Assembly (NCBI GenBank): GCA_050179755.1
Contig: JBFXEV010000001.1
Span: 143,881 to 207,880 of the forward strand
From: Candidatus Babeliales bacterium
Lineage (GTDB): Bacteria; Babelota; Babeliae; Babelales; JBFXEV01
Reading direction: 5' to 3'
Length of the DNA stretch: 64,000 nucleotides
Shown here: positions 1-64,000 of the stretch, in pieces
Position numbering within the stretch: the stretch's first letter is position 1
Layout: the number at the start of each line of letters is the position of its first letter
The notes under the pieces: generated by a model
Told to the model about the DNA's origin: nothing
The model's input: the letters and a program-made list of their open reading frames with translations, nothing else
Database searches by the model: none
Translations under genes and position numbers: made by a program

Positions 1-1100
1 TGTTCCGCAATAAAGCATTGTACAAATCGATCCGGAAACTGTTTTTCAAAAAGCTCTGCAAAGGTTGAATTTTTCACCTCAGCATCTAAGCTTATTACCA
101 TTTCAATCATTTTGCCAAGCTCAACAAGCCCTAAACCATACGCTTTACGCGTGGCAATGAGTTCCCCCTTTTTAAAATGAGGAATGAGCACCATAGGTTT
201 ATGTTGCTTGACCGGTTGTTCATCTTTTGGATATTGAGCCTTCCACGTATACGCAATCTGAGCATCTGCAATCTTGCCAAATCGATCATGTAGCTCTTGA
301 AGCACACCAGGTAATTCTTCTTTTGAAAAAGCTTTGCCATGATAGCCTTGCTTACCCTCAATAGACTTTATGCCATATCCTTTGATCGTTTTTGCAATAA
401 TAATGATAGGCTTTCCCGTAAGTTTTTTTGCTTGATCAAATGCTTTTGCAATATCAACAATATTATGACCATCAACCACTAAAGCATGCCACCCGAACGA
501 GGCAAACATTGCTTGATAATGCTCAAGATGATAGCCTTCCATAGTTTCAGTGCTTTGCCCCAATTTATTAACATCCAAAATTGCAATAAGATTATCCAAC
601 TTATAATGAGCCGCAATCATTGCAGCCTCCCATACTGAACCTTCTGCAACTTCACTATCACCCATAAGCACGTAGGTTCTAAAACTACGCTTATCCATTT
701 TGGCGCTTAAAGCAATGCCAGCCCCAATAGAAAGGCCCTGACCAAGAGATCCGGTTGCAGCCTCTGAATAACTAAACCGCGCTGTGGGATGCCCCTCAAG
801 AACAGAATTAAACTTACGCAAGCTCAGCAACTCTTTCTCGCTTAGAAGCCCTAATTCTTTATATATTGCATACAATAATGGAGCTGCATGACCTTTTGAT
901 AAAATAAAACGATCGTTATTCGGATTTGCATGCGCTTCCGGATCAAATTGCATGGTATAAAAAAAGAGAACAGCTACCAAGTCAGCCGCTGAAAGACAAG
1001 TAGTAGGGTGACCAGAGCCAGCTTGCGTAGTAGAAAGAATAGACGAAACACGAGTATTATAAGCTGTACGTTCCAAAAAATCTTTTTGTGCAAAGTCCAT
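1..1100 (-). CDS. tkt: Transketolase, single-chain type, 3' end runs off the window
   Basis: Not in ORF track. Manual translation from ATG 1100: MDFAQKDFLERTAYNTRVSSI..GSGHPTTCLSAAD..DRFILSKGHAAP..LEGHP..ATGSLGQG..MGDSEVAEGSVWEA..TIKGYG..CFIAE. AAGGAG SD upstream. Confidence 0.95.
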   Translation of the reverse strand, partial: MDFAQKDFLERTAYNTRVSSILSTTQAGSGHPTTCLSAADLVAVLFFYTMQFDPEAHANPNNDRFILSKGHAAPLLYAIYKELGLLSEKELLSLRKFNSVLEGHPTARFSYSEAATGSLGQGLSIGAGIALSAKMDKRSFRTYVLMGDSEVAEGSVWEAAMIAAHYKLDNLIAILDVNKLGQSTETMEGYHLEHYQAMFASFGWHALVVDGHNIVDIAKAFDQAKKLTGKPIIIIAKTIKGYGIKSIEGKQGYHGKAFSKEELPGVLQELHDRFGKIADAQIAYTWKAQYPKDEQPVKQHKPMVLIPHFKKGELIATRKAYGLGLVELGKMIEMVISLDAEVKNSTFAELFEKQFPDRFVQCFIAE

Positions 1101-1177
1101 TGAGTACTCTCCTTAGATATAATAATTATTCTAGATGTAGTCTACTAAGAATTTAAAAGGAGAGCGAGAGTTCAACA

Positions 1178-1207
1178 AAAAAGGGTTACCTTTCAGTAAC
1201 CCTTTTT
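1178..1207 (-). terminator. Intrinsic terminator after the low-complexity gene cluster
   Basis: AAAAAGGGTTAC-ctttca-GTAACCCTTTTT inverted repeat with A/T tracts on both sides. Confidence 0.8.
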
Positions 1208-1238
1208 ATCTTTACGTTTAATTACTTAAACGAACTAT

Positions 1239-1469
1239 TTAAAAGAATGAAGCTCGTGAACGATTAGTTTGAGTTCTTCTTTGTGTTGCAGTTTGCTGTG
1301 TTGTAGTTCCTTTACGCGGTTCAACTTGAGCCTGTCTTGCAGGAGTTGTTCGCTGTGCTGACCGAGTTGTTGTTGTTCGCGCAGTTGTGCTGCTTGTACG
1401 ATCCATAGCTTGGAGGCCAAATGCAACCAATGCTACAAACACTGAAGTTAAGATTAATTTGATATTCAT
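1239..1469 (-). CDS. Small secreted Thr/Arg/Gln-rich low-complexity protein
   Basis: Signal peptide ending GLQA-M, AAGGAG SD, ends RSRASFF. Confidence 0.8.
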   Translation of the reverse strand: MNIKLILTSVFVALVAFGLQAMDRTSSTTARTTTTRSAQRTTPARQAQVEPRKGTTTQQTATQRRTQTNRSRASFF

Positions 1470-1601
1470 GATATCTCCTTTTGTTTATTGTACAATAACA
1501 TTTTTATTCAATTTCCAATTTTATATCCCTTAAAAAATGCTCTTCCGGAACGTTGCGTTGCAGCAGGCTTGTTGCACGGCTGTTGTCTTGCTGACGCGGA
1601 T

Positions 1602-2321
1602 CTAAAATCTAAATACAGCAGTTTTTTCAGGCGTTTGCGTTCTTGTTACTTCAGGCTGTGCAGTTTTTGCAGGCTGTGGCGCTGCTGTTGCTCGTGCTGG
1701 TGCAGATCTAAACGCAGCAGCTTTTGCAGGCGTTTGCCTTGCTATTACACGCGGTGCAGCAGTAGCTGGTCTTGTTGCTGGTTGCGCAGGACGTTTAAAA
1801 GCAGCAGCTCGTGTAGTTGCAGGCTGTACTGTTGTAGGTCTTACGGTACTTGTAGTATGTGACCTTGCAATAGCTCTTTGCGCTGCAGACGAAGAAGCTG
1901 CAGAACGTTGAGCAGATGTTTGCGCTGTCATGGGTTGTACAATCGATGCAGTTGTAGCTGTTGAAAGCGGTCTAGCACCAACCATTGTAGGGCGCGATAC
2001 TGCCGGTCGTGTTATTGGTTGCGCAACGGGTCTTGCTGCCACAGTTGAAACTGGCGCTTGAGCTACCGGTCTTACAAACGTTGAAGTTGGAGCCTGTGTT
2101 ACCATTGGCTGTGCAAACGTTGGTGCTGGAGCTGTAGTCATTGTTGGTTGTGTAATCGTTGATGAGGAAGTTTGTGTAATAATGGGCTGAGCTACCGTTG
2201 ATGATGGCGCAGCACCAATTGGCGCTTGTGGCGCGCTAAGTGCAGATGTCTGTGCTTGTAATTTTAATGACCCACAAAGTATACTAACCATCACTAAGTT
2301 CATTATTATTTGTTTTTTCAT
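1602..2321 (-). CDS. Secreted Ala/Pro/Thr/Gln/Arg-rich low-complexity protein, C-terminus probably truncated by a 7-bp duplication
   Basis: Signal peptide (LQA-Q), AAGGAG SD, AQP/ARP repeats; ATCTAAA tandem duplication at 1600-1613 creates the stop. Confidence 0.8.
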   Translation of the reverse strand: MKKQIIMNLVMVSILCGSLKLQAQTSALSAPQAPIGAAPSSTVAQPIITQTSSSTITQPTMTTAPAPTFAQPMVTQAPTSTFVRPVAQAPVSTVAARPVAQPITRPAVSRPTMVGARPLSTATTASIVQPMTAQTSAQRSAASSSAAQRAIARSHTTSTVRPTTVQPATTRAAAFKRPAQPATRPATAAPRVIARQTPAKAAAFRSAPARATAAPQPAKTAQPEVTRTQTPEKTAVFRF

Positions 2322-2341
2322 ATTATCTCCTTTTTAATTTT

Positions 2342-2878
2342 TTATTTATTGAAAAAACCTCTTGCGCGCTGTGCTGGTGCACTTTGCATTACATTTTGAG
2401 CTGCAGCTGGCGCAGTTGAGCCAGTTGTTTGCCCTAAACCTCTAAACGTATCTGCTGATGACATACCTTCAGATACTGTTGAAACACCCTGCTCGGGCAA
2501 TGCCGCAGAAGCACCCGGCGCTGTACTTATTGATGAAAACGCTTCTTGTGATTGTGCAAATGAGAATCTACTTTGCCTTGGTGTTGCTATAGTAGTTGTA
2601 GCTGGTGTTGCAGTGACCACACTTCTTGCACCTGACGGTTGTACTGGTAATCGCTCTGGTGCTCCTTGCACACGCCCCGCAGGCAATCTACCTGTTGGCA
2701 ATGTGGCAGCAGTAGCTGCTGGACTTACAGTAGGTCGAGGAGCAGAAGTAAATTTGCTTACACTTGCAGGCCTAATTCCTTGAGTGCCACGTACCGCATC
2801 AAATTTTTGAAACATACCATACGCGCCCGTGGTATAACCACTTACACATGCAAGCATTATAAGTAATTGCTTTTTCAT
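2342..2878 (-). CDS. Secreted low-complexity Ala/Thr/Ser/Pro-rich protein
   Basis: ORF 2342..2890, likely start MKKQLL at 2878 after GGAG; signal peptide AYG-M; ends RARGFFNK. Confidence 0.8.
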   Translation of the reverse strand: MKKQLLIMLACVSGYTTGAYGMFQKFDAVRGTQGIRPASVSKFTSAPRPTVSPAATAATLPTGRLPAGRVQGAPERLPVQPSGARSVVTATPATTTIATPRQSRFSFAQSQEAFSSISTAPGASAALPEQGVSTVSEGMSSADTFRGLGQTTGSTAPAAAQNVMQSAPAQRARGFFNK

Positions 2879-2902
2879 ACTATTCTCCATTTTTCTAGTA
2901 TC

Positions 2903-3397
2903 TTAAAAAAATTTACCGCCACCAAAACGACCTGTTACTGCTCGTGGTTCTGCTGATACAACTGCAGGAGCAGTTTGTACAGCAGGCAGTGGTGTAGCTT
3001 CAACTGATTGCGTAAGTTCAGGCGTTTCTGTAATAATTGGCGACACTTTCTCAAGTTCCATTATTTTTTCTTCTTCAAGTTTAAACAATGGTGTCTGCTC
3101 AGTTATTTTAGCTTCGATTTCTTCTTTCACTAATAAATCATCATCTAGCGGCATTTGATCCACTGGAATTACACATGCTTCAGGAAGGATTGTTTCTTCT
3201 GCAAGATCTGCCTCTCTCTCAATTTTTACTTCGCCTTCTTGCATTAATTGTCTAAGAGGACTCTCTGTTTGCACAAATTCAACTGCATCTATTGTTATTT
3301 CTCGTGGATCTTGTACTTGCTCGGGCTTAACTTTATGCACTACAATAGCGCCAATTAAACCTGCAAGGGCAATAGCCATTACTATTCTTCTTTTCAT
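2903..3397 (-). CDS. Membrane-anchored or secreted acidic low-complexity protein
   Basis: N-terminal hydrophobic helix, Glu-rich body, ends GRFGGGKFF; AAGGAG SD fits ATG 3397. Confidence 0.75.
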   Translation of the reverse strand: MKRRIVMAIALAGLIGAIVVHKVKPEQVQDPREITIDAVEFVQTESPLRQLMQEGEVKIEREADLAEETILPEACVIPVDQMPLDDDLLVKEEIEAKITEQTPLFKLEEEKIMELEKVSPIITETPELTQSVEATPLPAVQTAPAVVSAEPRAVTGRFGGGKFF

Positions 3398-3652
3398 TTC
3401 CATCTCCTTTGGTTTGGGGTTTTCTCTGTTACAAGAATTTTCATAGCTCCCCCCTCCCCTACTAGACTAAGACAGAGTAACTTAACCAGGTATAACCCTT
3501 TAGTTTAGGCCCTTCTATCATCTTTAGCATACAAAAAAACGGACCAAAAAAGCAATAGTTTTAAGAACAATTTTGAAGCTGGAATCATGATCTAGTCTTG
3601 CTTTAGAAAAGAAACATATCGCCAAAAAATCGCAAACGTCTATACTAGAGGG

Positions 3653-4636
3653 ATGATTCATAGATTCTTAAGCTGGTTTTACCTTAAACTGCTCTCATTT
3701 ATACATATTCAATTATTCGTTTCAATTGTTTCTTTGCCAATATTAATATCGTGGGGACTTCCTGTTTCCACGCTCGCACCACTTGGCAACTTTATATTTG
3801 GTCCTTTTCTAACATTATTTTTGGGTATTTCGTGCATTATTTTTTTTACAGAACTTTGTTATATACCTAATGGCATCTTTATATGGTGTTTAGAACAGAT
3901 TACTCAACTCTGGCTTTATTTATTATCCCATGCCAGCAGCACGTGGCTTTTAAGTTTTAAAACGCCATCACCTTGGTTTTTTGTAGCGTTACTTCTAGCA
4001 ACGATTGCCATTGTTTATCACAAAAAGCTCCAATCCTTGCACACAAGCTCCTTCTGCTTTGCCTTCTTGCTCGGCATTGCATATCTTTATTTAGTCTTTT
4101 TAAATGTACCAAAATATGCTATCGCACCAATTCCCTGCAACAATGCGCACATAACCATTATTAAAACACCAAAATCATTTTCTATTATCGATCCAGGCAT
4201 TATTGGCAGGCGCATTTCAGCTCCCTCTTGGATAGAATACTCTTTGCTTCCTACACTTCGATCACAGTACGGCATACAAACAATTGATAACATAGTACTT
4301 CTTGCACCGGGCATAGTACTATTTGATGCAATCACAGAACTGATTCGTATTATGCCAATCAAAAATATCTATGTGCCGTTGTGGCAAGGTGAAAGTCCGC
4401 TAGGCCTTACTAGTGCTTACAAAAAAATGAAAGATGCCGCAACACGTCATGGCATTAAAATTCATCGCATAGGAAAAAAATCTCAAGAACTAATTCTTGA
4501 TAATGAAAGTACCCTTTCTATTATGCCGCTCGACGCGCAGTGCACTTACCGTACAATAAAATATTCTGCCATTAAAATTATAGGGCAGTTGCCAGAAGAT
4601 ACTATTACGCTGTATTCTAGTAAGTACATAACTTAA
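3653..4636 (+). CDS. ComEC/Rec2-like membrane protein (C-terminal competence TM region plus degenerate MBL-like domain)
   Basis: QLFVSIVSLPILISWGLPVSTLAPLGNFIF resembles ComEC TM motifs; later IIDPG..LLPTLRSQYGIQTIDNIVL without HxHxDH. Confidence 0.6.
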   Translation: MIHRFLSWFYLKLLSFIHIQLFVSIVSLPILISWGLPVSTLAPLGNFIFGPFLTLFLGISCIIFFTELCYIPNGIFIWCLEQITQLWLYLLSHASSTWLLSFKTPSPWFFVALLLATIAIVYHKKLQSLHTSSFCFAFLLGIAYLYLVFLNVPKYAIAPIPCNNAHITIIKTPKSFSIIDPGIIGRRISAPSWIEYSLLPTLRSQYGIQTIDNIVLLAPGIVLFDAITELIRIMPIKNIYVPLWQGESPLGLTSAYKKMKDAATRHGIKIHRIGKKSQELILDNESTLSIMPLDAQCTYRTIKYSAIKIIGQLPEDTITLYSSKYIT

Positions 4637-4649
4637 AAAGGATATTACC

Positions 4650-5210
4650 ATGGCTGGATCATTATCTGGTAAAAAAATAGTATTGGTGATCGCAAGTGAA
4701 GGTTATCACCCCGTAGAATATGGCGTAACAAAAGAGAACTTGCGCAAAGAAGGCGCTATAATTACTACCGCAAGTGATAAACCAGGCGGTGCAGTGGCAA
4801 AAGATAATTCCACAACGCCAGTTGATATAACTCTTGATGCACTAGATGCCAAAAACTACGATGGAATCTTTTTTATTGGTGGCCCTGGCACACTCAAATG
4901 CCTTGATAATCCAACAAGCTATCATATTATAAGCCAAGCCAAAAAACATAACGTGCCCTATGGCGCCATTTGTATTGCCACACGAATTCTTGCAAAAGCT
5001 TACGGCCTCCAAGATAAACGCGCCACTGGCTGGAACGAAGATCTTGAACTTAACGTACTCTACCCAAGCTTTGGTGCTACCTTAGTAGAAAGACATCCGG
5101 TTATCATCGATGAACGCGTGGTAACTGCGGTGGGCCCCGCAGCCGCAGATGAATTTGCAAAAGCAATACGTCAAGTTGTTATTGAAAAGGAATTATCTTC
5201 TGAAGAATAA
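4650..5210 (+). CDS. DJ-1/PfpI family protein
   Basis: GYHPVE, YDGIFFIGGPG, GAICIA (catalytic Cys), VVTAVGP. Confidence 0.9.
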   Translation: MAGSLSGKKIVLVIASEGYHPVEYGVTKENLRKEGAIITTASDKPGGAVAKDNSTTPVDITLDALDAKNYDGIFFIGGPGTLKCLDNPTSYHIISQAKKHNVPYGAICIATRILAKAYGLQDKRATGWNEDLELNVLYPSFGATLVERHPVIIDERVVTAVGPAAADEFAKAIRQVVIEKELSSEE

Positions 5211-5242
5211 AAAGGGTTTTTAGTTCTCAAGAAAGGAACGCA

Positions 5243-5539
5243 ATGCCTACTGTTATAAGCATTAGAAAAATTAATCAAGCAAACACTAAACATGTGTATG
5301 AAGTCACAGCTGAGCAAGTAAAGCCATTTTACATCACCATTGATCCTGAACCACGGCACATTAGCTATTATACCGATAAAAAATTAAATAAGCTGGTCAC
5401 TATCATTGATTTAAACGAAGAGAACAAATTACTCTTTAAAAGCATTCATAAGCATACTGCGCTACTAACACTTTGCTGCGCACGTAAAGCCATAAAAAAT
5501 AATCTATTTCCAGAAGTTTTAGACTACTGTTCCGGATAA
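5243..5539 (+). CDS. Hypothetical protein
   Basis: 98-aa ORF with AAGGAA SD, co-oriented with neighbours. Confidence 0.65.
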   Translation: MPTVISIRKINQANTKHVYEVTAEQVKPFYITIDPEPRHISYYTDKKLNKLVTIIDLNEENKLLFKSIHKHTALLTLCCARKAIKNNLFPEVLDYCSG

Positions 5540-5546
5540 AAATACT

Positions 5547-5942
5547 ATGAAAATAAAAATATCTCGTATTCTCTGGATTGCTAGTATGCTAATTGTGAGC
5601 AACGTATGCTATACAATGAATCAAGAACCAGTAGCCGCAGCTCCTCTTGGCGCACTCTTAAGAAATGGTGCTCGTGCTCGTCTAGATACAATAGTTTTCA
5701 CCCACCTCAATGTAGTCCTAGCATTACGCGGCAATGATGGCAAAGGAGGCTTTGCCATCATTGAATTAGTGCAAAACTGCAGAAACGAAGCATCGCCTAT
5801 CTCTCAAAAATCTGGGGAACATTTGCTACTTTATGGACTTGTTGATGCAACTCATAAACCATTACCAGAGCTCAAAGATATAATTGTATCAATGGCTATT
5901 GGTAACGGCTTAGAAATGAAAATTGTATCTCCTATCAAGTAA
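5547..5942 (+). CDS. Secreted hypothetical protein
   Basis: Signal peptide ending CYT-MNQ. Confidence 0.7.
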   Translation: MKIKISRILWIASMLIVSNVCYTMNQEPVAAAPLGALLRNGARARLDTIVFTHLNVVLALRGNDGKGGFAIIELVQNCRNEASPISQKSGEHLLLYGLVDATHKPLPELKDIIVSMAIGNGLEMKIVSPIK

Positions 5943-5948
5943 AGCGCT

Positions 5949-6101
5949 ATGCCCGCAGGGCGTAGTATTGTGCGAATAAGACATGGCCTGCTTAATCAAA
6001 ATCAAGTTCCTTATGAAGAACAAAGAAATATCATACTTTCTATGATCCGCAAACAAAACGGTAAAATGCTTATAAGCACTTCTATCAAAACAGAAAACTA
6101 A
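5949..6101 (+). pseudogene. C-terminal remnant of a tandem paralog of 5547..5942
   Basis: 50-aa ORF; RHGLLNQNQVPYEEQRNIILSMIRKQNGKMLISTSIK aligns ungapped with LYGLVDATHKPLPELKDIIVSMAIGNGLEMKIVSPIK. Confidence 0.55.
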
Positions 6102-6722
6102 TTAAACAATCAGCGCTGCTCGTGCAGGCACACCATCAATGCCAAGAACATTCAATGGCAAACAGCAAAGTTCATAATAACCAGGCGGCACATGCGCAAG
6201 CCGTAATCCTTCAATAATTACCACATTACCTTCAAGCAACAAAATATGCGTTTCATGCTCTGGCTGGTTACGTTCAATGCCCAAATAATCAATACCAATG
6301 CAAGCAATTTTAAGATCAGCAAGATAACGTGCTGCATCTTTATGCACACATATAAATTGAGGGTCAAAAGGATCAGTGGGAGATCGCAGACTATTTTTTG
6401 TTTTTACAAGAATGCGCTCACTAGCTTTTATCTCACACTGTTTAAGATCATTTTGTGTAATGCATTCTGTCACGTGAGTAAGATCAAGCACCCTGCACGG
6501 CCCTATGAGTGCTTCTAACGATAGTGTCTCGCTTGAGCCACCATTCATGACAAAGTGAGAAGGCGCATCAACATGCGTGCCGGTATGATTATGCATCGAG
6601 AGCATAGTTTCTCGCACACCATCACAATCAAATTGTTTTAAAGACTCGATTTTGACTGTTCTACGATCTTTATATTCGGTCATCTGTGGCGTAATTGGCC
6701 AACTTATATCGATAATGTTCAT
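6102..6722 (-). CDS. Cyclase family metal-dependent hydrolase (kynurenine formamidase-like)
   Basis: HTGTHVDAPSH, GIDYLG, IIEGL, DGVPAR motifs. Confidence 0.9.
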   Translation of the reverse strand: MNIIDISWPITPQMTEYKDRRTVKIESLKQFDCDGVRETMLSMHNHTGTHVDAPSHFVMNGGSSETLSLEALIGPCRVLDLTHVTECITQNDLKQCEIKASERILVKTKNSLRSPTDPFDPQFICVHKDAARYLADLKIACIGIDYLGIERNQPEHETHILLLEGNVVIIEGLRLAHVPPGYYELCCLPLNVLGIDGVPARAALIV

Positions 6723-6748
6723 TACTCAATCTTCTTGATTGCGTGTCC

Positions 6749-6780
6749 ACCACCCGCCTTCGCTAAAGCTATGGCGTGGT
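6749..6780. repeat. REP-like palindrome, family 2
   Basis: ACCACCCGCC-TTCGCTAAAGCTAT-GGCGTGGT; core shared with 24178-24204 and 46939-47033. Confidence 0.6.
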
Positions 6781-6783
6781 TTA

Positions 6784-7695
6784 TTACTCTGATTTCTCAA
6801 ACTTAACACTATGCCCTCCAAATTGATTGCGCAACATCGCAACCACTTTAGTCCCAAAATTACCACCAGTTTCTCTTGATTGCTTGCGAATGTCTAAAGC
6901 GTCTTCAATTAGTTTTACTGAAATATGTTGCTTATGTGCCTCTTGCACTGTCCATAATCCCATGCCACTTTCTGCAACTTCACCACTAATACCCTCAAGA
7001 TTTTGATCTTCTTTAAAAATGTTTTCAATAAGTTCAAGCAAATATGATCTAATTACGCCACCATTGTTCCAAACTCTGCAAATTTTTGCAAGATCCAACT
7101 CTTTATACTCACCATTTTTTAATAGATCAAAACCTTCACCATACGCTTGCATGAGTGCATACTCTATGCCATTATGCACCATTTTTACGTAATGCCCTGC
7201 ACCAGATTCGCCCATATACCCATAACCGTCTTTATGGGCAATCGCTTTAAAAAGTGGTTCATACAATTTAAACACCGATTCTTGACCACCAATCATAAGA
7301 GAAAAGCCAATCTCGCGCCCTTTAAGGCCGCCCGAAGTGCCGCAATCCAAAAAATGCATACCATGTTCTTGTAGTGATCGAGATCGGCACACCGTATCAT
7401 GAAAATTACTATTACCGCCATCAATAATAGTGTCGCCTTTGTGCATATCAGGTAACATTGATTCAATTACTTGATCAATCGGCGCACCAGCTGGAATCAT
7501 TAACCACGTAACACGCACGTGCTCAGGTAACTGACTTGCCGTTAGTACCGTGCGTGCGCCAAGTTGCTCAGCTTCTTTGCGCAATGTTTCATTTCTATCA
7601 AAAGCAACCACGTCATAACCTGCTTTTAAAACGCGCTCGGTAATTGCCATGCCCATTCTACCCAAACCTACAATACCCAATTTCACTGCAACCAC
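6784..7695 (-). CDS. gnd: 6-phosphogluconate dehydrogenase, decarboxylating, short type
   Basis: GIVGLGRMG, IDGGNS, DCGTSGG, GHYVKMVHNGIEY, RNQFGGH. Confidence 0.95.
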   Translation of the reverse strand: MVAVKLGIVGLGRMGMAITERVLKAGYDVVAFDRNETLRKEAEQLGARTVLTASQLPEHVRVTWLMIPAGAPIDQVIESMLPDMHKGDTIIDGGNSNFHDTVCRSRSLQEHGMHFLDCGTSGGLKGREIGFSLMIGGQESVFKLYEPLFKAIAHKDGYGYMGESGAGHYVKMVHNGIEYALMQAYGEGFDLLKNGEYKELDLAKICRVWNNGGVIRSYLLELIENIFKEDQNLEGISGEVAESGMGLWTVQEAHKQHISVKLIEDALDIRKQSRETGGNFGTKVVAMLRNQFGGHSVKFEKSE

Positions 7696-9083
7696 CTCAC
7701 ATTATTTTGTTTTAAAAATGCTAACGCTTCTTTGGGGCCAGTACTGCCCTGCTCATATTCATAAACTGGCAAATTAAGTGCTTCCACGCATTCAATTATG
7801 CGCCAAGATTGTTCAATTTCATCAAAGCGCACTGATATTGCCTGATCGCCATTAAAAATTGATTCTAACAAAATTTCATAAGCTTCTGGCGTTTTTGAAC
7901 CAAATTCCTCTATATGAGAAAATTTCATTTTCACCGGCACCACTCCCGGCGCGCGTCCTCGCGGTTTTACATTAAGATCAAGTGCAAATGATGCCTCTGG
8001 TTCCACACGAATAACCAAACAATTGGAAGGACATTCTTTGCCCGCAATAAGCGGGCATACGATATCTTTAAACTTGATAGTAATAATCGTTATTTTTTCT
8101 TGCAATCGTTTGCCGCTCTCAATATAAAAAGGTACACCTTTCCACCGATTAGTATCTACAAACATACGCAATAACGCAAACGTAGCCGTTTTGGAATTGG
8201 GAGCTACTTCATTTTCAGTTTTATACCCTGCATATTGCCCGAGAACGCCCGTATCGCAACGCACTTTTTGAAGTACTTCTTCTTTTTTATCGCGAATATA
8301 TTCGCCGGTTAATTCAAAAGGACTTTCCATAGCAATAAGTGCAAGTAATTGAAGTATATGATTTTGCACTACGTCTTTTAATACGCCATAACTATCATAA
8401 TATCTACCACGCCCTTCAAGACCAAGCGATTCACACAACCTAATCTGCACGCTGTCTACATATTTGGCATTCCAAAGCGGCTCAAAGATAATATTAGTAA
8501 AGCGCACTAATGCAATATTACTCACCAGCTCTTTGGTTAAATAATGGTCTATGCGAAATACTTGGCGCTCATTAAGATACTTGGCAATGCAAGCATTGAT
8601 CTCTTGAGCTGATTGCATACTTTTGCCAAACGGTTTTTCATATACCACTCTATGCCATACTTTGGCATCTGGCGCATCTTTAACAATTATTTTTGCGTTC
8701 CCTAAGCTATGTGTGATAGTACAAAAAAAATCGGCAGGCGTTGCCAAATATACCAGCCTATTACCAGAAAGACCGTGTTTTTTTTCAGAAAGCTCAACAA
8801 GCTGTTTCAGTTTTGCATAACCAGACGGCTCATTAAAATCTAATGATTGATAATAGGTATGATCCATTAGCTGCTGCCACAATTTTTGATCAAAGTTATC
8901 AATAAACTCCCGCGCTGCATCAAGCATTTTTGCTGGTGTAACATCAGAAGATGCCGCACCAACAAGCACAAAGTTGCTCAGCTTTTTATCTTCAAGCAAT
9001 TTATATATGGCAGGAATTAATTTTCGCTTGGCTAAATCACCGGTAGCACCAAGCACCAACAGTGTACAATTATTCATGAGCAA
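7683..9083 (-). CDS. zwf: Glucose-6-phosphate 1-dehydrogenase
   Basis: GATGDLAKRKLIPA, EKPFG, RIDHYLTKE, DVVQNH, RWKGVPFY. Confidence 0.95.
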   Translation of the reverse strand: MLMNNCTLLVLGATGDLAKRKLIPAIYKLLEDKKLSNFVLVGAASSDVTPAKMLDAAREFIDNFDQKLWQQLMDHTYYQSLDFNEPSGYAKLKQLVELSEKKHGLSGNRLVYLATPADFFCTITHSLGNAKIIVKDAPDAKVWHRVVYEKPFGKSMQSAQEINACIAKYLNERQVFRIDHYLTKELVSNIALVRFTNIIFEPLWNAKYVDSVQIRLCESLGLEGRGRYYDSYGVLKDVVQNHILQLLALIAMESPFELTGEYIRDKKEEVLQKVRCDTGVLGQYAGYKTENEVAPNSKTATFALLRMFVDTNRWKGVPFYIESGKRLQEKITIITIKFKDIVCPLIAGKECPSNCLVIRVEPEASFALDLNVKPRGRAPGVVPVKMKFSHIEEFGSKTPEAYEILLESIFNGDQAISVRFDEIEQSWRIIECVEALNLPVYEYEQGSTGPKEALAFLKQNNVRWLQ

Positions 9084-10389
9084 GAATCTTTCTTGTTTGT
9101 TCTTTATACAATTCTACATGTGGCTGATCAAAAGGATTGACATGTAGTAAAAAGCCAAGATACATCATTTCAATCATATACATTTCAAGCACTTGACCTA
9201 CATAATACGCACTTAATTGCGGAATTACTAATTCCAGATATGGCCGCGCCTCTTTAGCATATGCTGCAAGCACGCCATCAAACATAGCTGCCATAAGTGT
9301 TGAAAACTTTTTATTCTGAATATGCGGCACTAATTTCTCATATTCTGGCAATGCTGGCACACAAACTGCGTGTGCAGAATCGGTAGCACGTGCAAAAGTA
9401 ATAAGTCTGTCTGATGGACCTCCAAGATATAATTGCCCTACCGAATGCAAATCAGTAGTGCCACAAGATGCCGTTGGCGTGATGCCCACATGCACTTCTT
9501 TGCCACCATGCGTCGCTGTTTTGCCTAAGCTTTCCCCCATTAATTGGCGATACCATTGCGCTATGCCGTAGAGTGATTGCCCAAACACAAAAAAATCATG
9601 CTGCCTAATGCCCTGCTCGTAATACAGATATTTTATTATAGCGCTCAATGCCGCCTGATTTTCATGAACATTTTCTTGTGTTGCTGTATCAACCATATCG
9701 CGCGCACCGCGCATGAGTGCAGCAGTATCAATGCCTAGTAAACCCAAGGGGAACAAGCCCACGCTTGAAAGCACTGAATATCTGCCTCCTACTTTTTCTG
9801 GAATTTCAAGGCAAGTAAATCCTTCTTGCTGTGCCACGTGCCATAATTTTGATTGATAATTTGTGGTGACTACAATAGATTTTTTATATTCAAAAGGATT
9901 AAACTTTTTAAGCAATTCTAGAAACAGCATAAAATTAGCTATAGTTTCTGTGGTAGTCCCGGACTTGGTTACTACATTCAAAATAATTTGTTCTTTGCAT
10001 TGTAATGCATTTTTGACCAGTTCTTGCAAGGTATAGACATACTCACTATCAACCGATTCCAAGAAATATACTTTGAGTTCCGGACTTGTTTGATTATAGA
10101 GCACACCTTGCAATGCTTGATGCACAGCGAGCGTACCTAAATTTGAGCCCCCAATGCCAATCACCACAAGTATTGTTGGTTTTAATGCTTTCTTTTCGTT
10201 GATAACGCGATGGATAGCATCATAACGTTCTTGATCAGAAGGAAGGTTAATTGACGAATAATCAGTAGTATACTGCGTTGTACGCGCTGCTTGGATGCGC
10301 TTTATTTCTGGGTGAAGCTTTCTTGCTATACGCTCGATATCAGTTTCTTTAACACGCGAGCCTTTGATGTTAATTGAAAGTTGTTTCAT
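9070..10389 (-). CDS. pgi: Glucose-6-phosphate isomerase
   Basis: GIGGSNLG, TKSGTTTET, VGGRYSVLS, QLMGESLGK, DLHSVGQ, PFDQPHVELYK. Confidence 0.93.
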   Translation of the reverse strand: MKQLSINIKGSRVKETDIERIARKLHPEIKRIQAARTTQYTTDYSSINLPSDQERYDAIHRVINEKKALKPTILVVIGIGGSNLGTLAVHQALQGVLYNQTSPELKVYFLESVDSEYVYTLQELVKNALQCKEQIILNVVTKSGTTTETIANFMLFLELLKKFNPFEYKKSIVVTTNYQSKLWHVAQQEGFTCLEIPEKVGGRYSVLSSVGLFPLGLLGIDTAALMRGARDMVDTATQENVHENQAALSAIIKYLYYEQGIRQHDFFVFGQSLYGIAQWYRQLMGESLGKTATHGGKEVHVGITPTASCGTTDLHSVGQLYLGGPSDRLITFARATDSAHAVCVPALPEYEKLVPHIQNKKFSTLMAAMFDGVLAAYAKEARPYLELVIPQLSAYYVGQVLEMYMIEMMYLGFLLHVNPFDQPHVELYKEQTRKILAHE

Positions 10390-10609
10390 TAAAGACTAAC
10401 TCCCTTTTAATGATTATTACTATGAATGTATCCATTGTAGCACGTAATAACTTTAAAACGGAATAGGGATGTAAAATAAACCTAACTTTAAAATATTTAT
10501 GGGAAATTGACAGAAAAGCATAAACAACCATTTGACATATACAAATTGCTCATTAGTTTAAGAGTTAAAACAGTATCAAGTAACCTGTTCAATATCTTAA
10601 GGAGAATAC

Positions 10610-12901
10610 ATGAGCAAATATTTCAAACCACAACACATATTACTCGGTCTTATTGCGTCTTTTGCATCAACCATCAAAAGCGAGCACGCATGCGCACCCT
10701 TAGTTTGTGCAAGTGTAGTAAAGGCAGGTAAAGTAATAACTGACCAACTGATTGTCACTAATCCTACCATTGATGGCTGTGCAGTGCATACAATCACTCA
10801 GGCTGATTTTTTGCAAAATGGCACCTTAAGTAAAACCCTAATAATAACTGAACCAGGCTACTATAAATTTTGTGAAAACATAGATTTTGTAGCGCTTACA
10901 CAATTTGGTGCAGCGGTTATCATTGACACTGACGATATGGTTCTTGATTTGAATGGAAAGGTATTAAACCAAGCAAATAGTCCTACTATTAGTACTAGAA
11001 CCTCACACAGAGTTCCTGGTGTTCCTAGTTCAATTACGGGCATTATAGTCAACACTGGTCATAATAATGTAACAATCCTAGGCAACTATGGAGCAGTAAC
11101 TAACTTCTCACAACGTGGCATTTACGTGCAAGGTGGCAATAATAATATAACTATTGGAAATGACACACAACTGCTTATTACCGGTTGCGGCCATGGCACC
11201 CCCGTGAGCTTTGTTGATCAGACTAATAGTGGCGAGCAAGCAGTATTACAAGCTGGCTTACAAGTAGGAGAAATGCAATTCTTAACACCGTTCGGCTTTG
11301 AACCATCAAATGGTTTACTTAAAGGGCTCTCAGTAAGAAATGTTATTTTATCCGAGAACAATGCAGGATGTGCATTGGGTGATGGTTCAAACTACTTCTT
11401 TAACGATTGCACTATGTCATTCAATAGAGATACGCGACCAGTATGGCCAACTATCGGATATGGCTATTTTGGTTCAACTTTGGGAGCTGTCGTTTGCTAC
11501 GGATTGGCTTATTTTTCTAATCCCGATGGTTTGGGAATTGAAACACTTCAATTTGATAACTGTGACTTCAACTCAAATGTAGCTGATGCATCGATTGATC
11601 CTGAAACTTTTTCTGCGTATTGCGATAGCTTTAACGTTGCCGTCAATTTTTCTAACTTAAAAATATCCAATTGCCGTTTTAATAATAACAATGCAAAATT
11701 ACAGCAAAGAACGGATGTTACTCAATTCAATCAAACACGTGGTTGTGTAATCGGGGGTGGCACGGACATACTTCTGCAAGATTCAGAATTCTCAAACAAC
11801 CTAGGTGGTGGCTTAGTTGATGGATTAAACATCAGCGGTAAAATTCCTGTAAATAGCACCGCACAAGTCATTTCTCAACCAAAATCATTCACTATTAGAA
11901 ACTGCATATTCTCAAACAATAAAGCAAGCACCAATGGTGCCGTTATTGCAAATCCGGGAACTGCTGGATCAGGCAGCCAGGGAGCAATTGGCCAAAAAGC
12001 ACTTGATGTCGTAGGTTGCGTTATCAGATTCCCTCATGGCCTTTCTATGATTGATTGTGTAATTGAAGATAACACTGCCGAAATTCTTTCTACAGAAACT
12101 GATTACTTAGTATATACTGATGGAATCTTACTATTTGCAGATAATAATTTCCCTGATAGCCCAACAAACAACGTGGAAATTCGTGGCGCTAAAATATCCC
12201 GTAACAGAAATAATGGGGTACAAGGCACCTCCGCAGGGATAACTACATTAGATGGTCTTTGTGAAAATATTACTATCGTCGATTCGGTAATTACTGAAAA
12301 CAGCTTCCCTAATTATCAACCAAATTTCTTTGCGGCTGGTATTGATATTACTGGGATGACGCGAACACGCCCATCATTAGTATCAGTTATTAATTGTATT
12401 ATTAATAATCATGCATCGGCAGGTATCTTCACCTCATTACAACAAACCAATATTCAAGGCAATACCATTTCATTTAATACGTGGGGTGTAATATTAGGCT
12501 CATTCCAAGAAGAAGATGGTGGACCTATCGGTTATCCAATCGGCTCAAGCGTTCTTAATAATACGTTTTTAGGTAATGGCACAGCAGTTGAGGATCAACC
12601 AAGCCAAGCACTACCACCAGTATATAGCACCTCTCTTGTATCTAACAATCTAGCCTTTAATAATGAGCTAGGATACTTGGTGACCTATGAAGGCGATGTT
12701 TCTGTGCCAGTTGAATTTGGTACATTATCAGCATTTCCACCATACCCGCCATCAGTATTAGCTTCAAACATTGAAATTGTTCCAAATCCTGCAAACCAAT
12801 TCATTAGTGCAATTAGTTCACAAGATGCTTGTAAGGCTAAAAACGAAATTCAAGCATGCACTGGTACAAATAAAACCAAGAAAGCAAGAAGAAGCAAATA
12901 A
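10610..12901 (+). CDS. Large secreted right-handed parallel beta-helix (pectin-lyase-like fold) protein
   Basis: Signal peptide; ITEPGYY..ENI, LDLNG, repeated IxNCxFxNN strands; AAGGAG SD. Confidence 0.8.
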   Translation: MSKYFKPQHILLGLIASFASTIKSEHACAPLVCASVVKAGKVITDQLIVTNPTIDGCAVHTITQADFLQNGTLSKTLIITEPGYYKFCENIDFVALTQFGAAVIIDTDDMVLDLNGKVLNQANSPTISTRTSHRVPGVPSSITGIIVNTGHNNVTILGNYGAVTNFSQRGIYVQGGNNNITIGNDTQLLITGCGHGTPVSFVDQTNSGEQAVLQAGLQVGEMQFLTPFGFEPSNGLLKGLSVRNVILSENNAGCALGDGSNYFFNDCTMSFNRDTRPVWPTIGYGYFGSTLGAVVCYGLAYFSNPDGLGIETLQFDNCDFNSNVADASIDPETFSAYCDSFNVAVNFSNLKISNCRFNNNNAKLQQRTDVTQFNQTRGCVIGGGTDILLQDSEFSNNLGGGLVDGLNISGKIPVNSTAQVISQPKSFTIRNCIFSNNKASTNGAVIANPGTAGSGSQGAIGQKALDVVGCVIRFPHGLSMIDCVIEDNTAEILSTETDYLVYTDGILLFADNNFPDSPTNNVEIRGAKISRNRNNGVQGTSAGITTLDGLCENITIVDSVITENSFPNYQPNFFAAGIDITGMTRTRPSLVSVINCIINNHASAGIFTSLQQTNIQGNTISFNTWGVILGSFQEEDGGPIGYPIGSSVLNNTFLGNGTAVEDQPSQALPPVYSTSLVSNNLAFNNELGYLVTYEGDVSVPVEFGTLSAFPPYPPSVLASNIEIVPNPANQFISAISSQDACKAKNEIQACTGTNKTKKARRSK

Positions 12902-12924
12902 TTTAATAACGTAATAATGGCAAA

Positions 12925-12966
12925 AATGTGGTAGGTGGAGCGCAATCGCACTGCACCTACCACATT
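12925..12966. terminator. Strong hairpin after the beta-helix gene, likely terminator
   Basis: 13-bp perfect stem AATGTGGTAGGTG / CACCTACCACATT; T-tract on the minus strand. Confidence 0.6.
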
Positions 12967-13011
12967 AGCTACGCGATTCACACTGCCAATAGCATAAAGG
13001 GTCCTTAGGAA

Positions 13012-13155
13012 GTGAATAAGAATACGCAAGCAATACTCTTCTTGGCTGCAGTTTCTTTTTACGCACACAGCATGAATCAGCCTAATCATATAGAACCTCA
13101 AGCAGCTATCTACAAAAAATGGTCAACCTCCAAACGAGTTACTCCACACGTATAA
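13012..13155 (+). pseudogene. Short leader-bearing ORF, probably a truncated secreted protein
   Basis: GTG start: VNKNTQAILFLAAVSFYAHS-MNQPNH..(47 aa); an open frame continues shifted to about 13259. Confidence 0.4.
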
Positions 13156-13307
13156 AATGTCCTAACGGTAACTATGTGATTGAGGAGACAGTAATCCTCT
13201 ATATAAACCTATACCGTGCTTGGCGAGCGGAAATTATACAAACTAGCAGAGCCAGGTAAATATTGGCTATTCATCAAGGAGATATGACTATTAGGGTGAC
13301 TAAATAA

Positions 13308-13874
13308 TTATCTTACAAGCTCATGGCACGGGCAATCAACATTCACAAGATCAACGGCTTTTTGGCCAAACGCATTTTCCATGTGACGATCTGCACCGGC
13401 CTTTAATAATCTCTCCACCACCGCCTGTAATCCAAAATTAGCTGCAAGCATAAGCGCTGATTGGCCACCAATATTTTGCGCATTCACGTTGGCGCCTTTT
13501 TCAATTAAAAGGTAAACCATTTGTTCAACTTGTGCAGCATCTTGATTATTTGCATACGATAATATTGCAGCGATGAGTGGCGTCATTTTTTGACGATCAG
13601 CAGCATTAGGATCAGCTCCTTTTTCAAGAAGTAACACAAAAAGTTCTATATGTGATTGAAGTGCTGCATTAATGAGAGGGGTTTTGCCCCCTACATCAAT
13701 GCTATTTACCCCAACTCCTTGAGATAGAAGTTCTTCAATTTTCTGTACATCACCTTTAAAAGCAGCATGCACAATAGCCGACGACTCATTGATCATCAAA
13801 TCGCTTCGCTCATTAACAGCCCCTGCAGAAGCTGGGATAATAAACCCAAGTAGTACTCCATAATGCTTCTTCAT
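13308..13874 (-). CDS. Secreted ankyrin repeat protein
   Basis: GKTPLINAA, LLEKGADPN, TPLIAA, GANVNAQN, GQSALMLAA; AAGGAG before ATG 13874. Confidence 0.92.
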   Translation of the reverse strand: MKKHYGVLLGFIIPASAGAVNERSDLMINESSAIVHAAFKGDVQKIEELLSQGVGVNSIDVGGKTPLINAALQSHIELFVLLLEKGADPNAADRQKMTPLIAAILSYANNQDAAQVEQMVYLLIEKGANVNAQNIGGQSALMLAANFGLQAVVERLLKAGADRHMENAFGQKAVDLVNVDCPCHELVR

Positions 13875-14056
13875 ATTCACTCCTTTATTTAATGCCAAGC
13901 TGAATTGTCATAACAAAAAATAATGTAATAACACAACGCATCTTGCCATTTACATATTATCAAATAGTGAAGAGCTATAGCAATATTCCCACATTTTAGA
14001 TACATTAAAAAGAGGCGAATGCCAATTTCATAAATTCCTTTTTCAGTCAAAAAATT

Positions 14057-15754
14057 ATGCGCCAAGGATTTTACTTGTTTAATTATTTCTTTTTCTTCTG
14101 TAGCATACTCTGCACTACCACCAATCTATGGTGCATGCGAACCCAGCCATTTTTTAAAGTTGTTACAACTAATGATGGCAAAGAATATATGGCCCATCCT
14201 AAATTATTTGCAGCTTGTAACTCTGTTGTTCCTATCGACCCTACTGAACATATTTTTCCACTGAAAACGGTTTCAAGTACAGAATGGGAACCATTCGAGG
14301 CTTGTTTACAAGCATTATTTAAAGAAGAAAGGACTATGCAACCTGCACAACAGCGCTCCTTAGGCGTGATTATAGGAGAGCAAGCTACCAATAAAAAAAG
14401 AGCTCGCGATATACTTGCAGTAGCGCATTTATTTGGTCATGATCAACTTGTAGATGCCACCATGCAACTATGGGCAGATCGCAATTATGGCATGCCAGAG
14501 CAAATTTCTAGTGATTCGCTACCGCATGAACTGGTCTACGATTTGCCAGCTGATGCACAAGAAGGGATAGCTCAAAAGGTACTTTATAGTACGCCTTTAG
14601 ACCAAAAGTTACCAAAATGGGTAATAAAAATGAACATAAAACCGCGCACCATAAAACTTACACAGAGTTTATGGTCATGCGCAGCAAATAAACATTCTCA
14701 AGTTGCTGTAGGCTGCGTGGATGGTACAATTACCATTCTTGCTGATGAAACTGTTCAACGAAATTTTCCGGCGCATACCAAAGAAGTAAGCGATCTTCAC
14801 TTTTGCCCCGATGGCAACTTTTTATTTTCTGCAGCGCAAGACAGCGTAATCAAAGTGTGGAATGCACAACAAGAATTTGCATTCGTTCGTGAATTTCAAT
14901 TAAACAAACCGACACTTCCTTTTTCTATAGCGCTTAATACTCAAAATACGTTAATTGCAACACCACTTGACCAGGGTATACGCGTATTTGATGCCAACAC
15001 CGATGATATTAACTTTATACTAAATCCAAATAGTAAATCAGCCACCGTTATTTTTGACCAAACAGGTGCGCGCTTGATTGCAGATGCGCAACAAAGTACT
15101 ATTGCAATTTTCAATGTACAAACAGGAATACAGGAAGCAGCACTTGAAATCCAACAAAATATACCTCAGCGATTGCAATGTAATGCGCAAAATTCTTTGC
15201 TTGCAGCCGGTATGAAATCTGGCCTTATATTTTTATGGAACCTTTCTGATTTTAGCTTACAAGCAACCTTTAATGCGCATGCAAATAAAATTTGGGCGAT
15301 CGAATTTAGCCCTTGTAGTAGATTTTTATTCACGGCTTCTACAGATAAAACCGTTAAGATTTGGGATCTAGTCACCGTTAAATGTATAAAAACCTTTAAC
15401 GTTAACACCGCCGTACATGATATGCGCCTTACCCCAGATTTAGAACTTATTATAGCGTGCAAAAACCGTGCCCTAAAATTCATTCCCATTAAAGACTTTC
15501 TTAAACAATATCAAAAACACTGCCATTATTTTAAAAACAAGACTACACTTGCACAGGCTCTTTTAATTCAAGAAGCTTTTACCAGAAAACAAGATAACCC
15601 GCTTGTGTTGACACCCGAAGCTAGAGCAACATTAAGCACATTTGATCCAATTATTAAGGCTTTACTTCAAAAAGAATTACCATTCCAAAAAGCAACAAAG
15701 AAAAAAAGGAAAACAGAAGATGAAAAAGATGCAGATTACGTTCCAGACAATTAA
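14057..15754 (+). CDS. Secreted Skp1/BTB-like plus WD40-repeat protein
   Basis: Signal peptide (LWC-M); VVTTNDGKEY..FPLKTV..ILAVAHLFGHDQLVD; WD40 repeats (AHTKEV..IKVWN, AHANKIW..VKIWD); KKKRK tail. Confidence 0.85.
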   Translation: MRQGFYLFNYFFFFCSILCTTTNLWCMRTQPFFKVVTTNDGKEYMAHPKLFAACNSVVPIDPTEHIFPLKTVSSTEWEPFEACLQALFKEERTMQPAQQRSLGVIIGEQATNKKRARDILAVAHLFGHDQLVDATMQLWADRNYGMPEQISSDSLPHELVYDLPADAQEGIAQKVLYSTPLDQKLPKWVIKMNIKPRTIKLTQSLWSCAANKHSQVAVGCVDGTITILADETVQRNFPAHTKEVSDLHFCPDGNFLFSAAQDSVIKVWNAQQEFAFVREFQLNKPTLPFSIALNTQNTLIATPLDQGIRVFDANTDDINFILNPNSKSATVIFDQTGARLIADAQQSTIAIFNVQTGIQEAALEIQQNIPQRLQCNAQNSLLAAGMKSGLIFLWNLSDFSLQATFNAHANKIWAIEFSPCSRFLFTASTDKTVKIWDLVTVKCIKTFNVNTAVHDMRLTPDLELIIACKNRALKFIPIKDFLKQYQKHCHYFKNKTTLAQALLIQEAFTRKQDNPLVLTPEARATLSTFDPIIKALLQKELPFQKATKKKRKTEDEKDADYVPDN

Positions 15755-17489
15755 ACAAAATCTACTGGGCATACTATTCATCATTTCTTGCACAACAATG
15801 CCCTTGCACCAAGTTGATGGCACAATCACATGCTTTAGTAACGGCAAGCCAGTTTCACACCTTAAAACCACGTTGCAAACAGGACAACAACAAGTCATTG
15901 TAAAAACTAAAATATTAATGCCTTGTCTTGCACTAGCAGTACATATTGAAGAAGGGCAGGAGGTCATTCCATTACCCAACATACCACCATTTGAGCTTCT
16001 TCATGTAGCAGCATGCCTGCAAGCGCATTATGAACTTATGCACGCTCGTTCAAAAGAAGAATATCAAGGAAAACGCCAACAACTTGATGCACAGCTTAAT
16101 TCAGAAGAAAAAGTTCACACAGCGCTTATGGCAGCAAATTATTTAGATCATAAAGATCTGCGTGCTCGATGCGCATCCCTTTGGGCCACTAAAAATTACT
16201 CGCGCTCATTTATGCAAGCTACGCCTGACGAAGTTGAATTTGAAATTGCACAGCGAAAACTTGAACAAACATCACTCCATGACGATATTGCCTATTGGAT
16301 GGCTCAAAAAACTTGGATCAACCCCACAAGGACACTTAATCATAAGAACCGGTCAGTTTGGTCACTGGCTTCCAATAGCTCTGGCACGCAAGTTGCCGTT
16401 GGCGATTACTTGGGAAAAATTAGAGTATATGAGCAGGATCAAAAAGAACCTAGTATTAGCATACAAGCACATGCTACTGCCATCACTGATATAGCATTTA
16501 ACGAAGATGATACTTTGGTAGCCACTTGTGCAAGAGATGGCTCACTTCGTTTTTGGGATATTGAAACTAAAGCACAAAAATCGCAACTTGACAGCGACCA
16601 TCCGCTTGCCCCCTATGCCTTTAAAACGCATTACAACACAGAGCAAATTGCCTATGATGAAGGATCTAACATTATAGTCGTAAACCCCGCCAATGACACA
16701 GAAAAAGTACTTGAAGGCCATAGTGATTATATTTGCTCTCTTGCTTTTAATAGTGAAGGCACCATGCTTGCATCAGGGGGGGAAGACTGCTCCATAAAAC
16801 TCTGGGATCTTTCCACTGGTGCGTGCATGGCAACATTAATTTCTCATACAGAATCGGTGGCTTGCGTACAATTTAGCCCTGATGACAGTTTACTTGCAGC
16901 AGGATCTATGGATGCTAGTATTTCTCTCTATGATGTTTCAACGCAAGAATTAGTTACAAAACTTGAAGGCCATAAGAACAAAGTTTGGTCGGTAATTATT
17001 TCAAACGATAATCAATTTTTATATTCTGCCTCAGTTGATGGCTCGATTAAAATCTGGCATTTGCCTACTGCGCGCTTGATTAAAAATTTAGTGACTTTTC
17101 CACGTACCCAGCTGCATGCAATGGTTTTGCAACCCAATGGCAGATTAGTTACTGCAGCATTAAATGGAGATATACAATTTTGGGATATCCCTACAATAAT
17201 CCATCCCATACAAGCGCTGCAAAAGTATATGCAAAGCGACAGAAGTTTTGATCAAGCCCAATTGATTGTTGATGCTTATGATGCACCTCAAAAAGAGCCT
17301 CTTGATTGTTCAACAAAGCGTGAACGAGCAAGAGCTTTTGAAACACTTAGACCTGAAATGCAAGACTTACTTATACACAACTTGCATGTAAAGCCCCCAA
17401 AGAAAAGAGTAAAATCAAGAAAGAAAGGTTCACAAAATAGTTCATCACGCAAACGCGCTACCGCTGATGCAATTGAGCCATTCAAGTAA
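15720..17489 (+). CDS. Skp1/BTB-like plus WD40-repeat protein, paralog of the upstream gene
   Basis: Likely start ATG 15720; VIPLPNI and ALMAANYLDHKDL match Skp1 motifs; GH..WD repeats; basic tail PPKKRVKSRKK..RKR. Confidence 0.88.
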   Translation: MKKMQITFQTIKQNLLGILFIISCTTMPLHQVDGTITCFSNGKPVSHLKTTLQTGQQQVIVKTKILMPCLALAVHIEEGQEVIPLPNIPPFELLHVAACLQAHYELMHARSKEEYQGKRQQLDAQLNSEEKVHTALMAANYLDHKDLRARCASLWATKNYSRSFMQATPDEVEFEIAQRKLEQTSLHDDIAYWMAQKTWINPTRTLNHKNRSVWSLASNSSGTQVAVGDYLGKIRVYEQDQKEPSISIQAHATAITDIAFNEDDTLVATCARDGSLRFWDIETKAQKSQLDSDHPLAPYAFKTHYNTEQIAYDEGSNIIVVNPANDTEKVLEGHSDYICSLAFNSEGTMLASGGEDCSIKLWDLSTGACMATLISHTESVACVQFSPDDSLLAAGSMDASISLYDVSTQELVTKLEGHKNKVWSVIISNDNQFLYSASVDGSIKIWHLPTARLIKNLVTFPRTQLHAMVLQPNGRLVTAALNGDIQFWDIPTIIHPIQALQKYMQSDRSFDQAQLIVDAYDAPQKEPLDCSTKRERARAFETLRPEMQDLLIHNLHVKPPKKRVKSRKKGSQNSSSRKRATADAIEPFK

Positions 17490-18317
17490 TTCTTTGTAAC
17501 CAAATTTTAAAGCCCACATATACGCTGTGTGGCCTAAGTTATTTGGCACATCAATCAATTCACTGAATGCCTGTTTATTATTTGTTGCCTCATAGACGTC
17601 GTTAAGTAGAGTAAGTATATATCGTTCTTTATGTTCTAATTGCATATCATAAGGCAATGCACATGAATACATAATAAGGCCATGCACAATCGTATTACCC
17701 AGCTGATCACGTAAACTAAACAATTGTTCTTCTTGCATGTATTTGAGTAGATTACTCACCATGCTGAAACTACCATTCCTTAAATTGCGCCACAGGTTGT
17801 GAGGATCTTTAAGCATTTCATACGTTTCCCATTCATATCCAAGTAATATTTGGCGAAAGGCTTTATCTTCTACGTAATCTCGTGCAGTTTTACCATATAT
17901 ATCTTTTATGCGTGGATCGGCACCAAACATATAGAGATATGCAGCAATATCCTGATATCCTTTTTGTACTGCATGAGTAAACACTGTTTGCCAATGAACA
18001 TCTCGGCTAGTAACGTAATACTTATCAAAATCTACTTTCTTTAAAATCGTATCAATTGTTTGTTCAATACCTTCTTTTTTTTCTTTTGGAGTATGTGTAG
18101 CATCAAGGGTATCAGCATGGTGCACTGCTGCAATTAACAATGTATATTCATGTTCATCTTTTGCTTTTTTTACATCATAATATTTTGATGCGTTAATAAG
18201 TTCACATGCCTCTTTGTAATGCCCTTCTTGAAAAAGCGTAAACGCCGTATGTACTTCTATTTTTGGGTTCATTATACCAAGGGATACTAAAAGGGAAATT
18301 AATAATTCATGCAACAT
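17445..18317 (-). CDS. Ankyrin repeat protein
   Basis: YTLLIAAV, GADPRIKDIYGKTARDY, DQLGNTIVH, NNLGHTAYMWA; AAGGAG SD. Confidence 0.85.
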   Translation of the reverse strand: MLHELLISLLVSLGIMNPKIEVHTAFTLFQEGHYKEACELINASKYYDVKKAKDEHEYTLLIAAVHHADTLDATHTPKEKKEGIEQTIDTILKKVDFDKYYVTSRDVHWQTVFTHAVQKGYQDIAAYLYMFGADPRIKDIYGKTARDYVEDKAFRQILLGYEWETYEMLKDPHNLWRNLRNGSFSMVSNLLKYMQEEQLFSLRDQLGNTIVHGLIMYSCALPYDMQLEHKERYILTLLNDVYEATNNKQAFSELIDVPNNLGHTAYMWALKFGYKELLEWLNCISGSAFA

Positions 18318-18466
18318 TTTTTAACTCCTTATTATCGTTATTTACACTCTTATTTTAACAAATGAAGGTTTTATTGGACAATAATTAAATTATGTTTGAT
18401 TGTTTTATGTTTTGATGCCAACAACGGTTACGTAGAAGTGCACCCGTTCATATACAATAGTTTATT

Positions 18467-18858
18467 GCTGGGCCACTACGCGTGGCAGCGCGCCCATCTT
18501 TTGGGTTGCCAAAAGATGGCGGAGAAAAACAAACTAGGAGGCATGCTATCCTCCTAGTTACCTCCCATAAGGTCTTTGCCGATTACTACTGTTATATTCT
18601 CTCTTGTTACTTTTTTCTTTGGATGTTCATTGTCAATATAACTTCCTAATTATTTGTGAGCCAGTTGACATCCATCCACCCACACAGAAATATGCATAGA
18701 AATTAAAATTAAGCGACGGCGAGATTTAACCAAGATGATTTAATAATCTAGTTGATAAGGTATGGGGAGCAGCGAGGGATAGCATGCCCTCGCTTGCTTT
18801 TTGCACCCTTTTTGGCACCAAAAAGGCGTGCGCCCGCCGCGGCGTAAGCGGCACCAGC
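18467..18858. mobile_element. Non-coding element with inverted three-hairpin arms, copy A (MITE/REPIN-like)
   Basis: Left and right arms are imperfect inverted copies; 18656-18858 is closely similar to 47168-47366. Confidence 0.7.
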
Positions 18859-19064
18859 GAAAAACAATTGTACAGATAAAGACTTTTTCTAAATACAGAA
18901 TAAAACAGAATGCTTCTATGCCCTTCTTATGCTGATCGATACCGCCCAAAACAAACACTAAGAGCATAAGTGTCCAGGTTGTTCAAATCTATTTCACCAT
19001 TATACCATTGCCCCTAAAACACTGATTCCTATATACTAAAAGTAAAGGGGAAAAGGAGATTATA

Positions 19065-20099
19065 ATGGCACAAAATTCTATAAAAAATATCATTATTGGC
19101 ATAATCGCTCTCAATCTCGTTGTAATCATCCACGAATTTGGCCATTTTGCAGCATGCAAACTTTTTGGCGTAAAAGTAAACACCTTTTCTATAGGCTTTC
19201 CACCAGTTATTGCTTCCACAAAAATAGGCGACACAACATATCAACTTGGCGCATTGCCCCTAGGCGGTTTTGTATCCCCTGATCCTCAAGGTGTACAAAA
19301 ACTGCCATATATAAAGAAAATGATCATGGTACTTGCAGGTATTTTTATGAACTTTTTACTTGCATTCCTTATTTTATTTGCTCTCGCCCGCAGAACTAAT
19401 CGAAAACCAATTCCCGTCATTGACACCGTGCTTCCGGATTCACCAGCAGCTCATGCTGGCCTGCAACCTGGCGATCGCTTTATAGCGATTAATAGCATTC
19501 CCTTTGATCAAGAAAACATAACTGAGCTATTGCAAACCATCTATAATTCAGGTGGTAAGCAAGTAACTTTTATTATTGAGCGTGATGGCAGAGAACTTAC
19601 TGTTCCCGTACATATTACTAATCATAATCCATTGCTTGGTGATGGAGTTGGTACAGTTGGTGTATCGTTCCAGACTGAAAAAGTGCCTACTCCCACGCTC
19701 TGGGAATCAATCACCCATACAAGAAAAAGTTTTTCTGCCCTCTTTGCAAGCATGGGGCCTACAGTTGCAAAAATGTTGCGTTCTAAAGGGAAAAACAATG
19801 GCGGCGTTATAGGGCCAATTGGTATTATGTCGTTACTTGGCAAAAGCTTGAGTTACGGACTTGCTACCTTTTTATATTTTATGGCAATCATAAGCTTTAA
19901 TATAGGCGCTTTTAACCTGCTCCCCATCCCATTTCTTGATGGCGGAGTTGCAGCACAATATACCTTAGAAGCGCTCACCGGCACTCATCTGCCTCCAGCC
20001 ATTGTAACGATTATCTATATTATTTTTATAATGTTACTCGTTTTCATGATGATCCGTTTGACTGTCGGAGACGTGCGGCAATTACGCAGAAAAAGTTAG
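19065..20099 (+). CDS. rseP: RIP metalloprotease RseP (M50, PDZ domain)
   Basis: HEFGH, FSIGF, LPLGGFV, PDZ (SPAAHAGLQPGD), GPIGI, NLLPIPFLDGG. Confidence 0.93.
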   Translation: MAQNSIKNIIIGIIALNLVVIIHEFGHFAACKLFGVKVNTFSIGFPPVIASTKIGDTTYQLGALPLGGFVSPDPQGVQKLPYIKKMIMVLAGIFMNFLLAFLILFALARRTNRKPIPVIDTVLPDSPAAHAGLQPGDRFIAINSIPFDQENITELLQTIYNSGGKQVTFIIERDGRELTVPVHITNHNPLLGDGVGTVGVSFQTEKVPTPTLWESITHTRKSFSALFASMGPTVAKMLRSKGKNNGGVIGPIGIMSLLGKSLSYGLATFLYFMAIISFNIGAFNLLPIPFLDGGVAAQYTLEALTGTHLPPAIVTIIYIIFIMLLVFMMIRLTVGDVRQLRRKS

Positions 20100-20178
20100 C
20101 CCTGTTGCACGGGACTTAAAGCTCCACTACACTTTTAGGTAAAAGAGCTTTTTAACCTTCACCTCAGTAAAGGATTTT

Positions 20179-20673
20179 ATGAAGAAACTTGCCATTGCTC
20201 TATTATTTTGCGTATGCCCACCCCTGTATAGCGCGTCTAACATTATTCCCTTGGAAAAATTAATGTTCTATTCCATAGTTGCTGATAATGCCAAAGAAAA
20301 ACTAGCGCACGAATATCCGGAATATACTGCTTGGCTTTCTGATACTAACGCTCTTTTGCTCCTTAACTTTATTACTACAACAGATAAGCCTGTGATTATT
20401 AAATTCGGTGCTGACTGGTGCATGCCCTGCAAGAGCCTTGCACCCATTGTGCACGAAGCCGCTTTTGAATGCAGTAATGACGTCCTTATTATTGACATTA
20501 ATATTGATGATGCGCCTACGATCCGCCAAATGTTTGATATTCAAACTATCCCTACCTTAATTTATTTTAAAAATGGCAAACAAAAGGATCGCACCCACTC
20601 TGTTAGTAAAGCAACCCTACTTACTAAAATCAAACATTTAATTGACCTAAAAAGTCCTTTATTTACCCCGTAA
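20179..20673 (+). CDS. Exported thioredoxin family protein
   Basis: Signal peptide; WCMPCK, IPTL..FKNG. Confidence 0.88.
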   Translation: MKKLAIALLFCVCPPLYSASNIIPLEKLMFYSIVADNAKEKLAHEYPEYTAWLSDTNALLLLNFITTTDKPVIIKFGADWCMPCKSLAPIVHEAAFECSNDVLIIDINIDDAPTIRQMFDIQTIPTLIYFKNGKQKDRTHSVSKATLLTKIKHLIDLKSPLFTP

Positions 20674-20790
20674 AAATAGAAGACTTGTCCTGTATTAAAG
20701 CATTATTTCCGACGCAAGATTTGCCCAGATAACAATAAAAAGGTATAGTAAAAAGTAGATAGTAACGTAGTAAAAAAGTAGGAATATCTA

Positions 20791-21300
20791 ATGAATAAAA
20801 ATAGTATTTTTGCCCTTACCATGCTGGCAGCTACTTGGGGCTTAACATTAAATGTATGTGCAGGGCAAGCGGCTAACGTACAAGACATCAAACAATTAAG
20901 CGATGCTGGCATTCAGCCGCAAGACCTTAAAGTATATTTGCAAAAAAATGCACCCGATTTAGTAAAATTTGTGGGCACAACGCCTAGTAAGCTTGAAGTA
21001 CAATTATTTACCACTATTGCGCAATCAAAAAAGCCTGTAGTAGTTAAATTCTATATAAATGGATGTGGCCCCTGCAAGCAAATGGGTAGAATAGTGGAAC
21101 AAGTTGCAAAAGAACTTGGTGAAAGCATATTGGTAATTAATATAGAATCAACCGAAGCTACCCGCAATCTTATGCGCGTTTTGAATGCAAATGGAGTTCC
21201 TACGCTTGTTTTCTTTAAAGATGGCAAAAAAGTAGATCAATTTACCGGCACGCTCAGCGCACAAGAATTAACAGGTAAGCTTAAAAAGTTAGTGAACTAA
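20791..21300 (+). CDS. Exported thioredoxin family protein
   Basis: Signal peptide; GCGPCK, VPTLVFFKDG. Confidence 0.88.
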   Translation: MNKNSIFALTMLAATWGLTLNVCAGQAANVQDIKQLSDAGIQPQDLKVYLQKNAPDLVKFVGTTPSKLEVQLFTTIAQSKKPVVVKFYINGCGPCKQMGRIVEQVAKELGESILVINIESTEATRNLMRVLNANGVPTLVFFKDGKKVDQFTGTLSAQELTGKLKKLVN

Positions 21301-21306
21301 ACTTTT

Positions 21307-21846
21307 ATGATACATCCCTGGCATACGCTCTCTCACGGCAAAGATGCACCTAAAATAGTTAATAGCATTATAGAAATTGCGCGTGAATCAAAAGCAAAAT
21401 ATGAACTAGATAAAGAAACGGGTTTCTTGCGCCTTGACCGTGTATTGCACACAGACTTGCGCTACCCGTTTCATTACGGTTTTATTCCTCAAACATATTG
21501 TGAAGATAAAGACCCTCTTGATGTCATTGTGTTATGCTCTGAACCATTACTGCCTTTAAGCATAGTAGAAACCACGGTAGTAGGCGCTATTCACATGATA
21601 GATGGTGGTGAACTAGATTATAAAATCATTGGCATTGCAACGCATGACCCATATGTGCAACGCATAAAGGATTTAAGCGATATTAACGCTGAACGCCTTG
21701 CCACCTTTAAATTCTTTTTTGAGCATTACAAGCAACAAGAAGCCAAAGAAGTTGTTATCAAAGGTTTTTTTAATAAAGAAGAAGCGCAACAGTTAGTACT
21801 TGATAGCATTCAAATGTATAAAGATAAATTTCCCGCGCAACATTAA
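21307..21846 (+). CDS. ppa: Soluble inorganic pyrophosphatase, family I
   Basis: KYELDK, LDRVL, YGFIPQT, DKDPLD, MIDGGELDYK. Confidence 0.95.
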   Translation: MIHPWHTLSHGKDAPKIVNSIIEIARESKAKYELDKETGFLRLDRVLHTDLRYPFHYGFIPQTYCEDKDPLDVIVLCSEPLLPLSIVETTVVGAIHMIDGGELDYKIIGIATHDPYVQRIKDLSDINAERLATFKFFFEHYKQQEAKEVVIKGFFNKEEAQQLVLDSIQMYKDKFPAQH

Positions 21847-21866
21847 TTCAACACCTAGGAATATAC

Positions 21867-22391
21867 ATGAAGAAAATACTAACCTGTCTTGCCCTTATTG
21901 CAACGCTTAACGTACACAATGTATACAGCATGCAGGAAGAAGTTTCTGAATCTACTTTAGCTTTAGCCCAGGCACTCTATACAAAACCATCTGAATCATT
22001 CGAACTTATCCACGCATTTGTTGCAGCGCGTAGAAGCAATATAGATCACGCAGATGCTTCTACCGGCAATACGTGGTTACATGTAGAAATTATAAATCTT
22101 TGTTGGGGGCAGGCACCCGCTCGTCTTATTACTATCGCAGCACTTCTTGCACATGGTGCTGATCGCACGAGGCAAAACAGCGAAGAATTAACGCCAGCAG
22201 CATGTGCCAACGATGCACTTTATGAAAGTACATTAGGTACAAGTTCTGTGTTTACCGCTCACGCGCAGGCTGCACTTGATTTACTGCAAGAAGAAAAACC
22301 CACTAAGCAAACACTCATTAATTTAGCCAAAAAGCACAAACTTACCACATTAATGCCATTGTTAACAGGTCAACATTCTAACTTTGTATAG
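21867..22391 (+). CDS. Secreted protein with degenerate ankyrin repeats
   Basis: Signal peptide VYS-MQE; TGNTWLH, LLAHGAD..NSEELTP. Confidence 0.7.
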   Translation: MKKILTCLALIATLNVHNVYSMQEEVSESTLALAQALYTKPSESFELIHAFVAARRSNIDHADASTGNTWLHVEIINLCWGQAPARLITIAALLAHGADRTRQNSEELTPAACANDALYESTLGTSSVFTAHAQAALDLLQEEKPTKQTLINLAKKHKLTTLMPLLTGQHSNFV

Positions 22392-22396
22392 TGACT

Positions 22397-22537
22397 ATGC
22401 AATATCTTAATACTATTTTACTCTCTGTTATTGCTAGTACCTTTAATTGCAGAGCAATGGATAATGATAATAATAATATTCTCCGCTCTCACCCAAATCT
22501 ACGCATGCTGCTGAACGCTGATTATCAAACGACTTGA
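22397..22537 (+). pseudogene. Short leader-bearing ORF, probably a truncated secreted protein
   Basis: MQYLNTILLSVIASTFNCRA-MDNDNN..(46 aa); a shifted frame downstream reads LLDALGRTP. Confidence 0.4.
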
Positions 22538-22654
22538 GAGAATCTCGAGCATTGTTAGATGGCATAGAGAGAGAACGCTTATTAGATGCATTAGGAAGAA
22601 CTCCACATTCGCCACGCGAATCTTATGCAGCTATTGCCATATTTAATACAATAG

Positions 22655-24007
22655 TTACGCTTTACCTTCCAAATGTTTAATAAGGGTCGCAATTATTGGA
22701 TTATTCAAACGATCAGCATTGCCTCCAGAATCAGTAATAATATATTGGGTTTTGCCTTGTTGCTTATTAAGCACGAGCGAAATCCAATGTTCCTCACCCT
22801 GAGGGTAGCCGGGAATTCCTGCCATAAGGCCGACCACAAAACCATGCACAAATGTATCAGCGCGTGCGTACCGATCAGCAATTTCACGAATTTTTTCATT
22901 TTCTCCAAATCCGCGAGGATCATCGAGCAATGGCACATTCTCAATAATGGTAATTCCATCAAAAGTTACTGGCATTGCATAAAGTAACCCGCCCGCCTTT
23001 TGCTCAACGTCTATTATTTGCTGTATTTGGTTTTCTTTAATCCAATCACCGTAATAATCTACTTGATTCATTACATTACTTATATTATACGATAATGCTG
23101 CACTAATCTGGGCAATGCCCTTATACTTTACCGGCTTGTTATCTACCGGAACATGCGTACCAAATTCTATTGTATCTTTCAACCGAGGCAAATACTGCGC
23201 AATAGCTTCATCTGATCTTACATATTCATTAAAATTAAAGTGTTCAAGACCCTCAATATCCCCGGAAATAGTCTGTTTGGAATTCTTAATAGCATCTATA
23301 AGTTCCCTTTTTGTGACAGGCTTTTTATAAAATCTATCATGTTCGGGAAAATCTGATGGCGCTTGCATGGTATTTGCCTGTATCTCAGTCATAATCTTTT
23401 GCATTAAATCTGGGCTAAATTTGTTTGTGAGAACACTTTGATAAAAACCTCGCATTTTTTCGCGAAACCTATCTTGCAACCCTTGATTTAATTGTTGTGC
23501 TGCCCGCGGCAAAGATGGCAGGTTTTCTTTATCTCTTGGATCATACAATAATTGCAATAACCTTTCATCGACTACCCATTTAATGACTCGTCGATACATA
23601 CTTTGCAAAACTAGAACCCGCCAACGCCCCAACGGATTTTGTTTACTAAATAATTCTTGCGCAAGAGAAAGGCTCGTCAAATCGGCTAACGCTGCTTTGC
23701 CAAATATAATTCGAGGAATAAAAATTGCATTTTTGAGAGCCTGATAACCGCAACTTGCTCCACCACCATATTCTGGCCCTGCAAACTGATTAAGAACTGG
23801 CAATTGAACAATTTCTTGACCCCATACAATACTTTTTTGAGGACTATCAAAAAAATGCTGTGCTCGCGCTTGTCCACTAGTTTTTAAGTGTTGCTCAAGG
23901 CTATAAAGTGAGCGTGATAAATTTTGTAATTGTTCAGAAATTTGCGCACAAACGGTGTAAGGCACTATTAAGAATAAACTCAATGTGCTGATAAAAATTA
24001 CTTGCAT
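22655..24007 (-). CDS. Secreted papain-fold (Josephin-like) cysteine protease candidate
   Basis: LNQ..GASCGYQALKN, GDW, HWISLV..YIITDS; paralog of 54905..56230. Confidence 0.65.
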   Translation of the reverse strand: MQVIFISTLSLFLIVPYTVCAQISEQLQNLSRSLYSLEQHLKTSGQARAQHFFDSPQKSIVWGQEIVQLPVLNQFAGPEYGGGASCGYQALKNAIFIPRIIFGKAALADLTSLSLAQELFSKQNPLGRWRVLVLQSMYRRVIKWVVDERLLQLLYDPRDKENLPSLPRAAQQLNQGLQDRFREKMRGFYQSVLTNKFSPDLMQKIMTEIQANTMQAPSDFPEHDRFYKKPVTKRELIDAIKNSKQTISGDIEGLEHFNFNEYVRSDEAIAQYLPRLKDTIEFGTHVPVDNKPVKYKGIAQISAALSYNISNVMNQVDYYGDWIKENQIQQIIDVEQKAGGLLYAMPVTFDGITIIENVPLLDDPRGFGENEKIREIADRYARADTFVHGFVVGLMAGIPGYPQGEEHWISLVLNKQQGKTQYIITDSGGNADRLNNPIIATLIKHLEGKA

Positions 24008-24122
24008 ACACTTCCTTAAAAATATTAAGTTACCATTAACTTTAACATTATAACAAATAGTATCAACGAATAACTATTTCTTTTCCGCAACAGATATTTT
24101 TTCACTAGTATATTCCTAACAA

Positions 24123-24151
24123 CAAAAGGGGCGCTTTGTGCGCCCCTTTTG
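24123..24151 (-). terminator. Intrinsic terminator downstream of nrdAB
   Basis: CAAAAGGGGCGC-tttgt-GCGCCCCTTTTG. Confidence 0.85.
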
Positions 24152-24177
24152 CTTTTTAATCGCAGTCCAGTGAACCC

Positions 24178-24204
24178 GCCCTCTACGCCAAGGCTACGCC
24201 GGGC
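24178..24204. repeat. REP-like palindrome, family 2
   Basis: GCCC-TCTACGCCAAGGCTACGCC-GGGC. Confidence 0.55.
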
Positions 24205-24240
24205 TTGAATTGATAAACACTGAGGGCGCTATCTTTTCTA

Positions 24241-25248
24241 TCAATCCCAATCTAATGAGCCAGCAGTTTGATACTCAGTCACCCGAGTTTCAAAGAAATT
24301 CTTTTCTTTATTCAAATCAGTTGATTGAGACATCCAAGGAAATGGATTTTCTTTAAAATACAATTTAGGTAATCCAATGCGTTCTAATCTACGATCAGTC
24401 ACATGTTCTACATAATCACAAAATTGATCTGCATTAATACCCAAAAGACCTTCTGGGCACGCGTCATGTGCATATCGAGATTCAAGTATTACTGCTTTTT
24501 TAATAAGCTCTACTACTTCCTCCTGAAATTGCTCAGTCCACACTTCTGGATTTTCAGCTTTAATCGCATTGATTAAATCGCAACCAAATGCCAAATGAAT
24601 ACTTTCATCGCGCATGATATATTCAAATTGCTCACCAGTACCCACCATTTTACCTTGGCGCTTTAATGCAAGCATCATGGCAAAACCTGCATAAAAGAAA
24701 ATACCTTCCATAATTACATAAAACCCAATAAGGTCATGCAAAAATTTCTGCGTGTTTTCAACACCTTGCGTGGTAAATCCAGGCTCAAAAATAGATTTGG
24801 TTAATTCAATAACAAATGAATCCTTTTGTGCAATAGAAGGAATCGTATTATACATATTATAAATTTCATCTGGATCAAGACCCAAACTATCGCAACAATA
24901 AATAAACGTATCAGTGTGCACAGCTTCTTCAAATGCCTGCCGCAATAAGTATTGGCGGCATTCTGGGTTGGTTACATGCTGATAGACTGCAAGCACTAGG
25001 TTATTTGCAGTCAGAGATTCTGCGGTTGCAAAGAAGCCCAAATTCCACAAAATAAGTCTACGTTCTTTATCACTGAGCGCATCTTTTGAACGCCATTGCT
25101 CAATGTCCATTTGCATAGATACTTCTTCGGGCGTCCAGTTGTTTGCAATGCCATTTTTATAATGTTCACGCGCCCATAAATAGGTCATAGGCAATATTTT
25201 ATTGGGATCAACTTGAGAATTGTTTATAATGCTTTTTCGTTTTTGCAT
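24241..25248 (-). CDS. nrdB: Ribonucleotide reductase beta subunit, class Ic (R2c)-type
   Basis: FFATAESL, EEAVHTDTF, EGIFFY, DESIH, NFFETRVTEYQ. Confidence 0.93.
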   Translation of the reverse strand: MQKRKSIINNSQVDPNKILPMTYLWAREHYKNGIANNWTPEEVSMQMDIEQWRSKDALSDKERRLILWNLGFFATAESLTANNLVLAVYQHVTNPECRQYLLRQAFEEAVHTDTFIYCCDSLGLDPDEIYNMYNTIPSIAQKDSFVIELTKSIFEPGFTTQGVENTQKFLHDLIGFYVIMEGIFFYAGFAMMLALKRQGKMVGTGEQFEYIMRDESIHLAFGCDLINAIKAENPEVWTEQFQEEVVELIKKAVILESRYAHDACPEGLLGINADQFCDYVEHVTDRRLERIGLPKLYFKENPFPWMSQSTDLNKEKNFFETRVTEYQTAGSLDWD

Positions 25249-25278
25249 TGTCTTTCCTTATCGGAATTTTCACCTTCC

Positions 25279-25384
25279 CTTCGATACAATTCGCTTCGCG
25301 AACACTCAGGGCGAGCGGTGAAAAAATAATTTATTTTAAACCGCTCATACTGAGTGTTTTTTCGACAGAAAAAATGTATCGAAG
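25279..25384. repeat. REP-like inverted doublet, family 3, between nrdA and nrdB
   Basis: CTTCGATACA..CACTCAGGGCGAGCGGT / ACCGCTCATACTGAGTG..TGTATCGAAG; related copy at 42114-42205. Confidence 0.65.
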
Positions 25385-25402
25385 TATAAAGCGTATTTTG
25401 CG

Positions 25403-27898
25403 CTATTGGCAACTTTCACAGCTTAAATCATCAGGATTACATGCAGCACCTTTTTGCATAGCTACTGGTGCTACAACTTCATCTTTCTCTACCGTACCAA
25501 AATCACGTTTTTGCGTAAAGCCATATTTACTTGCATCCAGCGTAGATTTCTCAATTTGGGATGCACCAAGTGTACGTAGATAATACGTGGTTTTTAAGCC
25601 GCATTTCCATGCTGTTGTATAAATCTCATCAAGCTTTTTGCCAGAAACACCTTTCATAAACACGTTATGTGATTGACTTTGGTCTATCCATTTACCACGC
25701 GCTGCAGTGATTTTAATCAAATGTACTGGGTCAAGTTCAAATGATCCTTTGTAAAGATCTTTAATATGCTGCGGAATACGTGCAATGTTTTGCAATTCAC
25801 CATCATGGAATTTAATATCCTCAAGCATATGTTGATCCCAAAGCCCAAGCTTTTTCAAATCGCGAAGTAAGAATCTATTAATAATCGTAAATTCACCGGC
25901 AATATTTGATTTTACATACAAGTTTCGGTACGCAGGTTCAATACACGGGTATGATCCTGCAATATTAGAAATGGTTGCGGTTGGTGCAATAGAAAGAACA
26001 TTTGAATTGCGCATACCATGTTGTTTTACAAATGCACGCACTGGTGCCCAATCTAACCTGCTTGTACGAGAAACATCAATCTTCATACCACGTTCTTGCT
26101 CAAGAAGTGCAATAGTATCAAGAGGGAACAAATTGCGATCCCATTTTGATCCTTTGTACGATGAATAGGTGCCACGCTCACGAGCAAGATCAGCTGATGC
26201 CATAATTGCATGATACAATATCATTTCACCAATTTGATCTGCCATTTCAATTGCTGCATCAGAATCAAATGGTATTCCCATTTCAAACAATACGTCTTGG
26301 AATCCCATCTGCCCTAAACCAATAGGTCTGTGCCGTTCGTTTGACGTTTTAGCTTCTACTGTTGGATAAAAGTTTAAATCAATCACATTATCAAGCATGC
26401 GCACTGCAGTTTTTAGCGTTTTTGCCATGAGTTGCTGATCAATTTGGCCCTGTGCGGTCATATGGCGCGCTAAATTAATAGAACCTAGGTTACATACTGC
26501 CGTTTCATCAGCTGACGTATTAAGCGTAATTTCAGTACATAAATTAGAACAATGTACCACGCCAGCATGATCTTGCGGCGATCTAACATTGCACGGATCT
26601 TTAAAAGTTATCCAGGGATGCCCCGTTTCAAACAATCGAGAAAGCATTTTACGCCAAAGTGCGCGTGCAGAGGTTGTGCGAAATAGCTTAATTTTGCCTT
26701 CTTGCGCTTTTTGTTCAAAAGCCACATATTTCTCTTCAAATGCACGGCCATAAACATCATGCAAACCTGGCACTTCATCCGGAGAAAAAAGCGTCCATTC
26801 TTTATCTTCTTGTACCCGCTTCATAAACAAATCAGGGATCCAATTTGCAGTATTCATGTCGTGCGTGCGGCGGCGTTCATCGCCGGTATTTTTACGTAAA
26901 TCCAAAAAGTCTTCAATGTCATAGTGCCATGTTTCTAAATATGCACACGTACCACCACGCCTGATTGCACTTTTAGTAATACCAGAAACAACATCATTTG
27001 CTATTTTAAGAAACGGGATAACTCCTTGGCTGCTTGCATGAATACTTTTAATCCAGGATCCTGTGCCACGAATATTAGTCCAGTCGTTACCAATGCCGCC
27101 TGCCCATTTTGATAATTGAGCATTATCACCCACTACTTTAAAAATATGATGCAAATCATCATGCACCGTGCTTAAATAGCAAGAACTTAATTGGGGAATT
27201 AAATACCCTGAATGAAACAAGGTAGGCGTAGAAGAAACATAGCGTAAATTTGAAAAAAGCTCATAAAATTCTAAAGCTCGTTTTTCTTTTTCTTGCTCAT
27301 TTAAAGCAAGCCCCATTGCAACACGCATCCAAAATGTTTGTGGCAATTCCACACGTTCGCCGCTTATTTTCATAAAATAACGATCATAAAGCGTATGAAG
27401 GCCTAAATAGCAAAAAAGTCTATCATTTTCAAGACGCAATGCCTGTGCAAGTACATTAAGATCAAACTCAAGCATACGTGCATCAAGCACCTTTTCTTGC
27501 ACGCCACGTTCAATACTGGTTATAAACGTTGCTTGATATAAATGAGGCACATTTGCTGCAGTGCATGAAATACCAAATACTTCTTTATAGAGTTTTTTAA
27601 GCAAAAGCTGCGCTGCAACTTCATCATACGCGGTATCGCGCTCAATAAATGAAACTGCCGCCAATACTAACGCTTTTTCTACATCAGATGTTGGCACTTG
27701 ATCATAAATGTTTTTTAATACTTCTGAAACAAGTAAATCAATGTCAATAGAAACATTACGCTCGCGAGCAGCCCGTTCAAGTGAAGTTCTAATTTTCTCT
27801 TCTTCAAGTGATGTTATCTGCAAATTTCGCTTTATCACTCGAACATGCGAAAGTGACATAGTTGCGTGATTGCCTTGTTCATTATGTTGTATAATCAT
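25403..27898 (-). CDS. nrdA: Ribonucleoside-diphosphate reductase alpha subunit with N-terminal ATP-cone-like region
   Basis: STPTLF, LSSCY, CSNLCTEI, VCNLGS, APTATIS, KTTYYLR, C-terminal CESCQ. Confidence 0.96.
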   Translation of the reverse strand: MIIQHNEQGNHATMSLSHVRVIKRNLQITSLEEEKIRTSLERAARERNVSIDIDLLVSEVLKNIYDQVPTSDVEKALVLAAVSFIERDTAYDEVAAQLLLKKLYKEVFGISCTAANVPHLYQATFITSIERGVQEKVLDARMLEFDLNVLAQALRLENDRLFCYLGLHTLYDRYFMKISGERVELPQTFWMRVAMGLALNEQEKEKRALEFYELFSNLRYVSSTPTLFHSGYLIPQLSSCYLSTVHDDLHHIFKVVGDNAQLSKWAGGIGNDWTNIRGTGSWIKSIHASSQGVIPFLKIANDVVSGITKSAIRRGGTCAYLETWHYDIEDFLDLRKNTGDERRRTHDMNTANWIPDLFMKRVQEDKEWTLFSPDEVPGLHDVYGRAFEEKYVAFEQKAQEGKIKLFRTTSARALWRKMLSRLFETGHPWITFKDPCNVRSPQDHAGVVHCSNLCTEITLNTSADETAVCNLGSINLARHMTAQGQIDQQLMAKTLKTAVRMLDNVIDLNFYPTVEAKTSNERHRPIGLGQMGFQDVLFEMGIPFDSDAAIEMADQIGEMILYHAIMASADLARERGTYSSYKGSKWDRNLFPLDTIALLEQERGMKIDVSRTSRLDWAPVRAFVKQHGMRNSNVLSIAPTATISNIAGSYPCIEPAYRNLYVKSNIAGEFTIINRFLLRDLKKLGLWDQHMLEDIKFHDGELQNIARIPQHIKDLYKGSFELDPVHLIKITAARGKWIDQSQSHNVFMKGVSGKKLDEIYTTAWKCGLKTTYYLRTLGASQIEKSTLDASKYGFTQKRDFGTVEKDEVVAPVAMQKGAACNPDDLSCESCQ

Positions 27899-28437
27899 TA
27901 ACTATCCTTTTTGTTTAAACACCTTTAACGGTTTTCCCTCTACTTCATCTACAACCTTAGTGCAACAAATTCTTTTTGTACTAATAAAACTTTCCCACAC
28001 CATGTTATAAACATAGAGTTAGACGATTTCAGTTAGTCTCTCCATTTTTAAATAACAGGCCCATGCAATTCTTGGGCATGTTTTGCTATGCAACAGAGCT
28101 TCTATATGAGTTTTTTGAGTAATGCACTGCTTCCTCAATCTCCATTAGACAACCCAACCACAATTTTTAAAAAAACTTTTTTTCTTTCTATAAGAAATAC
28201 ACATCTCCTTTCTTATACATCTACCTTATCACCACCGAACGCCTTAAGCAAATAGTTTTTTATAATTTTTTTTGTAAAACACATTCTTCAATTTTTTGCA
28301 AATTCAATACTTCTCACATTTTCTAATTGTATCACTTTTTGCCTCGTCCAAAAAATAAACTCTTGACGTATACCCACTTTTTTTGATTTGCTAAGGGTAG
28401 CGAAATTAATAGTAACCTCAACCATAAGGAGACGTTT

Positions 28438-29562
28438 ATGAAACGTTCTTATCACTTACTTGTTACGTTGGTAACACTTAGTTATTCATTATCAGCAGTT
28501 GCTGGTTGCCCGTGCGCGCGTGAAAAACGTGCAATGCGCGCAAAACGAACTGCTGTTCAGCCAATGGCACCAGTAACTTCTGTTTCTCAATCAGTTGGCA
28601 ATATAGTTTCTGATCTTACACAGGGCAATGTAGTTGGAGCAACCGGTCAAGCAATTAGAACAGCACCTGATGCTACAGCATCTGTAGTACAACCCAGTAT
28701 GCCAAAAACAGAAAAAAGGCTAATGGAAGTTGAAGCGGCGCCTATGCCTAAGAAAATGAAAACTGAAGCTCCAGCACCAGCACCACAAGTCATGGAAAAT
28801 AATAGAATTGATCTCTCGAAACAGTCTGATTTTGATGCACTTATAACCAAACATCCACACGTTATCGCAGTGTTTACTACAACTTGGTGCGGCCCCTGCA
28901 AAAATTTAAAACCAGTTCTTGATGAAATACGTACAAGTAACAAAGATGTAATGTTTGTGTATGTTGATGGTGATGAGTATCCAGGGCTTGTTAGCAAATA
29001 TGCAAGCGTGGGATTCCCTACGCTCAAATTGTTTAAAAATGGCAAAGAAGTTGCTCAAGCAATTGGTGGACAATCAAAAGATGAAATACAAAGCTTAATC
29101 AATCAACATTTTAAAGGTGGCGTGCCAACATTTGTAATGGGTGATGCTACTGAATCAATAGAACAAGTGGCAGCTCCCGCACCACAACCTATTAAAATGC
29201 CTGCACCTGCTCCAGCACCAATGCAAGAATCCATGACAGCAAACAAAATAGTCCTTGTAAAAGACTCAGATTTTGATGGTCATTTAAGAAAAAACAAAAA
29301 CGTTATTGGCATCTTTACTACCACATGGTGCGGGCCATGTAAAACGCTTAAACCAGTACTTGAAGAACTTGTAGGATCAAATGCAAACGTAACGTTTGTC
29401 TACGTTGATGGTGATAGATTCCCAAGTCTTGTAAAAAAATATGCAAGCATTGGATTCCCAACACTTAAATTCTTTAAGAATGGTAAAGAAGTTGCACAGA
29501 CTGTTGGTGGCAGATCACGCGATGAATTGCAAAGCATGATTAACCAACATTATAGAGGATAA
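28438..29562 (+). CDS. Exported tandem two-domain thioredoxin with Pro/Ala/Met-rich linkers
   Basis: Signal peptide, two near-duplicated WCGPCK..GFPTLK.FKNGKEVAQ domains; AAGGAG SD. Confidence 0.9.
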   Translation: MKRSYHLLVTLVTLSYSLSAVAGCPCAREKRAMRAKRTAVQPMAPVTSVSQSVGNIVSDLTQGNVVGATGQAIRTAPDATASVVQPSMPKTEKRLMEVEAAPMPKKMKTEAPAPAPQVMENNRIDLSKQSDFDALITKHPHVIAVFTTTWCGPCKNLKPVLDEIRTSNKDVMFVYVDGDEYPGLVSKYASVGFPTLKLFKNGKEVAQAIGGQSKDEIQSLINQHFKGGVPTFVMGDATESIEQVAAPAPQPIKMPAPAPAPMQESMTANKIVLVKDSDFDGHLRKNKNVIGIFTTTWCGPCKTLKPVLEELVGSNANVTFVYVDGDRFPSLVKKYASIGFPTLKFFKNGKEVAQTVGGRSRDELQSMINQHYRG

Positions 29563-30786
29563 TTATAGAAGCCAATGCGGAGCCGGTTCATATAAAATGA
29601 ATGGCTTCGCTTTAATGTAAAAGGCTTGTGTATCGCGCTTAAGCGCCTGCACAAGCCTTTTTTTATCTATCTTGCCTTCAATATATTCACGAATAATTGG
29701 TGAGCCCATTGCCCTATCAAAATTTCCAAATGATAATTGCACGCCTTCTTTTTTAAAAAATTCAAGAACAGCAAGAAGTGCATGAATTGTAGAAACTTTA
29801 TTGGGATCTTCAATTTTCAAATCTAACCCCACAAAGTAATCTTGTCTGCGTTTGCTGTAATACGTATGCCAACAACTTACAATATGCAGATCTTTTAACA
29901 CGGTGCGCAAAGCATCAAATTTTTTAACATCAAACTTTAATTTTTTGGGTATACCAATCACGGTGAATTCTTCTGTTGCCCCATCAACATTAAGAGGCCA
30001 TACTTCTCCTATAAGGCCCAAAAATGAATATCCTCTGAGTGATTTAAGTGTGGTAATTTTAGGAGAAAGAGGAGCTAATAATGTAGTAAAAATCATGTCT
30101 CTGCGATAATCTGCCATTTTAACCACGGTCAACAACACTGTGTCTTGAAAATAATACTTATTAAAAAATGTTGCCAGCTCACCAAACGTCATGCCATGGC
30201 GCACTGGAATCGGGGCAATGCCAATAAACGATTTTAATGCCGGTTCCACAAGCGGCGCTTCCATTACGCCGCCTAACGGATTTGGCCGATCTAGAATTAT
30301 AACCGGTTTTCCAAATTGACTTGCAACTTCTAATAACTTATACATAGTAGAAACATAGGTATAATGACGCATACCAGCATCTTGCATATCAAATATGAAC
30401 ACATCAATTGCATCAAGAAGTGCAGTATCAACTTGCTTGCCTTGTGTTGTGTGATCACCACCCTGACTATACACACTTACAATGGGCAAACCAGTTTTGG
30501 CATCTTTGGCATCATGCACGGTTTTACCTCGTTCTACCATGCCTTCAATACCATGCTCTGGTGCAAACAAATGTGTAATATTTAAACCTTTATTCAAAAG
30601 TAGATCTATATTGCGATTGCCTTGTTGATCTTTACCGGTTTGGTTTGTCACCAAGCCAATACGTTTGCCTTTAAGTGATGTAATGAGTTCATTTGAAATA
30701 TTTTCAAGGCCAAGTTTATACTGAGCAAATAAAGAAAATGAAGAACACAATAACAAAAATAAATATATTGAATGAAGCACATACAT
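29563..30786 (-). CDS. DUF1343 / NamZ-like exo-beta-N-acetylmuramidase
   Basis: GLVTNQTG, FAPEHG, FDMQDAG, LDRPNPLGG, RHGMTFGELA. Confidence 0.85.
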   Translation of the reverse strand: MYVLHSIYLFLLLCSSFSLFAQYKLGLENISNELITSLKGKRIGLVTNQTGKDQQGNRNIDLLLNKGLNITHLFAPEHGIEGMVERGKTVHDAKDAKTGLPIVSVYSQGGDHTTQGKQVDTALLDAIDVFIFDMQDAGMRHYTYVSTMYKLLEVASQFGKPVIILDRPNPLGGVMEAPLVEPALKSFIGIAPIPVRHGMTFGELATFFNKYYFQDTVLLTVVKMADYRRDMIFTTLLAPLSPKITTLKSLRGYSFLGLIGEVWPLNVDGATEEFTVIGIPKKLKFDVKKFDALRTVLKDLHIVSCWHTYYSKRRQDYFVGLDLKIEDPNKVSTIHALLAVLEFFKKEGVQLSFGNFDRAMGSPIIREYIEGKIDKKRLVQALKRDTQAFYIKAKPFILYEPAPHWLL

Positions 30787-30825
30787 AACAAACCTCTATG
30801 CAAGTTCTTATTTTGCAATAATTAA

Positions 30826-31137
30826 TTATTCTGCTGCAGCAGACTCTTGCGTTTGCTCGGTTGTACCAGAAGCTAGAGCTTCGCTTATTTCTGTTTTAGG
30901 CTCTTCTGCTTCCACAGTAGGCTTAGAAGATATATCTTCAACTGCTTGGTTTTCTTTACCATTCTGCGCGGTTGCATCTTTAGACTTTTCGGAACTCATT
31001 TGTTGAGATCTCCTGGTAGGTATTAATTTAAGGCCTGCCCATTTACCCCCGCGCACCCCACCAGAACTTTCTTGCATCGCGTACACAGCACAAAAAACAA
31101 ATGCTGCTGACAATAAAAACACAATCTTTTTATTCAT
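30826..31137 (-). CDS. Small secreted low-complexity protein
   Basis: Signal peptide VYA-MQE; GGAG SD. Confidence 0.75.
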   Translation of the reverse strand: MNKKIVFLLSAAFVFCAVYAMQESSGGVRGGKWAGLKLIPTRRSQQMSSEKSKDATAQNGKENQAVEDISSKPTVEAEEPKTEISEALASGTTEQTQESAAAE

Positions 31138-31258
31138 AATTTCTCCACTACTTTATTGTTGACTATTATTGAACAGCTTTAAAAAAAGCTATAAATAAAG
31201 CTTTAATCAACATTGAGCATAAGTTAAATGAGCATAAAGATGCAATGGTTACTAAAAA

Positions 31259-31290
31259 ATATGCCTCAGTTTTTTAGAGCTGAGGCATAT
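31259..31290 (-). terminator. Intrinsic terminator after the Ntn-hydrolase gene
   Basis: ATATGCCTCAG / CTGAGGCATAT stem, minus-strand T-tract. Confidence 0.75.
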
Positions 31291-31325
31291 GTTATATTAC
31301 AAAAAAATAAGTACTTACTCACTCA

Positions 31326-34300
31326 TCACGCACAACCAAATTTTTTCTTAATGCTCAGCGGTATTTCATTAGTATCATAATTGCCTTCAAAAAAATATGC
31401 TTGATCTGTTGCATGCGGTTCCACAATCACCAGCGACTCACCATTAACTTCACGAACAGTGAGCAAACTAGAAAATCCTATTTGCGATGCAGTCTGAAAA
31501 TGAGTTAATCTTCCGCAAGCATCGCGTTGTGCATAGAAAACTTGCCCTTCACGATTAAGTGTTGGAGTGCCATTTTTTACAACAAAATTATTTTCCAGGA
31601 ATAATGTTACATATGGTGGAACTGGCAATTGTACCGTTCTTTGATTTTGTCCCCAGCCTGGGTGCAATGGCACGCCATTATCTTGAATCAAATCTAAGTT
31701 CGCGCGGCCTGTAACTGGATCTGCTAATCCTGTTCCTGCATTAGATCCCGTTACCATTATCTCAAGACCATCTTTAAACGCTTGAGCAATAAAGATTTGA
31801 CGATCATCTGCATTATTTAAATCAAGACCTGTTGATGCCAAAATGTTATCATACCATTGATAATACACGGGATTGCCTAAATCGGGGCCAATCTGCAATA
31901 CACGCAATATTAATGAATAACAAAAATATGCATTTGCAGATATTGCTACTGGTAATACTCGTGATTGATCAGGCGTTTCTTGTGACCAATCGCCGGTAGG
32001 TTCAGTTATAAAAAGTAAGAACGCGTAATTCAGCCCTGTTACTTCCCGTAAGATCGGATCGGGGATTCCTTGCTCAAACATGTTTCTGCCAAGCATAGAA
32101 ATCCATAATTGTGAAAGAACCCATCGGCCATCCCAATTTAATCCTTCCATGCGATCTGCTTGATCAACATTTGGAATTGATCGACCATCATATGGCTCAC
32201 TTAGAAGTTTTATTCCGCGTTCAATTTCATGAGGGGACAAACCAATGTCTAGGCCCTTTGCCTGCAATGCCGTAAGACATGTTTCTCTCATAGTATTTGG
32301 GAACATATCTGAAGCATAATTTTGAAATTCTGCTTGCACAATACGGCGACCATCTCGTTGTAAATTTAGTTGACTCCAAAGATCTTGTATGTCTTGAAAT
32401 ACTAATTTACCTTGCTCATCGAGTTTCTGATTAATATCATAAAAGATAGATCCTACGCGATCATATTCAAAACTGGAACCAAAATTAGTCTGATCATCAT
32501 TAGACCAAATTCCATTCCACGCAGCAATAAAACCACAGGATGGATTTTGGAAATATCGTGAACCATCCGCACGATATTCTGCATTAGTGGGAACTGGCAA
32601 GGTTCTTGGAAAGACTAAACTTTCAAAAAACTTAGTTTCTGTTGCATCTTGCGGGTATAATCGATTAAAGTCAGGAGTTGTAATCGTATTATAAAAACCA
32701 CCGCTAATAGAATAAATATTATTCTTATTATCAAAACCACCATACATGAAAACAAATGGATTTGAATTCCAATTTACGGCAAATTCTTTGATCCTATTAA
32801 AAGGGAGCATGCCAAAATAGTTTGCAAAACCCTTAAGATATGCACCAATATCAGTTAACCAATCAAATGGTTGGCGAATAATGGTCACAAACTCAGGATT
32901 TTCATCATCAAACAAACGAAAATCAAATTCTAAACCATGTCGTTGATCATTACCTTGATAAATTTTGGTGAAAAAGAATGTAATACTCCCGTCTGGTTCT
33001 CGCACATAAATGGTCGATTGCTCTTTGCCACCTGGTACATTTTCTGTGCCAGTCTCTTCATCATAAATAAGAATAAGATTTGCAGCATCTTCAAACGCCG
33101 CATCGCGAGCTGCAACTGAAGTTACTTCTGGGGATAAAAATATTTCACAACCAGATTTTGATCTAACATAGGTAGTAATTAAAGCTGGTGAATAACTAGA
33201 TGCTTCAGGTGTAAAAAATGAAGTAGCTCTCCATACAGCACCGAGTGTAAAATTATCAATATCCCCGTCAAAACCATATGCTGTTTGCGAATTGCCAAAC
33301 ATCATAGCCGATCCATCTTTTGTTAAACTTGAACCGACTACTAGCCAATCTGACATAATTCTTCTATCTAGCAGCTTTCTTCTGTCATTTGCAAATTTGG
33401 CAACAACTTGTTTAGCAAAGTTTTGACGTTGCTCCTCAGACAGCGAACTTTCTGTGTGGTGCTTTCGAGCTTTCGTATCAACTTTTTTTGATGCACTATT
33501 TTTCAAAAAATTATTTTCACAATACAGCCCTGATCTATCGCCTTCTTTTACCGTAAACCTAAAATTGTAACTTGTATCACCATTACAATCATTAATCAGA
33601 TTAAAAGCGTCAATACCACCTGATGGATCTACACTGGTCGAATCAACATTAGGTAAATACGCATTAAATATTTGATCAAAAGGAGCCACAGATGATCCAA
33701 AAATATCATTAGAGCCTTGCAATGCTTTGACAAAAACAGCACGATTAAAAAGTCCATATGCCACGTTAATATCAGCAGTAACGTCTTGCCAAAACCAGTT
33801 TAATATGCCAATACCTTCTATAAAATCTGCTGGTAATGGCTCAAGCCCATTTTGTACTTTGATAATATAATCTATATAAGCCTGGTGACGACCATCAAGA
33901 AAATCAAGCATTGCAACCGGAAAATCAGTGCCTTGTTGACTCTCTATTTGCCCCTCTATCTGAGCATTAGTATAAGTAATACGCCGCGCATGCACGTCAA
34001 AAAATAAATCAGCGCCCACAATATACTCTGCTGTTCTTCCGGCAGCAGAAAGATAGGCAAATACTAGTGGCGCAAAGTTAACTTTAACATCGGGCTCGGC
34101 TGTCATATATCCAATTTGATACCAATAAGAGCCAACGCCGTGCTCTGGTCCCTGATTTGGCGTACCGATCACTATAGGCCGACCAAATTGATCATACTCA
34201 ACGTGCAGCGGCACGTTCACATCAACTGAGGGCAATGCGCAATTATTTTTATTCTTTTTACAACATAATTTATTGCTAGTCCCTGCACGTGTAACATCAA

Positions 34301-34385
34301 ATGCTTGCGCATCTGCATGTACAATAAATAAACTAAAAAATAAACTATATAACACGTTGATACTTAATAATTTGAAATGTTTCAT
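31326..34385 (-). CDS. Divergent penicillin acylase family (S45, Ntn-hydrolase) secreted protein
   Basis: VEYDQFGRPIV, GYMTAE, AAGRTAEY..D..AR; SDWLVVGSSLTKDGSAMMFGNSQ (beta-chain Ser); QNPSCGFIAAWN. Confidence 0.7.
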   Translation of the reverse strand: MKHFKLLSINVLYSLFFSLFIVHADAQAFDVTRAGTSNKLCCKKNKNNCALPSVDVNVPLHVEYDQFGRPIVIGTPNQGPEHGVGSYWYQIGYMTAEPDVKVNFAPLVFAYLSAAGRTAEYIVGADLFFDVHARRITYTNAQIEGQIESQQGTDFPVAMLDFLDGRHQAYIDYIIKVQNGLEPLPADFIEGIGILNWFWQDVTADINVAYGLFNRAVFVKALQGSNDIFGSSVAPFDQIFNAYLPNVDSTSVDPSGGIDAFNLINDCNGDTSYNFRFTVKEGDRSGLYCENNFLKNSASKKVDTKARKHHTESSLSEEQRQNFAKQVVAKFANDRRKLLDRRIMSDWLVVGSSLTKDGSAMMFGNSQTAYGFDGDIDNFTLGAVWRATSFFTPEASSYSPALITTYVRSKSGCEIFLSPEVTSVAARDAAFEDAANLILIYDEETGTENVPGGKEQSTIYVREPDGSITFFFTKIYQGNDQRHGLEFDFRLFDDENPEFVTIIRQPFDWLTDIGAYLKGFANYFGMLPFNRIKEFAVNWNSNPFVFMYGGFDNKNNIYSISGGFYNTITTPDFNRLYPQDATETKFFESLVFPRTLPVPTNAEYRADGSRYFQNPSCGFIAAWNGIWSNDDQTNFGSSFEYDRVGSIFYDINQKLDEQGKLVFQDIQDLWSQLNLQRDGRRIVQAEFQNYASDMFPNTMRETCLTALQAKGLDIGLSPHEIERGIKLLSEPYDGRSIPNVDQADRMEGLNWDGRWVLSQLWISMLGRNMFEQGIPDPILREVTGLNYAFLLFITEPTGDWSQETPDQSRVLPVAISANAYFCYSLILRVLQIGPDLGNPVYYQWYDNILASTGLDLNNADDRQIFIAQAFKDGLEIMVTGSNAGTGLADPVTGRANLDLIQDNGVPLHPGWGQNQRTVQLPVPPYVTLFLENNFVVKNGTPTLNREGQVFYAQRDACGRLTHFQTASQIGFSSLLTVREVNGESLVIVEPHATDQAYFFEGNYDTNEIPLSIKKKFGCA

Positions 34386-34417
34386 TGAAAACCCTCTTTG
34401 AATTTAAAAATTAATAT

Positions 34418-35611
34418 TTAGGCTGCCATAAATGCTTCTAAAAAGCCAAGCCATTTGGTCCATTCTGACCATAACAGCTTTTCATATGAATATTCAATAC
34501 GGTATAATGGCAAATAGATCGTTAAGCCTTTGGCATCACGGTATTTTTGGCTTACCGAATTTGCAATCACGGCTTTAGAAATAAGTGGCAATGTAGAACG
34601 AATTAAATCTTGCAAATATATTCTGCTTTTTATGTCTAAATTAATAGTATTAATATTAGTAAACACCGTATTTAGCCATTGATACAAATCAATATATGAT
34701 TCACCACCAAATGGCAAACATACACCTTTCTGTAATGTAGTTACCAATCCTTCACGAATGATCGCTTTATCTCTTTTCTTTAGTTCTTTACTATAAAATT
34801 GACTAAACAAATTTAATTTATTTACTACTGCATCAAGTTGTTTCAAATCAATCGCTGAAAGTGTGTACTCTTGATTTGTTTTTTTATAGCACTCTGCATA
34901 CGCTTTGACCATATGCTTTGCCAAATCAATTGGCTGGGGAGCACCTGATTTAAATGGCGCCAGCGTCAATGCATATTGATAACCATGCCCAGGAATAGTA
35001 TCTTCTGACGCCACATAATAATCTGCATAGCGGGCAAACGTATAAGCAACTTCTAATGAGCCCATTAAGCATGCATCACAAGCCACAAGATCAATTTTTT
35101 TGCCACCACGGAATTTATCACAAATCCAGCCAAATGCTGCAAAGCAATCACGATCAGTCAAATAATGGTGGGTAGTATCATCAAAACAAATACCTTTTAT
35201 TGCACTTGGCCTTCTGTTGAGCGGTCCGCTACCATGATCCCACAATACTACCGCAAAATGCTCTGATGGATAATCAGTATGCGCCCATTCCAAAGCTTCA
35301 ATAAACGTTGCAACATCACCACTGTCTTTTACTGTCACATCTCCAATAGGCACTAAGTTATCTTTTTCAACATAGTATTTAATGGTTTTCTTTTCTTCAT
35401 TTTCTCGTTTGACAGTAGTATATGCAATAATGTTTACATATTCATTAGAGCCAATTTCCATCATTTCTTTAAGATCAAGATCTGCATATTTTGCTAAGTT
35501 ATTATCTCCTGCAATATACACAAGAAAGGTCCAGGGCTTGTTATCAGCACAGATTAATGATGCCACAAAAAATAAATATATATTTACAAAACTGAATATT
35601 CTTTGGTTCAT
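34418..35611 (-). CDS. Clostripain family (C11) cysteine peptidase
   Basis: WTFLVYIAGDNNL, WDHGSG, ACDACLMG, VASED. Confidence 0.9.
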   Translation of the reverse strand: MNQRIFSFVNIYLFFVASLICADNKPWTFLVYIAGDNNLAKYADLDLKEMMEIGSNEYVNIIAYTTVKRENEEKKTIKYYVEKDNLVPIGDVTVKDSGDVATFIEALEWAHTDYPSEHFAVVLWDHGSGPLNRRPSAIKGICFDDTTHHYLTDRDCFAAFGWICDKFRGGKKIDLVACDACLMGSLEVAYTFARYADYYVASEDTIPGHGYQYALTLAPFKSGAPQPIDLAKHMVKAYAECYKKTNQEYTLSAIDLKQLDAVVNKLNLFSQFYSKELKKRDKAIIREGLVTTLQKGVCLPFGGESYIDLYQWLNTVFTNINTINLDIKSRIYLQDLIRSTLPLISKAVIANSVSQKYRDAKGLTIYLPLYRIEYSYEKLLWSEWTKWLGFLEAFMAA

Positions 35612-35678
35612 GCCTGCTCCTTAAGAATTAAGGCTTAAGAAATTTGCTATGCTTTCTAAAATTTCTATAATTACAATC

Positions 35679-36890
35679 TTACTTCTTCAAATATGCTTGC
35701 AAGAAACTTGTCCACTGAGCAGCACCGGTCCACAATAAATTCTTGTAAGAAGAGTCCATTACGGTACGCGGAAAATAAATAGTCATACCATATGATTTGG
35801 CATAATTTTTACTATTACAACGAGCAAGCACTGCTTTGGTAATAAGTGGTAATGTTGCAGTAATTAAGTCTTTCAAGGTTTTAGTATCTTGCGTACTTAA
35901 TTTCATAGTCACTATATTATTTTGTATATTACTAAGCCATTGATATAAATCAATATAATCCATGGTACCATAATGTATGGTTGCCGCTGGTGCAATGAGT
36001 GCGGCCAATGCTTGTTTAAGATTAGTTTTGTTAGGAGTTTTTAATTGCGAGATAAAGAATTGCGCTATCTTATTAAGATTAGTCACCACTGCATCAAGTT
36101 GTTTTAAATCAAGTGCAGACAGTGTATAATCCCAACCAGATGTTTTATAAGCATCGTCATACGCCTTTACCATGCTTTTTGCAAAATCAACAGGTTTTGG
36201 ATTTCCATTTTTAAGAGGTGCAAGCGCACGTGCATATTGATAACCATAACCAGGAATATTTTCTTCTGATGCAACAAAATAATCAACATACGTGCGGAAC
36301 GTATGGGCAACTTCAAGTGATGCCATTAAGCACGCATCGCATGCTACAATATCAATCTTCTTGCCATTGCGATACGTATTATTTACGTACTTAAATACGT
36401 CGCAACAATCACGATCAGTCAAAAAATGGTGCGTTGTATCATCCCAACATATACCTTTCCAACCTTGCGGGCTTCTGCCAGGATTCAAAGTTCCACTACC
36501 ATGATCCCATAAAACCACCGCTATGCGATCAGACGGATAATTAACTACCGCCCATTCCAGTGCTTTTTTAAAGGTTGCAACAGAACCACTATCTTCTACC
36601 GTGGTAGAGCCAATCTTTTTTAATGATCCTGGAAGAACTTCATACCGATTTGTTTGTTTTGGTTTGCCTACTTGTTTTTCTGTAGTGTAAGCAATGATAT
36701 GCGCATTTGCATTGGAGCCAACTTTCATCATCTCGCCCAAATCAAGCGTCACAAATTGTGCAAGGTTATTATCGCCAGCAATATAAACAAAGAATGTCCA
36801 TGGTTTTTTGGGGGCCTTGGCTGCCTTACAAGGCAGCCAAGCCATTGATACTAAACTAAGTGCTACTATTACTATTCTTCTTTTATTCAT
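35679..36890 (-). CDS. Clostripain family (C11) cysteine peptidase, tandem paralog
   Basis: WTFFVYIAGDNNL, WDHGSG, ACDACLMA, VASEE. Confidence 0.9.
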   Translation of the reverse strand: MNKRRIVIVALSLVSMAWLPCKAAKAPKKPWTFFVYIAGDNNLAQFVTLDLGEMMKVGSNANAHIIAYTTEKQVGKPKQTNRYEVLPGSLKKIGSTTVEDSGSVATFKKALEWAVVNYPSDRIAVVLWDHGSGTLNPGRSPQGWKGICWDDTTHHFLTDRDCCDVFKYVNNTYRNGKKIDIVACDACLMASLEVAHTFRTYVDYFVASEENIPGYGYQYARALAPLKNGNPKPVDFAKSMVKAYDDAYKTSGWDYTLSALDLKQLDAVVTNLNKIAQFFISQLKTPNKTNLKQALAALIAPAATIHYGTMDYIDLYQWLSNIQNNIVTMKLSTQDTKTLKDLITATLPLITKAVLARCNSKNYAKSYGMTIYFPRTVMDSSYKNLLWTGAAQWTSFLQAYLKK

Positions 36891-36903
36891 ACTCTTACTC
36901 CCT

Positions 36904-38880
36904 TTAGAGTGAAATGAGTAATAATGATACGATTGACATTAACTTAATTAAAATATTAAGCGCAGGTCCTGAGGTGTCTTTAAAGGGATCGCCCACCGTG
37001 TCGCCAATCACAGCCGCGCGATGCGCATCTGATCCTTTGCCACCAACATTACCCGCTTCAATATATTTCTTTGCATTATCCCAAGCGCCACCGCCATTAG
37101 ACATCATAAGCGCAAGCAATACGCCAACAACGGTTGCACCAACAAGTAAACCGCCAAGAGCTTCTACGCCCATGGTATATTTTACTATAACTGGCACAAT
37201 CACGGTGAGCACACCAGGCAATACCATTTCACGCAATGAAGCTTTAGTAGCAATAGCAATGCAGCGTTCATAATCAGGTTGAGCAGTACCTGCCATAAGT
37301 CCTGGTATTTCTTTAAACTGACGGCGAACTTCCATAACCATTTTAAGAGCAGCATCACCAACTGACCTCATAGTGAGTGCAGAGACAATAAATGGCATAA
37401 TGCCGCCAAGAAACAATCCACCAAGCACAAAAGGATCTAAAACATTAAGCGCAATCAAATGTGCGCCTTGTGCATACGCAGAAAACAATGCAAGCGCTGT
37501 CAGTAATGCAGAACCAATTGCAAAGCCTTTACCAATAGCTGCGGTAGTATTACCCAACGCATCAAGTTTATCAGTAATCGCACGCACGTCTTTACCAAAA
37601 CCCGACATTTCTGCAATACCGCCTGCGTTATCTGCAATCGGCCCATATGCATCAACACTCATGGTAATACCTACTGTTGCAAGCATAGAAACTGCAGCAA
37701 GTGCAATGCCATAGAGCCCACCACCATAGGTAAATGAAACAAGCACAGAAATTACCAAAACTATAATAGGAAGTGCTGTTGACTCCATGCCAAGCGACAA
37801 TCCATAAATCAAGTTCGTTGCAGCACCAGATTGCGAACTGTGTGCCAACTTTACAACTGGCGTGCTGCCAGTGTAATACTCTGTAATTGACCCAATAAGC
37901 ATGCCCGTAACACAACCCACCACTATTGCAGTGAATAGTGTGAAATCTAATGAGGCATATTTTAAATATACGGCAGAAGCTGCCAAAAATACTGCTATTG
38001 CCACGTATGTAGCATTTCTAAGCATTGCAGCAGGATTAACTTTAAAAAAGAAGTTTGAAGCAAGACCAGCAGCAGAACTAAAAAGCCCCATAATGGAAAG
38101 CATTAATGGCAACGTTACATAACCAAGCGTGCTATATGCAGGTGAAGTTATTGCAAGAATAATGGTTGATACCATAGCACCAACATATGATTCAAAAATA
38201 TCAGCACCCATTCCAGCAGTATCGCCAACACAATCACCCACGTTATCAGCAATAACTGCTGGATTTCGAGGATCGTCTTCTGGAATGCCTGCTTCTAGTT
38301 TACCCACCAAGTCTGCACCAACGTCTGCTGATTTAGTATAAATACCACCGCCCACGCGCGCAAAAAAAGCAACCAAACTTGCCCCAAAACCAAAACTAGT
38401 AAGGAGTGAAATAAAATCTGGATGTTCAATAAATAAGTAAACAACTGCACCAACACCTAGTAAACCAAATGTTGCCACTGCAAAACCCATTACACCACCG
38501 CCAAAAAAGGCAGTTAAAAATGCTTGGTGTTCACCTTGTTGCTTTGCAGCCATAGTGGTGCGCACGTTTGCAATAGTTGCTGCGCGCATGCCCACATAAC
38601 CAGTTATTGCAGAAAGCAATGAACCTGCAATAAACACTAATGCATTCACCGGCGCTGCAAAATATGCAAGCGCAAGCGCTAGTACGCCCACAACAATAGC
38701 AATAATTCTGTATTCTTCACGCAAAAAGGTCATTGCACCCTTTTGAATGGCATCGGCAATTGACTGCGCTTTGGCATCGTCAACTTTGATACTTCTAATA
38801 CGTGTGAACAAGCCATATACAATGGCTAACCCAAACAGTACGGCAATCTTGCCTAATAATGTTACCGCTAATAACGTCAT
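36904..38880 (-). CDS. hppA: Membrane-bound cation-translocating pyrophosphatase
   Basis: [58 protein letters not shown]. Confidence 0.96.
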
Positions 38881-38996
38881 ATAATGAAACTCCTACAGTA
38901 AAAATTATATTTTCTGGTTACATATTACTTCAAGAGAAAATTATTGTAAACCATAGTTCAGTATACAAAAAAAGCGATTCTGCCATACTTTATTCT

Positions 38997-39737
38997 ATGG
39001 AAACACCTCAATTATCAGGCTTTTTATTCATTAATAAGCCCAAAGACATAACATCATTTGAGTGCATCAGAAAACTACAAAAAATAGTGGGCTATAAAAA
39101 AGGCATTGGCCATACTGGCACGTTAGATCCTTTTGCCACAGGTCTTTTGATTATTGCATTTGGCCGCAGCGCCACAAAACATAGTGATAAATTCTTAAGA
39201 CTAGATAAAACATATGTTGCTAAAGGCAAGTTAGGCCAGCTTACTGATACATTAGATTATACAGGCACGGTGATTGTTCAAGCTGATGCTTCTGCAATTC
39301 ATCAATTTGATATAGAATCTGCCATTCAACAACTTGGCATCCAGTACACGCAAACACCACCAATCTATGCAGCTCTTAAGCATCAAGGAAAACCTCTTTA
39401 TCAACTGGCTCGTAATGAAGAACTTACGGCCCAAGAACTTGCACAAATTGCTGAACAAAAACAAAGAACGGTGAACTTATATAAACTTGAACTTATTGAC
39501 TGGCAGCCACCTTTCTTTACGCTAAAAGCGCATGTCTCTCACGGCACGTATATTCGATCGCTCGTCAATGATATTGCACAACGCGCAGGCTCATGCGCTA
39601 CCACGTATGAACTTGAAAGAACCAATATTGGTCCATTTTCACTAGATAATGCAATAACTCTTAATGAGATTACAACACTTGATGATATTAAAAAACATCT
39701 CATTTCAATTAAAAATATGCTCGACTATCTGTGTTAG
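38997..39737 (+). CDS. truB: tRNA pseudouridine(55) synthase
   Basis: GHTGTLDPFATG, TDTLDYTG, QTPPIYAALK, GTYIRSL; likely start ATG 38997. Confidence 0.95.
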   Translation: METPQLSGFLFINKPKDITSFECIRKLQKIVGYKKGIGHTGTLDPFATGLLIIAFGRSATKHSDKFLRLDKTYVAKGKLGQLTDTLDYTGTVIVQADASAIHQFDIESAIQQLGIQYTQTPPIYAALKHQGKPLYQLARNEELTAQELAQIAEQKQRTVNLYKLELIDWQPPFFTLKAHVSHGTYIRSLVNDIAQRAGSCATTYELERTNIGPFSLDNAITLNEITTLDDIKKHLISIKNMLDYLC

Positions 39738-39825
39738 TTAATGCTGCTATAGGCCGTTTTAATGTTTTGCTGCAGATTGAATTTCAGCTTTTACGCGTTG
39801 CGATCTTGGTTTCTAAGGTTTTGTT

Positions 39826-40659
39826 TTAAACATCGTGCTTAATGTCAAACTTCATTCGCTCAATATATACCCAATCTAATAACGTTATCTTGGCAGGGCA
39901 ATTGCCACAATGTTCGCCATTTTTACAATCAAACCATTTTTCACAAAAAACATCTGCCACAGTCCTACCAGTGCCATCTTTTTGCTGTAATATTTCACGC
40001 AGTTTAGTAATTATTTGATCAAATTTTGTTTGAGCATCTGCTTTTTTCTTTACATCTTCTTCGCAAACAACTTGGTATAATCCTCCTTGCGCAAGGCATA
40101 TGCTGCGCACTAATTGCCTAAGTACTACTTTACCATCCGGTACCTGACTTCTTGGATAACTATGTTTAGCATCGGTAATTCTATCAGCGCATAGATGAAA
40201 TAAAGTTTTTTTATTTGCTTTAAGAGTGACTGCAAAATCAGCTCCATGACTTAGCAACAAATCCACTGATTGCCATGCATGCTTTAATTGTTGTTGGCAA
40301 CGCTCATCACTATCAGCCTTTATGTATAGTGCTTGAGCCACTGCTACATACAATGGAGATTTCCCCGTGTATGTATCAACCACATTCACTGCAGCCTTTG
40401 CTTGGAGCAAGGCATTTGCAACCACAACAGATCCTTGTTTTATTGCTATCATTAAAGGAGCTTCACCCGGAAACTTCCGATTTGATTTATTAGCAGCGTT
40501 AACGTCAACGCCGGATTTATCAATTACATTTTGTAATAACAAGATGTCCCCTGTTGTTACCGCGTGCATAAAACGCAACTGATTGCCTACTGCTTCCTTA
40601 TTCATAGCAACTATTGCGTTTGCGGCAACAGCTATCAATAAAAAAAAGAAAATGTGCAA
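39826..40659 (-). CDS. Secreted ankyrin repeat protein with C-terminal Cys/His cluster
   Basis: Likely TTG start at 40659 just after murE; IVA-MNK leader; GEAPLMIA, GKSPLYVA; CEKWFDCKNGEHCGNC. Confidence 0.8.
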   Translation of the reverse strand: MHIFFFLLIAVAANAIVAMNKEAVGNQLRFMHAVTTGDILLLQNVIDKSGVDVNAANKSNRKFPGEAPLMIAIKQGSVVVANALLQAKAAVNVVDTYTGKSPLYVAVAQALYIKADSDERCQQQLKHAWQSVDLLLSHGADFAVTLKANKKTLFHLCADRITDAKHSYPRSQVPDGKVVLRQLVRSICLAQGGLYQVVCEEDVKKKADAQTKFDQIITKLREILQQKDGTGRTVADVFCEKWFDCKNGEHCGNCPAKITLLDWVYIERMKFDIKHDV

Positions 40660-40663
40660 TTTT

Positions 40664-42094
40664 TTAGAGTCTTGCAATAATCTCGCGCTCAATGAATTTA
40701 TATTTAACGCCTTTAATTTCTTGATACTCATCAGATCCCTTTGCAAGCAAAGCAATAATTGAATTTTTTTGACTTATGGAATAAGCATATTTAATTGCTT
40801 CTTCACGATCCAGCACCGTATGCACTTTATGCATTAAATCTGGCGCTATACCTCGTTTAATATCTTCAATAATATGTTCTGGTTCTTCACTCCTTGGATT
40901 ATCAGTGGTAAGCACGATTGAATCTGCATATTTTGCAGCAATTCCACCCAAGATTGGCCGCTTAATAGTATCACGATTGCCACCGATGCCAAACACTACA
41001 ATGAGATCTTTAGTATGTGCACACAAAGTTGAAAGCACTGCCTCAAATGATGATGGCGTATGTGCATGATCAATAATACACTGTGCACCATTGGGCAGCC
41101 CATATGTTTGCATGCGCCCTTTAACTCCCGGAAAATTTTCTAAGCTACTCTGCAAAATTTCAGGCGCAATGCCTAAAGATTTGCATAAGGCAAAGCTCAT
41201 ACCAATATTATAAGCATTAAAAGTTCCCACGAGCTTGGGGCAACGCACTGCATGATCATTAATCAATAATGATAAACCCTCTGCCATAGAACTATGTTGC
41301 ACACTTACGTTGTAATCAACGTCATTATTAATACCCACCGTCAAAACATTTTTTTTAGCATTAACATCTAAATGCTGCGGGATATCTGTTACTCTTGCAT
41401 CATCACCATTTAGCACAATTGGTGCATCAACACTCAACTGTTCTAATATTTTACATTTTGCTGCAAAATACTCATCTTGTGTTGCATAAAATTCTGCATG
41501 CTCTTGCGAAAAGTTAGTAAAAATAACGCCAGCAAATTGTATGCCATGCACCCGAGAAAGTGAAAGCGCTTGCGCAGAAACTTCCATAACTACATGTGTT
41601 ACACGTTCACGCACGCATTCGCTCAAGAAAACATGTAAATAATCTGCATGTGGTGTAGTAAGAGATTGCGGCAAAATATGCTCACCAATTTGATTATGCA
41701 CGGTGCCGAGTAACGCAGTTTTATAGCCAGCCGCTTCTAGCATTGCACGCACAATAAAGCTTGTGGTGGTTTTACCTTTGGTGCCCGTAATGCCAATGAT
41801 ATGCAATTGATCTGCCTGATTATCATTGTGTAGTGCTGCTAGCTGTGCAAAACGCTCACGAATATTTTCTGCATATTCAAGCTGCACGTTGTGTGCATTG
41901 AGAAATGCCACTAAATCTTGCTCAACTAGGGTATCACAAGGTGCAACAATGTGGGTTGCACCCTTTTTTACTGCATCTGGTATAAATTGTACGCCATGAG
42001 TTTTAGCTCCTGGCAACGCTACAAATATGGTGCCCTGCCCCACGTTATCGGTGTGGCAGGCAACCGGATATATTTTTGGAAATTGGTAGTTCAT
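40664..42094 (-). CDS. murE: UDP-MurNAc-dipeptide:meso-diaminopimelate ligase
   Basis: GITGTKGKTT, TTP, MEVS, FTNFSQEH, DHAHTP, DNPR (meso-DAP-type motif); likely start ATG 42094. Confidence 0.93.
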   Translation of the reverse strand: MNYQFPKIYPVACHTDNVGQGTIFVALPGAKTHGVQFIPDAVKKGATHIVAPCDTLVEQDLVAFLNAHNVQLEYAENIRERFAQLAALHNDNQADQLHIIGITGTKGKTTTSFIVRAMLEAAGYKTALLGTVHNQIGEHILPQSLTTPHADYLHVFLSECVRERVTHVVMEVSAQALSLSRVHGIQFAGVIFTNFSQEHAEFYATQDEYFAAKCKILEQLSVDAPIVLNGDDARVTDIPQHLDVNAKKNVLTVGINNDVDYNVSVQHSSMAEGLSLLINDHAVRCPKLVGTFNAYNIGMSFALCKSLGIAPEILQSSLENFPGVKGRMQTYGLPNGAQCIIDHAHTPSSFEAVLSTLCAHTKDLIVVFGIGGNRDTIKRPILGGIAAKYADSIVLTTDNPRSEEPEHIIEDIKRGIAPDLMHKVHTVLDREEAIKYAYSISQKNSIIALLAKGSDEYQEIKGVKYKFIEREIIARL

Positions 42095-42113
42095 GATCTT
42101 ATTCAATGAGTTC

Positions 42114-42205
42114 CGCTCACAAGAACCCTTCGACAAGATCAGGCTGAGCGGCTAAGTACATTTGTAATCGACCGCTCGTCATGTGCTTGTCGAAAAATAC
42201 GAGCG
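42114..42205. repeat. REP-like inverted doublet, family 3
   Basis: CCCTTCGACAAGATCAGGCTGAGCGG..CCGCTCGTCATGTGCTTGTCGAA; related to 25279-25384. Confidence 0.6.
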
Positions 42206-42208
42206 ATC

Positions 42209-43555
42209 TTATACGCCATTGCCTTTGGCAATATATTGCGCCAAACCTTTTCTAATTACTGGCAATAACCATAATATTCCCCACAAGTTGGCAGCAAGCA
42301 AGCCCGCATTCACCAAATCAGTTGAATTCCATACTACATCCACTTTGGCCATTGCGCCTAAAAATGTAACCGCACAGTAAAGTAGCGTAAATACGTTCAT
42401 GAATTTGCCACCGGTCAAAAAGATCCAACACGCGCGAGAAATATATGCATAAGCCACCAGCACGCCCATGCCAAACGTGATTGCAAGAAATGTTACCATC
42501 CAGCCGCCTGCCGTACCAAACACGGTTCTATAAGCTGCAATAGTCAAACACAAACCAGTCTCGCCGCTATTCCATACGCCACTAGCTACAATCATCCATG
42601 CAATAGAAAAGCACACTAAATTTGCACTAATAAACGCAGAAAGCATAGACATAATACCATTTTCCACGGGACGTTCAGAGCTAGAACCGCCAAACAAAAT
42701 ACCTGCTGTGCCAAGACCAGCTTCAGAAGCGTTTGCACCGCGTGCAATACCAAAGCGCATAGCGTTTTGTATGGTTAAACCTAATGCAGCACCACCGATC
42801 GCTGCAGGGTTAAATGCACCCTCCCAAATAGTATGCAATGCAGGAATTAATGATTTATAATGATACAAAATTACTAAAATGCACGTGCTAAAAAAAAGAC
42901 CTACTTTTAAAGGAACAATTTTATCTGATACGGCAACAATGCGCTTTGCGCCACCAAACATTACATACATAATAAAGGCAAGCAATATACATGCAATGAC
43001 CAGTTTTGGCATAAACGGCATTATAGTAATAAGCCCTTCGCGCATAGAATTTGCTTGCATTGCATTGCCACTTACCAAAGCCAGCATGAAGCATAAGAAC
43101 GCATAAAAATGGGGCAAAAAAGATCCACCAGGTACGCGAGATAAATAGATCATTGGGCCGCCAAGAGCATCACCGCCAGCGCTATGCGTTGCAAAAAGAG
43201 AGCTCAAATAAACTTCAGCATATCGCAATGCCATGCCCAAAAAACCAAGAATCACCAACCAAACAGCAACGCCAGGGCCACCTGCATACACTGCTGTTGC
43301 AACGCCTGCGATACTTCCGTTGCCCACGCTTGCGCTTAATGCATTTAAAAATGCTTGGAACGGCGTCATGTCTTCTTTGGTCTCTGTTTTAGAAGTTTTG
43401 GGGAAGAATACAAGACTCCACATCGTAATGAAATAACGGAATTGCACAAAAAAGAGTGCAACGGTACAAACTATCGCTGCGCCCACAATAAAAATGAGTA
43501 ACGGCCAGCCCCATGCAATGTTATTTAATTGTACTACGATATCATTGAGACTCAT
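42209..43555 (-). CDS. Alanine/glycine:cation symporter family protein
   Basis: VGNGSIAGVATA, GGPG, GGPMIY, EAGLGT; likely start ATG 43555. Confidence 0.9.
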   Translation of the reverse strand: MSLNDIVVQLNNIAWGWPLLIFIVGAAIVCTVALFFVQFRYFITMWSLVFFPKTSKTETKEDMTPFQAFLNALSASVGNGSIAGVATAVYAGGPGVAVWLVILGFLGMALRYAEVYLSSLFATHSAGGDALGGPMIYLSRVPGGSFLPHFYAFLCFMLALVSGNAMQANSMREGLITIMPFMPKLVIACILLAFIMYVMFGGAKRIVAVSDKIVPLKVGLFFSTCILVILYHYKSLIPALHTIWEGAFNPAAIGGAALGLTIQNAMRFGIARGANASEAGLGTAGILFGGSSSERPVENGIMSMLSAFISANLVCFSIAWMIVASGVWNSGETGLCLTIAAYRTVFGTAGGWMVTFLAITFGMGVLVAYAYISRACWIFLTGGKFMNVFTLLYCAVTFLGAMAKVDVVWNSTDLVNAGLLAANLWGILWLLPVIRKGLAQYIAKGNGV

Positions 43556-43629
43556 ATCTGCCCTTTCGTGGCATTTTAGGTTAAAATATATCTTACATAG
43601 CATACCAGAATTTTAGAAAAGAGACCCTC

Positions 43630-44049
43630 ATGAAACTATTAGGATTAGATATTGGCGACCAATGGACAGGCATTGCCATCTCCGATGACCTTCATATTAT
43701 CGCATCACCCCATCACACAGTTGCAAGCAAATATTTGGAGTCAACACTCACCAAACTTTTTGGAACCGAGAAAATACAAACAGTGGTTGTTGGTTATCCT
43801 ATTACCATGAAAGGAACCGAGAGCGACCAAACGCGCAAGGTGGTGGCACATAAAGAAGAACTTGCTCAACTCTTTCCCTTTATTGAATGGGTGCTGTGGG
43901 ATGAACGCCTTTCAAGCAAACAAGCAAATGCTATAAAGCACGCAAAAACCAAAGAAGAAAAATTGAAGCAGCATTCTATGGCTGCAGCATTAATTTTAAA
44001 ATCATATTTAGATCATTTGGCCTATAAAAAGGATTTGGCAGGATCTTAA
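43630..44049 (+). CDS. ruvX: RuvX/YqgF pre-16S rRNA nuclease
   Basis: LGLDIG..GIAISD, VVGYP, WDERLSS, AAALIL. Confidence 0.93.
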   Translation: MKLLGLDIGDQWTGIAISDDLHIIASPHHTVASKYLESTLTKLFGTEKIQTVVVGYPITMKGTESDQTRKVVAHKEELAQLFPFIEWVLWDERLSSKQANAIKHAKTKEEKLKQHSMAAALILKSYLDHLAYKKDLAGS

Positions 44050-44060
44050 ATTTTAGGCAG

Positions 44061-44090
44061 TTGACAATCGATAGCTCCCTCAGGTAAGGT
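44061..44090 (+). promoter_or_regulatory. Putative sigma70 promoter for the zinc-ribbon gene and tsaB
   Basis: TTGACA-18bp-TAAGGT. Confidence 0.45.
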
Positions 44091-44123
44091 AGAAGTAAGA
44101 GGAAAAGCAGTAAAGGAGGGAGC

Positions 44124-44303
44124 ATGAAGTGTAAAAAATGCTCAGGATTAATGGTATTGCAATCATTCTTTGATCATTTTATGAACTTTGATGGTTGGAA
44201 ATGCTTAAACTGTGGCAAAATCATCCCCAAAAAAGAGAAATCAATTGAAGCCGATGCTTTTAGCATCTTTTACCAGCAGCAAAAATGTAAGAACAAAAAG
44301 TAG
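44124..44303 (+). CDS. 59-aa zinc-ribbon protein, absent from the ORF track
   Basis: MKCKKCSGLMV..GWKCLNCGKI..; strong AAGGAGG SD; ends 6 bp before tsaB. Confidence 0.85.
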   Translation: MKCKKCSGLMVLQSFFDHFMNFDGWKCLNCGKIIPKKEKSIEADAFSIFYQQQKCKNKK

Positions 44304-44309
44304 CTTCAC

Positions 44310-44990
44310 ATGATCTCATTCATTATTAGCACTGATTACACGCACACAACGATTGCTCTTTGTAAAGAGAAGCGCATTATTGCCCAAATTCAAGAAGAGA
44401 ATAAAAACACCAGCAAGTATATGCTTATGCATATGCAAGCACTTCTTAAGGAGCATGGCAGTAAGCTGAGCGATGTAACTTTTATTGGGATCAATCAAGG
44501 CCCCGGGCCGTTTACTACTTTGCGGGTAACGCTTGCCACCATTAATGGTATTGCCTTTGCAAGCACTATTCCATTAGTAGGCATTGACGGCATTAAAGCA
44601 CTGGTAGAAGAAAATAAGGATACAAACTATCCATATACAGTTGCTTTGCTCAATGCTTTTAATGATGAAGCATATTATGCCATACAGATACCTGACACTG
44701 ACTTAAACATTGGCTATAAAAAAATTGACGCGTTTTTGCAAGAACTTAAAAATGAATTTTCTGATGTTAAGTTTCGTTTGATTGGTTCTGGTGTGAACAC
44801 CTTTAAAGAACAAATCACAAAAATACTTGGCAGGCAAGCACTAATTCCTGACTCTGTACCTTTGGCACCATCACTTGAATTTTTGGCACAAAGAGCCGTG
44901 AGCCTCTATAATGCGCAAGACGTGCACCATAAACTCTTACCACTCTATTTAAAAATAATGAATTATAAAACATCAATTACTATTCACTAA
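44310..44990 (+). CDS. tsaB: tRNA t6A biosynthesis protein TsaB
   Basis: GINQGPGPFTTLRV, LVGIDG, PLYLK. Confidence 0.88.
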   Translation: MISFIISTDYTHTTIALCKEKRIIAQIQEENKNTSKYMLMHMQALLKEHGSKLSDVTFIGINQGPGPFTTLRVTLATINGIAFASTIPLVGIDGIKALVEENKDTNYPYTVALLNAFNDEAYYAIQIPDTDLNIGYKKIDAFLQELKNEFSDVKFRLIGSGVNTFKEQITKILGRQALIPDSVPLAPSLEFLAQRAVSLYNAQDVHHKLLPLYLKIMNYKTSITIH

Positions 44991-45750
44991 TTTCTTTTTT
45001 TTCAGCAGATTTCTTTTTTTCTTGTAATACCAAACTATATATTTTAGATATCGTAGATTCTTCAATGTTGCTCAGAGGACAATGTTTTCCATGTTTTGAT
45101 GGCGGGCATGATTTAAAACAGATCAGATCAAAACATGTTTGGCCCCATTTATTTCTTTTGATGACAGCCTCCCATACTCTACTCTGAAAAGCCTTAGCTT
45201 CTGTTTCTGGTATGAGTGCTTCTTGCTGCTCAGCAGTTACATTTTTAAGCGGTCCTTGCGTAGAAAAAATAGCAAAGATAAGTTCTGATAAAATGTGTAA
45301 GCCTATAGCAAGTCCACTGGGGCCTTGAGGAACAACTCTAAAACATTTATGAAAAACAGTATCTCCTACTGCAGAATCTGTTTGCAATGAAAAATCTGCA
45401 TCCCGTGCTAGTAGTAGACGAGCAACTTCCATGCGCTTTTCTATTTCTGGATACCATTTGTTATGTGACGTTAATGTTATCTTTCTTATTGCCCATTGAA
45501 GCGGTGGTAACCCAAAAGTGCCAAATTGATCTACTAAGGCGCCAGCTTCTAAAAGTGTCTGTACTGCTTCTTTATGGTCTAATGCCAATACTAAAGCAGT
45601 ATGGTCATGTCCATTTTTATAGTTTATATCCACATTACCTAGAAATGGCTTAATTAATGCAACATCACCTGTTTTTGCAGTGTCTAAAAAAGCTCTCTCC
45701 ATACTATGTGCCAAATTACTTACTGCCAACAATAATAACAAGCATATCAT
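44980..45750 (-). CDS. Secreted ankyrin repeat protein with C-terminal Cys/His cluster
   Basis: AHS-MER leader; HTALVLA, LLEAGA, GLPPLQWA, GDTVFH; CFKSCPPSKHGKHCP. Confidence 0.82.
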   Translation of the reverse strand: MICLLLLLAVSNLAHSMERAFLDTAKTGDVALIKPFLGNVDINYKNGHDHTALVLALDHKEAVQTLLEAGALVDQFGTFGLPPLQWAIRKITLTSHNKWYPEIEKRMEVARLLLARDADFSLQTDSAVGDTVFHKCFRVVPQGPSGLAIGLHILSELIFAIFSTQGPLKNVTAEQQEALIPETEAKAFQSRVWEAVIKRNKWGQTCFDLICFKSCPPSKHGKHCPLSNIEESTISKIYSLVLQEKKKSAEKKEISE

Positions 45751-46037
45751 GATCAAAATCCCTTATTGATTATCTTTATTCATTATATGTGCACTATTTG
45801 CAACATCATAAACACGTTTCAATCGTTCTTCATCACAAAAGTTTACACATTTTTCGTGCGATAAGCCCTGGAGCATGATCTTTTTGGCAAATTGCTTTTG
45901 CAAGCACGTTATTATTCATGCCCTGAGCACTAAAAGAAAGCAACACCAAAAACAAAAAAATACATATTGCAAAACTCCCTAATGCGAGTAAACTATATTC
46001 TTTTAAAAAATACTTACACAATCTTTTAGGAGGCCTT

Positions 46038-46790
46038 ATGAACCGTATACTTTTAGCACTAGCCTGCTCCCTTTCAATGGTTGGTTTAAGTTTAGCAAAG
46101 ATTATTGAAAGCGATACAGTTCTTGAAATTAAAAATTACTTAACCGCCGACTATGAACACACATTAGTTATCTTTGACATTGATAACACCCTTGCAGCAC
46201 CAAAGCTAGAAATTGGCAGCGATCAATGGGTTGATCATTTAGTGCGTGAAAAAATGAAACAAGGCCTTGATATGCAGCAAGCTTTTAATGCCGTGCTGCC
46301 CACCTATTTTCATGTACAATTTAAAATTGCCATGCATCCTGTAGAAGATCTTACCCCACTCTTTATTAAAGAAATGCAAACACAGGGCGTTTCGGTAATT
46401 GCAATTACTGCACGCTCTATTTATGTGGCTAGCCGCACGCTTGATCAACTTGATGATATAAATGTTAAGCTTGGTGTTCAAGGATATACAAATGAATTAC
46501 ATTTAAATATGCCTATTCCCTGCATATATATGCATGGTGTTATATTCTCTGGTAATAATGATAAGGGATTAGTACTTATTGAGCTTCTAAAAAACATCGA
46601 TTACCTTCCAACTAAAATTATCTTTATTGATGATAAACTTAAAAATTTAACAGCAGTTGAATATGCTGCACAAAAATGTGGTATTGAGTTTATTGGTATT
46701 CGTTATACTCGTTGTGATGAACGAGTGGCAAATTTTAATCCGGTTAAAGCGCAAGAGCAGTTTGAGATGTTGCAACAGATTACTGGATAA
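46038..46790 (+). CDS. Exported HAD-like protein (DUF2608-like)
   Basis: Signal peptide; FDIDNTL, ITAR, KG, FIDDK. Confidence 0.8.
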   Translation: MNRILLALACSLSMVGLSLAKIIESDTVLEIKNYLTADYEHTLVIFDIDNTLAAPKLEIGSDQWVDHLVREKMKQGLDMQQAFNAVLPTYFHVQFKIAMHPVEDLTPLFIKEMQTQGVSVIAITARSIYVASRTLDQLDDINVKLGVQGYTNELHLNMPIPCIYMHGVIFSGNNDKGLVLIELLKNIDYLPTKIIFIDDKLKNLTAVEYAAQKCGIEFIGIRYTRCDERVANFNPVKAQEQFEMLQQITG

Positions 46791-46867
46791 TGATTTTACG
46801 TTAATAGATTGAAATGATTCTTTAAGTTTTAGTAGAAGTTCGACTATAAAATCTACATTCTTTACCC

Positions 46868-47366
46868 CTGGTGCCGCTACGCGCGGCGACGCATGCCTTT
46901 TTCATGCGAAAAAGGACGCAAAAAGCATCAGCATGCTTCCGCCTACGCTAATCCAGGCCTTCATGGCTTGGCTAGCTTTGGCGGACAGGGCTGAACTGGC
47001 TGCCTGACCGCCGTAGCCTTGGCGAAGGCTGGTTCGCTGAAGACAAAACTACTGCACGCCTATTCAGGCGCAGTAGTGCTACAGCTCCATCAGACTTTTT
47101 TATTTTATCCACCTGAACTTACTATCACAGCTTATTCCTGTAAATAAGTTAAGCTTATAAATTAATGGTGAGCCAGTTGATATCCATCCACCTACACAAC
47201 AATACACATAGAAGAATAACAATATGCGACGGCTAGAATTAACCCTGTGGATATTATAAGCTGGATGATAAGGTATGGGGAGCGCGAGGGATAGCATGCC
47301 CTCGCTGGTTTTTGCACCCTTTTTGCCACCAAAAAGGCGTGCGCCTGCCGCGCGTAGCGGCACCAG
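46868..47366. mobile_element. Non-coding element with inverted hairpin arms, copy B, with nested family-2 REPs
   Basis: Perfect 20-bp terminal inverted repeat CTGGTGCCGCTACGCGCGGC; right 200 bp similar to 18656-18858. Confidence 0.72.
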
Positions 47367-47415
47367 AGATAATGCACGTATAATATCAGTGGAACTTCTA
47401 AATATACATTATGTC

Positions 47416-48150
47416 TTATATCATTGACCGGATCATGCCTAGTCCAACAACAAAAGCCTGCTTTGCCCGCAACACCGTAGGCGTCAATTTACAAAAAACA
47501 ACACCCTTTTTTCGCAAGACATCCTTTTCATTAATAGAAAGATCTGCCTCCGGGCCAATAATAAGAGTGATGGCTTTACTATTTTTCTTCTTTTTTAATT
47601 CTGAAATCACTTCATAAGCGGATTTACCATCCGCATCAAAAAAGATCACGTCACCAGAAAGTTGTTTTATAACTTCATCAAATGTAATAGGCGCATGCAA
47701 TCGTGGCATTGCAAACTGCTTTGATTGTTCACATGCTGCAATCATTATAGCATGAAGCCTCTCAAACTCTTTTGTTCCTGCCCATGCCCGGTGCACTTTT
47801 TCTGTAAACATTAATTGAACTGAATTTGCACCAAGTTCAATAGCTGCATAAAGAACTTCTTCCAAAGCGTCACGCTTAAGTACTGGCACAATACAATTAA
47901 CTTCTGGTAAAAGTTGCCGGACAATTTCAACATTTTGCACCGTAACTACACAGTGCTTTTTATCAAGAATAGTAATTACTACCTCAATGACAAATACGCC
48001 ATCAAACAAAGTAAATGTTTCGCCAACGTTCAAACGCAATACTTTGTTAATTCGTTGCAATAAGGCCGCATCTGTTAGAACAATCTGTTTTTGATCTTTT
48101 ATTAGCTGCTTATAATAGAATGCAAACTCATGCTTAGCCGATGTGCTCAT
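47416..48150 (-). CDS. rsmE: 16S rRNA m3U1498 methyltransferase
   Basis: VLRL, ELGA, ACEQS, IIGPEADLS, VLRA. Confidence 0.9.
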   Translation of the reverse strand: MSTSAKHEFAFYYKQLIKDQKQIVLTDAALLQRINKVLRLNVGETFTLFDGVFVIEVVITILDKKHCVVTVQNVEIVRQLLPEVNCIVPVLKRDALEEVLYAAIELGANSVQLMFTEKVHRAWAGTKEFERLHAIMIAACEQSKQFAMPRLHAPITFDEVIKQLSGDVIFFDADGKSAYEVISELKKKKNSKAITLIIGPEADLSINEKDVLRKKGVVFCKLTPTVLRAKQAFVVGLGMIRSMI

Positions 48151-48502
48151 TAAGTACCCATGATTTAAATCTTACTACATTAGTACGAACACGTGCCCAC
48201 ATATTTTCAATATAACTGCGCATTGCAAGATACCCAATAAGCATTTTAAGACCAAATTGCCGCATGAGAATAGTCGCTTGTGAAGGAGGCGTTGGTTTTT
48301 CGGCGAATTCTTCTAAAGCTTCAATTTCTTCTTCTTCCGCATCGTGCTTATGTATTTCTAATTGTTCATCATCATCTACTTCTAGAATATCTGTGAATTC
48401 AAAATCTGATGACTCGCCATCAATGATCAGATTTTCATTGTCTGCATACATCGCAATAAAAAAGTTTAGGCAAATGAAATGAAATAAAAATTTTTTATTC
48501 AT
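48134..48502 (-). CDS. Secreted acidic hypothetical protein
   Basis: Likely start MNKKFLF at 48502 after GGAG; Asp/Glu-rich. Confidence 0.7.
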   Translation of the reverse strand: MNKKFLFHFICLNFFIAMYADNENLIIDGESSDFEFTDILEVDDDEQLEIHKHDAEEEEIEALEEFAEKPTPPSQATILMRQFGLKMLIGYLAMRSYIENMWARVRTNVVRFKSWVLNEHIG

Positions 48503-48586
48503 ATGAACTCCACATAAAAGATTTATCTTTACAATATTATAAATAAAAATTAGCATATCAAATTCAAAAAAATTGACGAGAAATAA

Positions 48587-48614
48587 TTGACAATCACTTT
48601 TCTCTTGATATGAT
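48587..48614 (+). promoter_or_regulatory. Putative sigma70 promoter for the beta-barrel gene
   Basis: TTGACA-16bp-TATGAT with extended TGn. Confidence 0.5.
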
Positions 48615-48691
48615 GCTACTATACCATATATACTGATAATAGAAAAACGTAGAACATTAATAAGCATATTTTCTTAACAGAAAGGAATCGT

Positions 48692-49573
48692 ATGAAACAT
48701 CTTTGCAGAGCGTTGTCTCTTGCTACACTTTTCTGTGCATCACTTGCACAGGCAAACCACTTTGACAATAACAATTTGTCATTGAATGTTGGTCCAACAT
48801 TCAACTATGCGCGGTTTAGATTCTTCCAACAAGATGGTGATACTATCACAAGATTACCTGGAAATACTACTGGCTATATGGCTGGTATTCATGCCGATTT
48901 GACATATCAAGCATGTTGCGGTGTATTTGCACGTCTTCGTTTTGATGGCAGATGGAATGCAGGTAATTTTAACCGTAATTTCTTATTTGGTACTGAAACG
49001 TTCTTTAGAAGCGACCGTTTCAAAGTAAGAGACTATCGTCCAGAATTTAACATTGGTTACACATTTGCATTTGGCGATTGCTGTGATTTCTCAGTAACTC
49101 CATATACTGGTGTGGGCCTTATCCAATTGCAAGTAAACAGAAGATTCCCTGATACTACAGGAGTAATTGATCCAGCAATAGCACGTGACACTCGTCGCAG
49201 AGACGTATACGTACCAGTTGGTGTGCAACTTGATTGGGCGCGTAGCGAATGTTTTGGCATTGGTTTAAATGCTGAGTATCGTATTGGTGTGTGGAATCGT
49301 TTTGAAAGAAACTTCTTTAATACCGCGACAACAAGACAACGCATCAGAACTCGCAGAGCAGATAGCTTCTTAGTTGAAGTTCCATTAACATGGCAAAAAG
49401 AAACATGCCATTGCTTTGACTGGCAGTTCCGCGTAGTTCCTTACTTTGATTGGACTCGTTGGGGCGGATTGCGCCGTGATGAACCAGTCGTTACGCCACC
49501 TTTAACTACAGCTGACGCACGTCTTCGTATGTGGTATGTAGGTTTACACATCGACTTTGGTGTTAACTTCTAA
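48692..49573 (+). CDS. Outer-membrane beta-barrel protein, Cys- and Arg-rich
   Basis: Signal peptide, alternating amphipathic strands, C-terminal beta-signal YVGLHIDFGVNF. Confidence 0.8.
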   Translation: MKHLCRALSLATLFCASLAQANHFDNNNLSLNVGPTFNYARFRFFQQDGDTITRLPGNTTGYMAGIHADLTYQACCGVFARLRFDGRWNAGNFNRNFLFGTETFFRSDRFKVRDYRPEFNIGYTFAFGDCCDFSVTPYTGVGLIQLQVNRRFPDTTGVIDPAIARDTRRRDVYVPVGVQLDWARSECFGIGLNAEYRIGVWNRFERNFFNTATTRQRIRTRRADSFLVEVPLTWQKETCHCFDWQFRVVPYFDWTRWGGLRRDEPVVTPPLTTADARLRMWYVGLHIDFGVNF

Positions 49574-49626
49574 ACTGTAAATAAATATAAAGCACAGTCC
49601 AAACCCTGCGCTTTAATAAAATCCGT

Positions 49627-49660
49627 AAAAGCCACTCAGAATATTCTGAGTGGCTTTTTT
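49627..49660 (+). terminator. Intrinsic terminator
   Basis: AAAAGCCACTCAGAAT-ATTCTGAGTGGCTTTTTT. Confidence 0.88.
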
Positions 49661-49702
49661 AATTTTATACCTAACGCTCACCCACTCAGAAAAAGGAACA
49701 TT

Positions 49703-51214
49703 ATGCACGCACCTACCATGCTAGTAATTTTAGATGGCTTTGGATGGAGTACCAACACCGCGCATAACGCAATCGCCACAGCACATACGCCACATCTTGA
49801 TTATTTGCTTGCACATTATCCGCACACGCTACTTAAAGCATCAGGCACCGCTGTAGGCTTACCTCATGATACCATTGGTAATTCAGAAGTTGGTCATGAA
49901 ACTATTGGCGCAGGGCGCATTATACCTCAAGCATTCGCTCGCATACATACCGCAGTTGAAAATGGAAGTTTAAAAAAAAATCCGGTAATACAGCAACAAT
50001 TTTTGGCACTTGCACGTTCAGGCCACGCATTACATTTTGCAGGATTGCTTTCTGATGCTGGCGTGCATAGCCATATTGAACATCTGTTTGCACTTCTTAC
50101 TTGTGCAAAAGAATATGAAATAAAAAAAGTATATATTCATGGCTTTCTCGATGGGCGTGACGTTGCACCAGAAACTGCTTCTTATTATCTTACTGAACTG
50201 CAAGCATATTGTGATCAATTAAAAATTGGCACGCTTGCAAGCATTATTGGCAGATTCTATCCCATGGACCGTGACCACAATTGGGATCGCACTGAAATTG
50301 CCTATGATCTTATGACAGAATCTCAGCACAGTGATTATCACACGTGGCAACAAGCACTCAACGCCTATTATCACAATAATATCACCGATGAGTTTATACC
50401 ACCCACACAACTTGACGCCCAAGGCATACTAAAAGATGGAGACGGTCTTCTCTTTTTTAATTTTCGGCCAGATCGTGCGCGCCAATTACATGCGTGCTTT
50501 GCGTATCCACAATCAGTACCATTTCCAACACGTAATCTACATCTTGCGTTTTGCAGTACCATGACTTCTTATGATAGGCAGATGCCAAAGCAGAGCGTGT
50601 TATTCCCTAAAGAACCAATCCCGCATACGCTTAAAGAAGTTTTAAGCACGCATAATAAAACAGTATTTTCTATTGCAGAAACAGAAAAATATGCGCATAT
50701 CACCTACTTTTTTGGTGGTGGTTCAGAGCATGCGTTCCCCCATGAAACACAAATACTCATACCATCCATCCCAGCAAAAAATTATATAGAGCTTGCGTGC
50801 ATGTCAGCCCCTGAGATAACCAAAACAGTTATAGATTCACTCACAACTAGTCCACAAGACTTTTATCTTATCAATTATGCAAATGCGGATATGGTTGGCC
50901 ATTCAGGAGATTTTCAAGCAACTGTCAAAGCCATTGAATGTCTTGATGAACAATTAGGAATACTTTATGATACGGTTGTTACTAAATTAAACGGCACCCT
51001 CTATATTACTGGGGATCATGGCAAAGCAGAAAATATGTATGATGAAAAAGCGCAACAACCAAAAACTGCACATACTAATAATCCTGTACCTTTTATAATG
51101 GCACAACAAAAATTAAAAGGGCAAGTTCATACACTTGCCCTTACGCAATTAAAAGATATTGCACCGTTTATACTTAAGAACCTGGGATTACCTATTCCTC
51201 TTGAAATGGAATAA
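49703..51214 (+). CDS. gpmI: 2,3-bisphosphoglycerate-independent phosphoglycerate mutase
   Basis: ILDGFG, GNSEVGH, DGRD, FNFRPDRARQ, AETEKYAH, DMVGH, DHG, HTNNPVP. Confidence 0.96.
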   Translation: MHAPTMLVILDGFGWSTNTAHNAIATAHTPHLDYLLAHYPHTLLKASGTAVGLPHDTIGNSEVGHETIGAGRIIPQAFARIHTAVENGSLKKNPVIQQQFLALARSGHALHFAGLLSDAGVHSHIEHLFALLTCAKEYEIKKVYIHGFLDGRDVAPETASYYLTELQAYCDQLKIGTLASIIGRFYPMDRDHNWDRTEIAYDLMTESQHSDYHTWQQALNAYYHNNITDEFIPPTQLDAQGILKDGDGLLFFNFRPDRARQLHACFAYPQSVPFPTRNLHLAFCSTMTSYDRQMPKQSVLFPKEPIPHTLKEVLSTHNKTVFSIAETEKYAHITYFFGGGSEHAFPHETQILIPSIPAKNYIELACMSAPEITKTVIDSLTTSPQDFYLINYANADMVGHSGDFQATVKAIECLDEQLGILYDTVVTKLNGTLYITGDHGKAENMYDEKAQQPKTAHTNNPVPFIMAQQKLKGQVHTLALTQLKDIAPFILKNLGLPIPLEME

Positions 51215-52061
51215 GAGCTACATGATGATCATAATATTCTGCGAGTTTTTTATACACATATACGTTTGCAAGAAGCACAAAGGGTATCATAAGCGCTACG
51301 CAAAAAAGTGCACATAACGCCAAAAACGTGGGAACAATTGCTGCGATATACCATCCTTGACTCACTGCAGTAACTGCAGCTGCTAGATTTAATATGGCAA
51401 TAAAACTAAATATGACAGGTATTAATCCCAAAAGTATTTCAAAAATAATGATACGCAGCACTGACCCGCGCGTTATCTCGTAACTGCGCACCAAAGAAGC
51501 AATGGCAGTGCTTTTTGTATCAACAATTGGGTAAGGGTAAAACCCCAATCGCGCGTTGAGAATTATCCAAAGAATGAACAAAACAATAGACATTATAAAG
51601 CTAACCATCGTCAAAGTCGCACCCGTTATTCCAACAATTACACCAATAAGCGCAAGCGGAAGAGCGCATACCAAAATAAGTAGCAGTAGGCAAAGGGAAA
51701 AAAGAATAAAAGCAAAAAGATAGGTAAGTACTAAATTGAATGAAGAAAATAAACGCATAACTTCGCTTGTGTTGCGTTCGTAAATATCAAATAGCACCCG
51801 CAGAAGGCCAAGGCGGATCATGCCAATCGTACAAAGCGTCACCGCCAACATATACCCAAAAGTAAGCACTAGAGGAATAACAGAAAGATAACTGTTTTGA
51901 GTCATCTTAAGAAATAAACCAAGTGGCACAAAGCCTAAAGAAAGCACAAGTTCCACTATAAATACAACAATCGCAACTTTGAGCAATAAAAAAAGATGCT
52001 CAATAGATTTGCTCCAGCCAAATTTAAAGGCCTCACGAATAGAAAATGCTTTACCTAACAT
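51192..52061 (-). CDS. Multi-pass membrane protein of unknown function
   Basis: Likely start MLGKAFS at 52061 after AAGGAG; several TM helices, SLVRSYEITRG motif. Confidence 0.75.
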   Translation of the reverse strand: MLGKAFSIREAFKFGWSKSIEHLFLLLKVAIVVFIVELVLSLGFVPLGLFLKMTQNSYLSVIPLVLTFGYMLAVTLCTIGMIRLGLLRVLFDIYERNTSEVMRLFSSFNLVLTYLFAFILFSLCLLLLILVCALPLALIGVIVGITGATLTMVSFIMSIVLFILWIILNARLGFYPYPIVDTKSTAIASLVRSYEITRGSVLRIIIFEILLGLIPVIFSFIAILNLAAAVTAVSQGWYIAAIVPTFLALCALFCVALMIPFVLLANVYVYKKLAEYYDHHVALIPFQEE

Positions 52062-52229
52062 AGACACTCCTTTTGAATAACATACCGCTTTATAACTACT
52101 TGTAGTATACCAAATGGGAAAATCAAAGCGCAATGACCCAAAACGCTGCCATAGAGATTTGCCAACAATGAAATTGCGCTTTAAACTCTTAAAGGTGAAA
52201 CTCTCATAGATTTGAAAGGAACATGCCCC

Positions 52230-53435
52230 ATGAAAGATTCTAATCCGCAAGCCTGTTGGTTTAAACTTTCCGTTCTCTTTTTTTTTGCGCTATCTAAACC
52301 ACTACAGGCAAGAACACTTTTGATGATAGAAGGCAATACGGGCGCTGGCAAAACAACACTTTCTCGACTTATTGAACGTGAATTACATGCACATATTATT
52401 GAAGAGCCCATTGAAAAATGGCGCAAAGTTGGTGATACGGGCAACTTGCTCGATCTTCACTTAAATCAACGTAATCGTTGGGGCTACACATTCCAAACAT
52501 ATGCGTGCTCTACATTTATGCAAGCATGTTTAGAAGCAGATCAAACAATAGAACTTCATGTTTCAGATAGATCTGCCTATTCGGGTATATACTGTTTTTC
52601 GCGCATGATGATGGAAGAAGGTTCACTCACTCCGCTTGAATGGTATATTTATAAAGAACGTTTTGAATGGCTTACTGATTTACTCCCATGCAAAGCAGAT
52701 GGTTTTATTTATTTACGCACAACGCCAGCCAATTGCATGGAACGAGCAAATACTCGCCATAGACCAGAAGAGTCGGCATTAACTATGGATTTCTTTGAAC
52801 CGCTTCATCGCTTTCATGAGGAATGGCTTATTGATAAAAAAAATGTTGCCCCAAACTTAAAAGATATACCAGTATTAGTGCTTGATGGCAATCTTGATTT
52901 TAAATGTGATCCTTCAATACAAAAACAATTTATTGAGCAAATAAAAATTTTTATACAAGAAGTTAACACTTATAAACACGCAAACATTACCACACCACCA
53001 GAACAAATACCATTTGGAACAAATATGATAGATCATACCTCTTTTGCTGTACATAATTATGCACAAAGCCTCACGTTTTATGATGCAACGCTTGATTGCC
53101 TTGGTTATGAACGTATATTCACTATAGACATGGAGCACGTTCAAACAGCAGGTTACGGTACTAATGGAAAACCTTCATTTTGGATAAGCCCTATGGGCAA
53201 AGAGAATGAAGAAATTGGCAAAGCGCGCGGCGTGCATGTTGCCTTTTTGGCGCATTCAGTCGAAGAAGTGCAAGATTGGTATGCAAAATGTTTAGAACTG
53301 GGCGGCACTGATAATGGCAAACCAGGACCACGGCCTGAATATCACCCCGGTTATTATGGTGCATTTATTGTTGATCCTAATGGCTGGCGCATTGAAGCAT
53401 GCCTGCATGATTATAATCCCTCAACTAGTCGCTAA
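52230..53435 (+). CDS. Deoxynucleoside kinase fused to a VOC/glyoxalase domain, with N-terminal signal-like peptide
   Basis: IEGNTGAGKTT, EPIEKW, DRS, IYLRTTP; then MIDHTSF..HVAF..GGTDNGKPGPRPEYHPGYYGAFIVDPNGWRIEA. Confidence 0.88.
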   Translation: MKDSNPQACWFKLSVLFFFALSKPLQARTLLMIEGNTGAGKTTLSRLIERELHAHIIEEPIEKWRKVGDTGNLLDLHLNQRNRWGYTFQTYACSTFMQACLEADQTIELHVSDRSAYSGIYCFSRMMMEEGSLTPLEWYIYKERFEWLTDLLPCKADGFIYLRTTPANCMERANTRHRPEESALTMDFFEPLHRFHEEWLIDKKNVAPNLKDIPVLVLDGNLDFKCDPSIQKQFIEQIKIFIQEVNTYKHANITTPPEQIPFGTNMIDHTSFAVHNYAQSLTFYDATLDCLGYERIFTIDMEHVQTAGYGTNGKPSFWISPMGKENEEIGKARGVHVAFLAHSVEEVQDWYAKCLELGGTDNGKPGPRPEYHPGYYGAFIVDPNGWRIEACLHDYNPSTSR

Positions 53436-53723
53436 GCTCCGCGCCGCAGCGCCACAGCGCATGTTTTTATCCTGCCCGTGAAATTATTGGAATAAAATCG
53501 CTTCCATTTGCACAATTACAAATATAAAATAAATCATTAATTATAATAAGAAATAGACGTTTTTATAAAATATAGTTATTCTAGATAGAGTCATACAACG
53601 CCTTGAAAAGTAAAGAATTATTAACTAATTCCAGCTATTAATGCAGAGAAGTGACAATTAGAGTGAAAGAGGCATGAATCGTGTCATCTTTAATTTTTTT
53701 ATCTATTACAGAGAAGGTTTTTC

Positions 53724-54257
53724 ATGAAACAAAAACTCCTTATACTGATCGCATCAACTGTTATGACACTTTCATCAGTTAATGCTGAACCTATTCTTAA
53801 TCCACAAAGAAAAGCTGAAGTAACAGAAGTATTTCAAAACCTCAATACGAATGCTCCAGATGAAGCAAAACAATATTATAAGCTTTGGTATACTAATTTT
53901 CTGACTATGTCAGATCTTTACATCCAATATGCAGATTTAGTAATACAAGATCCTGAGCAAGCAAATAATGAATTGAAAATTAAGTTATTTAACGACATGG
54001 CATCAATTTCACTAAATTTCCAATCTAAAATCCTAGAAATATGCTTGGAGGATGGAAAACGCAACCGCGTTGAGCATTTTGATAAATCTACTAAAGGTAG
54101 ACGTTTACATGAAATTACGGGTTGTTTAGATTACGTATTGGAAAGCCAATTAGCAACAATATGTGATAAGAATTGTCCTCTCCGTTTAGAAGAAAGACGT
54201 GCTGCCGTAATTGAATTAAAGAATCACATGCTAAGCCTTAAAAACTTAGTAGAATAG
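53724..54257 (+). CDS. Secreted helical hypothetical protein
   Basis: Signal peptide VNA-E. Confidence 0.75.
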   Translation: MKQKLLILIASTVMTLSSVNAEPILNPQRKAEVTEVFQNLNTNAPDEAKQYYKLWYTNFLTMSDLYIQYADLVIQDPEQANNELKIKLFNDMASISLNFQSKILEICLEDGKRNRVEHFDKSTKGRRLHEITGCLDYVLESQLATICDKNCPLRLEERRAAVIELKNHMLSLKNLVE

Positions 54258-54296
54258 TTCCTAATTTATACAACTCATTTATTTTTAAAAAATTGT

Positions 54297-54327
54297 AAGG
54301 GCAGGGAATAAATCACCTGCCCTTTTT
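54297..54327 (+). terminator. Intrinsic terminator between convergent genes
   Basis: AAGGGCAGG / CCTGCCCTTTTT. Confidence 0.7.
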
Positions 54328-54377
54328 CATACAAACTTATTAACTGCTTCGCCATGAGCGCATTAATTAAAGGCCTC

Positions 54378-54893
54378 TTAATTCATGGTAAGAGCTTGTT
54401 TTAGTTCGCGCTTAAACTTATATTGGCCATTATCAAAAACCTCTAGTGAGGCTTGTTCACCCTTTCTAAGATTCACTGGAGCTTGATACCATCCACTGTT
54501 TATATGACGCCACTTAAAAGTTTGAATGCCAGAATGCTCTACGGTAAAAGTAACTGATTGGGGATCCCAATACGATTGATACGGCGCAATAGACGTTTTT
54601 GTCTTAGCATTTTTGCTATTTACCGTATCTGGATCTGTATAACTTTCCAATACCATACAGCGGGCCATATTGTATACCTTAAGTGAAGATTTAGACGCTT
54701 TGTCAAGCCAATACACCGCTGCAACAAAGCTGGCACAAAACGCAATAGTAACTAGCACCGATTCATCATCTTTTGCCATGTTCCATGCATAATCAAGTAT
54801 GCCTTGACCACGAGCATGAGACTCCATGCTTTTAGCTGGCAATGCAATGCTTGTTAAAAACACTATCATGCTAAGTTTTTTAATCATCTTCAT
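54378..54893 (-). CDS. Secreted hypothetical protein, shared-leader array member 4
   Basis: AKS-MES leader, then amphipathic and TM segments. Confidence 0.75.
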   Translation of the reverse strand: MKMIKKLSMIVFLTSIALPAKSMESHARGQGILDYAWNMAKDDESVLVTIAFCASFVAAVYWLDKASKSSLKVYNMARCMVLESYTDPDTVNSKNAKTKTSIAPYQSYWDPQSVTFTVEHSGIQTFKWRHINSGWYQAPVNLRKGEQASLEVFDNGQYKFKRELKQALTMN

Positions 54894-54904
54894 AAGCGTT
54901 CCTT

Positions 54905-56230
54905 TTACTTAATTTTAATACTAGTAAGATGCTTAATCAATGTCCAAATAATGCCATCTTTAATGCGAGAAGCATTAGCTCCAGAATCGGCAACACTATA
55001 TTCAATAATGCCATGATGCTTATGCACCACAAGCGTGATCCAATGCCGGCTTCCAGAAACCGATCCGGGCTTGCCGCTCATAAGACCAACCACAAAAGCG
55101 TGTATAAAATCATCTACTTTTGCAAGACGCTCAGCTATCTCGATAATTTCTTTATATTCTCCTTCACCTTGATTCAAGAGCGGCACGTTATCAATAATAG
55201 TTATGCCATCAAAATGAACTGGTAAATCTGCAAGCAATCCACCAACTTGCTGTTCATGCTTAAGTAAAAGGCCAATTTCATTTTCATTGACCCAATCACC
55301 TTGTGCATCAAACTTGTTATCAGGATGTGCTGCATTATACTGTTGAAGCGCTTCAGCTTTTGAAATTTCAAATATATGTTCAGCATTTATTGTATTTTCG
55401 GGCACATATAATGCAAGCGCCTCATCACTTTTTGCATAGGCCACAAAATCAAAATTCTCGAGCCCTTCAATATCACCTTTCATAATTCGCTGAGACTTTT
55501 TGACTGCGTCAATAAACAGAGCACGCGTGATAGTAATTTTTGTGCTCGCTTCTAAAGGTTGGCCCTCAAGTGCAGAGAATAATGCTGCCACTAATTGCGG
55601 GCTTAGCTCAGTTGCTAGCACGCCTTGGTAAAAGCCACGAATTTTTGTTTTAAAACGGTCTTGTAATTTCTGATCAAGATGTTGCGCCTCAAGTGGAACT
55701 TCTACATGCTGCACGTCATTATAAGAAATTAACAATGCATACAATTTTTGATCAATATGCCATTTGATCGCACGGCGATACGTATTTTCTAGCACTAATT
55801 TACGCCAACCGCCTTTAGGGTCTTTTTTATTAAATAACTGCTGTACAATAGAAAGATCAGTAAGCTGCGGTTGCCCTGCTTTGCCAGACAGCATGCGGCA
55901 TATATAGATAGCATTTTTTAAAGATTGATAACCACAACTTGCATCGCCACCATGATCAGCAGATCCATATTGATTAAGTACGTGCAATTGCTTAATAGTG
56001 GGCCCCCAAATGGAACCGTACACTGCACGATTAGTGCGCATTTGCTTGGCCGCATACACACCTGCTCCTGCAAGTGCGCCTACTGCAAGCAATGCACCAG
56101 AATGTTCTTTTGCAAAGTTTAATGCGCGATCAAAATAATTCTGATCGCCATCCCCTGAATCCATAGCATGAGCTGGGAATGCTATGCACCATAGAGATAT
56201 AAACAAGATAATGTGTTTAACTATATTCAT
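54905..56230 (-). CDS. Papain-fold (Josephin-like) cysteine protease candidate, array member 3
   Basis: AHA-MDS leader; LNQ..DASCGYQSLKN, GDW, HWITLV..YSVADS; paralog of 22655..24007. Confidence 0.65.
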   Translation of the reverse strand: MNIVKHIILFISLWCIAFPAHAMDSGDGDQNYFDRALNFAKEHSGALLAVGALAGAGVYAAKQMRTNRAVYGSIWGPTIKQLHVLNQYGSADHGGDASCGYQSLKNAIYICRMLSGKAGQPQLTDLSIVQQLFNKKDPKGGWRKLVLENTYRRAIKWHIDQKLYALLISYNDVQHVEVPLEAQHLDQKLQDRFKTKIRGFYQGVLATELSPQLVAALFSALEGQPLEASTKITITRALFIDAVKKSQRIMKGDIEGLENFDFVAYAKSDEALALYVPENTINAEHIFEISKAEALQQYNAAHPDNKFDAQGDWVNENEIGLLLKHEQQVGGLLADLPVHFDGITIIDNVPLLNQGEGEYKEIIEIAERLAKVDDFIHAFVVGLMSGKPGSVSGSRHWITLVVHKHHGIIEYSVADSGANASRIKDGIIWTLIKHLTSIKIK

Positions 56231-57315
56231 TTTCGTACCTCTGTCTCATCATCTTCTAACTCATCACAGAAAGCATCTAGCTCTGCATCGCTTAACTTGC
56301 AAATTGCTTTAATAACATTACGCGTAATTACGGGGCGATACTGCTCAATTTTTTTAGGATCAACCAGATCGCGTATTTCATCTTTTGCTTGAATTTGTAT
56401 TTTACGATCTTGCAATAACGCATCTATGCTGCTCAATCGAGCATCTATTACCTTTTGAATCTCTTGCTGTAGTGACTGCATTGCGTTTGTATCTTCTTGT
56501 GCTACTTCAAGTAAATTTGCGCAAACTACTTTGGTCATCTTAAAATGATTAAGTGAACAAAACAAGGACTGTTCAAGCATGCATTGAACTGCCTGCGCAT
56601 TACCCTTTTTTACTGCTACATACAATGCTGTTTGGCCACTTGAATTCGTTAGATCAATTCGAGCGCCCCGCTCTAGAAGTTGGGGCAGCAATGCACTATG
56701 CCCTTCTTCCAAAAGCATATGTATCGCTGTATCACCATCATTAGTTTGCGCATTGAGGTCTACATGTGCTTTGCAAAACAACTGCACCACGTCGGCAGCA
56801 CCAGTTCGCGCTGCCCAGTGCAACGGCGTGCAACCATCTGCATCTTTTACATACTGCCTTTGTACATTTTCAAAAATAATTTTTGCTAAGTTTGCACGAT
56901 TAAAAAGAGCTGCAAAATGCAATTGCGTAAACCCATGAAAATCCTCGGGTTGCAAATGTGCGCAATCGGCAAGAATAAATGTATCAATTTTTGCATCATC
57001 TTCCACATAAGAACTTGCAAGATCAGACTCTTTTATAAGAGCTACCAGTTCACTTTTAACGTAGTCTACGGTAAGTAATTTTTTGCTCTCTAAAGCTTGT
57101 GTAACTCGCGATTGTCTTTGAGCATTGCGCTCATGCACTGCTACCTGTGGAGTATGTTTTATTGATGGCTTAAACACAGAACTAACAGCCCTGCTAATCC
57201 TCATTTTTAAGCGACCAAATAAACCCTTATCACCGTTGCCTGAATCCATAGCGCGGGCAGGGAAAACAATACAAAATAAGAATAAAATAAGGGTGATTTT
57301 CTTAAAAATATTCAT
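56227..57315 (-). CDS. Ankyrin repeat protein, array member 2
   Basis: ARA-MDS leader; GFTQLHFAA, GCTPLHWAA, GDTAIH, GQTALYVA. Confidence 0.9.
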   Translation of the reverse strand: MNIFKKITLILFLFCIVFPARAMDSGNGDKGLFGRLKMRISRAVSSVFKPSIKHTPQVAVHERNAQRQSRVTQALESKKLLTVDYVKSELVALIKESDLASSYVEDDAKIDTFILADCAHLQPEDFHGFTQLHFAALFNRANLAKIIFENVQRQYVKDADGCTPLHWAARTGAADVVQLFCKAHVDLNAQTNDGDTAIHMLLEEGHSALLPQLLERGARIDLTNSSGQTALYVAVKKGNAQAVQCMLEQSLFCSLNHFKMTKVVCANLLEVAQEDTNAMQSLQQEIQKVIDARLSSIDALLQDRKIQIQAKDEIRDLVDPKKIEQYRPVITRNVIKAICKLSDAELDAFCDELEDDETEVRK

Positions 57316-57334
57316 TTTTGAAACGCCCTTATCA

Positions 57335-58399
57335 CTAATTATTGCTGTTATTAATTGACGATATTGGTTCTATACCCATTAATGCTGCTCGCACATTTTG
57401 CTCAACAGCTTCGCGGTAAAGCTCATCAACATTCTCCGCTTTCATAAAATCAAATGTTCGCGCAACGCCAGGAATTCCATGAACATGCCTCCAAAATGCT
57501 GCCCCTAGATCAAATTCAATATCCGGATTTTCAGTAAGAAATTGTCTTAGCATATTAAGTCTATAATCAACAATAACGGGAACCAACTTGGCCAATACTC
57601 TTGGCCTTGTAGCAACAGGAATATTTACGCATAATTCCTGAAACCATTCAAATGGGCACATTGCCACCAATTGCTCTAATGATGATTCACTCTGAACGTA
57701 TGCTAATTGACACACATTTGAAATATCTTCTGGCAAGAATGAAAGAATTTTGCATATAACGTTATCTGGCAAGTCAATTATTTTTAATACTTGGTATGCT
57801 GCATCAAATCGAGCCCCAGCCTCCAATGAACCATTGCTTGCGGGAGTAAAAGATGCGTTTTCTAATAAAACTTTAATTAGTTGGCAGTGCTTGTCAGTTG
57901 GAGGTGGCAAAACAATGTAGATCATACTCTCAATATTTGATCTATTAATTTTATACCCGCAATTAAAAAAGAAATCCATTACCTTAACATCTCTCTTTTC
58001 TAGTGCCCGCACAAGAGCCCATTGAGCTTCTCTAGAATCAATGTCAATCTCACCATCTCTCATAATTTGTTTGGCAAGATCAAAATTGTGTACTTTTAAT
58101 GCATTGGCAAAAAGCTCACCCCATTGCCGCCGGTGCAACTCTTGTTGTGCTCGCATGCGATCGAACTCCCCACCACGTCGCTCTTGTTCAAGCCTTTGTT
58201 GACGGTTCTGATACCAGTCATAGCATACAATGGCTAACCCCAATGCACCCGTAACACTAGCTATTATTACGGGATGTTCTTTTGCGATATTCCATATACG
58301 GCCAAAAAAGCCTTGATTATTATCTTGCTCCATGCCGAAGGCAGGTTGAGCAACACACATTACAGATAAAATAAGGGTTATTTTCTTGAAAATATTCAT
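57335..58399 (-). CDS. Degenerate ankyrin protein with F-box-like motif, array member 1
   Basis: AFG-MEQ leader plus TM; ankyrin-like helices; DLPDNVICKILSFLP. Confidence 0.7.
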   Translation of the reverse strand: MNIFKKITLILSVMCVAQPAFGMEQDNNQGFFGRIWNIAKEHPVIIASVTGALGLAIVCYDWYQNRQQRLEQERRGGEFDRMRAQQELHRRQWGELFANALKVHNFDLAKQIMRDGEIDIDSREAQWALVRALEKRDVKVMDFFFNCGYKINRSNIESMIYIVLPPPTDKHCQLIKVLLENASFTPASNGSLEAGARFDAAYQVLKIIDLPDNVICKILSFLPEDISNVCQLAYVQSESSLEQLVAMCPFEWFQELCVNIPVATRPRVLAKLVPVIVDYRLNMLRQFLTENPDIEFDLGAAFWRHVHGIPGVARTFDFMKAENVDELYREAVEQNVRAALMGIEPISSINNSNN

Positions 58400-58435
58400 T
58401 TTAAACCTCCAGGTTCTTTTAGATTATTATTTCTA

Positions 58436-58463
58436 ATTGTATATATTTATATAAAAAAGTCAA
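58436..58463 (-). promoter_or_regulatory. Putative sigma70 promoter for the four-gene array
   Basis: TTGACT-16bp-TACAAT; GGAGG SD follows. Confidence 0.5.
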
Positions 58464-58538
58464 TCGGCTTTCGATTCTGGGTTAAACCATAGAGGTCTAT
58501 GGGTGATCATCCCCAGGTTTGCAAACCTGTAAATCAAA

Positions 58539-58583
58539 GGCCAGGCTCTGCAATCTTCTCATGAGGACTGCAGTAACCTGGCC
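58539..58583 (-). terminator. Long hairpin after the GNAT-like gene
   Basis: GGCCAGG..CTGCAGTCCTC-ATGA-GAAGATTGCAG..CCTGGCC followed by TTTGATTT on the minus strand. Confidence 0.55.
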
Positions 58584-58597
58584 AAATTATGCTCTAG

Positions 58598-59401
58598 TTA
58601 CCCTTCAATCGATTTAGCTATATTCTGCAATTGTTCAGAGCGCTCACAAAGATACTCCATATCTTGCCAATAAGGCAATGGGCCTACAAATGGAGTAAAA
58701 TCCAATTCTTGCAAAGCACACAATAAAGCCACATTAGTTACCCGTGTATGCAAGAATATTCTAGAGACTGAAAACGGGAGCTTAAAAATAGCGCTCAAAA
58801 GCAGTTTATCAATGCCGCGCTCATGTGCACCCTGCTCAACACCAAACATGGCTACCTTTACCGTTCCTGATTCAAAAAGAGGCTGCACCAAAAATTGAAT
58901 GATGCCCAACGTTTGGCCAGTATCAGCATCTTTGGCTGTTACAAACCATTGCCTCTCATCAGGAGCAAGATACTTTGCAAAATCAGTTTCAGAAAAAAAC
59001 TGTACTAATTGTGCATGCAATGTCTTTTCAACCTGTTCCCAATTCACGTGCTCTACACCATCTTTAAAAAATGATACCAGCGGCTTTAAAAACATTTCTG
59101 ATTCTACTGCCTCAGGATGTTTACGAGCAAACTCCAGCTCCATTGTTGCATACGTTTGCGCAAAAATTTGACTTGCTTGCCTAAATACATCATTTAACCG
59201 TTTAGTTGTTACATCCACTTCTTCCCAAACAAGTTGTATCGGCGCTCCAAAATTATCTTTTGCTTTTAATATTCCATAACTCATTGTTTTAATACTTTCA
59301 AGATTATGCTTAGTTATTGGCATACTCCACGAATTTGCCATAACAAATAATATGCTGAGGGTAGTAACTACCCCCAAAATATTACGTTGAACATACTGCA
59401 T
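58598..59401 (-). CDS. Signal-peptide protein with C-terminal GNAT-like domain
   Basis: SWS-M leader; FGVEQGAHERGIDKLLL and LHTRVTN resemble GNAT motifs A and B (degenerate). Confidence 0.65.
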   Translation of the reverse strand: MQYVQRNILGVVTTLSILFVMANSWSMPITKHNLESIKTMSYGILKAKDNFGAPIQLVWEEVDVTTKRLNDVFRQASQIFAQTYATMELEFARKHPEAVESEMFLKPLVSFFKDGVEHVNWEQVEKTLHAQLVQFFSETDFAKYLAPDERQWFVTAKDADTGQTLGIIQFLVQPLFESGTVKVAMFGVEQGAHERGIDKLLLSAIFKLPFSVSRIFLHTRVTNVALLCALQELDFTPFVGPLPYWQDMEYLCERSEQLQNIAKSIEG

Positions 59402-59464
59402 TGAGCATGCCCTTTCTGAAATTCAATAAATAACTATTTTACCAAAAAAAATTTGGTATTTGAT

Positions 59465-59602
59465 AAAAAAAGAAAACAACAGCAATTATTGTGCTGCTAC
59501 CTCTAAGATAAGATTAAAAAGTATCATAGTTACCCTGCTTTCGTGGGTAATGGGTTAAGAATAAGCTATTTTCACAATAGCAGCATTTAATATTAAAGTC
59601 AA
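59465..59602 (-). promoter_or_regulatory. Promoter, 13-aa leader peptide and overlapping terminator (candidate attenuator)
   Basis: TTGACT-17bp-TATTGT (59574-59602); uORF 59486-59527 MILFNLILEVAAQ; stem TAGCAGCA/TGCTGTTG plus T-tract. Confidence 0.5.
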
Positions 59603-59718
59603 AACCTTACAGTGTGAGCAATTTTTTAATCGCTTACGGCGCGACTTCATGCTCCATAAACTCAACAATTTTTTGAGCTGCCTGCTCTGGCAATAAACCA
59701 CAAAGATTTTTTTATTAC

Positions 59719-61245
59719 TCATTCATGAGTAAGTTCCGTTATGAGAGCAAGCGCTTCTTTTACTATTGCCGCTTTTTTTAATTGTATTGTTAGTTGAGTC
59801 TTGAGATAGTGGCCTAGCCACTTGCCAGCTTGCGCTGCCGCAAGCAATCGCACCAAAGAGTTTGTTGCAGGTATTTGCCAATAATTATCTACTTCCTTTG
59901 CTACAGTAAAAGCTGATTTCTTTGTTTTATCATGTACGCGATCAGGATCCGCCCCTTCAAGCAATAACAATCTGGCGATTTCAATAAGTTTTATTGGGTG
60001 TCGCTGATATCTATAACTATATTCAGCCAATACGTCGAGCGGTGTTTGCCCTTCATGATTTTGTTCCAGTAAACGATTACCTTCAACAGAAAATAATTCA
60101 TGCAAGTGGTCATCATCAGTCAGCATGCCAAATTTCGCCACATGATGGAATGCATTATTACCCTGCGCATCAACACTTCCCTTAGGAAGACGCGCAAGGA
60201 GCTTGACCATGGTTCCTGACCGAGCCCAATGAATAAGATCAATTTTATAAATCCCATGTTGTATGAAAAATTGCACCAATGGAATATCATCTTCAATTAG
60301 CGCAAGTTTGCCCAAGTTAAAACTTTCAAAATTTTCATTAAAATAATTTTTGTTAATCGTAAGAACCATAGCAATAAGCACGCGTAGCTCGTGCCAGTTT
60401 GAAAACACGGGATTAAGTTCACACAATAATAAATCAGCGGCACCTTCACCAAATTCACGTGCATCTTGCACTGCAACAATGCGCTGCCAAAAAGGATATT
60501 TTGGATGTGATCTTATTACCTCACAATTCAATACCCCCGGGCTACCTGGCAAAATAGGGCACCATTGTTCTATATATTCTTTAGTAATAACTTTGGGCAA
60601 CTTAGTTTGTATATAAGCGCTTGCATGGCATTTGCAAGACTGCACTGCCCGGGAGACCACGTGCCTACGTGGTTTTAATATATCCGCAAAGATGCATGCT
60701 CTCATACTTGCATGGAAAATACGCTGTTCAAGATGGCCAAATCTCGGCTCATATTGATAACACGCGCCATAATCCATAAATGTTTGTTCTGCGTCATCTT
60801 CCCGAGTAACGTCTGCTCCGTACTTATAAAGCAATGTTGCCCAGGCAATTGCATGCTCAGCATCAGTTCTACCAACTTCTTGGCCCACAATATGGAGTGG
60901 CGTGCGCCCTCGCGCATCAACAGCCCCTGCTGCTGCGCCATGTTCCAAATAAAATTGTAATAATGAAGTCTGTAATTTATTACGTGCAGCTGTTCTACAC
61001 ACGTGATGTAACACGGTACCATTATGAATGCCACCTGTTAATGCATAATCAGCGCCGCGTGAACGTAAAGTTTCAGCTTCTTCCTTTGTTTTTGCGGTAA
61101 AAAAATAAGGAGCTTGTAAGGCTATTGTTGTGCCATTTGGTATGTGATACTCAATGCTTTCTTGCGCATTAGGATTAAGATCCATAGCACAGAGCACCGT
61201 TGTTCTCTGTACTAACAATAAAACAATAATGATGCAATAACGCAT
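59719..61245 (-). CDS. Secreted ankyrin repeat protein
   Basis: Likely start 61245; LCA-MDL leader; GTVLHH, GRTPLH, GNNAFHH, GQTPLD, GADPD. Confidence 0.88.
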   Translation of the reverse strand: MRYCIIIVLLLVQRTTVLCAMDLNPNAQESIEYHIPNGTTIALQAPYFFTAKTKEEAETLRSRGADYALTGGIHNGTVLHHVCRTAARNKLQTSLLQFYLEHGAAAGAVDARGRTPLHIVGQEVGRTDAEHAIAWATLLYKYGADVTREDDAEQTFMDYGACYQYEPRFGHLEQRIFHASMRACIFADILKPRRHVVSRAVQSCKCHASAYIQTKLPKVITKEYIEQWCPILPGSPGVLNCEVIRSHPKYPFWQRIVAVQDAREFGEGAADLLLCELNPVFSNWHELRVLIAMVLTINKNYFNENFESFNLGKLALIEDDIPLVQFFIQHGIYKIDLIHWARSGTMVKLLARLPKGSVDAQGNNAFHHVAKFGMLTDDDHLHELFSVEGNRLLEQNHEGQTPLDVLAEYSYRYQRHPIKLIEIARLLLLEGADPDRVHDKTKKSAFTVAKEVDNYWQIPATNSLVRLLAAAQAGKWLGHYLKTQLTIQLKKAAIVKEALALITELTHE

Positions 61246-61506
61246 TGTATTCCACAAGCTCACAAAAATTCTCATATTCTATAATAGCGATGAGTTACAG
61301 CTTACCTGACTTATAATAATTTCCAATTGTGTGTAATCGATTGTAATATGGAGATACTGCACAAAACAATATTTGTTATGCAATTACTCCGATTAAAGAA
61401 GTAGCGAGCTCACGAGCATAAAAAATATAAAACTCTTTGGATATGAGCACTCAATGATGTATACTTATGAATGATCCACTAGTTCATTGTGCCAAAAGGC
61501 TTTATC

Positions 61507-63099
61507 ATGAGACAATCCTTACAAAAATTTTCTAACTTTTCAGCAAACATTAAATCCGGGCTTACGCTCGCACTTGTGGCAACTCCCGGCGCCATTTCAC
61601 TTGCGGTAGCTTCTGGCGTAAATCCTGCGATTGGCATGATCACTGGCATTTGGGCAAGCATTGTTGGTGCACTTTTTGGCGGCAGTAATTATAATATTAT
61701 TGGCATGACGGGCGCACTCACGGGCATTATTGCATCATATGGTATTATGTACGGGCCAGAAATGATTCCCAGCTTAACATTAGTGGCCGCACTGTGCATG
61801 CTTATTGCGTATCTTACAAGATTAGAACGTTATTTAATATTTATTCCGTCAAGCGTTATTCACGGCTTTACCATGGGCGTTGCATTAATGCTCTTTCTTG
61901 GTCAAGTTAATGGTGCATTAGGCTTAGTCAATGTACCCAAACAAAGTAAATTTTTACTAAACGTTATTGAATCACTTAAGCACGTACCTCAATTTGACCC
62001 GCATGCCGTGCTTGCATTTGCATTCTTTTTTTGCAGTCTAATCTTGCTTAGAAAGTTGTTTCCCAAAATACCTGGCGCCATTGTTATAACGCCACTCAGT
62101 ATTATACTGGGTTATGCAACAACATCTGGCATCATTCCCGTTCGCCTACAAACGCTTGGCAGTCAATTTGGCACATTACACCCCCTTCTTTTTAAAATGC
62201 CCGCATTTCACTTTAACATGAATTTGCTGAGCCCTGCGCTGGTGGTTGCCTTTATTGCCATACTCGAGACTATGCTTGCTGCCAAAATTGCCGACGTACT
62301 CACCAAAACAAAACATAACCCACGCAAAGAAATGTTTGGATTAGCGCTTGCCAATATTGCCACGGCCATTATGGGCGGCGTTCCAGCATCAGCAGCACTT
62401 GCACGAACCACGTATAACATTAATGCAGGAGCCACTAACGCACTCTCGGCACTTTTTTCTGGCCTTTTTATGATCGTTATTTCATTTGCATGTTTATCCT
62501 TTTTTTCATATATGCCAGTAACAGCAATTGCTGCCATTATAGTCTACATTTCTTTAACTATGGTAGAGCGTGAGCATTTTAGGCGCTTATACACCTATGA
62601 TAAACCAAACTTTTTTATTGCACTTTTTGTAGCATTAATCATAGTAGGTGAAAACCCTATTGTGGGCATTCTTGCTGGGGCTGTTATGGCGCTGTTGATA
62701 CTTATTAATAAGCTTGCAGAAAGTAACTATGAAGTAGCAGAGCATGAATCATATAAAATTGCACCATCAGATATGCGTGATGCCAAATCTCAAAACGTGC
62801 TTGTATACTTTTTTAAAGGGAAACTCGTATATCTTAATAGCCAAGGACATATTATACGTTTTCAGCACGAATTTAAAAACTATGCAGGTATTATTTTGGA
62901 TCTTCATGATCTCTATTATTGCGATCTTGATGGCGTTGATGCTCTAGAAGAGATTATTGACACTATTAAATGTCGCGGACAAGCAATTGCTCTTATTGCA
63001 CCAAAATCCCCGGTGAAAAATATGTTAGCAAAAAGCGCTCACTATAAAACATTAGAGGAATCTGGACGCGTGTTTGAGACGCTCCATCAGGCGTTATAA
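61507..63099 (+). CDS. SulP family anion transporter with STAS domain
   Basis: SGLTLALVATP, LFGGS, IHGFT, ARTTYN, C-terminal STAS (DLDGVDALEE). Confidence 0.92.
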   Translation: MRQSLQKFSNFSANIKSGLTLALVATPGAISLAVASGVNPAIGMITGIWASIVGALFGGSNYNIIGMTGALTGIIASYGIMYGPEMIPSLTLVAALCMLIAYLTRLERYLIFIPSSVIHGFTMGVALMLFLGQVNGALGLVNVPKQSKFLLNVIESLKHVPQFDPHAVLAFAFFFCSLILLRKLFPKIPGAIVITPLSIILGYATTSGIIPVRLQTLGSQFGTLHPLLFKMPAFHFNMNLLSPALVVAFIAILETMLAAKIADVLTKTKHNPRKEMFGLALANIATAIMGGVPASAALARTTYNINAGATNALSALFSGLFMIVISFACLSFFSYMPVTAIAAIIVYISLTMVEREHFRRLYTYDKPNFFIALFVALIIVGENPIVGILAGAVMALLILINKLAESNYEVAEHESYKIAPSDMRDAKSQNVLVYFFKGKLVYLNSQGHIIRFQHEFKNYAGIILDLHDLYYCDLDGVDALEEIIDTIKCRGQAIALIAPKSPVKNMLAKSAHYKTLEESGRVFETLHQAL

Positions 63100-63765
63100 A
63101 TTAATAACCTCAATTTCTTCTTCGCCGCTAGGCGAAATCTGATATGCTTTTTTACCCTCTTTGGCACTCACCACGCAATGTAACGTGCCATCAACATAAT
63201 GCGCGGCCACGTCGTCGTGCAAAGCAATGCCAGGTTTAACCGCGCGCTCTTGCATTAACTTTAAAAACGTAGGCCTGCGCTCAGGCTCAGTATCATAATG
63301 CGGGCAGCTGCTACCAGGCAAAAAACCCAAACACTCAAGCACGCCAAGAGGCCACACAGAATCAGTAATGCCTTGTTCAAACCAACAGATCGCACCCGCG
63401 CTCACGCCAGCAAGCACTATGCCTTTTTCGTACGCCTCTTTAAGCACATGATCCACACCCCATTCACGCCAAAGCGCTAGCATGCTGCGTGTGTTGCCAC
63501 CGCCCACAAAAATGACGTCTGATGTAAGTAAGCGCTCTTTCCAATCCGGAGACACTCTACCAAACAAAGAAACAGCACTTGGTTGAGCGCCCAGACTCTG
63601 AAACGCATCATAGAATCTGACAATATATTCTTTTGACTCAGCACTTGCCTGGGGTAAAAAAGAGACTTTAGGGTTTGGCTTTTCAACTTGCGAAAGTATA
63701 TATTTTTCCATAGTAAATGGTGATCTAAAGCCCCCACCAATTGCTATTATTTGTTTTTTTGGCAT
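63094..63765 (-). CDS. pepE: Peptidase E (S51) family
   Basis: IGGG, VGGGNT, GVSAGA, CPHY. Confidence 0.88.
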   Translation of the reverse strand: MPKKQIIAIGGGFRSPFTMEKYILSQVEKPNPKVSFLPQASAESKEYIVRFYDAFQSLGAQPSAVSLFGRVSPDWKERLLTSDVIFVGGGNTRSMLALWREWGVDHVLKEAYEKGIVLAGVSAGAICWFEQGITDSVWPLGVLECLGFLPGSSCPHYDTEPERRPTFLKLMQERAVKPGIALHDDVAAHYVDGTLHCVVSAKEGKKAYQISPSGEEEIEVINL

Positions 63766-63902
63766 AATTTTATACTAGTCTGTAAGATACATTATCAAGA
63801 ACTTCTACATACTTCTAGTTTACACCCGGCCTTAGGCCTTGCATAGTTTAACTCCACCTATACACTAAAATCAAAGTAGTCTCTGATTTTCTAAAGATAC
63901 GT

Positions 63903-64000
63903 ATGAAATTTGCAATTGCTTTTCTTGGCCTTTATATACTTGCAAGCTCAACAAGTTCTGCTATGGATATACAGGAATTGCATGAATGTAGGCTGCCCAG
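63903..64000 (+). CDS. Secreted protein, partial (runs off the window)
   Basis: MKFAIAFLGLYILASSTSSA-MDIQELHECRLP. Confidence 0.6.
   Translation, partial: MKFAIAFLGLYILASSTSSAMDIQELHECRLP

Follow-up and report, generated by a model that had tools for sequence, protein, structure and literature searches.

The exported proteins encoded in a 64,000-nucleotide stretch of a Babeliales contig (the window) raise the question of why so many predicted signal peptidase sites are followed directly by methionine, and whether this residue (+1) and the next one (+2) set apart proteins destined for the host. The source genome, 96% complete, belongs to a protist parasite of the Babeliales (Dependentiae). 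Eighteen such motifs had been listed in an earlier note on this DNA; all are present in the window, in frame and behind hydrophobic leaders, and a nineteenth (CTT-MPL) had been missed (Table 1). The accompanying statement that +2 is Asp, Glu, Asn or Gln holds for 15 of the 18 motifs and fails for MFQ, MRT and MPI. The Met-led group had been described as ankyrin, WD40, protease and orphan proteins; Pfam identified four ankyrin and two WD40 proteins, and no Met-led protein of the window matched a protease family. Pfam also confirmed the exported proteins said to lack the Met, namely three thioredoxins, NamZ, two clostripains, a DUF2608 protein and an OMP barrel. Of two named exceptions, the ankyrin protein at 13308 indeed lacks the Met, having Val at +1, and the gene at 22655, labelled a protease, gave no Pfam match at E<=0.1. 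No convincing homologs of the three tiny ORFs were found within the genome, an Atlas search with the orphan at 54905..56230 returned no usable match, and the window had no Rfam match, so no RNA element was seen.

Table 1. Met-led genes of the window and exported genes that contrast with them
Feature	Coordinates	Strand	Cut site	Met codon	Remarks
76-aa orphan	1239..1469	-	LQA-MDR	1406	SD AGGAG at first ATG; no Pfam match
Orphan	2342..2878	-	AYG-MFQ	2815	Met-hydrophobic exception
Orphan	5547..5942	+	CYT-MNQ	5616	Thr at -1
Tiny putative ORF	13012..13155	+	AHS-MNQ	13072	Mature 27 aa
WD40 protein	14057..15754	+	LWC-MRT	14135	Pfam
WD40 protein	15729..17489	+	CTT-MPL	15798	Pfam; start could be 15720; absent from the earlier list
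Ankyrin-like protein	21867..22391	+	VYS-MQE	21930	Local profile only, no Pfam match
Tiny putative ORF	22397..22537	+	CRA-MDN	22457	Mature 26 aa
Orphan	30826..31137	-	VYA-MQE	31077	
Ankyrin protein	39826..40677	-	IVA-MNK	40605	Pfam; start codon tentative
Ankyrin protein	44980..45756	-	AHS-MER	45702	Pfam
Tiny putative ORF	45833..46021	-	AQG-MNN	45919	Mature 28 aa
Orphan	54378..54893	-	AKS-MES	54827	
Orphan	54905..56230	-	AHA-MDS	56164	
Ankyrin protein	56227..57315	-	ARA-MDS	57249	Pfam
Orphan	57335..58399	-	AFG-MEQ	58333	Weak F-box-like match, E=0.013, under cut-off
Orphan	58598..59401	-	SWS-MPI	59323	Weak GNAT match, E=0.01, under cut-off; Met-Pro exception
Ankyrin protein	59719..61245	-	LCA-MDL	61185	Pfam; start tentative (61245-61275)
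135-aa ORF	63903..64000	+	SSA-MDI	63963	Runs past window end
Contrast: short canonical ankyrin with signal peptide	13308..13874	-			Val at +1
Contrast: two exported thioredoxins	20179..21300	+			Cut without Met; third thioredoxin at 28438-29562; Pfam
Contrast: NamZ muramidase	29563..30786	-	LFA-QYK		Pfam
Contrast: two clostripain-family proteins	34418..36890	-			Cut without Met; Pfam
Contrast: DUF2608 protein	46038-46790	+	SLA-KII		Pfam
Contrast: OMP beta-barrel	48692-49573	+	AQA-NHF		Pfam

The Met-first pattern is real and genome-wide. Signal-peptide-like leaders were called in 604 of 1412 genes (about 40%), and at this looser threshold 190 of the 604 proteins had Met at +1; 500 shuffles gave 16 on average and 28 at most. 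Under a stricter -3/-1 rule the figure for the whole genome was 176 of 548 (32%), against 1.1-4.0% at flanking offsets, 2.9% in 547 proteins lacking signal peptides and 1.3% in 75 polytopic proteins. All cut sites are predictions by scorers built for the present analysis; the -3/-1 scorer is blind to the mature side, using nothing downstream of the cut, and its offset -1 is zero by construction. Another predictor, whose training set of 82 non-repeat signal peptides included five with the Met, placed it at +1 in 161 of the 604 proteins and in 57 of 104 ankyrin/WD40 proteins. At the 176 sites the scorer accepted A (120), S (19), G (18), C (18) or T (1) at -1 and L, A, V, S, I or T at -3; independently of any scorer, A, S, G or C precedes Met-[DEQ] in 147 of 175 cases. 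These leaders have the n-h-c layout with small -3 and -1 residues of a Sec/signal peptidase I substrate, and the predictions support the claim of the note that cleavage falls directly before the Met. No description of such a rule was found in the literature searched; a preprint on a Ciliophrys symbiont and a paper on Atribacterota proved to have no bearing on it.

The class split claimed in the note is also pronounced. With unbiased site calls, 61 of 97 ankyrin/WD40 proteins were Met-first, versus five of 118 envelope, glycan and other Pfam-named enzymes (Fisher p=4.6e-22); when near-best sites were admitted the counts became 75/97 and 8/118. Envelope proteins (1/27) and glycan enzymes (0/27) together gave 1/54, and 100 of the 278 orphans scanned were Met-led. 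Some host-type proteins do without the Met: 19 of 80 signal-peptide ankyrins lack it, and an exported ubiquitin-specific protease has the mature start Ala-Arg. A D-Ala-D-Ala peptidase-like protein is Met-led. Met-led genes are clustered (116 adjacent pairs versus 81 when shuffled), and the same leader recurs in tandem WD40 genes. Among the 221 Met-led leaders, 205 are less than 50% identical around the cut.

The second residue is likewise constrained. Asp or Glu occupies +2 in 123 of the 221 Met-led proteins versus 62 of 383 other signal-peptide proteins, while MetAP-permissive residues (18/221 versus 147/383) and the Met-hydrophobic type (16/221 versus 83/383) are depleted. These three biases agree with degron rules given in passages of the review PMC8037982. 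Met-Lys accounts for 23 of 221, and NatB-type Met-[D/E/N/Q] for 149 of 221 here and 50 of 88 in relatives. Met-led proteins are products of bacterial ribosomes, and NatB, in the account given in sections of PMC9692967, is tethered to the ribosome and acts on nascent chains, which makes it doubtful that NatB would literally acetylate a protein once it has been secreted. That part of the interpretation in the note therefore weakens, while the cut position, the class split and a +2 profile that fits a stable eukaryote-type N-terminus are retained, as is a Met that is no internal start.

This last point bears on whether the Met might be the old start of a gene that was given a grafted signal peptide, or a second start for a cytoplasmic form. 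Gene callers do choose the +1 ATG, and some grafted enzymes (GAPDH, MsrAB, PPDK, PolA) still have an internal Met close to where the domain begins. A strong SD, however, precedes the +1 Met in 1.8% of the 221 genes, whereas the first start has one in 54% and ATGs deep inside genes in 3.1%; neither GTG (6 of 32 Val) nor TTG (2 of 26 Leu) is in excess at +1; and Asp or Glu follows 7% of 217 real starts as opposed to 56% of +1 Met residues. Cytoplasmic-type enzymes with leaders lack the +1 Met, their relic Met lying 9-24 residues downstream. In the EEP family leader and linker (8-21 residues) vary among members but the Met keeps its place at the cut, distant homologs already possess leaders in which +1 is Gln or Leu, and on the family tree the Met was gained or lost at least nine times on pre-existing signal peptides. 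Without a ribosome-binding site, and with such gain and loss on existing leaders, the +1 Met is neither an internal nor a relic start. Both readings are largely refuted, and we regard them as very improbable. The practical consequence is an annotation trap, in that gene callers take the +1 Met as the start, so that the signal peptide goes unannotated.

Among 11 Babeliales genomes, which as kin are not independent, the Met fraction climbs with ankyrin load (rho 0.78). In relatives the Met-led call was made for 18 of 42 signal-peptide ankyrins, and for none of six in G028. The rule was seen in G029 (8/32) and was not seen in G003 (1/17), G004 (0/13) or G013 (0/18), and all eight concordant homolog pairs come from one genus. 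Host-dependent alphaproteobacteria showed no Met enrichment (5/109 at +1 versus 6/109 at +2), nor was the rule seen in the chlamydiae sampled. The alphaproteobacterial sample gave a hint of Ser at +1 (15/109).

The only outer-membrane route found in this genome is a type II-like system with two secretins, GspC, a PilM/GspL-like protein, two GspF and one prepilin. Two or three secretins occur in 31/31 Babeliales, relatives without the rule included. TolC and the type III, IV and VI markers FlhA/SctV, VirB4 and TssC gave no match in the 96% complete genome. Two LepB paralogs are present, but a dedicated signal peptidase is not supported, for the rule was seen in G029, where LepB gave one match, and not in G004, where it gave two.

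It is quite plausible, if a little short of probable, that Met-Asp/Glu at the predicted cut shields ankyrin, WD40 and orphan proteins from the N-degron machinery of the protist after delivery, a reading drawn from sequence patterns. After Sec export, signal peptidase I would cut at the predicted site directly ahead of the encoded Met, and the outer membrane would then be crossed through the conserved type II system or in vesicles. In the host cytosol the residues usually exposed by signal peptidase (Asp, Glu, Gln, Lys and bulky hydrophobics) would act as degradation signals. Met would be safe only if +2 blocks the host Met aminopeptidase and is non-hydrophobic, so that selection would converge on Met-[D/E>K,Q,N]; proteins retained in the envelope would be under no such selection. 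NatB acetylation would be possible but not required. In favour are the excess over chance, the class split, the three +2 biases, the Met retained at the cut in the EEP family, the correlation with ankyrin load and the convergent start of SAP54 in phytoplasmas, which lack an outer membrane. Against this stand the ubiquitin-specific protease, the 19 ankyrins without Met, the D-Ala-D-Ala peptidase-like protein, the 23 Met-Lys starts, the mixed ankyrins of relatives and the unenriched alphaproteobacteria. Since Ala, Ser, Thr and Val are also stable by the classical rule, host stability alone leaves the dominance of Met unexplained.

That specificity would be accounted for if Met-[D/E/Q] were a cargo tag, akin to the xE/Q/D end left by PEXEL processing, by which an export machine, acting in the periplasm (or at the vacuole membrane), sorts exported proteins from retained enzymes. 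With leaders on about 40% of called genes sorting is needed, and the most likely reader would be the type II system, whose large secretins form a tandem pair, in view of their conservation and the absence of matches to other routes; every statistic from this genome is also compatible. We nevertheless consider such a tag rather unlikely. The secretin pair is present in G003, G004 and G013, where the rule was not seen, and type II systems are known to recognise their cargo by folded surfaces and not by a free N-terminus. The phytoplasma effector SAP54 has the same start, in bacteria that lack an outer membrane. Avoidance of MetAP-permissive residues is not predicted by a tag alone, and the ubiquitin-specific protease lacks the Met here too. 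Alternatively, the motif might have no function after cleavage, Ala-Met-acidic being simply a good Babeliales signal peptidase site or belonging to a leader cassette that duplication carried through fast-evolving genes. The clustering, the shared WD40 leader, the restriction of concordant pairs to one genus, the two LepB paralogs and the Thr, Asn or Pro found at -1 before some Met sites fit such a habit. It is made improbable by the divergence of most leaders, by the envelope and glycan proteins, which have Met in 1/54 under the same peptidase, by G029 with its single LepB, and by the repeated gain and loss on existing EEP leaders.

Host stability and sorting can be joined in a broader proposal, which is possible though somewhat doubtful: the two residues that ordinary signal peptidase exposes might serve both to address host-directed proteins and to protect them, as the bacterial equivalent of the mature PEXEL N-terminus. 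This label would be recognised during type II-based export, by the N-degron system of the host, or by both; single substitutions would switch it on or off in individual genes, and SAP54 would have arrived at it independently. If so, the effectors of an uncultured phylum could be predicted from +1 and +2 with nothing but the sequence. As it stands, two residues split the Dependentiae secretome (about 40% of proteins) into two classes, and this simple sequence marker nominates some 220 proteins of this genome as candidate effectors. Whether Sec-secreting intracellular bacteria tune the post-cleavage N-terminus to host degradation rules becomes a testable question.

A Sec-dependent ankyrin secretome is shared with Babela massiliensis and Chromulinavorax destructans of the same phylum, where signal peptides are reported on 79/126 and 78% of ankyrins, respectively, and type II was proposed as the only secretion system of Babela (passages of PMC4378268 and PMC6561590). 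The words 'methionine' and 'cleavage' are absent from these main texts, where a +1 rule is unreported. The closest bacterial precedent is the Q-rule of Bacteroidetes, likewise a lineage-specific residue right after the signal peptidase I site, which stabilises exported proteins; sections of PMC5837995 and PMC10653852 describe its Gln as cyclised by a periplasmic glutaminyl cyclase and present on most signal peptidase I substrates, envelope included. In the Babeliales genome Gln is at +1 in only 39/548 proteins versus Met in 176/548, and the Met, with its acidic +2, is confined to ankyrin, WD40 and orphan cargo (envelope 1/27, glycan 0/27), with no modifying enzyme identified.

Comparison with phytoplasma SVM-leader effectors (SAP54/PHYL1, PF12113) rests on published supplementary sequences. 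In the PMC8026896 supplement [G/A]-Met-[Asn/Asp] follows the leader in 23/25 SAP54 homologs, SAP11 homologs start with Ala, Ser or Thr in 24/24, and surface Amp has Met in 0/33; mature SAP54 (91 aa) begins Met-Asp (PMC12633904 S4/S7). The word 'methionine' occurs in neither main text, and the passages concerned make no comment on Met. Three phytoplasma plasmids held no gene annotated as SVM family, and PF12113 matched neither window proteins (E<=0.001) nor 412 other signal-peptide proteins (E<=1e-8, strict for a 33-position model). Both groups secrete through Sec proteins that act, or in Babeliales would act, in a eukaryotic host, with Met-Asp/Asn on SAP54 and not on Amp; however, the phytoplasma leaders form one homologous family in wall-less bacteria, while Babeliales leaders are diverse and an outer membrane must be crossed. 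In Plasmodium, sections of a preprint (bioRxiv 10.1101/2023.07.12.548774) describe a proteolytically exposed xE/Q/D N-terminus that marks host-directed proteins and licenses their export, which is in keeping with the cargo tag. The PEXEL system is eukaryotic and involves RxL, plasmepsin V, acetylation in the ER, PTEX and a small first residue, and Babeliales sites have L/A/V/S/I/T at -3 and A/S/G/C at -1 in place of RxL. What the two have in common is E, Q or D in second place at an N-terminus exposed by proteolysis, on proteins of an intracellular parasite that are, or in Babeliales would be, host-directed.

All 18 leader-Met motifs that the earlier note had read in the window as a candidate host-directed sorting signature were found there, in frame, with Met at +1 of the predicted signal peptidase cut; the Met-[DENQ] form held less fully, D, E, N or Q standing at +2 in only 15/18. 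Three of these motifs lie in tiny ORFs, which are candidate genes only. Among window genes kept by the caller, 12 of 30 signal-peptide-like proteins scored as Met-led (Met at +1); the others escaped this count where the caller had begun the gene at the Met, where the ORF fell below the size limit, or where the residue at -1 received a low score. Coding-score gene callers placed the start at the +1 Met, and so lost the signal peptide, at six window positions (Table) and in proteins P0025 and P0093.

The genome holding the window (G000) is a 1.53-Mb single contig, 39% GC and 96% complete, with 122 ankyrin-profile matches. Its ribonucleotide reductase has Candidatus Babeliales as nearest named relatives (66-68% identity), and one exported protein has a homolog named Candidatus Dependentiae. 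The 1412 genes came from a self-trained dicodon and start-site model blind to signal peptides, and all cuts are predicted, by a main scorer that is blind to everything downstream of the cut. By this scorer Met occupied +1 in 176/548 signal-peptide proteins, neighbouring offsets in 1.1-4.0%, and the cut of 547 proteins without signal peptides in 2.9%. At the threshold used for later counts, 190/604 were Met-led versus 16 expected (maximum 28 in 500 shuffles); a second matrix, trained on 82 non-repeat leaders, gave 161/604. Loose counts also admit a Met site whose score lies no more than 1.5 below that of the top site; they lean upward, as Met itself is used in choosing the site (221/604).

Ankyrin and WD40 proteins were classified with local profiles seeded with Pfam-verified window proteins. 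Pfam was run on 412 of the other 507 signal-peptide-like proteins, the remainder lying in the window or outside the sampled loci; 134 matched, 16 of which were removed because the signal peptide was judged false or the protein was a membrane protein. Met-led proteins (strict, loose, total) numbered 52, 61 and 80 for ankyrins, 9, 14 and 17 for WD40, 1, 1 and 27 for envelope proteins, 0, 0 and 27 for glycan enzymes, 4, 7 and 64 for other enzymes, and 91, 100 and 278 for orphans. The enrichment by class that the earlier note had anticipated for eukaryote-like domains was supported genome-wide (Fisher p=4.6e-22, strict; paralogs are not independent). Around the cut, 205/221 leaders of Met-led proteins are less than 50% identical. 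Exceptions that count against a host-directed reading are a ubiquitin-specific protease with an Ala-Arg start, a Met-led M15 peptidase and 19 signal-peptide ankyrins without Met, 12 of them 145-243 aa. These short ankyrins, with Val, Ala or Ser at +1, form a second class, possibly periplasmic.

Relatives were sampled at about 80 kb each, so that the loose Met-led counts come from small samples: G001 17/27, G016 9/32, G029 8/32, G019 7/30, G030 3/22, G011 2/35, G006 1/28, G003 1/17, G004 0/13 and G013 0/18. The same caller over 400 kb of G000 gave 44/166 (loose). The fraction rises with ankyrin matches (rho 0.78, 11 mutually related genomes). From these samples and ankyrin-targeted stretches, 18/42 signal-peptide ankyrins of relatives were called Met-led (G025 6/7, G023 4/5, G028 0/6), and several more, in which -1 is Thr, Pro or Cys, were seen by eye. 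Small samples elsewhere gave 0/12 (strict) at chlamydial loci, 5/109 in 20 alphaproteobacteria with a nucleotide transporter and 1/64 in mixed other bacteria. Ser stood at +1 in 15/109 of the alphaproteobacterial proteins; several orphan secreted proteins of symbionts (loci L249, L250, L259) start Ser-Ser/Glu/Asp behind the predicted cut, possibly a parallel habit.

Coordinates of features (C1, contig of G000; L-numbers, sampled loci)
Feature	Coordinates	Locus
Window	G000:C1 143881-207880	
+1 Met miscalled as start	window 5616, 14135, 15798, 40605, 45702, 61185	
Short non-Met ankyrins	window 13308-13874	L092, L103, L115
Deoxynucleoside kinase with leader	window 52230-53435	
GAPDH with leader	G000:C1 988505	
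GlnA with leader	G000:C1 419919	
PPDK with leader	G000:C1 1116929	
PolA with leader	G000:C1 591579	
UDP-glucose dehydrogenases with leader	G000:C1 354624 and 364615	
Glycan-related signal-peptide enzymes (27, 0 Met-led)	G000:C1 ~341000-389000, 655000-661000	L094-L097, L111
Ten-gene ankyrin cluster, all without signal peptide	G000:C1 1396453-1408234	
GspC, secretin, PilM/GspL-like, small gene, second secretin	G000:C1 497032-505490	L103:10032-18487
Two similar signal peptidase I paralogs with Ser and Lys boxes	G000:C1 1044152 and 1506717	L142, L143

Could the +1 Met be merely an internal start, as the earlier note had allowed, or the relic of one? A strong SD precedes 54% of first starts, 1.8% of +1 Mets and 3.1% of deep internal ATGs. 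In G000, GTG and TTG codons are not over-represented where Val or Leu stands at +1, and D/E comes next at only 7% of real starts (n=217). The missing SD, the lack of a GTG/TTG excess and a +2 unlike that of real starts argue against a start-codon origin, which we rank last and consider very improbable. Leader-bearing enzymes of cytoplasmic type (GAPDH, GlnA, PPDK, PolA, UDP-glucose dehydrogenases; loci L128, L098, L134, L108, L095) have no Met at +1, the old Met, where kept, lying 9-24 residues downstream. Several are the sole copy, with no paralog in G000, and some have an internal Met directly ahead of the domain, from which a second, cytoplasmic form could arise. A functionless lineage habit is ranked third and unlikely in our estimate. 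Homolog pairs between G000 and relatives kept Met in 8/12 Met-led families, all eight within the same genus, and gained it in 0/70 non-Met pairs. For a Met-led EEP phosphatase the best 120 of 218 homologs were examined; among the matches listed, close homologs keep Met-[E/D/Q/H] at the cut while leader and 8-21-residue linker vary, and distant ones have leaders with Gln or Leu at the cut. A quick IQ-TREE tree was built on 110 rows, after 10 truncated or ambiguous ones had been left out and with 6 labels assigned by hand. In it Met occurs in 14/15 of the query's clade (SH-aLRT 98) and 1/21 of the distant clade, with 14 changes of label, at least nine of them forced.

The residue after Met is itself biased (D67, E56, K23, Q16, N10; n=221, loose, G000). 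D/E stand at +2 in 123/221 Met-led versus 62/383 other signal-peptide proteins, MetAP-permissive residues in 18/221 versus 147/383, and bulky hydrophobics in 16/221 versus 83/383. According to a review, degron N-termini include Asp, Glu, Asn, Gln, Lys, Arg and Met-hydrophobic; Met before small residues is removed by MetAP, and the Glu terminus that signal peptidase makes on BiP is arginylated once in the cytosol (PMC8037982). NatB prefers Met-D/E/N/Q, yet is ribosome-tethered (PMC9692967). Four GNAT acetyltransferases carry signal peptides (L090, L098, L108, L132), and an exported N-terminal acetyltransferase may be among them. We rank first, tentatively, the reading of +1 Met as a host-stable N-terminus; an export tag, with which it is compatible, comes second and seems rather doubtful. 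Secretins occur in 31/31 Babeliales, mostly as a neighbouring pair, a recurrent arrangement of ~800-1000-aa proteins in the Babeliales searched. In addition, G000 encodes GspC, a PilM/GspL-like protein, one prepilin and two GspF, and it gave no match to the TolC, VirB4, FlhA/SctV or TssC families. The number of LepB matches in a genome ranged from one to four and showed no association with the Met-first rule; in most relatives lepB adjoins a conserved small lipoprotein-like gene.

Phytoplasmas have no outer membrane, and the Met start of their SAP54 therefore cannot be an outer-membrane tag. In the PMC8026896 supplement, with cut positions of our own reading except for AY-WB SAP54, Met-Asn/Asp follows the leader in 23/25 SAP54 homologs (Thr-Asp in 2), Ala/Ser/Thr in 24/24 SAP11 homologs, and Met in 0/33 Amp sequences (part 1 of 19). 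AY-WB SAP54 has a 91-residue mature form starting Met-Asp (PMC12633904). By analogy, SAP54 is suggestive of a convergent case, in one family. A literature search, subscription journals lying outside its coverage, found no description of the Met-first rule, and 'methionine' and 'cleavage' are absent from the Babela and Chromulinavorax main texts (PMC4378268, PMC6561590). Among systems already described, the Bacteroidetes Q-rule (PMC5837995, PMC10653852) comes closest; the Babeliales rule differs from it in using another residue, in being coupled to +2 and in applying to one cargo class only.

Follow-up and report, generated by a model that had tools for sequence, protein, structure and literature searches.

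Within the window (the whole stretch of 64,000 nucleotides of DNA that was analysed), two intact open reading frames on the forward strand, here called gene 1 (565 aa) and gene 2 (589 aa), overlap by 35 nt. The start of gene 2 is the ATG at 15720, in a frame which is open from 15642. Three DNA-run contigs match the stretch without differences and may be its source, and the counts of promoters and terminators at the locus were at the level of shuffled sequence. No RNA run was listed as carrying it, a result that says nothing about expression. The two proteins are 26% identical and share the same order of parts, namely a leader, a Skp1-like domain of about 120 aa, a helical linker, a WD40 propeller, a four-helix tail and a basic patch (Table 1). 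The motifs listed in the initial annotation were all found in these ORFs, and the proposed fusion of a Skp1/BTB-like domain with a WD40 propeller in one chain was borne out in both, where WD40 scored above the Pfam cut-off. The propeller is located downstream of the helical linker as in F-box/WD40 receptors (Pfam, model and fold search), and at their respective lengths both proteins are fusions, not the stand-alone format of about 160 aa known from Skp1. The full-length model of gene 2 reached a mean pLDDT of 85 and a pTM of 0.78; fold searches with it returned propellers only and did not inform on the linker. The four-helix domain between propeller and tail is absent from the earlier list of parts, and no usable Atlas match was obtained for the C-terminal helical domain of the gene 2 type. 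Both genes are also neighbours in G001, a genome of the same genus, with 36% identity over 555 columns for gene 1 and 50% for gene 2, and an adjacent pair of the same subfamily was detected in G201. As judged from its sequence, the leader of gene 1 is probably cleaved before M27.

Table 1. Features of gene 1 and gene 2, with positions in the window.
Feature	Position	Strand	Basis
Gene 1: leader, degenerate Skp1-like domain, linker, WD40 propeller, helical tail, basic patch	14057..15754	+	ORF, 565 aa
Gene 1 hydrophobic export-type leader, residues 1-26	14057..14134	+	sequence; hydropathy heuristic; alignment
Gene 1 Skp1-like POZ domain; PLKT in place of PxPN, HL in place of NY	14135..14485	+	phylum-profile score
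Gene 1 motif FPLKTV	14255-14272	+	sequence
Gene 1 motif ILAVAHLFGHDQL	14411-14449	+	sequence
Gene 1 helical linker including LPxD/E helix	14486..14650	+	alignments; without Pfam match
Gene 1 motif LPADAQEGIAQK	14543-14578	+	sequence
Gene 1 WD40 propeller	14651..15487	+	Pfam WD40, 92 bits
Gene 1 C-terminal helical domain, common to the subfamily	15491..15691	+	profile match, E 4e-23 (profile includes gene 1)
Gene 1 basic patch KKKRK, then acidic residues; candidate nuclear import signal	15698..15712	+	sequence
Gene 2: architecture as gene 1, 589 aa	15720..17489	+	ORF; Pfam; structure model
Gene 2 hydrophobic export-type leader, residues 1-26	15720..15797	+	sequence; hydropathy heuristic
Gene 2 Skp1-like domain, residues 48-166, PLPN and ANYL retained	15861..16217	+	model pLDDT 91; structural alignment to 1ldk_D
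Gene 2 motif VIPLPNI	15963-15983	+	sequence
Gene 2 motif ALMAANYLDHKDL	16122-16160	+	sequence
Gene 2 motif TPDEVEFEIAQR	16221-16256	+	sequence
Gene 2 linker: TPDE helix and second helix at the place of Skp1 helix 8 / F-box	16221..16322	+	secondary structure of the models
Gene 2 seven-bladed WD40 propeller	16323..17186	+	Pfam; model; Z about 40 to seven-bladed propellers
Gene 2 four-helix C-terminal domain without assigned family	17190..17390	+	model; profile
Gene 2 basic, predicted disordered tail; candidate nuclear import signal	17394..17456	+	sequence; pLDDT <50 from residue 567
Gene 2 basic motif PPKKRVKSRKK	17394-17426	+	sequence
Gene 2 basic motif RKR	17448-17456	+	sequence

The family profile and the predicted structure showed that the N-terminal domain has, as anticipated, a BTB/POZ fold, and that it is descended from Skp1, being nearer to Skp1 than to Elongin C or to BTB domains of the Cul3 type. 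A profile of 14 direct homologues, with no Skp1 in its seed, matched solved Skp1 with E values of 4e-10 and above and Elongin C with 0.04; TAL-repeat entries in the same search were rejected as artefacts, being sums of many 2-bit pieces. With a wider profile of 52 rows, partly seeded from Skp1_POZ matches, Skp1 reached 7e-30, Elongin C 1e-11 and BTB-ZF 0.1. The model of the gene 2 domain was superimposed on residues 2-140 of Skp1 in 1ldk_D with a Z score of 11.5 and an rmsd of 3.2 over 108 residues, versus Z scores of 9.2 for SPOP and 8.9 for Elongin C, the lead of Skp1 over SPOP being about 2 Z units only. In a Foldseek search with this model, the first BTB entry appeared at rank 37, beneath Skp1 complexes. 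The BTB/POZ fold of gene 1 was assigned by homology only.

The Pfam check suggested in the initial annotation gave no Skp1_POZ, Skp1 or BTB match when the N-terminal domain of each gene was submitted alone, and phmmer against the PDB returned a single coiled-coil match. Using a profile of 45 domains from the phylum, from which the subfamily of gene 1 and gene 2 was left out, gene 1 scored 17.4 bits, where the best of 444 scored shuffles reached 5.0, and gene 2 37.9 bits, where the best of 482 reached 8.4. Both domains resemble those of the phylum more than chance would allow. When a profile built from 115 eukaryotic Skp1 sequences was used, gene 2 scored 20.8 bits (best of 429 shuffles, 7.9) and gene 1 -2.2 bits, a score equalled by 390 of 415 shuffles. 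Core identity to the nearest sampled eukaryotic Skp1 was 28% for gene 2 and 18% for gene 1, and between 42 and 53% for five other family members that were checked. By these figures, gene 1 and gene 2 form a divergent branch within a larger Skp1_POZ family. In quick tree searches with long branches, 40 of the 115 eukaryotic rows and no outgroup, eukaryotic and bacterial domains fell on opposite sides of one branch, with a support of 99 when non-core columns were included and 92 on 93 core columns; a single origin is compatible with these trees but not demonstrated by them.

PxPN is described as the Skp1 motif contacting Cul1 (PMC1257465), and the N139K/Y140K change in yeast is reported to abolish Cul1 binding (PMC5771398), a site that we read as the equivalent of the NY motif of the family. 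Gene 2 retains both motifs and gene 1 has neither. Alignment column counts showed that NY is retained in 9 of the 14 window-family rows (gene 2 and 8 of its 13 relatives) and in 25 of 48 wider rows, and [NHD][YF] at the same site in 12 and 40 rows, respectively, while the asparagine of PxPN is retained only in 4/14 and 16/48. A complex was modelled for gene 2 only, with the N-terminus of a metagenomic Cul1 as stand-in for the host cullin. Three runs gave 0.64, 0.15 and 0.39, hence a median of 0.39 versus 0.00 for the best of three controls, which is weak support; the runs disagree (contact agreement at least 0%, partner pLDDT at least 72). The mark applied to this score was reached by 116 of 157 solved pairs and 2 of 215 mismatched pairs; at scores of 0.60 or less it was reached by both mismatched pairs but only by 18 of the solved ones. 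The result for gene 2 may echo the solved Skp1-Cul1 complex. The redirection of host cullin ligases, as proposed initially, is consistent with motif retention and the weak complex model for gene 2, and is weakened for gene 1, which has lost the contact residues and probably binds a cullin weakly, via gene 2, or not at all.

The same observations bear on another explanation, in which the pair has lost cullin binding, the Skp1-like domain now has a structural role or mediates pairing, either of gene 1 with gene 2 or with another host partner of Skp1, and only the more canonical paralogues still recruit cullin. The degenerate contacts of gene 1 and its lack of score against eukaryotic Skp1 point that way, as do the replacement of NY by HY in P0003, P0013 and P0014 (HY is also the version seen in two homologues close to gene 2), the cysteine found in 12 of 14 window-family rows in place of the conserved helix 2 serine, and the adjacency of the pair kept in G001 and mirrored in G201. 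The retention of NY in gene 2 and most of its relatives, the intact fold of its domain and the weak pass of the Cul1 complex speak against it, and we regard this explanation as unlikely.

Another explanation considered is docking to a different cullin (Cul3 or Cul2/5 type), for which the helices that follow the POZ core would serve as a 3-box or a SOCS/VHL box. The gene 2 model can be aligned over a longer stretch with SPOP BTB/3-box, as far as residue 151, and with KBTBD2, as far as residue 165 (Z 9.2; rmsd 4.4 and 6.0), Elongin C gives the lowest rmsd (2.4 over 87 residues), and one-chain adaptors are presented as the rule for Cul3 in PMC3597819. Sequence profiles, however, favour Skp1 by many orders of magnitude, Pfam BTB (PF00651) had no match in G000 or G001, and the models of gene 2 display a short-form POZ core devoid of the BTB dimerisation extension. 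In favour of this explanation, two paralogues lacking the POZ domain begin with a helix resembling a BC-box; neither these starts nor the linker matched Pfam F-box, SOCS or VHL. Taken together, a cullin other than Cul1 appears quite improbable for the pair.

The short helix following the domain had been interpreted as the start of an F-box. This was not supported: the three-helix F-box (PF00646/PF12937) did not match the linker at E values up to 10, and conservation is limited to P-x-E/D (P in 11/14 rows, E/D in 14/14), which aligns as well to the TPEE of Skp1 itself, so that the segment resembles the start of helix 7 of Skp1 as much. An equivalent of helix 7 is present in the family domain. 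Helix 8, the last helix with which Skp1 grips the F-box, is absent: its motif was found in 112 of 115 eukaryotic Skp1 rows and in none of 62 bacterial rows, and Pfam Skp1 (PF01466), covering the F-box-binding helices 7-8, was nowhere above cut-off in the genome. No paper on contacts of F-box Pro/Glu residues with Cul1 was found in the literature.

The genome carries seven further Skp1_POZ-WD40 genes. A separate scan of genome contigs gave a single unrelated WD40 locus. The window-family profile recovered all seven Skp1_POZ-positive paralogues (E 4e-10 to 8e-16; profile-profile probability 98%). Across the phylum, Skp1_POZ was matched in 46 of 261 genomes versus none of 14 controls. WD40 was present in 34 of 56 domain-bearing ORFs, and the 18 others that were scanned include five with LRR, three with ankyrin repeats, two with further propellers and seven without recognisable receptor domain. 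An ORF of 205 aa likewise has none. In related genomes the domain has been reused in combination with WD40, LRR or ankyrin repeats, and the one-chain design of leader, Skp1-like domain and repeat domain holds across a family far larger than was seen initially. WD40 and LRR are the usual receptor domains of SCF ligases according to PMC3779351. No description of a family of Skp1-propeller fusions was found in the literature. Members without receptor domain would suit Cul1-binding decoys, which occupy the scaffold and block host SCF ligases without tagging new substrates, as would follow from competition of adaptors on Cul1. However, the repeat domains of most copies are diversified, and the copies lie in tandem arrays whose propellers diverge, features that a pure decoy does not need; this explanation is considered very unlikely.

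A leader similar to those of the pair was predicted by the hydropathy heuristic on 53% of the ORFs of at least 300 aa in the genome. Since such leaders occur on roughly half of the long ORFs, the leader alone is no proof of delivery to the host cytosol; a Sec-type leader by itself reaches the periplasm only. The genome encodes ATP/ADP translocases and two secretins, and the bacterium is likely a parasite of protists. A tail with six K/R in eight residues was found in 10 of 583 own ORFs of at least 300 aa, gene 1 and gene 2 included. The NLS-like tails proposed in the initial annotation are therefore present, unusual and retained in both orthologue lines, yet they are missing from many family members; a basic patch of the KKKRK type also occurs in P0007, P0011 and P0014. 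Four paralogues end in a hydrophobic, membrane-anchor-like tail which, together with the widespread leader, would fit binding proteins retained in the periplasm, at the cell surface or inside the vacuole, out of reach of any cullin. The retained basic tails argue against such a location, as do contact residues kept without a known bacterial partner (cullin was matched in none of 261 phylum genomes and not in the one viral record, and since the controls gave no match either, the search does not show its absence). Of the explanations considered, this one was given the least credence.

On balance, we slightly favour the view that gene 1 and gene 2 encode exported one-piece adaptors which attach to host cullin-1 and, capturing host proteins with the propeller, offer these for ubiquitylation. 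The best reading by analogy is a mode of action like that of BTB-Kelch or chlamydial BTB-LRR proteins, yet built from Skp1. The proteins would be exported by Sec and released into the protist host through a type II-like secretin. The POZ core would then bind the N-terminus of the cullin via the PxPN strand and the NY helix, to which gene 2 fits. Their own linker and C-terminal helices would occupy the place of the F-box, and both host Skp1 and a host F-box protein would therefore be dispensable. The propeller would select the substrate and the basic tails may direct the pair to the nucleus.

More broadly, the phylum may have captured a eukaryotic Skp1 and removed its F-box-binding end, giving a portable Cul1-docking cassette to which exchangeable WD40, LRR, ankyrin and enzyme domains were joined; tandem expansion would then have produced a repertoire of single-chain SCF receptors independent of the host's Skp1 and F-box proteins. 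In this scheme, gene 1 and gene 2 would represent a branch sent to the nucleus, and some paralogues would have given up the Skp1 core in favour of a BC-box-like helix with which they engage different cullins. As a whole, this scenario is tentative and falls a little short of being favoured. Known bacterial routes into cullin ligases either borrow a host adaptor, as F-box effectors do, or use BTB domains of the Cul3 type. If true, a bacterial family built from Skp1 would add another such route, and would represent a naturally occurring one-chain version of the SCF receptor arm, which otherwise has two chains. It would offer a testable handle on the manipulation of protist hosts by a poorly cultured phylum and natural templates for compact Cul1-recruiting degrader proteins.

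Among known systems, Skp1 with the F-box/WD40 receptors Cdc4, Fbw7 and beta-TrCP (PDB 1ldk, 1nex, 1p22) shares with the family the POZ core including the helix 6-7 extension, as well as a substrate module made of WD40 or LRR; the PxPN and NY motifs are common to Skp1 and gene 2. The present family differs in being bacterial, leader-bearing, devoid of the helix-8 motif and fused to the receptor, whereas Skp1 is described as a separate protein that comprises little beyond the core (PMC1257465). The one-chain adaptors of Cul3, BTB-BACK-Kelch proteins (KLHL11, KEAP1) and SPOP, likewise unite adaptor, helical box and propeller, and are presented as single-chain analogues of Skp1/beta-TrCP (PMC3597819). 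They use a long-form, dimerising BTB domain, while the domain studied here is short-form and, by its sequence, derived from Skp1. Mimivirus BTB-WD40 proteins and human KCTD3/SHKBP1 presumably also place a BTB-fold domain, of the T1/KCTD type, ahead of WD40. The four viral Skp1 genes found, of the kind captured by giant viruses and in that respect like the present family, are stand-alone (148-168 aa). Host SCF is diverted, or has been suggested to be diverted, by bacterial F-box effectors such as Legionella AnkB and the F-box proteins of Babela massiliensis (PMC4378268); these depend on host Skp1, whereas gene 1 and gene 2 bring their own Skp1-like domain. The searchable text and supplement file of PMC4209131 do not report Skp1-type domains, and Parachlamydiaceae are called there the only prokaryotes known with BTB. 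The PEX1 BTB-LRR proteins of Protochlamydia, proposed as effectors acting on host ubiquitylation, resemble the present family in belonging to an amoeba-associated bacterium, in their expansion by tandem duplication and in the N-terminal BTB-fold domain followed by repeats; they differ by a Pfam BTB domain, LRR only and type III signals (PMC4209131).

Gene 1 and gene 2 are intact open reading frames that overlap by 35 nt and display 26% identity across 520 columns. Pfam detected WD40 in both, and the motifs cited in the initial annotation, which had proposed tandem Skp1/BTB-like-WD40 fusions, were all present. A structure model of gene 2 (pLDDT 85, pTM 0.78, from a 14-row alignment) revealed a three-strand helix-rich N-terminal domain joined by a helical linker to a seven-bladed propeller, after which come four helices and a disordered tail. 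The four helices are common to several family members and probably pack against the linker. Ankyrin genes lie on both sides of the pair, and the same-genus genome G001 holds the pair in unchanged order beside an ankyrin gene and pgi-zwf-gnd (orthologue identity of 36% for gene 1 and 50% for gene 2). The genome under study (G000) consists of one contig of 1.525 Mb (G+C 39%) with ATP/ADP translocase matches at three places, two secretins and, following a crude hydropathy rule, a hydrophobic leader at the start of about half of the long ORFs. This fits the traits of Babelota (Dependentiae, TM6), described in excerpts of PMC4776705 and PMC6561590 as intracellular in protists, with two gspD copies and numerous signal peptides.

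Features of the window (C1:143881-207880 of G000), the rest of contig C1 and database loci (L)
Feature	Location	Strand	Observation
Gene 1	window 14057-15754	+	565 aa
Gene 2	window 15720-17489	+	589 aa
ORF with leader	window 10610-12901	+	763 aa; no Pfam match; N/G/S repeats suggest beta-helix; missing from corresponding position in G001
Thioredoxin-type genes	window 20179-21300, 28438-29562		several, N-terminally extended; leaders in both genes at 20179-21300, which are kept in G001
ORF with leader	window 57335-58399	-	354 aa; weak internal F-box-like match (E 0.025, below cut-off)
Ankyrin protein	C1:1245263-1246486		similarly weak F-box-like match
Tandem array	C1:403832-412712		five Skp1_POZ-WD40 genes (Pfam); internal WD40 repeats highly regular
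Gene couple	C1:682573-685905		two Skp1_POZ-WD40 genes (Pfam)
L140	C1:827093-828430		leader-WD40 paralogue without POZ core
L141	C1:1158153-1159607		leader-WD40 paralogue without POZ core
Second leader-propeller family	C1:218891-226392, 467253-473281, 521163-522569		short conserved N-terminal helical module SLYxxF...D...LI; conserved C-terminal helical domain
L037	334-1692	-	M48 peptidase domain, not repeats, joined to Skp1-like domain
L075 (giant virus)	66-2696		three ankyrin-type ORFs with common conserved C-terminal box SPLRxLP..., then stand-alone Skp1

Searched alone, the N-terminal domain of neither gene gave a Pfam match. Among 1.84 billion representatives, the gene 2 domain retrieved 10 proteins, itself included; these, the G001 pair, gene 1 and the homologue P0003 make up the 14-row window family, 13 rows of which are long enough to show both propeller and tail as in the window pair. 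With a profile built from the N-terminal parts only, solved Skp1 chains appeared from E 4e-10 onwards; the value for Elongin C was 0.04. A 52-row profile gave 7e-30 for Skp1, 1e-11 for Elongin C and 0.1 for BTB-ZF, and is not independent because it was partly seeded from Skp1_POZ hits. The gene 2 domain model (pLDDT 91) was compared with 48,161 chains: Skp1 was the top match (Z 11.5, rmsd 3.2, 108 residues), followed by two further Skp1 chains, then SPOP and KBTBD2 (both Z 9.2) and Elongin C (8.9). With Foldseek, BTB entries started at rank 37, after Skp1 complexes. Shuffle controls confirmed both genes with a profile of 45 phylum domains devoid of the window subfamily, and gene 2 only with a profile of 115 eukaryotic Skp1. 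The assignment of fold and family is well supported; judging from sequence, gene 1 is linked to Skp1 only indirectly, via its relatives.

In Skp1, PxPN on strand 3 is a motif in contact with Cul1, and F-box binding falls to the two C-terminal helices (excerpt of PMC1257465), and Cul1 binding is blocked by N139K/Y140K in yeast (excerpt of PMC5771398), a site which we equate with NY of AANYL here. Counted per alignment column, NY was found in 9/14 window-family rows and 25/48 other rows, and the relaxed [NHD][YF] in 12/14 and 40/48, respectively. The two PxP prolines were retained in 11 and 12 of the 14 window-family rows, the asparagine in only 4. Gene 2 has kept both NY and PxPN, gene 1 neither. 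The helix-8 motif at the F-box-binding end was present in 112/115 eukaryotic rows versus 0/62 bacterial rows. The family has thus lost the F-box-binding end and partly retained the cullin face, which is what one would expect of a chain that carries its own receptor.

The initial annotation proposed a helix resembling an F-box start after the Skp1-like domain. A P-x-E/D is indeed conserved C-terminal to helix 6, but Pfam detected no F-box in this segment, and the joint alignment placed it on Skp1's own TPEE. Two observations would speak for a separate element: the structural alignment reaches Skp1 residue 140, where the Skp1 chain ends, before the linker helix starts, and the paralogues have a TxEQI as well as an LPxEI segment. 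L140 and L141 share 35-38% identity with one gene of the tandem array and start with a helix followed by an 'EEIAxLP' segment as in that gene. We take this helix to resemble a BC box, for which Pfam gave no support; a swap of the cullin-recruiting module is possible.

Complex modelling was done with the gene 2 domain and the Cul1 N-terminus of the metagenome record L085 (E 4e-49 to Cul1, 1e-9 to Cul3), both supplied as alignments. The median score was 0.39 (runs 0.64, 0.15 and 0.39) and the best of three controls 0.00, a verdict of weak support, with contact agreement across runs of at least 0% and partner pLDDT of at least 72. Of the calibration pairs, 116/157 solved and 2/215 mismatched ones attained the mark; among these, only 18 solved pairs and both mismatched pairs lay at 0.60 or below. 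The score may echo the solved Skp1-Cul1 complex, and the model shifts the odds of Cul1 binding only slightly. A cullin search of the 261 phylum genomes, run without a positive control, gave no match. The family as a whole is likely to recruit Cul1; this is less certain for the divergent window pair, and for gene 1 on its own it is doubtful.

Seven further leader-Skp1_POZ-WD40 genes lie above the Pfam cut-off in G000, and the window-family profile recovered all seven (E 4e-10 to 8e-16). Profile iteration added two ORFs with LRR-type C-termini and one of 205 aa. Skp1_POZ matched in 46 of the 261 phylum genomes (45 above cut-off) and 9 of 21 families, all listed genomes belonging to one order, and in 0/14 control genomes. 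The 71 best-matching loci, which include near-copies and give no census of the family, contained 63 matching ORFs, or 56 after removal of 7 incomplete duplicates; WD40 was present in 34/56 and a leader in 50/56. Eighteen of the 22 ORFs lacking WD40 were scanned, giving LRR (5), ankyrin (3), propeller (2), M48 peptidase (1) and no second family (7). Chains with two or three tandem Skp1-like domains were observed in L018, L020, L056 and L071. The four viral homologues are all stand-alone Skp1.

The basic tails, initially regarded as NLS-like, are variable. Six K/R within 8 residues near the C-terminus occur in 10/583 long ORFs of G000, and at least 5 in 8/14 window-family rows. Most paralogues lack the basic tail, as do the homologues P0005, P0006, P0009 and P0012; in four paralogues, all in the tandem array, a hydrophobic, membrane-anchor-like end replaces it. 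It is reasonable to infer from these termini that different copies may reach different host destinations.

Literature searches, which covered a minority of subscription papers, retrieved no description of Skp1-type domains from the phylum or of a bacterial protein that joins Skp1 to a receptor. Term searches revealed neither in PMC4378268 (body text plus nine supplements, with Skp1 occurring solely in the title of a reference), in a single supplement of PMC4776705 and of PMC4209131, or in the main text of PMC6561590, searched for BTB and F-box. Excerpts of PMC12172432 and PMC13237083 contain nothing on such domains or fusions. In automatic annotation, the canonical paralogues may already bear the name of Skp1 POZ proteins. 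The window proteins are neither full Skp1 nor F-box proteins. On the best reading, they would work like the one-chain adaptors of Cul3, in which adaptor and receptor are joined (excerpt of PMC3597819), and similarly to the chlamydial PEX1 BTB-LRR expansion (excerpt of PMC4209131), but by sequence they belong to neither family. The gene pair and its family are a real and, apparently, so far undescribed variant of this known strategy.

Follow-up and report, generated by a model that had tools for sequence, protein, structure and literature searches.

An intergenic element in the genome of a Candidatus Babeliales bacterium, here called copy A, belongs to a dispersed repeat family whose sites are occupied in a sister species as well more often than expected, mostly by a different type of arm. 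With a probability of roughly 0.55, I read the family as a non-autonomous, REPIN-like repeat with a single-stranded DNA form, in which triplex-pseudoknot ends would be read by an enzyme that acts in trans, copies arms and prefers sites already occupied. The initial annotation of copy A, which had offered an undescribed non-autonomous element or a structured RNA under selection on its fold, is partly supported. The former description is supported, as the family is multi-copy, intergenic and non-coding, whole units are duplicated, pairing is kept through many changes, and no Rfam family matches. The RNA version is the less likely reading.

Copy A and its repeat family

The window is the whole stretch of 64,000 nucleotides that was analysed, and all positions below without a genome handle refer to it. 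The parts of copy A, and the second copy, B, are the following.

18433-18891: whole copy A, 459 nt, flanked by a divergent ankyrin-repeat gene and an M50 peptidase/PDZ (RseP-like) gene
18433-18471, plus strand: left end motif and AT-rich tail
18472-18486, minus strand: left hairpin 1, with a loop of five bases, G...A-closed on the minus strand
18494-18533, minus strand: left arm core (predicted third strand, hairpin 2 and pseudoknot)
18494-18519, minus strand: left hairpin 2
18525-18529, minus strand: left T-run, the predicted third strand
18530-18533 with the loop of hairpin 2, minus strand: left pseudoknot pairing, short (about 3 bp)
18532-18559, minus strand: left hairpin 3
18656-18770, plus strand: b-type arm extension, conserved blocks with variable spacers between them
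18771-18794, plus strand: right hairpin 3
18795-18831, plus strand: right arm core
18795-18797 paired with loop bases 18815-18817, plus strand: right pseudoknot
18798-18802, plus strand: right T-run, predicted third strand on the T5/A5 duplex 18809-18813/18820-18824
18803-18808 with 18825-18831, plus strand: right lower stem
18836-18852, plus strand: right hairpin 1, with a loop of seven bases, G...A-closed
18853-18891, plus strand: right AT-rich tail and end motif
46833-47400: copy B, 568 nt, between convergent DUF2608 and RsmE-like genes

The outer ends of copy A are a conserved motif (TAGAAG at 18433, and TTCTA ending at 18891), and the bounds first proposed, 18467-18858, miss about 35 nt on each side. 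Within these ends the three hairpins claimed initially are present: hairpin 1 with a loop of 5 nt at 18472-18486 and of 7 nt at 18836-18852 (hence longer in the right arm, as described), hairpin 2 at 18494-18519 and within 18795-18831, and hairpin 3 at 18532-18559 and 18771-18794, which differs in stem between the arms and is fully paired in both. The pseudoknot, the third strand, the true ends, the mixable arm types and the replacement at the same site had all escaped that picture. The loop of hairpin 3, taken to be invariant, is indeed the same 8 nt in both arms of copy A, but is found in only 10 of the 53 parsed arms of the family. The only candidate for a target-site duplication, which the initial annotation had not seen, is a TA at both ends, indistinguishable from the end motif.

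The internal segment 18656-18770 is, as had been seen, common with the copy at about 47160-47283 (D7 79%, D9 85%). This b-type extension, of which 10 copies were collected from one anchor in two genomes, shows a weak consensus fold and no credible reading frame. Nor does copy A contain an open reading frame of 80 amino acids, its longest stop-free stretch being 62 codons, in agreement with the initial statement that no credible one exists. Its left arm is mixed, with a hairpin 2 like that of c-type arms and a b-type hairpin 3. Contigs from short reads of three landfill DNA runs, which may be those from which this genome came, match 17000-18827 and 18805-20500 with zero differences, and therefore the combination of arms is not an assembly chimera. 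Folding of copy A is far beyond chance (z of -6.2 as RNA and -4.2 as DNA; 0 of 100 shuffles). In copy B the left arm is a-type and interrupted by an unrelated hairpin repeat, and the right arm is b-type. This second, short hairpin repeat family is inserted in the loops of several arms (46930-47030 in the window; 775.5 kb, 1263.5 kb, 80.2 kb and others in the genome). Most other direct repeats of the window are paralogous gene runs, thioredoxin-like and others (20179-21300, 28438-29562, 34418-36890 and 54905-58399).

The family is larger than the two-copy element first assumed. In this genome (G000; 1.53 Mb, a single contig), whose gene content, rich in ankyrin and WD40 proteins, fits Babeliales, iterated profile searches yielded 45 arms, which lie at 23 loci, 18 two-armed and 5 single. 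In a sister species of the same genus (G001) they yielded 29 arms at 17 loci, eleven of them two-armed; the proteins of the two genomes gave 1043 reciprocal hits, with a median identity of 68.5%. All 29 two-armed loci of both genomes face outward, and there are ten single arms and one tandem pair. Two-armed elements measure 356-886 nt from end to end as mapped by the end motif, with arms of 130-350 nt, and inward of hairpin 3 the arms carry extensions of at least six types. These types combine in many ways, like with like too, and sub-modules recombine. Whole units are also copied, since arms and central junction are common to two pairs of loci (98% across 335 nt in one pair, 92% across 373 nt in the other). 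At several loci a truncated outer arm precedes a complete one, which is what one would expect of a site used more than once. The orientation of flanking genes is unbiased in G000 (10 tandem, 8 divergent and 2 convergent, vs. 253, 164 and 59, respectively). At least two further intergenic repeat families occur in G000, some at tRNA ends, and at 487-530 kb of G001:C1 seven copies of a conserved promoter-like leader precede a gene series.

The end motif lies 50-69 nt beyond the A-run in 34 of the 53 parsed arms, where about one would be expected per 10-nt bin. Its distance from hairpin 1, on the outer side, is some 35-45 nt. A G stands before its TAG in 29 of 49 ends, and extra copies in the flanks are not enriched. 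These 34 arms place an inverted terminal motif around a non-coding core that has no open reading frame, which raises the alternative of a classical MITE. The TAGAAG-type end would then be a short terminal inverted repeat, the TA a target duplication, and the element would be moved by a DDE transposase of the IS630 or IS5 kind that was lost or only visiting, with gene conversion shuffling the arms and the folds being secondary. The fixed outer motif, the TA at both ends and the duplicated whole units speak for it, and the family resembles MITEs in its non-autonomy, inverted ends, lack of transposase, size range and strong fold, as MITEs are described in PMC3184786. I nevertheless consider this origin rather unlikely. 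The end motif is only 5-8 nt long and is lost or reversed in relatives of the same order in which the fold is kept; arms are interchangeable and without left or right identity, many of them single; and no transposase lies between the arms of any locus read, no cognate IS having been found and the one IS5-like remnant having unrelated ends. DDE enzymes act on duplex ends, which would explain neither the strand-specific covariation of the triplex nor the replacement at the same site described below. In L167, L228, L281 and L283, all from one lineage, a TAGAA-type motif lies at the same distance from hairpin 1 in the orientation opposite to that of this genome.

A predicted pseudoknot and third strand

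On the outward strand each arm reads, in order, hairpin 3, a segment of 2-6 nt, a T-run, a linker, a second T-run, a loop, an A-run, the partner of the linker, hairpin 1 and the tail, with a paired linker of 6-12 nt and T, T and A runs of 3-7 nt. The short upstream segment is predicted to pair with the loop of hairpin 2, which would form a pseudoknot. The parser resolved 45 of 74 arms, and the 35 distinct combinations of upstream segment and loop among them scored 3.71 for this pairing vs. 2.61 ± 0.18 when shuffled; none of 5000 shuffles reached their score. The length of the third-strand T-run tracks that of the stem run (Spearman 0.60, 42 distinct arms). Hairpin 3, which like hairpin 1 was not used by the pseudoknot parser, reaches at least 6 bp in 51 of 53 arms vs. 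13.7 when shuffled; hairpin 1 has 10 distinct stems, and both have many compensated stems. The pairing also has a strand bias, with 16 G·T vs. 4 A·C pairs when the outward strand is read. The covariation of the stems seen initially is borne out by anchored counts, which extend it to the pseudoknot and the third strand, though the shuffle tests overstate its significance because the copies are related. I regard a fold with pseudoknot and third strand as very probable. As modelled, it would be an H-type pseudoknot in which the first loop runs parallel to the A-run and occupies the major groove of the T/A stem.

The three tracts could, judging from their sequence, form an intrastrand triplex of class IV order, and their covariation is three-way. 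Where a stem pair is flipped, G takes the place of the third-strand base in parallel register; this is so for 17 of the 17 intact cases among the metagenome matches listed. At least 124 distinct matches came from the metagenomes, and 109 of those listed keep the lower stem intact. These 109 show T/T/A in 92 and G/A/T in 17 cases, and none of the other 25 combinations allowed by a scan pattern that is unable to return C·G-C triplets. The 60 matches in 11 of 151 genomes of the order comprise 21 T/T/A and 39 G/A/T. The G/A/T form occurs in 8 of the order genomes, from 3 families, but not in this genome, and probably goes back to a single inherited event.

Beyond the two genomes, a covariance model built from 53 arms and run on 151 genomes of the order found the family in 12 of them, in 5 of 21 families, and in these relatives arms of 410-740 nt stand back to back with no gene between them. 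BLASTN of copy A, one of the checks proposed initially, gave matches in G000 and G001 and in none of the others among 61 genomes. At least 123 metagenome stretches, with a GC content of 32-66%, contain the core motif, often without hairpin 1. BLAST of copy A matched none of 72,556 plasmid and 50,697 phage records, exact-pattern scans returned nothing from viral contigs and no b/c-type core from metagenomes, and the one match in genome contigs was a chance match inside a coding gene. Rfam gave nothing at gathering or E-value thresholds (Rfam 15: 0 matches in the window at the gathering score, best E 2.0 over the element), as the initial reading as an undescribed element implied. No description of the family was found in the mostly open-access literature searched, and the supplements and database of PMC4666352 may contain A/T-rich motifs of this kind. 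In L344 (G030:C18), a 3.9-kb contig that may not belong to its bin, a longer repeat that includes the triplex core is present as two direct copies 1.3 kb apart.

The strand and the loops bear on whether the arm works as DNA or as RNA. H-type pseudoknots with a U-rich loop in the major groove are an RNA motif, known from telomerase and SAM-II, and the arm could accordingly end a transcript in such a pseudoknot with U·A-U triples, stabilising its 3' end or binding a protein. The strong RNA fold fits, as do wobbles of the G·U type on the folding strand (the G·T pairs counted above), and the five-base loops of hairpin 1 presumably also fit an RNA GNRA-like consensus. However, G-N-A makes up 23 of the 35 distinct triloops on perfect stems of the outward strand vs. 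2 in the reverse (114 arm segments), and RNA tetraloops are practically missing (GNRA 1 of 29, UUCG 0 of 29). G-N-A is a stable DNA loop according to PMC10085684, and G·T-A counts among the known non-canonical DNA triplets (PMC5814803, PMC6698731), described in the latter as typically among the most stable of these, although in that paper's own assay it was only comparable to other non-canonical triplets. At a U-A pair of the MALAT1 RNA triple helix, 30% stability was attained with C and with U but not with G (PMC4836648), so that a G at the flipped pair is disfavoured in RNA. Together with the unbiased orientation of the flanking genes and the lack of an Rfam match, this makes the transcript reading improbable. 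Single-stranded DNA is favoured over RNA because the G·T-A triplet is of DNA type and because of the G-N-A triloops, and I think it fairly likely that the working form is DNA.

Same sites, different arms in two species

Of the 827 syntenic gaps between the two genomes, the family occupies 8 in both species, 10 in G000 alone and 4 in G001 alone, whereas 0.26-1.2 shared gaps are expected (Fisher p = 4e-12 to 2e-7, depending on the gap-size cut-off). Six of the 9 shared gaps listed differ in arm type, including the site of copy A, which in G001 holds a single arm of another type. Arms are therefore likely to be overwritten in place, although the shared occupancy could be plain inheritance followed by gene conversion. 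At orthologous gaps of G000 and G001 that are empty in one species the alignments are too diverged to place the insertion point, and contigs of three DNA runs held no empty-site joint, the one joint found matching another copy.

Persistence of occupied gaps over the long time implied by 68% protein identity would also be expected of signals that serve the host as single-stranded DNA, for example in priming or replication restart, and that would keep their places by inheritance and become homogenised or exchanged through recombination, without being selfishly mobile. One arm on each strand, DNA-type loops and the lack of a linked partner gene agree with this. The patchy occurrence in 12 of 151 genomes, the many loci that are empty in the sister species (the 10 and 4 gaps above) and the recent, near-identical duplications do not, and I hold such a host function to be about as improbable as the transcript reading.

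The REPIN-like reading accommodates the shared sites as follows. An arm would fold in DNA made single-stranded during replication or repair, and its hairpins, with a pseudoknot clasped by a parallel triple helix, would likely be the recognition signal for a copying enzyme that acts from elsewhere. This nuclease or transposase may nick near the end motif and copy or paste arms, with a preference for sites that already hold one, which would give both spread and overwriting in place, as has been proposed for REPINs (bioRxiv 10.1101/2024.10.14.618302); recombination between copies would shuffle the modules further. Enzyme-driven copying and overwriting of arms is, on this analysis, slightly favoured over its alternatives.

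Partner enzymes, known systems and meaning

The absence of a partner enzyme counts against enzyme-driven copying. In G000 and G001 there is no match to IS630, rve_3 or reverse transcriptase, and across the five transposase and reverse transcriptase families tried no autonomous IS shares the ends of the element. The IS5-family element of G000 (G000:C1:456.4-457.1 kb), single-copy and broken, was rejected for its unrelated ends. A syntenic, single-copy, IS200-like Y1 protein (G000:C1:216896-217327, minus strand; G001:C1:1128821-1129249, plus strand) has an acidic tail, and its gene lies upstream of a nucleotide-translocase-like gene. Compared with the IS200 protein of G033 and the usual motifs of such proteins, it apparently lacks one HUH histidine and the catalytic tyrosine, and it is possibly a domesticated, inactive transposase. 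As a Y1/RAYT partner it was discarded, being degenerate in appearance and without flanking arms, and Y1 is absent from 5 of the 12 carriers. The Y1 gene that adjoins an arm in G033 is an ordinary multi-copy IS200 with its own ends; three identical copies stand head to tail there with a period of 566 nt (L330, G033:C1:1253004-1254495), and two more lie elsewhere in G033.

DUF559 occurs in 0 of the 12 carriers, and GIY-YIG is uninformative, as its presence in 140 of 151 order genomes leaves no co-occurrence signal, and none of the matches in G000 and G001 lies at an arm locus. Besides two XerC/D-like proteins, both genomes encode a third, well conserved and syntenic tyrosine recombinase (G000:C1:1260709-1261644; G001:C1:1643083-1644012), which is 1.3 kb from one element in G000, but its orthologue in G001 has no nearby arm. 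Clustering of neighbours showed no gene family recurring beside the core among 347 open reading frames of the metagenome loci listed, and Pfam, run on 60 of 62 inside-adjacent open reading frames, gave no recurring family and one rve transposase among the 60.

The closest likeness is to REPINs and REP-BIMEs with their RAYT (TnpA-REP), which PMC3479197 and PMC3733652 describe as intergenic, non-coding, inverted pairs of hairpin units of mosaic build. The likeness extends to the handling of single-stranded DNA, vertical retention and orthologous spaces that stay occupied while the type changes (bioRxiv 10.1101/2024.10.14.618302); in that work 13 of 20 always-occupied REPIN spaces hold mixed types, comparable with the 6 of 9 shared gaps that differ here, from the 8 in 827 occupied in both species. 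However, a REPIN consists of two short inverted REP palindromes of 20-40 nt within 200 bp, while the arms here have several hairpins and 130-350 nt, with a predicted pseudoknot and triplex. The 5' GTAG of REPINs is at the foot of the hairpin, the TAG motif here about 40 nt from hairpin 1. REPINs have a cognate, single-copy RAYT flanked by repeats, whereas 5 of the 12 carriers have no Y1 gene at all, and REPINs number hundreds of copies where this family has tens.

The BoxC/PIT/TM(ECO) motifs are likewise dispersed intergenic repeats with three tracts able to form a DNA triplex from one strand, and PMC4666352 names no mobilising enzyme for them, as none was found here. TM(ECO) is described there as a G/C-rich, purine-motif triplex of class II with 9-nt stems and short loops; the present motif is A/T-based and of pyrimidine type, in class IV order, with runs of 4-7 nt, a paired linker, a pseudoknot and flanking hairpins in two-armed units of 350-900 nt. 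The Ssn GIY-YIG nucleases with their NTS/SRM hairpins (PMC11893778) illustrate how dispersed hairpin repeats in single-stranded DNA can be recognised by small nucleases that act in trans, although the GIY-YIG genes here stand apart from the arms. The family would thus appear to work like REPIN/BIME and to resemble BoxC/PIT in kind, yet it fails the defining features of both.

A broader reading, which I put forward only tentatively, is a widespread, undescribed class of single-stranded-DNA mobile elements whose ends are pseudoknotted DNA triple helices, recognised by an enzyme that copies arms into sites already holding arms, so that slots persist across species while what they contain is overwritten. 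Equally tentative, as part of that class, is the idea that T·A-T and G·T-A triplets are put to use in nature under selection. Were the family only a MITE with conversion, its significance would be modest. Whether intrastrand DNA triplexes form and act in bacterial genomes is a long-standing question, and the BoxC/PIT motifs have never been given a function. Here, three-way covariation that includes the DNA-specific G·T-A triplet falls on a short core of oligonucleotide size, which makes it directly testable, and this core recurs in metagenome contigs across the whole GC range given above. The swapping of arms at the same site would extend the REPIN idea of overwriting to a system without RAYT, which implies an unrecognised enzyme or pathway.

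What the first reader, a model, noticed from the sequence alone, without database searches (positions are those of the whole stretch)
22655..24007. Josephin-like cysteine protease: candidate deubiquitinase family (copy 1)
Seen: this protein and its paralog at 54905..56230 conserve Q74, C86 (SCGYQ.LKN), GDW..EN.I, H407 (HWI.LV) and D426 (DS), around a long helical insert. Established: Josephin DUBs have the order Q..C..L.N / G.Y / F..HW..Y..[DN]S, and UFSP/ZUP1 proteases have a CGY motif. Inference: secreted papain-fold Ub/Ubl protease with a large inserted substrate-binding domain.
Basis: partly seen in the sequence, partly recalled or inferred. Interest (0 to 1): 0.7.

Follow-up and report, generated by a model that had tools for sequence, protein, structure and literature searches.

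The report
Rearranged Ulp1-like protease of protist parasites
This gene of a bacterium that likely parasitises protists encodes a predicted secreted cysteine protease that resembles SUMO/ubiquitin-removing (Ulp1-type) enzymes with their two halves in swapped order; it likely strips ubiquitin-type tags from host proteins and belongs to a family predicted in 2015 that has relatives in about half of the related genomes searched and for which no activity test was found.

Summary
The motifs are real (minus strand; paralog 46% identical). The Josephin label is not the best fit. Family profiles hit solved CE-clan enzymes (CidB E 3e-5, RickCE, SENP1/8, XopD) with the Cys half and the His/Asp half in swapped order, and no Josephin chain. 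A profile of the closest relatives matches the full domain of a Babela massiliensis protein from the 'circularly permuted Ulp1-like peptidase' family that Pagnier et al. 2015 predicted, always fused to an AAA ATPase and called unique to that species. So this is a new, stand-alone member of a known but untested family. New here: matches in 136 of 261 genomes of the class; a confident model (pLDDT 92) with a papain fold, where Josephin-, OTU- and CE-type structures tie; and an insert that is either absent or 120-215 residues long, sits where CE enzymes carry their substrate-binding VR-1 segment, and switches within one genus. Some relatives carry UIM or NZF ubiquitin-binding motifs, so ubiquitin is likelier than SUMO as substrate. 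Activity, secretion and triad distances are untested.

The parts
22655..24007 (-). Whole gene, copy 1 (P0001, 450 aa): leader + stand-alone permuted Ulp1-like protease domain with long insert
23945..24007 (-). Residues 1-21, likely Sec signal peptide (hydrophobic core, ends ...TVCA); judged by hydropathy only
   Evidence: KD window 2.56; family 122 of 146 vs 8 internal control
23786..23788 (-). Q74, predicted oxyanion-hole glutamine
   Evidence: aligned to the Ulp1 Gln block in Additional file 13 of PMC4378268
23750..23752 (-). [quoted passage not shown]
23618..23623 (-). W129-R130, end of the Cys half; in the family profile it aligns weakly with the C-terminal helix of SENP8 (old C-terminus of the CE fold)
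   Evidence: E 0.62; E 0.016
23054..23590 (-). Residues 140-318, mostly helical insert joining the two halves; absent in compact relatives; predicted S1 (distal modifier) binding module
   Evidence: no usable Atlas hit
23042..23044 (-). W322 of G-D-W-I...Q-I, counterpart of the Ulp1 'WLND.VI' start of the CE core
   Evidence: (CE chains align from model 261-263 = residues 318-320)
22784..22789 (-). H407-W408, predicted general base plus aromatic Gly-Gly gatekeeper
22727..22732 (-). D426-S427, predicted third triad residue on the next strand
24123..24151 (.). Terminator-like hairpin between nrdB and this gene; an extended -10-like TGTTATAAT (24055-24047, by eye) follows, suggesting a separate transcript
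   Evidence: consensus match only
54905..56230 (-). Copy 2 (P0002, 441 aa), intact paralog; the copy that has an ortholog in the same-genus genome G121
54378..54893 (-). Neighbour of copy 2 whose domain is fused to the C-terminus of the protease in relatives P0003 and P0004

Best explanation
The gene encodes a stand-alone member of the circularly permuted Ulp1-like (CE-clan-related) protease family of Babelota, predicted to be exported into the protist host and likely to cut ubiquitin or a ubiquitin-like tag off host proteins after its Gly-Gly end. Shown: motif order Q74-C86...W322...H407W...D426S, homology over the full domain to the published Babela family, a confident papain-type model. Inferred: the signal peptide sends it out by Sec; the tag's tail threads under W322/W408 to a C86-H407-D426 triad with Q74 as oxyanion hole; the permutation joined the old C-terminus to the old N-terminus, and the 180-residue insert in that joint takes the place of CE VR-1 and grips the distal modifier or the next chain unit. 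Purpose, by analogy with other intracellular bacteria: keep the bacterium or its vacuole free of degradation marks. Substrate odds if active: ubiquitin about 55%, SUMO or NEDD8 about 35%, other 10%.
For: (1) Compact-core profile vs PDB sequences: CidB DUB E 3e-5 with profile 165-198 on chain 126-158 and profile 11-44 on chain 172-205 (swapped); RickCE 0.009; SENP1 0.015-0.055; Ulp2 0.035 (profile 5-77 on chain 194-269); 12 of 17 rows are CE enzymes, none a Josephin. (2) His/Asp half alone: CidB 3.7e-5, RickCE 3.8e-5. Cys half alone: SENP8 157-206, weak, E 0.62. (3) Pfam on members: C48 in 14 of 85 compact members (best 6.9e-5) vs Josephin 1; Cys halves C48 4, adenain 2, Josephin 0 of 66. (4) Profile A1 (10 closest relatives, no Babela sequence) matches P0137 24-388, insert included, 44.6 bits. 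P0137 is named 'Ulp1-like desumoylating protease fused to AAA ATPase' and heads a row of the published alignment. (5) Model pLDDT 92.4, pTM 0.89; the CE rows have the lowest rmsd (LupA 2.8 A/99, OtDUB 3.2 A/107, CidB 3.3 A/112); LupA, OtDUB and XopD align only from the end of the insert, XopD starting at residue 335, the first residue after its VR-1 (PMC4961225). (6) His-aromatic motif in 145 of 146; reported 477-fold enriched in DUB/Ubl proteases (PMC7391069). (7) Pfam UIM in 3 of 85 (best 0.0028), three RanBP/NZF-type fingers in P0094 (Pfam 5e-11); UIM-like pattern in 5 of 146 vs shuffle mean 0.52, max 3.
Confidence: 0.7

Rival explanations
1. It is a divergent bacterial Josephin, possibly a clippase that cuts ubiquitin after Arg74; the insert is an enlarged alpha2/alpha3 arm.
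Against: No Josephin chain appears at E<=10 in any of 5 profile searches of PDB sequences, while CE chains reach 3e-5. 0 of 261 genomes pass the Josephin cut-off. CE families outnumber Josephin in every member scan.
Confidence: 0.1
2. It uses the same fold for another reaction: a YopJ-type acetyltransferase, a RavZ-type Atg8 deconjugase, or a Gly-Gly-selective protease for a non-ubiquitin host protein.
For: Foldseek's weak top row for the compact model is PopP2 (E 0.027), with RavZ rows lower; one Cys half scores YopJ at 0.12 and two adenain at 0.008. The CE clan includes acetyltransferases and viral processing proteases.
Against: All those hits are non-significant. The conserved His-aromatic motif and the UIM/NZF fusions in relatives point to ubiquitin-type substrates.
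Confidence: 0.14
3. Copy 1 is a catalytically weak or idle duplicate that binds rather than cuts.
For: It is a lineage-specific copy, missing from the matching position in G121. Inactivated members exist: Cys to Ser in L060, a degraded third paralog in this genome, and in Babela.
Against: All catalytic positions are intact in both copies despite 54% divergence.
Confidence: 0.06

Closest known systems
Circularly permuted Ulp1-like peptidase of Babela massiliensis (Pagnier et al. 2015, PMC4378268; e.g. P0137)
   Same: Q..CG(Y)..A..N / W / G.W....EI / HW / DS blocks in the same order, homologous long insert, N-terminal signal-like leader.
   Different: No AAA ATPase and a single protease domain; a different clade. 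The paper called the permuted form unique to B. massiliensis, whereas matches occur in 136 of 261 genomes of the class. Predicted only.
CE-clan / C48 proteases (Wolbachia CidB DUB, RickCE, OtDUB, LupA, XopD, SENP1, SENP8/NEDP1)
   Same: Best sequence-profile hits for both halves; start-of-core Trp, HW, DS on the next strand; lowest-rmsd structural matches over the His/Asp half.
   Different: Catalytic order is Cys before His, the reverse of the clan's defining order; new termini; insert in the new joint.
Bacterial Josephins / ubiquitin clippases (BpJOS, PcJOS, PaJOS; 10.1101/2024.07.24.604956)
   Same: Cys-His-Asp threading, HW, S1 element between the Cys helix and the sheet; tied top structural rows.
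   Different: Only weak, sub-threshold sequence signal; much larger and optional insert.
EschOTU (PMC7396840)
   Same: Precedent for a bacterial DUB whose fold is permuted relative to its family and still active.
   Different: An OTU permuted to His-before-Cys; the opposite direction and another family.

Membership tests
Permuted Ulp1-like peptidase (Pagnier 2015) | Homology to the Babela domain over its length | tested here: met
   A1 vs P0137 24-388, 44.6 bits, single-sequence E 4e-16; direct BLASTP is only marginal (E 0.006)
Permuted Ulp1-like peptidase (Pagnier 2015) | Ulp1 Gln/Cys block placed before the W-HW-DS block | tested here: met
   Cys before His in 143 of 143 scorable representatives
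Permuted Ulp1-like peptidase (Pagnier 2015) | N-terminal signal peptide | tested here: inconclusive
   hydropathy only; no signal-peptide predictor available
Permuted Ulp1-like peptidase (Pagnier 2015) | AAA ATPase fusion (architecture of the published subfamily, not of the domain) | tested here: not met
   P0001 ends 24 residues after D426 and has no AAA hit; so it is filed with the domain family, not with the AAA-fused subfamily
Clan CE (C48 and bacterial CE DUBs) | His-Asp before Gln-Cys in sequence | tested here: not met
   order is reversed; definition as in PMC7396840
Clan CE (C48 and bacterial CE DUBs) | Sequence-profile relationship of the catalytic blocks | tested here: met
   hhalign against a 4-sequence CE set was weak
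Clan CE (C48 and bacterial CE DUBs) | Ub/Ubl isopeptidase activity | not testable with these tools
   needs probes and chains
Josephin (C86, PF02099) | Cys-His-Asp/Asn order with aromatic after His | tested here: met
   shared with many DUB classes
Josephin (C86, PF02099) | Match to the Josephin profile at its cut-off | tested here: not met
   none for P0001/P0002; 0 of 261 genomes over cut-off; best member E 0.011
Josephin (C86, PF02099) | Josephins as clearly best structural neighbours | tested here: inconclusive
UFSP / ZUP1 (C78) | No aromatic after His (for ZUFSP); Asp just before His (recalled for UFSP/ZUP1) | tested here: not met
   HW with the Asp 19 residues after His; UFSP1/2 and Mug105 appear only as mid-list fold rows

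The most novel reading that the evidence does not exclude
The family is a phylum-wide, uncharted class of ubiquitin-chain cutters and a living bridge between clans CE and CA: CE-type catalytic blocks threaded like a Josephin, with a plug-in S1 module that is gained or lost whole to switch modifier or linkage specificity, and in some members coupled to UIM/NZF readers or an AAA unfoldase like a bacterial p97-DUB machine.
Probability: 0.25. Interest if true: 0.75.

Novelty: new member of a known kind. Interest (0 to 1): 0.5.

Why it matters
The family was predicted once in 2015, is covered by no Pfam or NCBIfam model that hit these proteins, and no test of it turned up in 8 literature searches. 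Yet it has at least 607 clusters at 50% identity (E<=1e-10) and matches in about half of the class. It is a likely main tool by which Babelota disarm ubiquitin-based defence in protists. Natural pairs with and without the insert in one genus make a clean test of how an S1 module sets Ub/Ubl specificity, and a structure would bear on the proposed permutation link between clans CA and CE. New DUB specificities are also useful reagents.

Tried and rejected
Single-sequence Pfam and NCBIfam scans of P0001/P0002: nothing relevant. Profile of long members vs PDB sequences: nothing; only insert-free profiles worked. Foldseek vs PDB and viral models: no E<=0.001; top viral rows were giant-virus proteins at E 0.002-0.004, not followed up. 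Atlas: feature hits 0.76-0.80 (giant-virus clusters, RickCE/C48, ElaD), leads only; insert alone gave no usable hit. Viral contigs: no confirmed relative with two strict patterns. Idea that L070 is a duplication intermediate of the permutation: rejected, it is two tandem Cys-His-Asp domains. Canonical-order CE domains exist in only 4 loci of 3 genomes among the 8 C48 matches and did not identify a donor. Expression: no RNA holder was listed. A protease-ubiquitin complex model gave no verdict, so binding is open. Earlier scan findings: three look-ups, nothing shown.

Full report
OBSERVATION. The two ORFs lie on the minus strand and are 46% identical, E 2e-118. The window is rich in ankyrin and WD40 proteins (36 ORFs scanned). 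A homolog is labelled Ca. Dependentiae. Of 8 genome-collection loci found with the pattern SCGYHALK, 4 titles name Babelota, Babeliales or Dependentiae and 4 say only 'bacterium'. I infer a Babelota genome; these are intracellular parasites of protists with many signal-peptide proteins (PMC6561590, passages).

THE FAMILY. A profile of the 10 closest proteins matched 71 of 261 genomes of the class. Reading those loci showed members with and without the long middle part. A profile of 22 insert-free cores matched 136 of 261 genomes, 100 of 189 high-quality ones (I did not check the motif order in every match), and 1337 clusters at E<=0.001, 607 at E<=1e-10, of which I saw the best 150. In the 146 new ones the catalytic positions are nearly invariant and Cys precedes His in all 143 that could be scored; 122 have a hydrophobic N-terminal window against 8 at an internal control. 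No relative was confirmed in viral contigs with strict patterns.

WHAT IT RESEMBLES IN SEQUENCE. The compact profile found CE-clan enzymes in the PDB, with the two halves swapped: CidB E 3e-5, RickCE 0.009, SENP1, Ulp2, XopD (12 of 17 rows). The His/Asp half alone gives CidB and RickCE at 4e-5; the Cys half weakly gives the C-terminal end of SENP8, including its last helix. No Josephin chain appeared at E<=10. Member-by-member Pfam scans agree but show a faint Josephin signal: compact members C48 14, ElaD 3, RickCE 2, Josephin 1 of 85; His halves RickCE 5, C48 4, ElaD 2, LupA 2, Josephin 2 of 60; Cys halves C48 4, adenain 2, Josephin 0 of 66. A Josephin search of the class passed the cut-off in 0 of 261 genomes, and its best rows are members of this family. 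hhalign against four canonical CE domains was weak.

IT WAS ALREADY PREDICTED. One hit, P0137, is a Babela massiliensis protein named 'Ulp1-like desumoylating protease fused to AAA ATPase'. Pagnier et al. [quoted passage not shown] The profile of P0001's 10 closest relatives, which holds no Babela sequence, aligns with P0137 residues 24-388 through the insert (44.6 bits). P0001 is therefore a stand-alone member of that domain family.

THE INSERT. Between W129 and W322 the length is 8-29 residues in 27 and 122-216 in 42 of 69 motif-selected domains, with nothing between; at least 8 changes on a quick tree built without those columns, whose deep branches are poorly supported. One well-supported genus clade holds 3 long and 2 short members, and a pair from it is 42-46% identical on both sides of a clean 155-residue gap. 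[quoted passage not shown] So the joint made by the permutation lies at the S1 side (inference). The Josephin alpha2/alpha3 arm lies at the same place and is also S1 (10.1101/2024.07.24.604956; parts 1-2 of 8 and passages), so both analogies predict a modifier-binding role. The insert alone had no usable look-alike.

SUBSTRATE. The aromatic residue after His restricts substrates to Gly-Gly ends and is reported 477-fold enriched in DUBs and Ubl proteases (PMC7391069, passages). Relatives carry UIMs (Pfam 3 of 85; pattern 5 of 146, shuffle mean 0.52; strict form 4 of 146 vs 0 of 783 genome ORFs; pattern written after seeing examples), NZF-type fingers (P0094), ankyrin repeats or AAA domains. This favours ubiquitin over the 'desumoylating' label for at least part of the family. 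P0001 has no such extra domain.

CONTEXT. Copy 1 sits after nrdB behind a terminator-like hairpin. In the same-genus genome G121 that position holds ankyrin-type genes between the same flanks, and only an ortholog of copy 2 (59%) is present; the three form a clade with SH-aLRT 99. Copy 1 is thus likely a lineage-specific duplicate with a different leader in a variable effector slot. A third, degraded paralog lies elsewhere in the genome.

LITERATURE LIMITS. Eight searches found no other treatment and no activity test of this family; the library lacks most subscription papers, and bioRxiv supplements were not seen. PMC7396840 and PMC10318531 were read as passages only; the first states that CA and CE are proposed to be related by circular permutation.

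VERDICT. Real feature; new stand-alone member of a predicted, untested family; likely a secreted Ub/Ubl isopeptidase (0.7). Interest 0.5: not a new family, but its range, the on/off S1 insert and the CE-sequence/Josephin-threading mix make it a good experimental target.

Noticed in passing
G000:C1:1417443-1418612 (+), outside the window: Third, divergent paralog with Ser in place of the catalytic Cys and degraded HW/DS motifs: likely pseudo-protease.
   Followed up: partly
window 54378-58399 (-): Four tandem genes share one N-terminal leader (phmmer E 7e-9 to 6e-6) in front of unrelated domains (protease, ankyrin, unknown); the same leader recurs in the matching cluster of G121. Possible shared export signal or exon-like shuffling of effector domains.
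   Followed up: partly
window 54378-54893 (-) and G000:C1:1192512-1192895: Unknown ~105-residue domain, free-standing here but fused behind the protease in P0003/P0004; a second free copy lies elsewhere in the genome.
   Followed up: partly
P0137, L019, L062, L063, L066: Protease domain fused to AAA ATPases (best NCBIfam likeness of P0137 to PAN/CDC48 models, far under cut-off); P0137 has three protease repeats, two apparently inactive.
   Followed up: partly
L069:735-4133, L070:155-2389, L212, L213: Tandem double protease domains in one chain, and adjacent paralog pairs with poly-Ser tracts.
   Followed up: no
window 23837-23944 (-): Leucine-heptad stretch after the signal peptide of copy 1; by eye similar stretches follow the leader in several relatives (P0013, L027, L070, L216); no clear hit among this genome's ORFs.
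   Followed up: partly
window 34418-36890 (-): Two tandem clostripain-family (C11) proteases with signal-like leaders.
   Followed up: no
window 31326-34385 (-) and 10610-12901 (+): Large proteins (1019 and 763 aa) with signal-like leaders and no Pfam hit at E<=0.001.
   Followed up: no
window 20179-21300 (+), 28438-29562 (+): Several thioredoxin-domain proteins with signal-like leaders near the ribonucleotide reductase genes.
   Followed up: no
window 52212-53435 (+): Deoxynucleoside kinase fused to a glyoxalase-like domain, conserved in G121.
   Followed up: no
L192, L193, L195, L199: Rare canonical-order (His-Asp...Gln-Cys) C48 domains in large proteins of three genomes of the class.
   Followed up: partly

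Follow-up and report, generated by a model that had tools for sequence, protein, structure and literature searches.

How do four tightly packed genes of a Babeliales bacterium, likely a parasite of protists, come to carry one N-terminal leader ahead of different payloads, and what might that leader do? The array spans positions 54378..58463 of the window (the whole 64,000-nucleotide stretch of DNA analysed). It consists of four minus-strand ORFs, here called A, B, C and D, which are present with the N-termini quoted in an earlier, sequence-only reading and lie 19, -4 (an ATGA overlap) and 11 nt apart; co-transcription as one operon is what we infer for them. The reading favoured here, at a probability of about 0.58, is that the genus reuses a two-block leader: a promoter-RBS-signal cassette ending at the +1 Met, and an optional block 2 that is likely a host-side membrane anchor.

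At the upstream end, a sigma70-type promoter, TTGACT-16-TACAAT plus 13 nt (58423..58463, minus strand; hexamers at 58463-58436), forms the 5' end of the copied cassette. The single promoter proposed earlier is borne out in that its hexamers and spacing are conserved in the sister genome, G121; taken alone, it is only one of 24 consensus matches where 21 are expected. Gene A (57335..58399, 354 aa) carries the full leader and, at its C-terminus, a helical domain that is genus-specific and contains an F-box-like stretch. Its block 1, residues 1-22 (58334..58399), is a Sec-type signal peptide with predicted cleavage before Met23, a site assigned from the pattern P-x-x-[AG]-M with the cut before M. 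Block 2, residues 23-62 (58214..58333), comprises an acidic linker, an amphipathic helix and a Gly/Ala-rich hydrophobic helix. Gene B (56227..57315, 362 aa) has a signal peptide and a shortened block 2 that lacks the hydrophobic helix; gene C (54905..56230, 441 aa) has the full leader (1-61) and a circularly permuted Ulp1-like cysteine protease (74-436); and gene D (54378..54893, 171 aa) has a full, more diverged leader (1-63) and a small beta-rich domain (69-164). A hairpin (54296..54324; z -3.8, 0 of 200 shuffles), likely a terminator, separates D from the convergent gene 53724-54257; it is missing from the terminator-scan list. The combination of a conserved N-terminal module with variable C-terminal payloads, a polymorphic-toxin-like layout, is present. 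All four genes carry the leader, and the coding strand between A and D holds no ORF of at least 60 aa, i.e. no adjacent immunity gene.

Block 1 is common to A-D as a homologous 22-residue signal peptide that ends at the +1 Met. A crude detector of our own picked out 670 signal-peptide-like ORFs in the genome; by similarity of the first 45 residues, the six A-D pairs rank 14th to 80th of the resulting 224,115 pairs. Their signal-peptide DNA is 54-75% identical; the background has a mean of 34.5% and reaches 54.5% at its 99.9th percentile. The conserved N-terminal module that had been proposed is thus real, and generic signal-peptide composition as its sole cause is excluded by the pair ranks, the DNA identity and the promoter copies described below. 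For the post-signal part, a leave-one-out profile run over 1,389 ORFs places C (E 2.5e-5) and A (E 0.0014) at the top, and D (E 0.55) and B (E 1.1) only below chance matches. The place of D in the leader family is backed by its relatives, and B has only about 14 mature residues in common with the leader.

At the DNA level the homology of block 1 runs from the -35 box to the +1 ATG. Three copies of the 41-nt promoter occur in 1.525 Mb at no more than 12 mismatches, and 12 shuffled queries gave none at no more than 11; a whole-genome pattern search found three in this genome (G000) and five in G121, with none in the reversed control. All eight copies lie ahead of a member of the signal-peptide family, and in four of them aligned DNA similarity, judged by eye, breaks down right after the +1 ATG. 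Several family genes have no promoter copy of their own. The copied unit is therefore bigger than the module first noticed, comprising promoter and signal peptide. In a distant gene, g480707, the cassette has replaced the original signal: the promoter is present with 3 mismatches, and the signal peptide is of the family type (rank 7 of 673, E 2e-7), whereas the paralog of g480707 and three G121 homologs have the same mature protein behind signal peptides that rank 52-225. Leader shuffling had been argued from a protease paralog at 22655. That paralog, gene E (22655..24007, minus strand, 450 aa), shares 46% identity with C over the part that begins at C residue 74 and does differ at its N-terminus, in both signal peptide and post-signal helix; the shuffling itself is supported by the promoter-containing cassette, the g480707 swap and the range of payloads. 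The Ala-Met codons would provide the in-frame junction for such grafts. No IS end was seen.

A leader search in 1.84 billion representatives gave 27 matches, from which a repeat protein that is likely a chance match (P0022), three proteins with the signal peptide only (P0024, P0026, P0028) and a fragment (P0027) were set aside. The 25 leader proteins group as 16, five (with C and D, joined only via the fusion protein P0002) and four singletons. The 16, A and B included, form one genus-specific ankyrin/C-terminal-domain family; C, D and the four singleton payloads are non-homologous to it, and the leader is found on seven payload types. Payloads had been described as unrelated throughout. This does not hold for A and B, which are distant paralogs, but it does for C and D relative to the A/B family, with the D domain fused to a C-type protease in one relative. 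In B, ankyrin repeats (residues 132-248) precede a remnant of A's C-terminal domain (residues 272-341), which matches the family profile built without B (E 1.6e-7). The leader would have arisen on this ankyrin/C-terminal-domain family, spread by duplication and then been grafted onto other genes.

A phylum-wide leader was considered and rejected: 30 of 261 genomes match at E 0.001, full-length matches (E <1e-20) occur only in G000 (four) and G121 (nine), and the best match outside these two has E 3.9e-6. By these searches the full leader is genus-restricted, the genus sample being the two genomes G000 and G121. No relative came up when genome and metagenome contigs were pattern-scanned for C and the leader. 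The locus keeps its synteny in G121, the one sister species compared, where B (45% identical) and C (59%, its leader included) have orthologs, the A-type gene is doubled and D is absent. The leaders of C and D each resemble most closely the leaders of the respective orthologs; such vertical inheritance speaks against a hypervariable locus. With this synteny, and with no variants in three DNA runs from a single study, each a possible source of this DNA, the earlier description of the cassette as polymorphic was too strong.

Nor was the ankyrin/F-box assignment of A upheld. Pfam and a custom profile detected no ankyrin repeat in A, and the F-box-like stretch (residues 208-231, 57707-57778) matches at E 0.013, under the cut-off; such sub-threshold matches occur in four of 22 family members. 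B and most relatives of A do have ankyrin repeats. The family C-terminal domain of A (residues 172-343, 57371..57886), about 170 aa long and found in two of the 261 genomes, was modelled at pTM 0.57, and no F-box is among the fold matches listed for it, the best of which (Z 5.0) points to no family.

Three of the genes had been said to run on into a transmembrane helix, and A, C and D do have an amphipathic helix followed by a Gly/Ala-rich hydrophobic one. Gly+Ala averages 34% in 22 block 2 helices; for 514 polytopic helices from the present genome the figure is 16%. The block 2 helices are also less hydrophobic, with a mean Hessa-scale sum of 3.8 against a median of 1.1 for the 514, these being position-independent sums; a control set of single internal helices was contaminated and excluded. 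Just behind the helix, at least two Lys/Arg are found in 19 of the 22 and at least three basic residues in nine, C and D among them (A has two). Mitochondrial outer-membrane signal anchors are reported to combine a Wimley-White hydrophobicity below 0.4 with at least three basic residues behind the helix (PMC4010795); all 22 block 2 helices lie below 0.4, but so do 90% of the 514 ordinary helices, and the value does not discriminate. A search for homology between block 2 and eukaryotic anchors gave none (best PDB match E 0.14, none in Pfam), the 11 matches all coming from this lineage. From composition, membrane targeting by block 2 is plausible.

Under the favoured reading, export would proceed by Sec and then probably by type II secretion, the only system reported for Babela (PMC4378268); the export genes of the present genome include two secretins, two T2SSE ATPases and two Omp85. 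Signal cleavage would uncover block 2. Its helix is likely not hydrophobic enough to be arrested in the bacterial inner membrane and would insert in a vacuole or organelle membrane, leaving the payload in the host cytosol. In that compartment C would remove SUMO or ubiquitin, with D as its accessory, and the A-family proteins would be adaptors, possibly of an F-box-like kind. Tethering of DUBs to the vacuole is described as a common strategy (PMC13720258). As B and its ortholog show by lacking the hydrophobic helix, not every gene of the operon needs the anchor.

Type I inner-membrane proteins have a signal peptide, then a hydrophobic helix, then basic residues. The leader has this layout, and the basic residues that come after its helix are equally compatible with a stop-transfer anchor of the bacterial inner membrane. 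Block 2 might then hold proteins in the bacterium's own envelope, by stop-transfer in the inner membrane or by surface display on a degenerate outer membrane or vesicles, with the history of the cassette unchanged. Such an arrangement, which we regard as unlikely but worth keeping in view, would suit the degenerate outer membrane reported for Babeliales (PMC4776705), the vesicles reported in Chromulinavorax (PMC6561590) and the strongly hydrophobic helix of D, which is fully membrane-grade (-0.1). Most block 2 helices are, however, marginal, and members of these payload families are also found behind a bare signal peptide. With a type I topology the SUMO/ubiquitin-type protease and the ankyrin adaptors would end up in the cytoplasm of the bacterium, apart from the substrates on which they likely act.

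Block 2 could also be a hitch-hiker, if tandem duplication in the ankyrin family, with replacement of the 3' part, supplied new genes with a promoter and export signal and only the signal peptide matters. A and B are indeed paralogs, and the helix has gone from B; block 1 is found both with and without block 2, and in G121 and G000 at least four other segments follow the signal; and tandem duplications are reported to be frequent in Babela (PMC4378268). This account is nevertheless quite improbable, as the block 2 pattern (amphipathic helix, Gly/Ala-rich helix, basic tail) is kept in 22 otherwise diverged proteins on the seven payload types, and protease relatives in other genera (L004, L006, L023, L027) have a non-homologous signal-helix-anchor layout, which suggests selection for an anchor. 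That block 2 is a recognition or chaperone-binding signal for the second step of export, be it type II secretion or some unknown translocon, is very improbable, for although it sits at the mature N-terminus, and another post-signal helix type is weakly common to six genes, including E, with non-homologous payloads (leave-one-out E 5e-4), the full block is carried by only three of about 620 signal-peptide-like, non-polytopic ORFs of the genome and by one genus, too narrow for a general export signal.

Returning to the host-side anchor, the payload of C bears on what would be delivered. Its Ulp1-like motifs come in permuted order, Gln87 and Cys99 first and His396-Trp397 and Asp415 last, in agreement, by eye, with the Babela motifs; the Gln/Cys/His-Trp/Asp residues are conserved in 28-32 of 33 alignment rows. 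The best fold matches of the C model (pLDDT 90) are deubiquitinases at Z 6.7-6.2, all below 8 and tied with other papain folds, among them BpJOS (Z 6.7, rmsd 4.2, 138 aligned) and VTD (Z 6.4, rmsd 4.4, 149 aligned). Pfam Josephin is matched in one of 24 (E 0.086). The protease profile matches the CidB ULP domain (E 0.0014) at the His motif and, weakly and in reversed order, at the Gln-Cys motif, and CE-clan structures align mostly to the C-terminal part of C. Foldseek gave nothing for C at E 0.001; the first atlas match, at 0.82, is a lead only. C is predicted to be a deSUMOylase or deubiquitinase, and a His-aromatic motif is reported to be enriched in DUB/Ubl proteases (PMC7391069). The literature search found no report of an activity test on a permuted Ulp1-like protease. 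In a protease tree of 13 rows (three of the 16 chosen left out), C, its ortholog, P0002 and E share one 100/100 clade, which the tree resolves no further; C and E as sisters were rejected (p 0.016). The quick protease tree left out seven rows. The D domain, which resembles prealbumin-like beta sandwiches (TM 0.58-0.70, no family named), is also found with nothing but a plain signal peptide ahead of it and, in P0002, joined to a C-type protease.

The +1 Met extends well beyond the array. Of 621 signal-peptide-like proteins, 258 have a small residue followed by Met where cleavage is expected; control windows give 43-65 of about 600. The next residue is D/E/Q/N in 159 of the 258, against 75 of 370 internal sites. 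Presequence-like segments (basic, acid-poor) lie behind the cassette in g480707 and in a G121 GNAT gene. A genome-wide enrichment of mitochondrial presequence-like segments was not significant (24 of 258 against 13-17 of 226-257, p 0.09-0.29). It is a speculative and rather doubtful proposition that many Babeliales effectors bear a bipartite address, the cut exposing the Met of a eukaryote-style sorting signal and the Ala-Met codons being a genome-wide swap site; similarly tentative is that this signal would be a signal anchor, a presequence-like helix or a Met-Asp/Glu/Asn/Gln N-terminus as in NatB substrates. If true, bacteria would have their own version of two-step host-targeting leaders, and effector localisation in Dependentiae would become predictable from sequence. 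Independently, the roughly 130-nt promoter-RBS-signal cassette and the 40-residue second block are clonable, separately testable units.

Dependentiae commit up to 44% of their proteins to Sec export, the share with a signal peptide reported for Chromulinavorax (PMC6561590), and the locus offers a concrete, dated case of how such a secretome is built. Dense signal-peptide ORFans, ankyrins and tandem arrays are common to that secretome and this one, while a copied promoter-signal cassette, the +1 Met and post-signal modules are not mentioned in the accessible text of the same report. A literature search, mostly of open-access journals, found no description of the leader or the +1 Met.

In poxviral ANK/F-box proteins, ankyrin repeats are followed by a C-terminal F-box. 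These proteins and Legionella AnkB, described as ankyrin/F-box effectors (PMC13720258), resemble A's family in having ankyrins and then a helical C-terminal domain with an F-box-like Leu-Pro start. The family differs in that its F-box match is under the cut-off and A itself is without detectable ankyrin. The vacuole-anchored bacterial deubiquitinases ChlaDUB1/Cdu1, SnOTU, SnVTD and the Legionella Lot enzymes are delivered by type III/IV systems. Like C, they are papain-type Cys proteases with an N-terminal hydrophobic anchor, and removal of ubiquitin-type marks close to the pathogen is predicted in common (PMC13720258). C differs in its Sec signal, its permuted fold and in that its activity is predicted. 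Closest to C are the permuted Ulp1-like (C48) peptidases fused to an AAA ATPase, described in Babela massiliensis in 2015 with predicted activity (PMC4378268), which have the same protease domain, Gln-Cys before His-Trp/Asp, and a signal peptide. In contrast, C and E have no Pfam match and no AAA domain (AAA was found in two of seven long protease relatives scanned, L008 and L015), and C has a predicted membrane anchor. The Babela protease is extended to 39 of 261 genomes of the phylum, with C as an AAA-free, well-modelled member.

For the cassette itself, the nearest parallel is the terminal reassortment of type III effectors (Stavrinides, Ma and Guttman 2006, as given in PMC3191145 and PMC6460904), in which the promoter and first codons of a secreted protein are fused to an unrelated gene to give chimeric effectors. 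The original cases involve a type III signal and an hrp box, whereas here the promoter is of sigma70 type and the signal of Sec type. By this analogy the cassette works like terminal reassortment without being a type III case, and it differs in its cleavable Sec peptide, its +1 Met junction and a second, separable, anchor-like block.

The four array genes, A (57335-58399), B (56227-57315), C (54905-56230) and D (54378-54893), are packed closely on the minus strand between a promoter and a terminator-like hairpin. The promoter is conserved in G121, the sister genome of the same genus, and the sequence-only reading of a single promoter ahead of four tight genes holds. In all four proteins the signal peptide is 22 residues long and closes with P-x-x-[AGS], directly followed by Met (+1). 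In A, C and D an acidic linker, an amphipathic helix, a Gly/Ala-rich hydrophobic helix and aromatic plus basic residues follow; B, with ~14 mature leader residues kept, is without the hydrophobic helix, in keeping with the earlier reading that three of the four continue into a TM helix. By sequence comparison the N-termini are homologous well beyond chance, in agreement with the conserved module proposed. Leave-one-out profiles of the post-signal part clearly recovered A and C and did not recover B or D. Directly upstream of the promoter lies a signal-peptide protein (58598-59401; weak GNAT match, E 0.01) that is absent from the G121 locus. The gene at 52212-53435, read from sequence, has an N-terminal hydrophobic leader, a deoxynucleoside-kinase-like N-half and a glyoxalase/VOC-like C-half; its ortholog (76% identical) adjoins the array in G121, and there are further kinase-like paralogs.

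Comparison of contigs with the region showed that the 41-nt array promoter also matches other genome places, with three copies in this genome at <=12 mismatches (shuffled queries gave none at <=11) and five in G121. All eight sit 23-33 nt upstream of genes of one signal-peptide family, part of whose genes are without a promoter copy of their own. By eye, DNA similarity extends through the RBS and signal codons up to the +1 ATG in 8/8 copies and on through the helix-bearing second block in 4/8. Judged on sequence, the clearest cassette swap is a distant gene (genome 480707-483310) that has both the promoter and a signal peptide of the family; its mature protein recurs in its paralog and in three homologs from G121, all with other signal peptides, which bears out leader shuffling. 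The four genes of a second G121 array have a common signal peptide (pairwise DNA identity 77-87%), after which come hydrophobic segments of three kinds and one GNAT domain, the latter preceded by a basic, acid-free segment; the leader thus consists of two separable blocks. These comparisons demonstrate cassette copying and payload diversity, and the cassette history is given a probability of about 0.9.

The paralog of C's protease, E (22655-24007, minus strand), had been offered as direct evidence of shuffling. In protease trees C, its ortholog, the leader protein P0002 and E do group as one clade, but the tree does not give the direction of the swap. Members of the protease family start with a bare signal, with a signal and an E-type helix, or with signal-helix-anchor layouts that are non-homologous. 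E itself has a second, weak type of leader, in which an amphipathic Leu/Asn helix follows the signal peptide (leave-one-out E 5e-4); it is found on six genes with non-homologous payloads, E and those at genome 835882, 839955, 840523, 1152901 and 1389154. A separate array adjoining a ribosomal-protein cluster (L079:2543-4603, genome 980543-982603), syntenic in G121 (L039), has its own common signal peptide plus short Gly/Ala helix and is without a Pfam match. Recent tandem arrays at genome 403832-412712 and 432017-436946 have near-identical N-termini and homologous payloads, the former with two alternative post-signal segments, alternating.

A profile search of 261 genomes found the full leader only in this genome and G121; among 1.84 billion sequence representatives there were 27 matches, 22 with the full leader. 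Payloads were examined in 25 proteins (those 22 plus P0002, P0029 and P0030): 16 make up a single family, in which ankyrin repeats accompany a conserved C-terminal domain, 5 are of C-type or D-type, and of the 4 singletons one has DUF5092. P0013 joins the leader to DUF5092, and its Cys motifs resemble a RING by eye; if they are one, it would bring a ligase-type payload to the set. The C-terminal domain of A's family occurs in only 2/261 genomes, and one G121 member (795494-798712) has an internal stop. Payloads had been called unrelated, which fails for A and B, since B holds a remnant of this domain (E 1.6e-7) that makes them distant paralogs. Nor is the ankyrin/F-box label confirmed for A: neither Pfam nor a custom profile detected an ankyrin repeat in it, its F-box-like stretch scores under cut-off, and the predicted model of the family's C-terminal domain has no F-box among its listed fold matches. 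In both genomes D's domain is also found after a signal peptide alone, and it forms the C-terminus of the C-type protease P0002 (49% identity), a fusion suggesting that C and D are functionally linked.

C's protease domain is present in 39/261 genomes, with Gln87 (31), Cys99 (32), His396 (32), Trp397 (31) and Asp415 (28) each conserved in the bracketed number of 33 aligned rows. The confident predicted structure (pLDDT 90) resembles papain-fold deubiquitinases with middling Z. The profile also has a match in CidB, to its ULP domain, where the two motifs stand in the opposite order and the Gln-Cys match is weak. An AAA domain is present in 2/7 long relatives. C's domain is the one reported from Babela as circularly permuted and Ulp1-like (PMC4378268); it is already known, and its activity is predicted. 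The His-aromatic motif is described as favouring Gly-Gly-ending substrates (PMC7391069).

The array had also been described as a polymorphic cassette, which goes too far: the locus is syntenic in G121, where two A-type genes, B and C are found and a methyltransferase on the opposite strand takes D's place. For C and for D, the most similar leaders are those of their own orthologs, so these fusions appear old and inherited, and the locus seems to vary by gene gain and loss.

Across this genome (1.525 Mb, single contig) our own crude detector called 670/1,389 ORFs signal-peptide-like, in line with the 44% given for Chromulinavorax (PMC6561590). The best named matches to a neighbouring housekeeping gene come from Candidatus Babeliales/Dependentiae. 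Met stands at the expected +1 in 258/621 non-polytopic signal-peptide-like proteins (~40%; controls 43-65 of ~600). In samples of 80 kb from each genome, and of 50 kb from E. coli, it was frequent in G252 (22/35), G029 (14/26) and G110 (12/30), and rare in G005 (3/26), G061 (3/40) and E. coli (1/14); the G121 value of 55/76 is biased, its regions having been picked around leader matches. Usage is lineage-dependent within Babeliales. The next residue is D/E/Q/N in 159/258, and we take such mature starts to resemble NatB substrates. Because of this pattern and the +1 Met excess, +1 Met could conceivably begin a eukaryote-style sorting signal in a bipartite address of many Babeliales effectors, though we consider this unlikely. 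Arg-rich, acid-free, mitochondrial-presequence-like segments follow +1 Met at L163:1044-1691, L164, L032:7022-13199 and L036:7510-8358; our tests gave no genome-wide enrichment of such segments.

A-D would be co-transcribed and their proteins exported by Sec, then probably by type II secretion; secretins, ATPases and Omp85 genes are present, and two gspD copies are reported for all TM6 genomes (PMC4776705). The host, judged from the bacterial order, is probably a protist. The helices of block 2 are Gly/Ala-rich and mostly marginal in hydrophobicity, and for that reason would likely get through the translocon of the bacterium and become inserted in a membrane on the host side, placing the payload in the host cytosol. 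The charge pattern of block 2 suits an anchor in the bacterium's own membrane to the same degree; mitochondrial-targeting tests of block 2 (criteria of PMC4010795) gave no discrimination. Host-side anchoring by block 2 is judged somewhat probable.

The leader array is a real feature of one Babeliales genus, with a known protease domain. Vacuole-anchored deubiquitinases, as described in PMC13720258, have the layout of membrane anchor and cytosolic payload that is proposed here, and relative to terminal reassortment the array is a Sec-signal version, with a second, anchor-like block.
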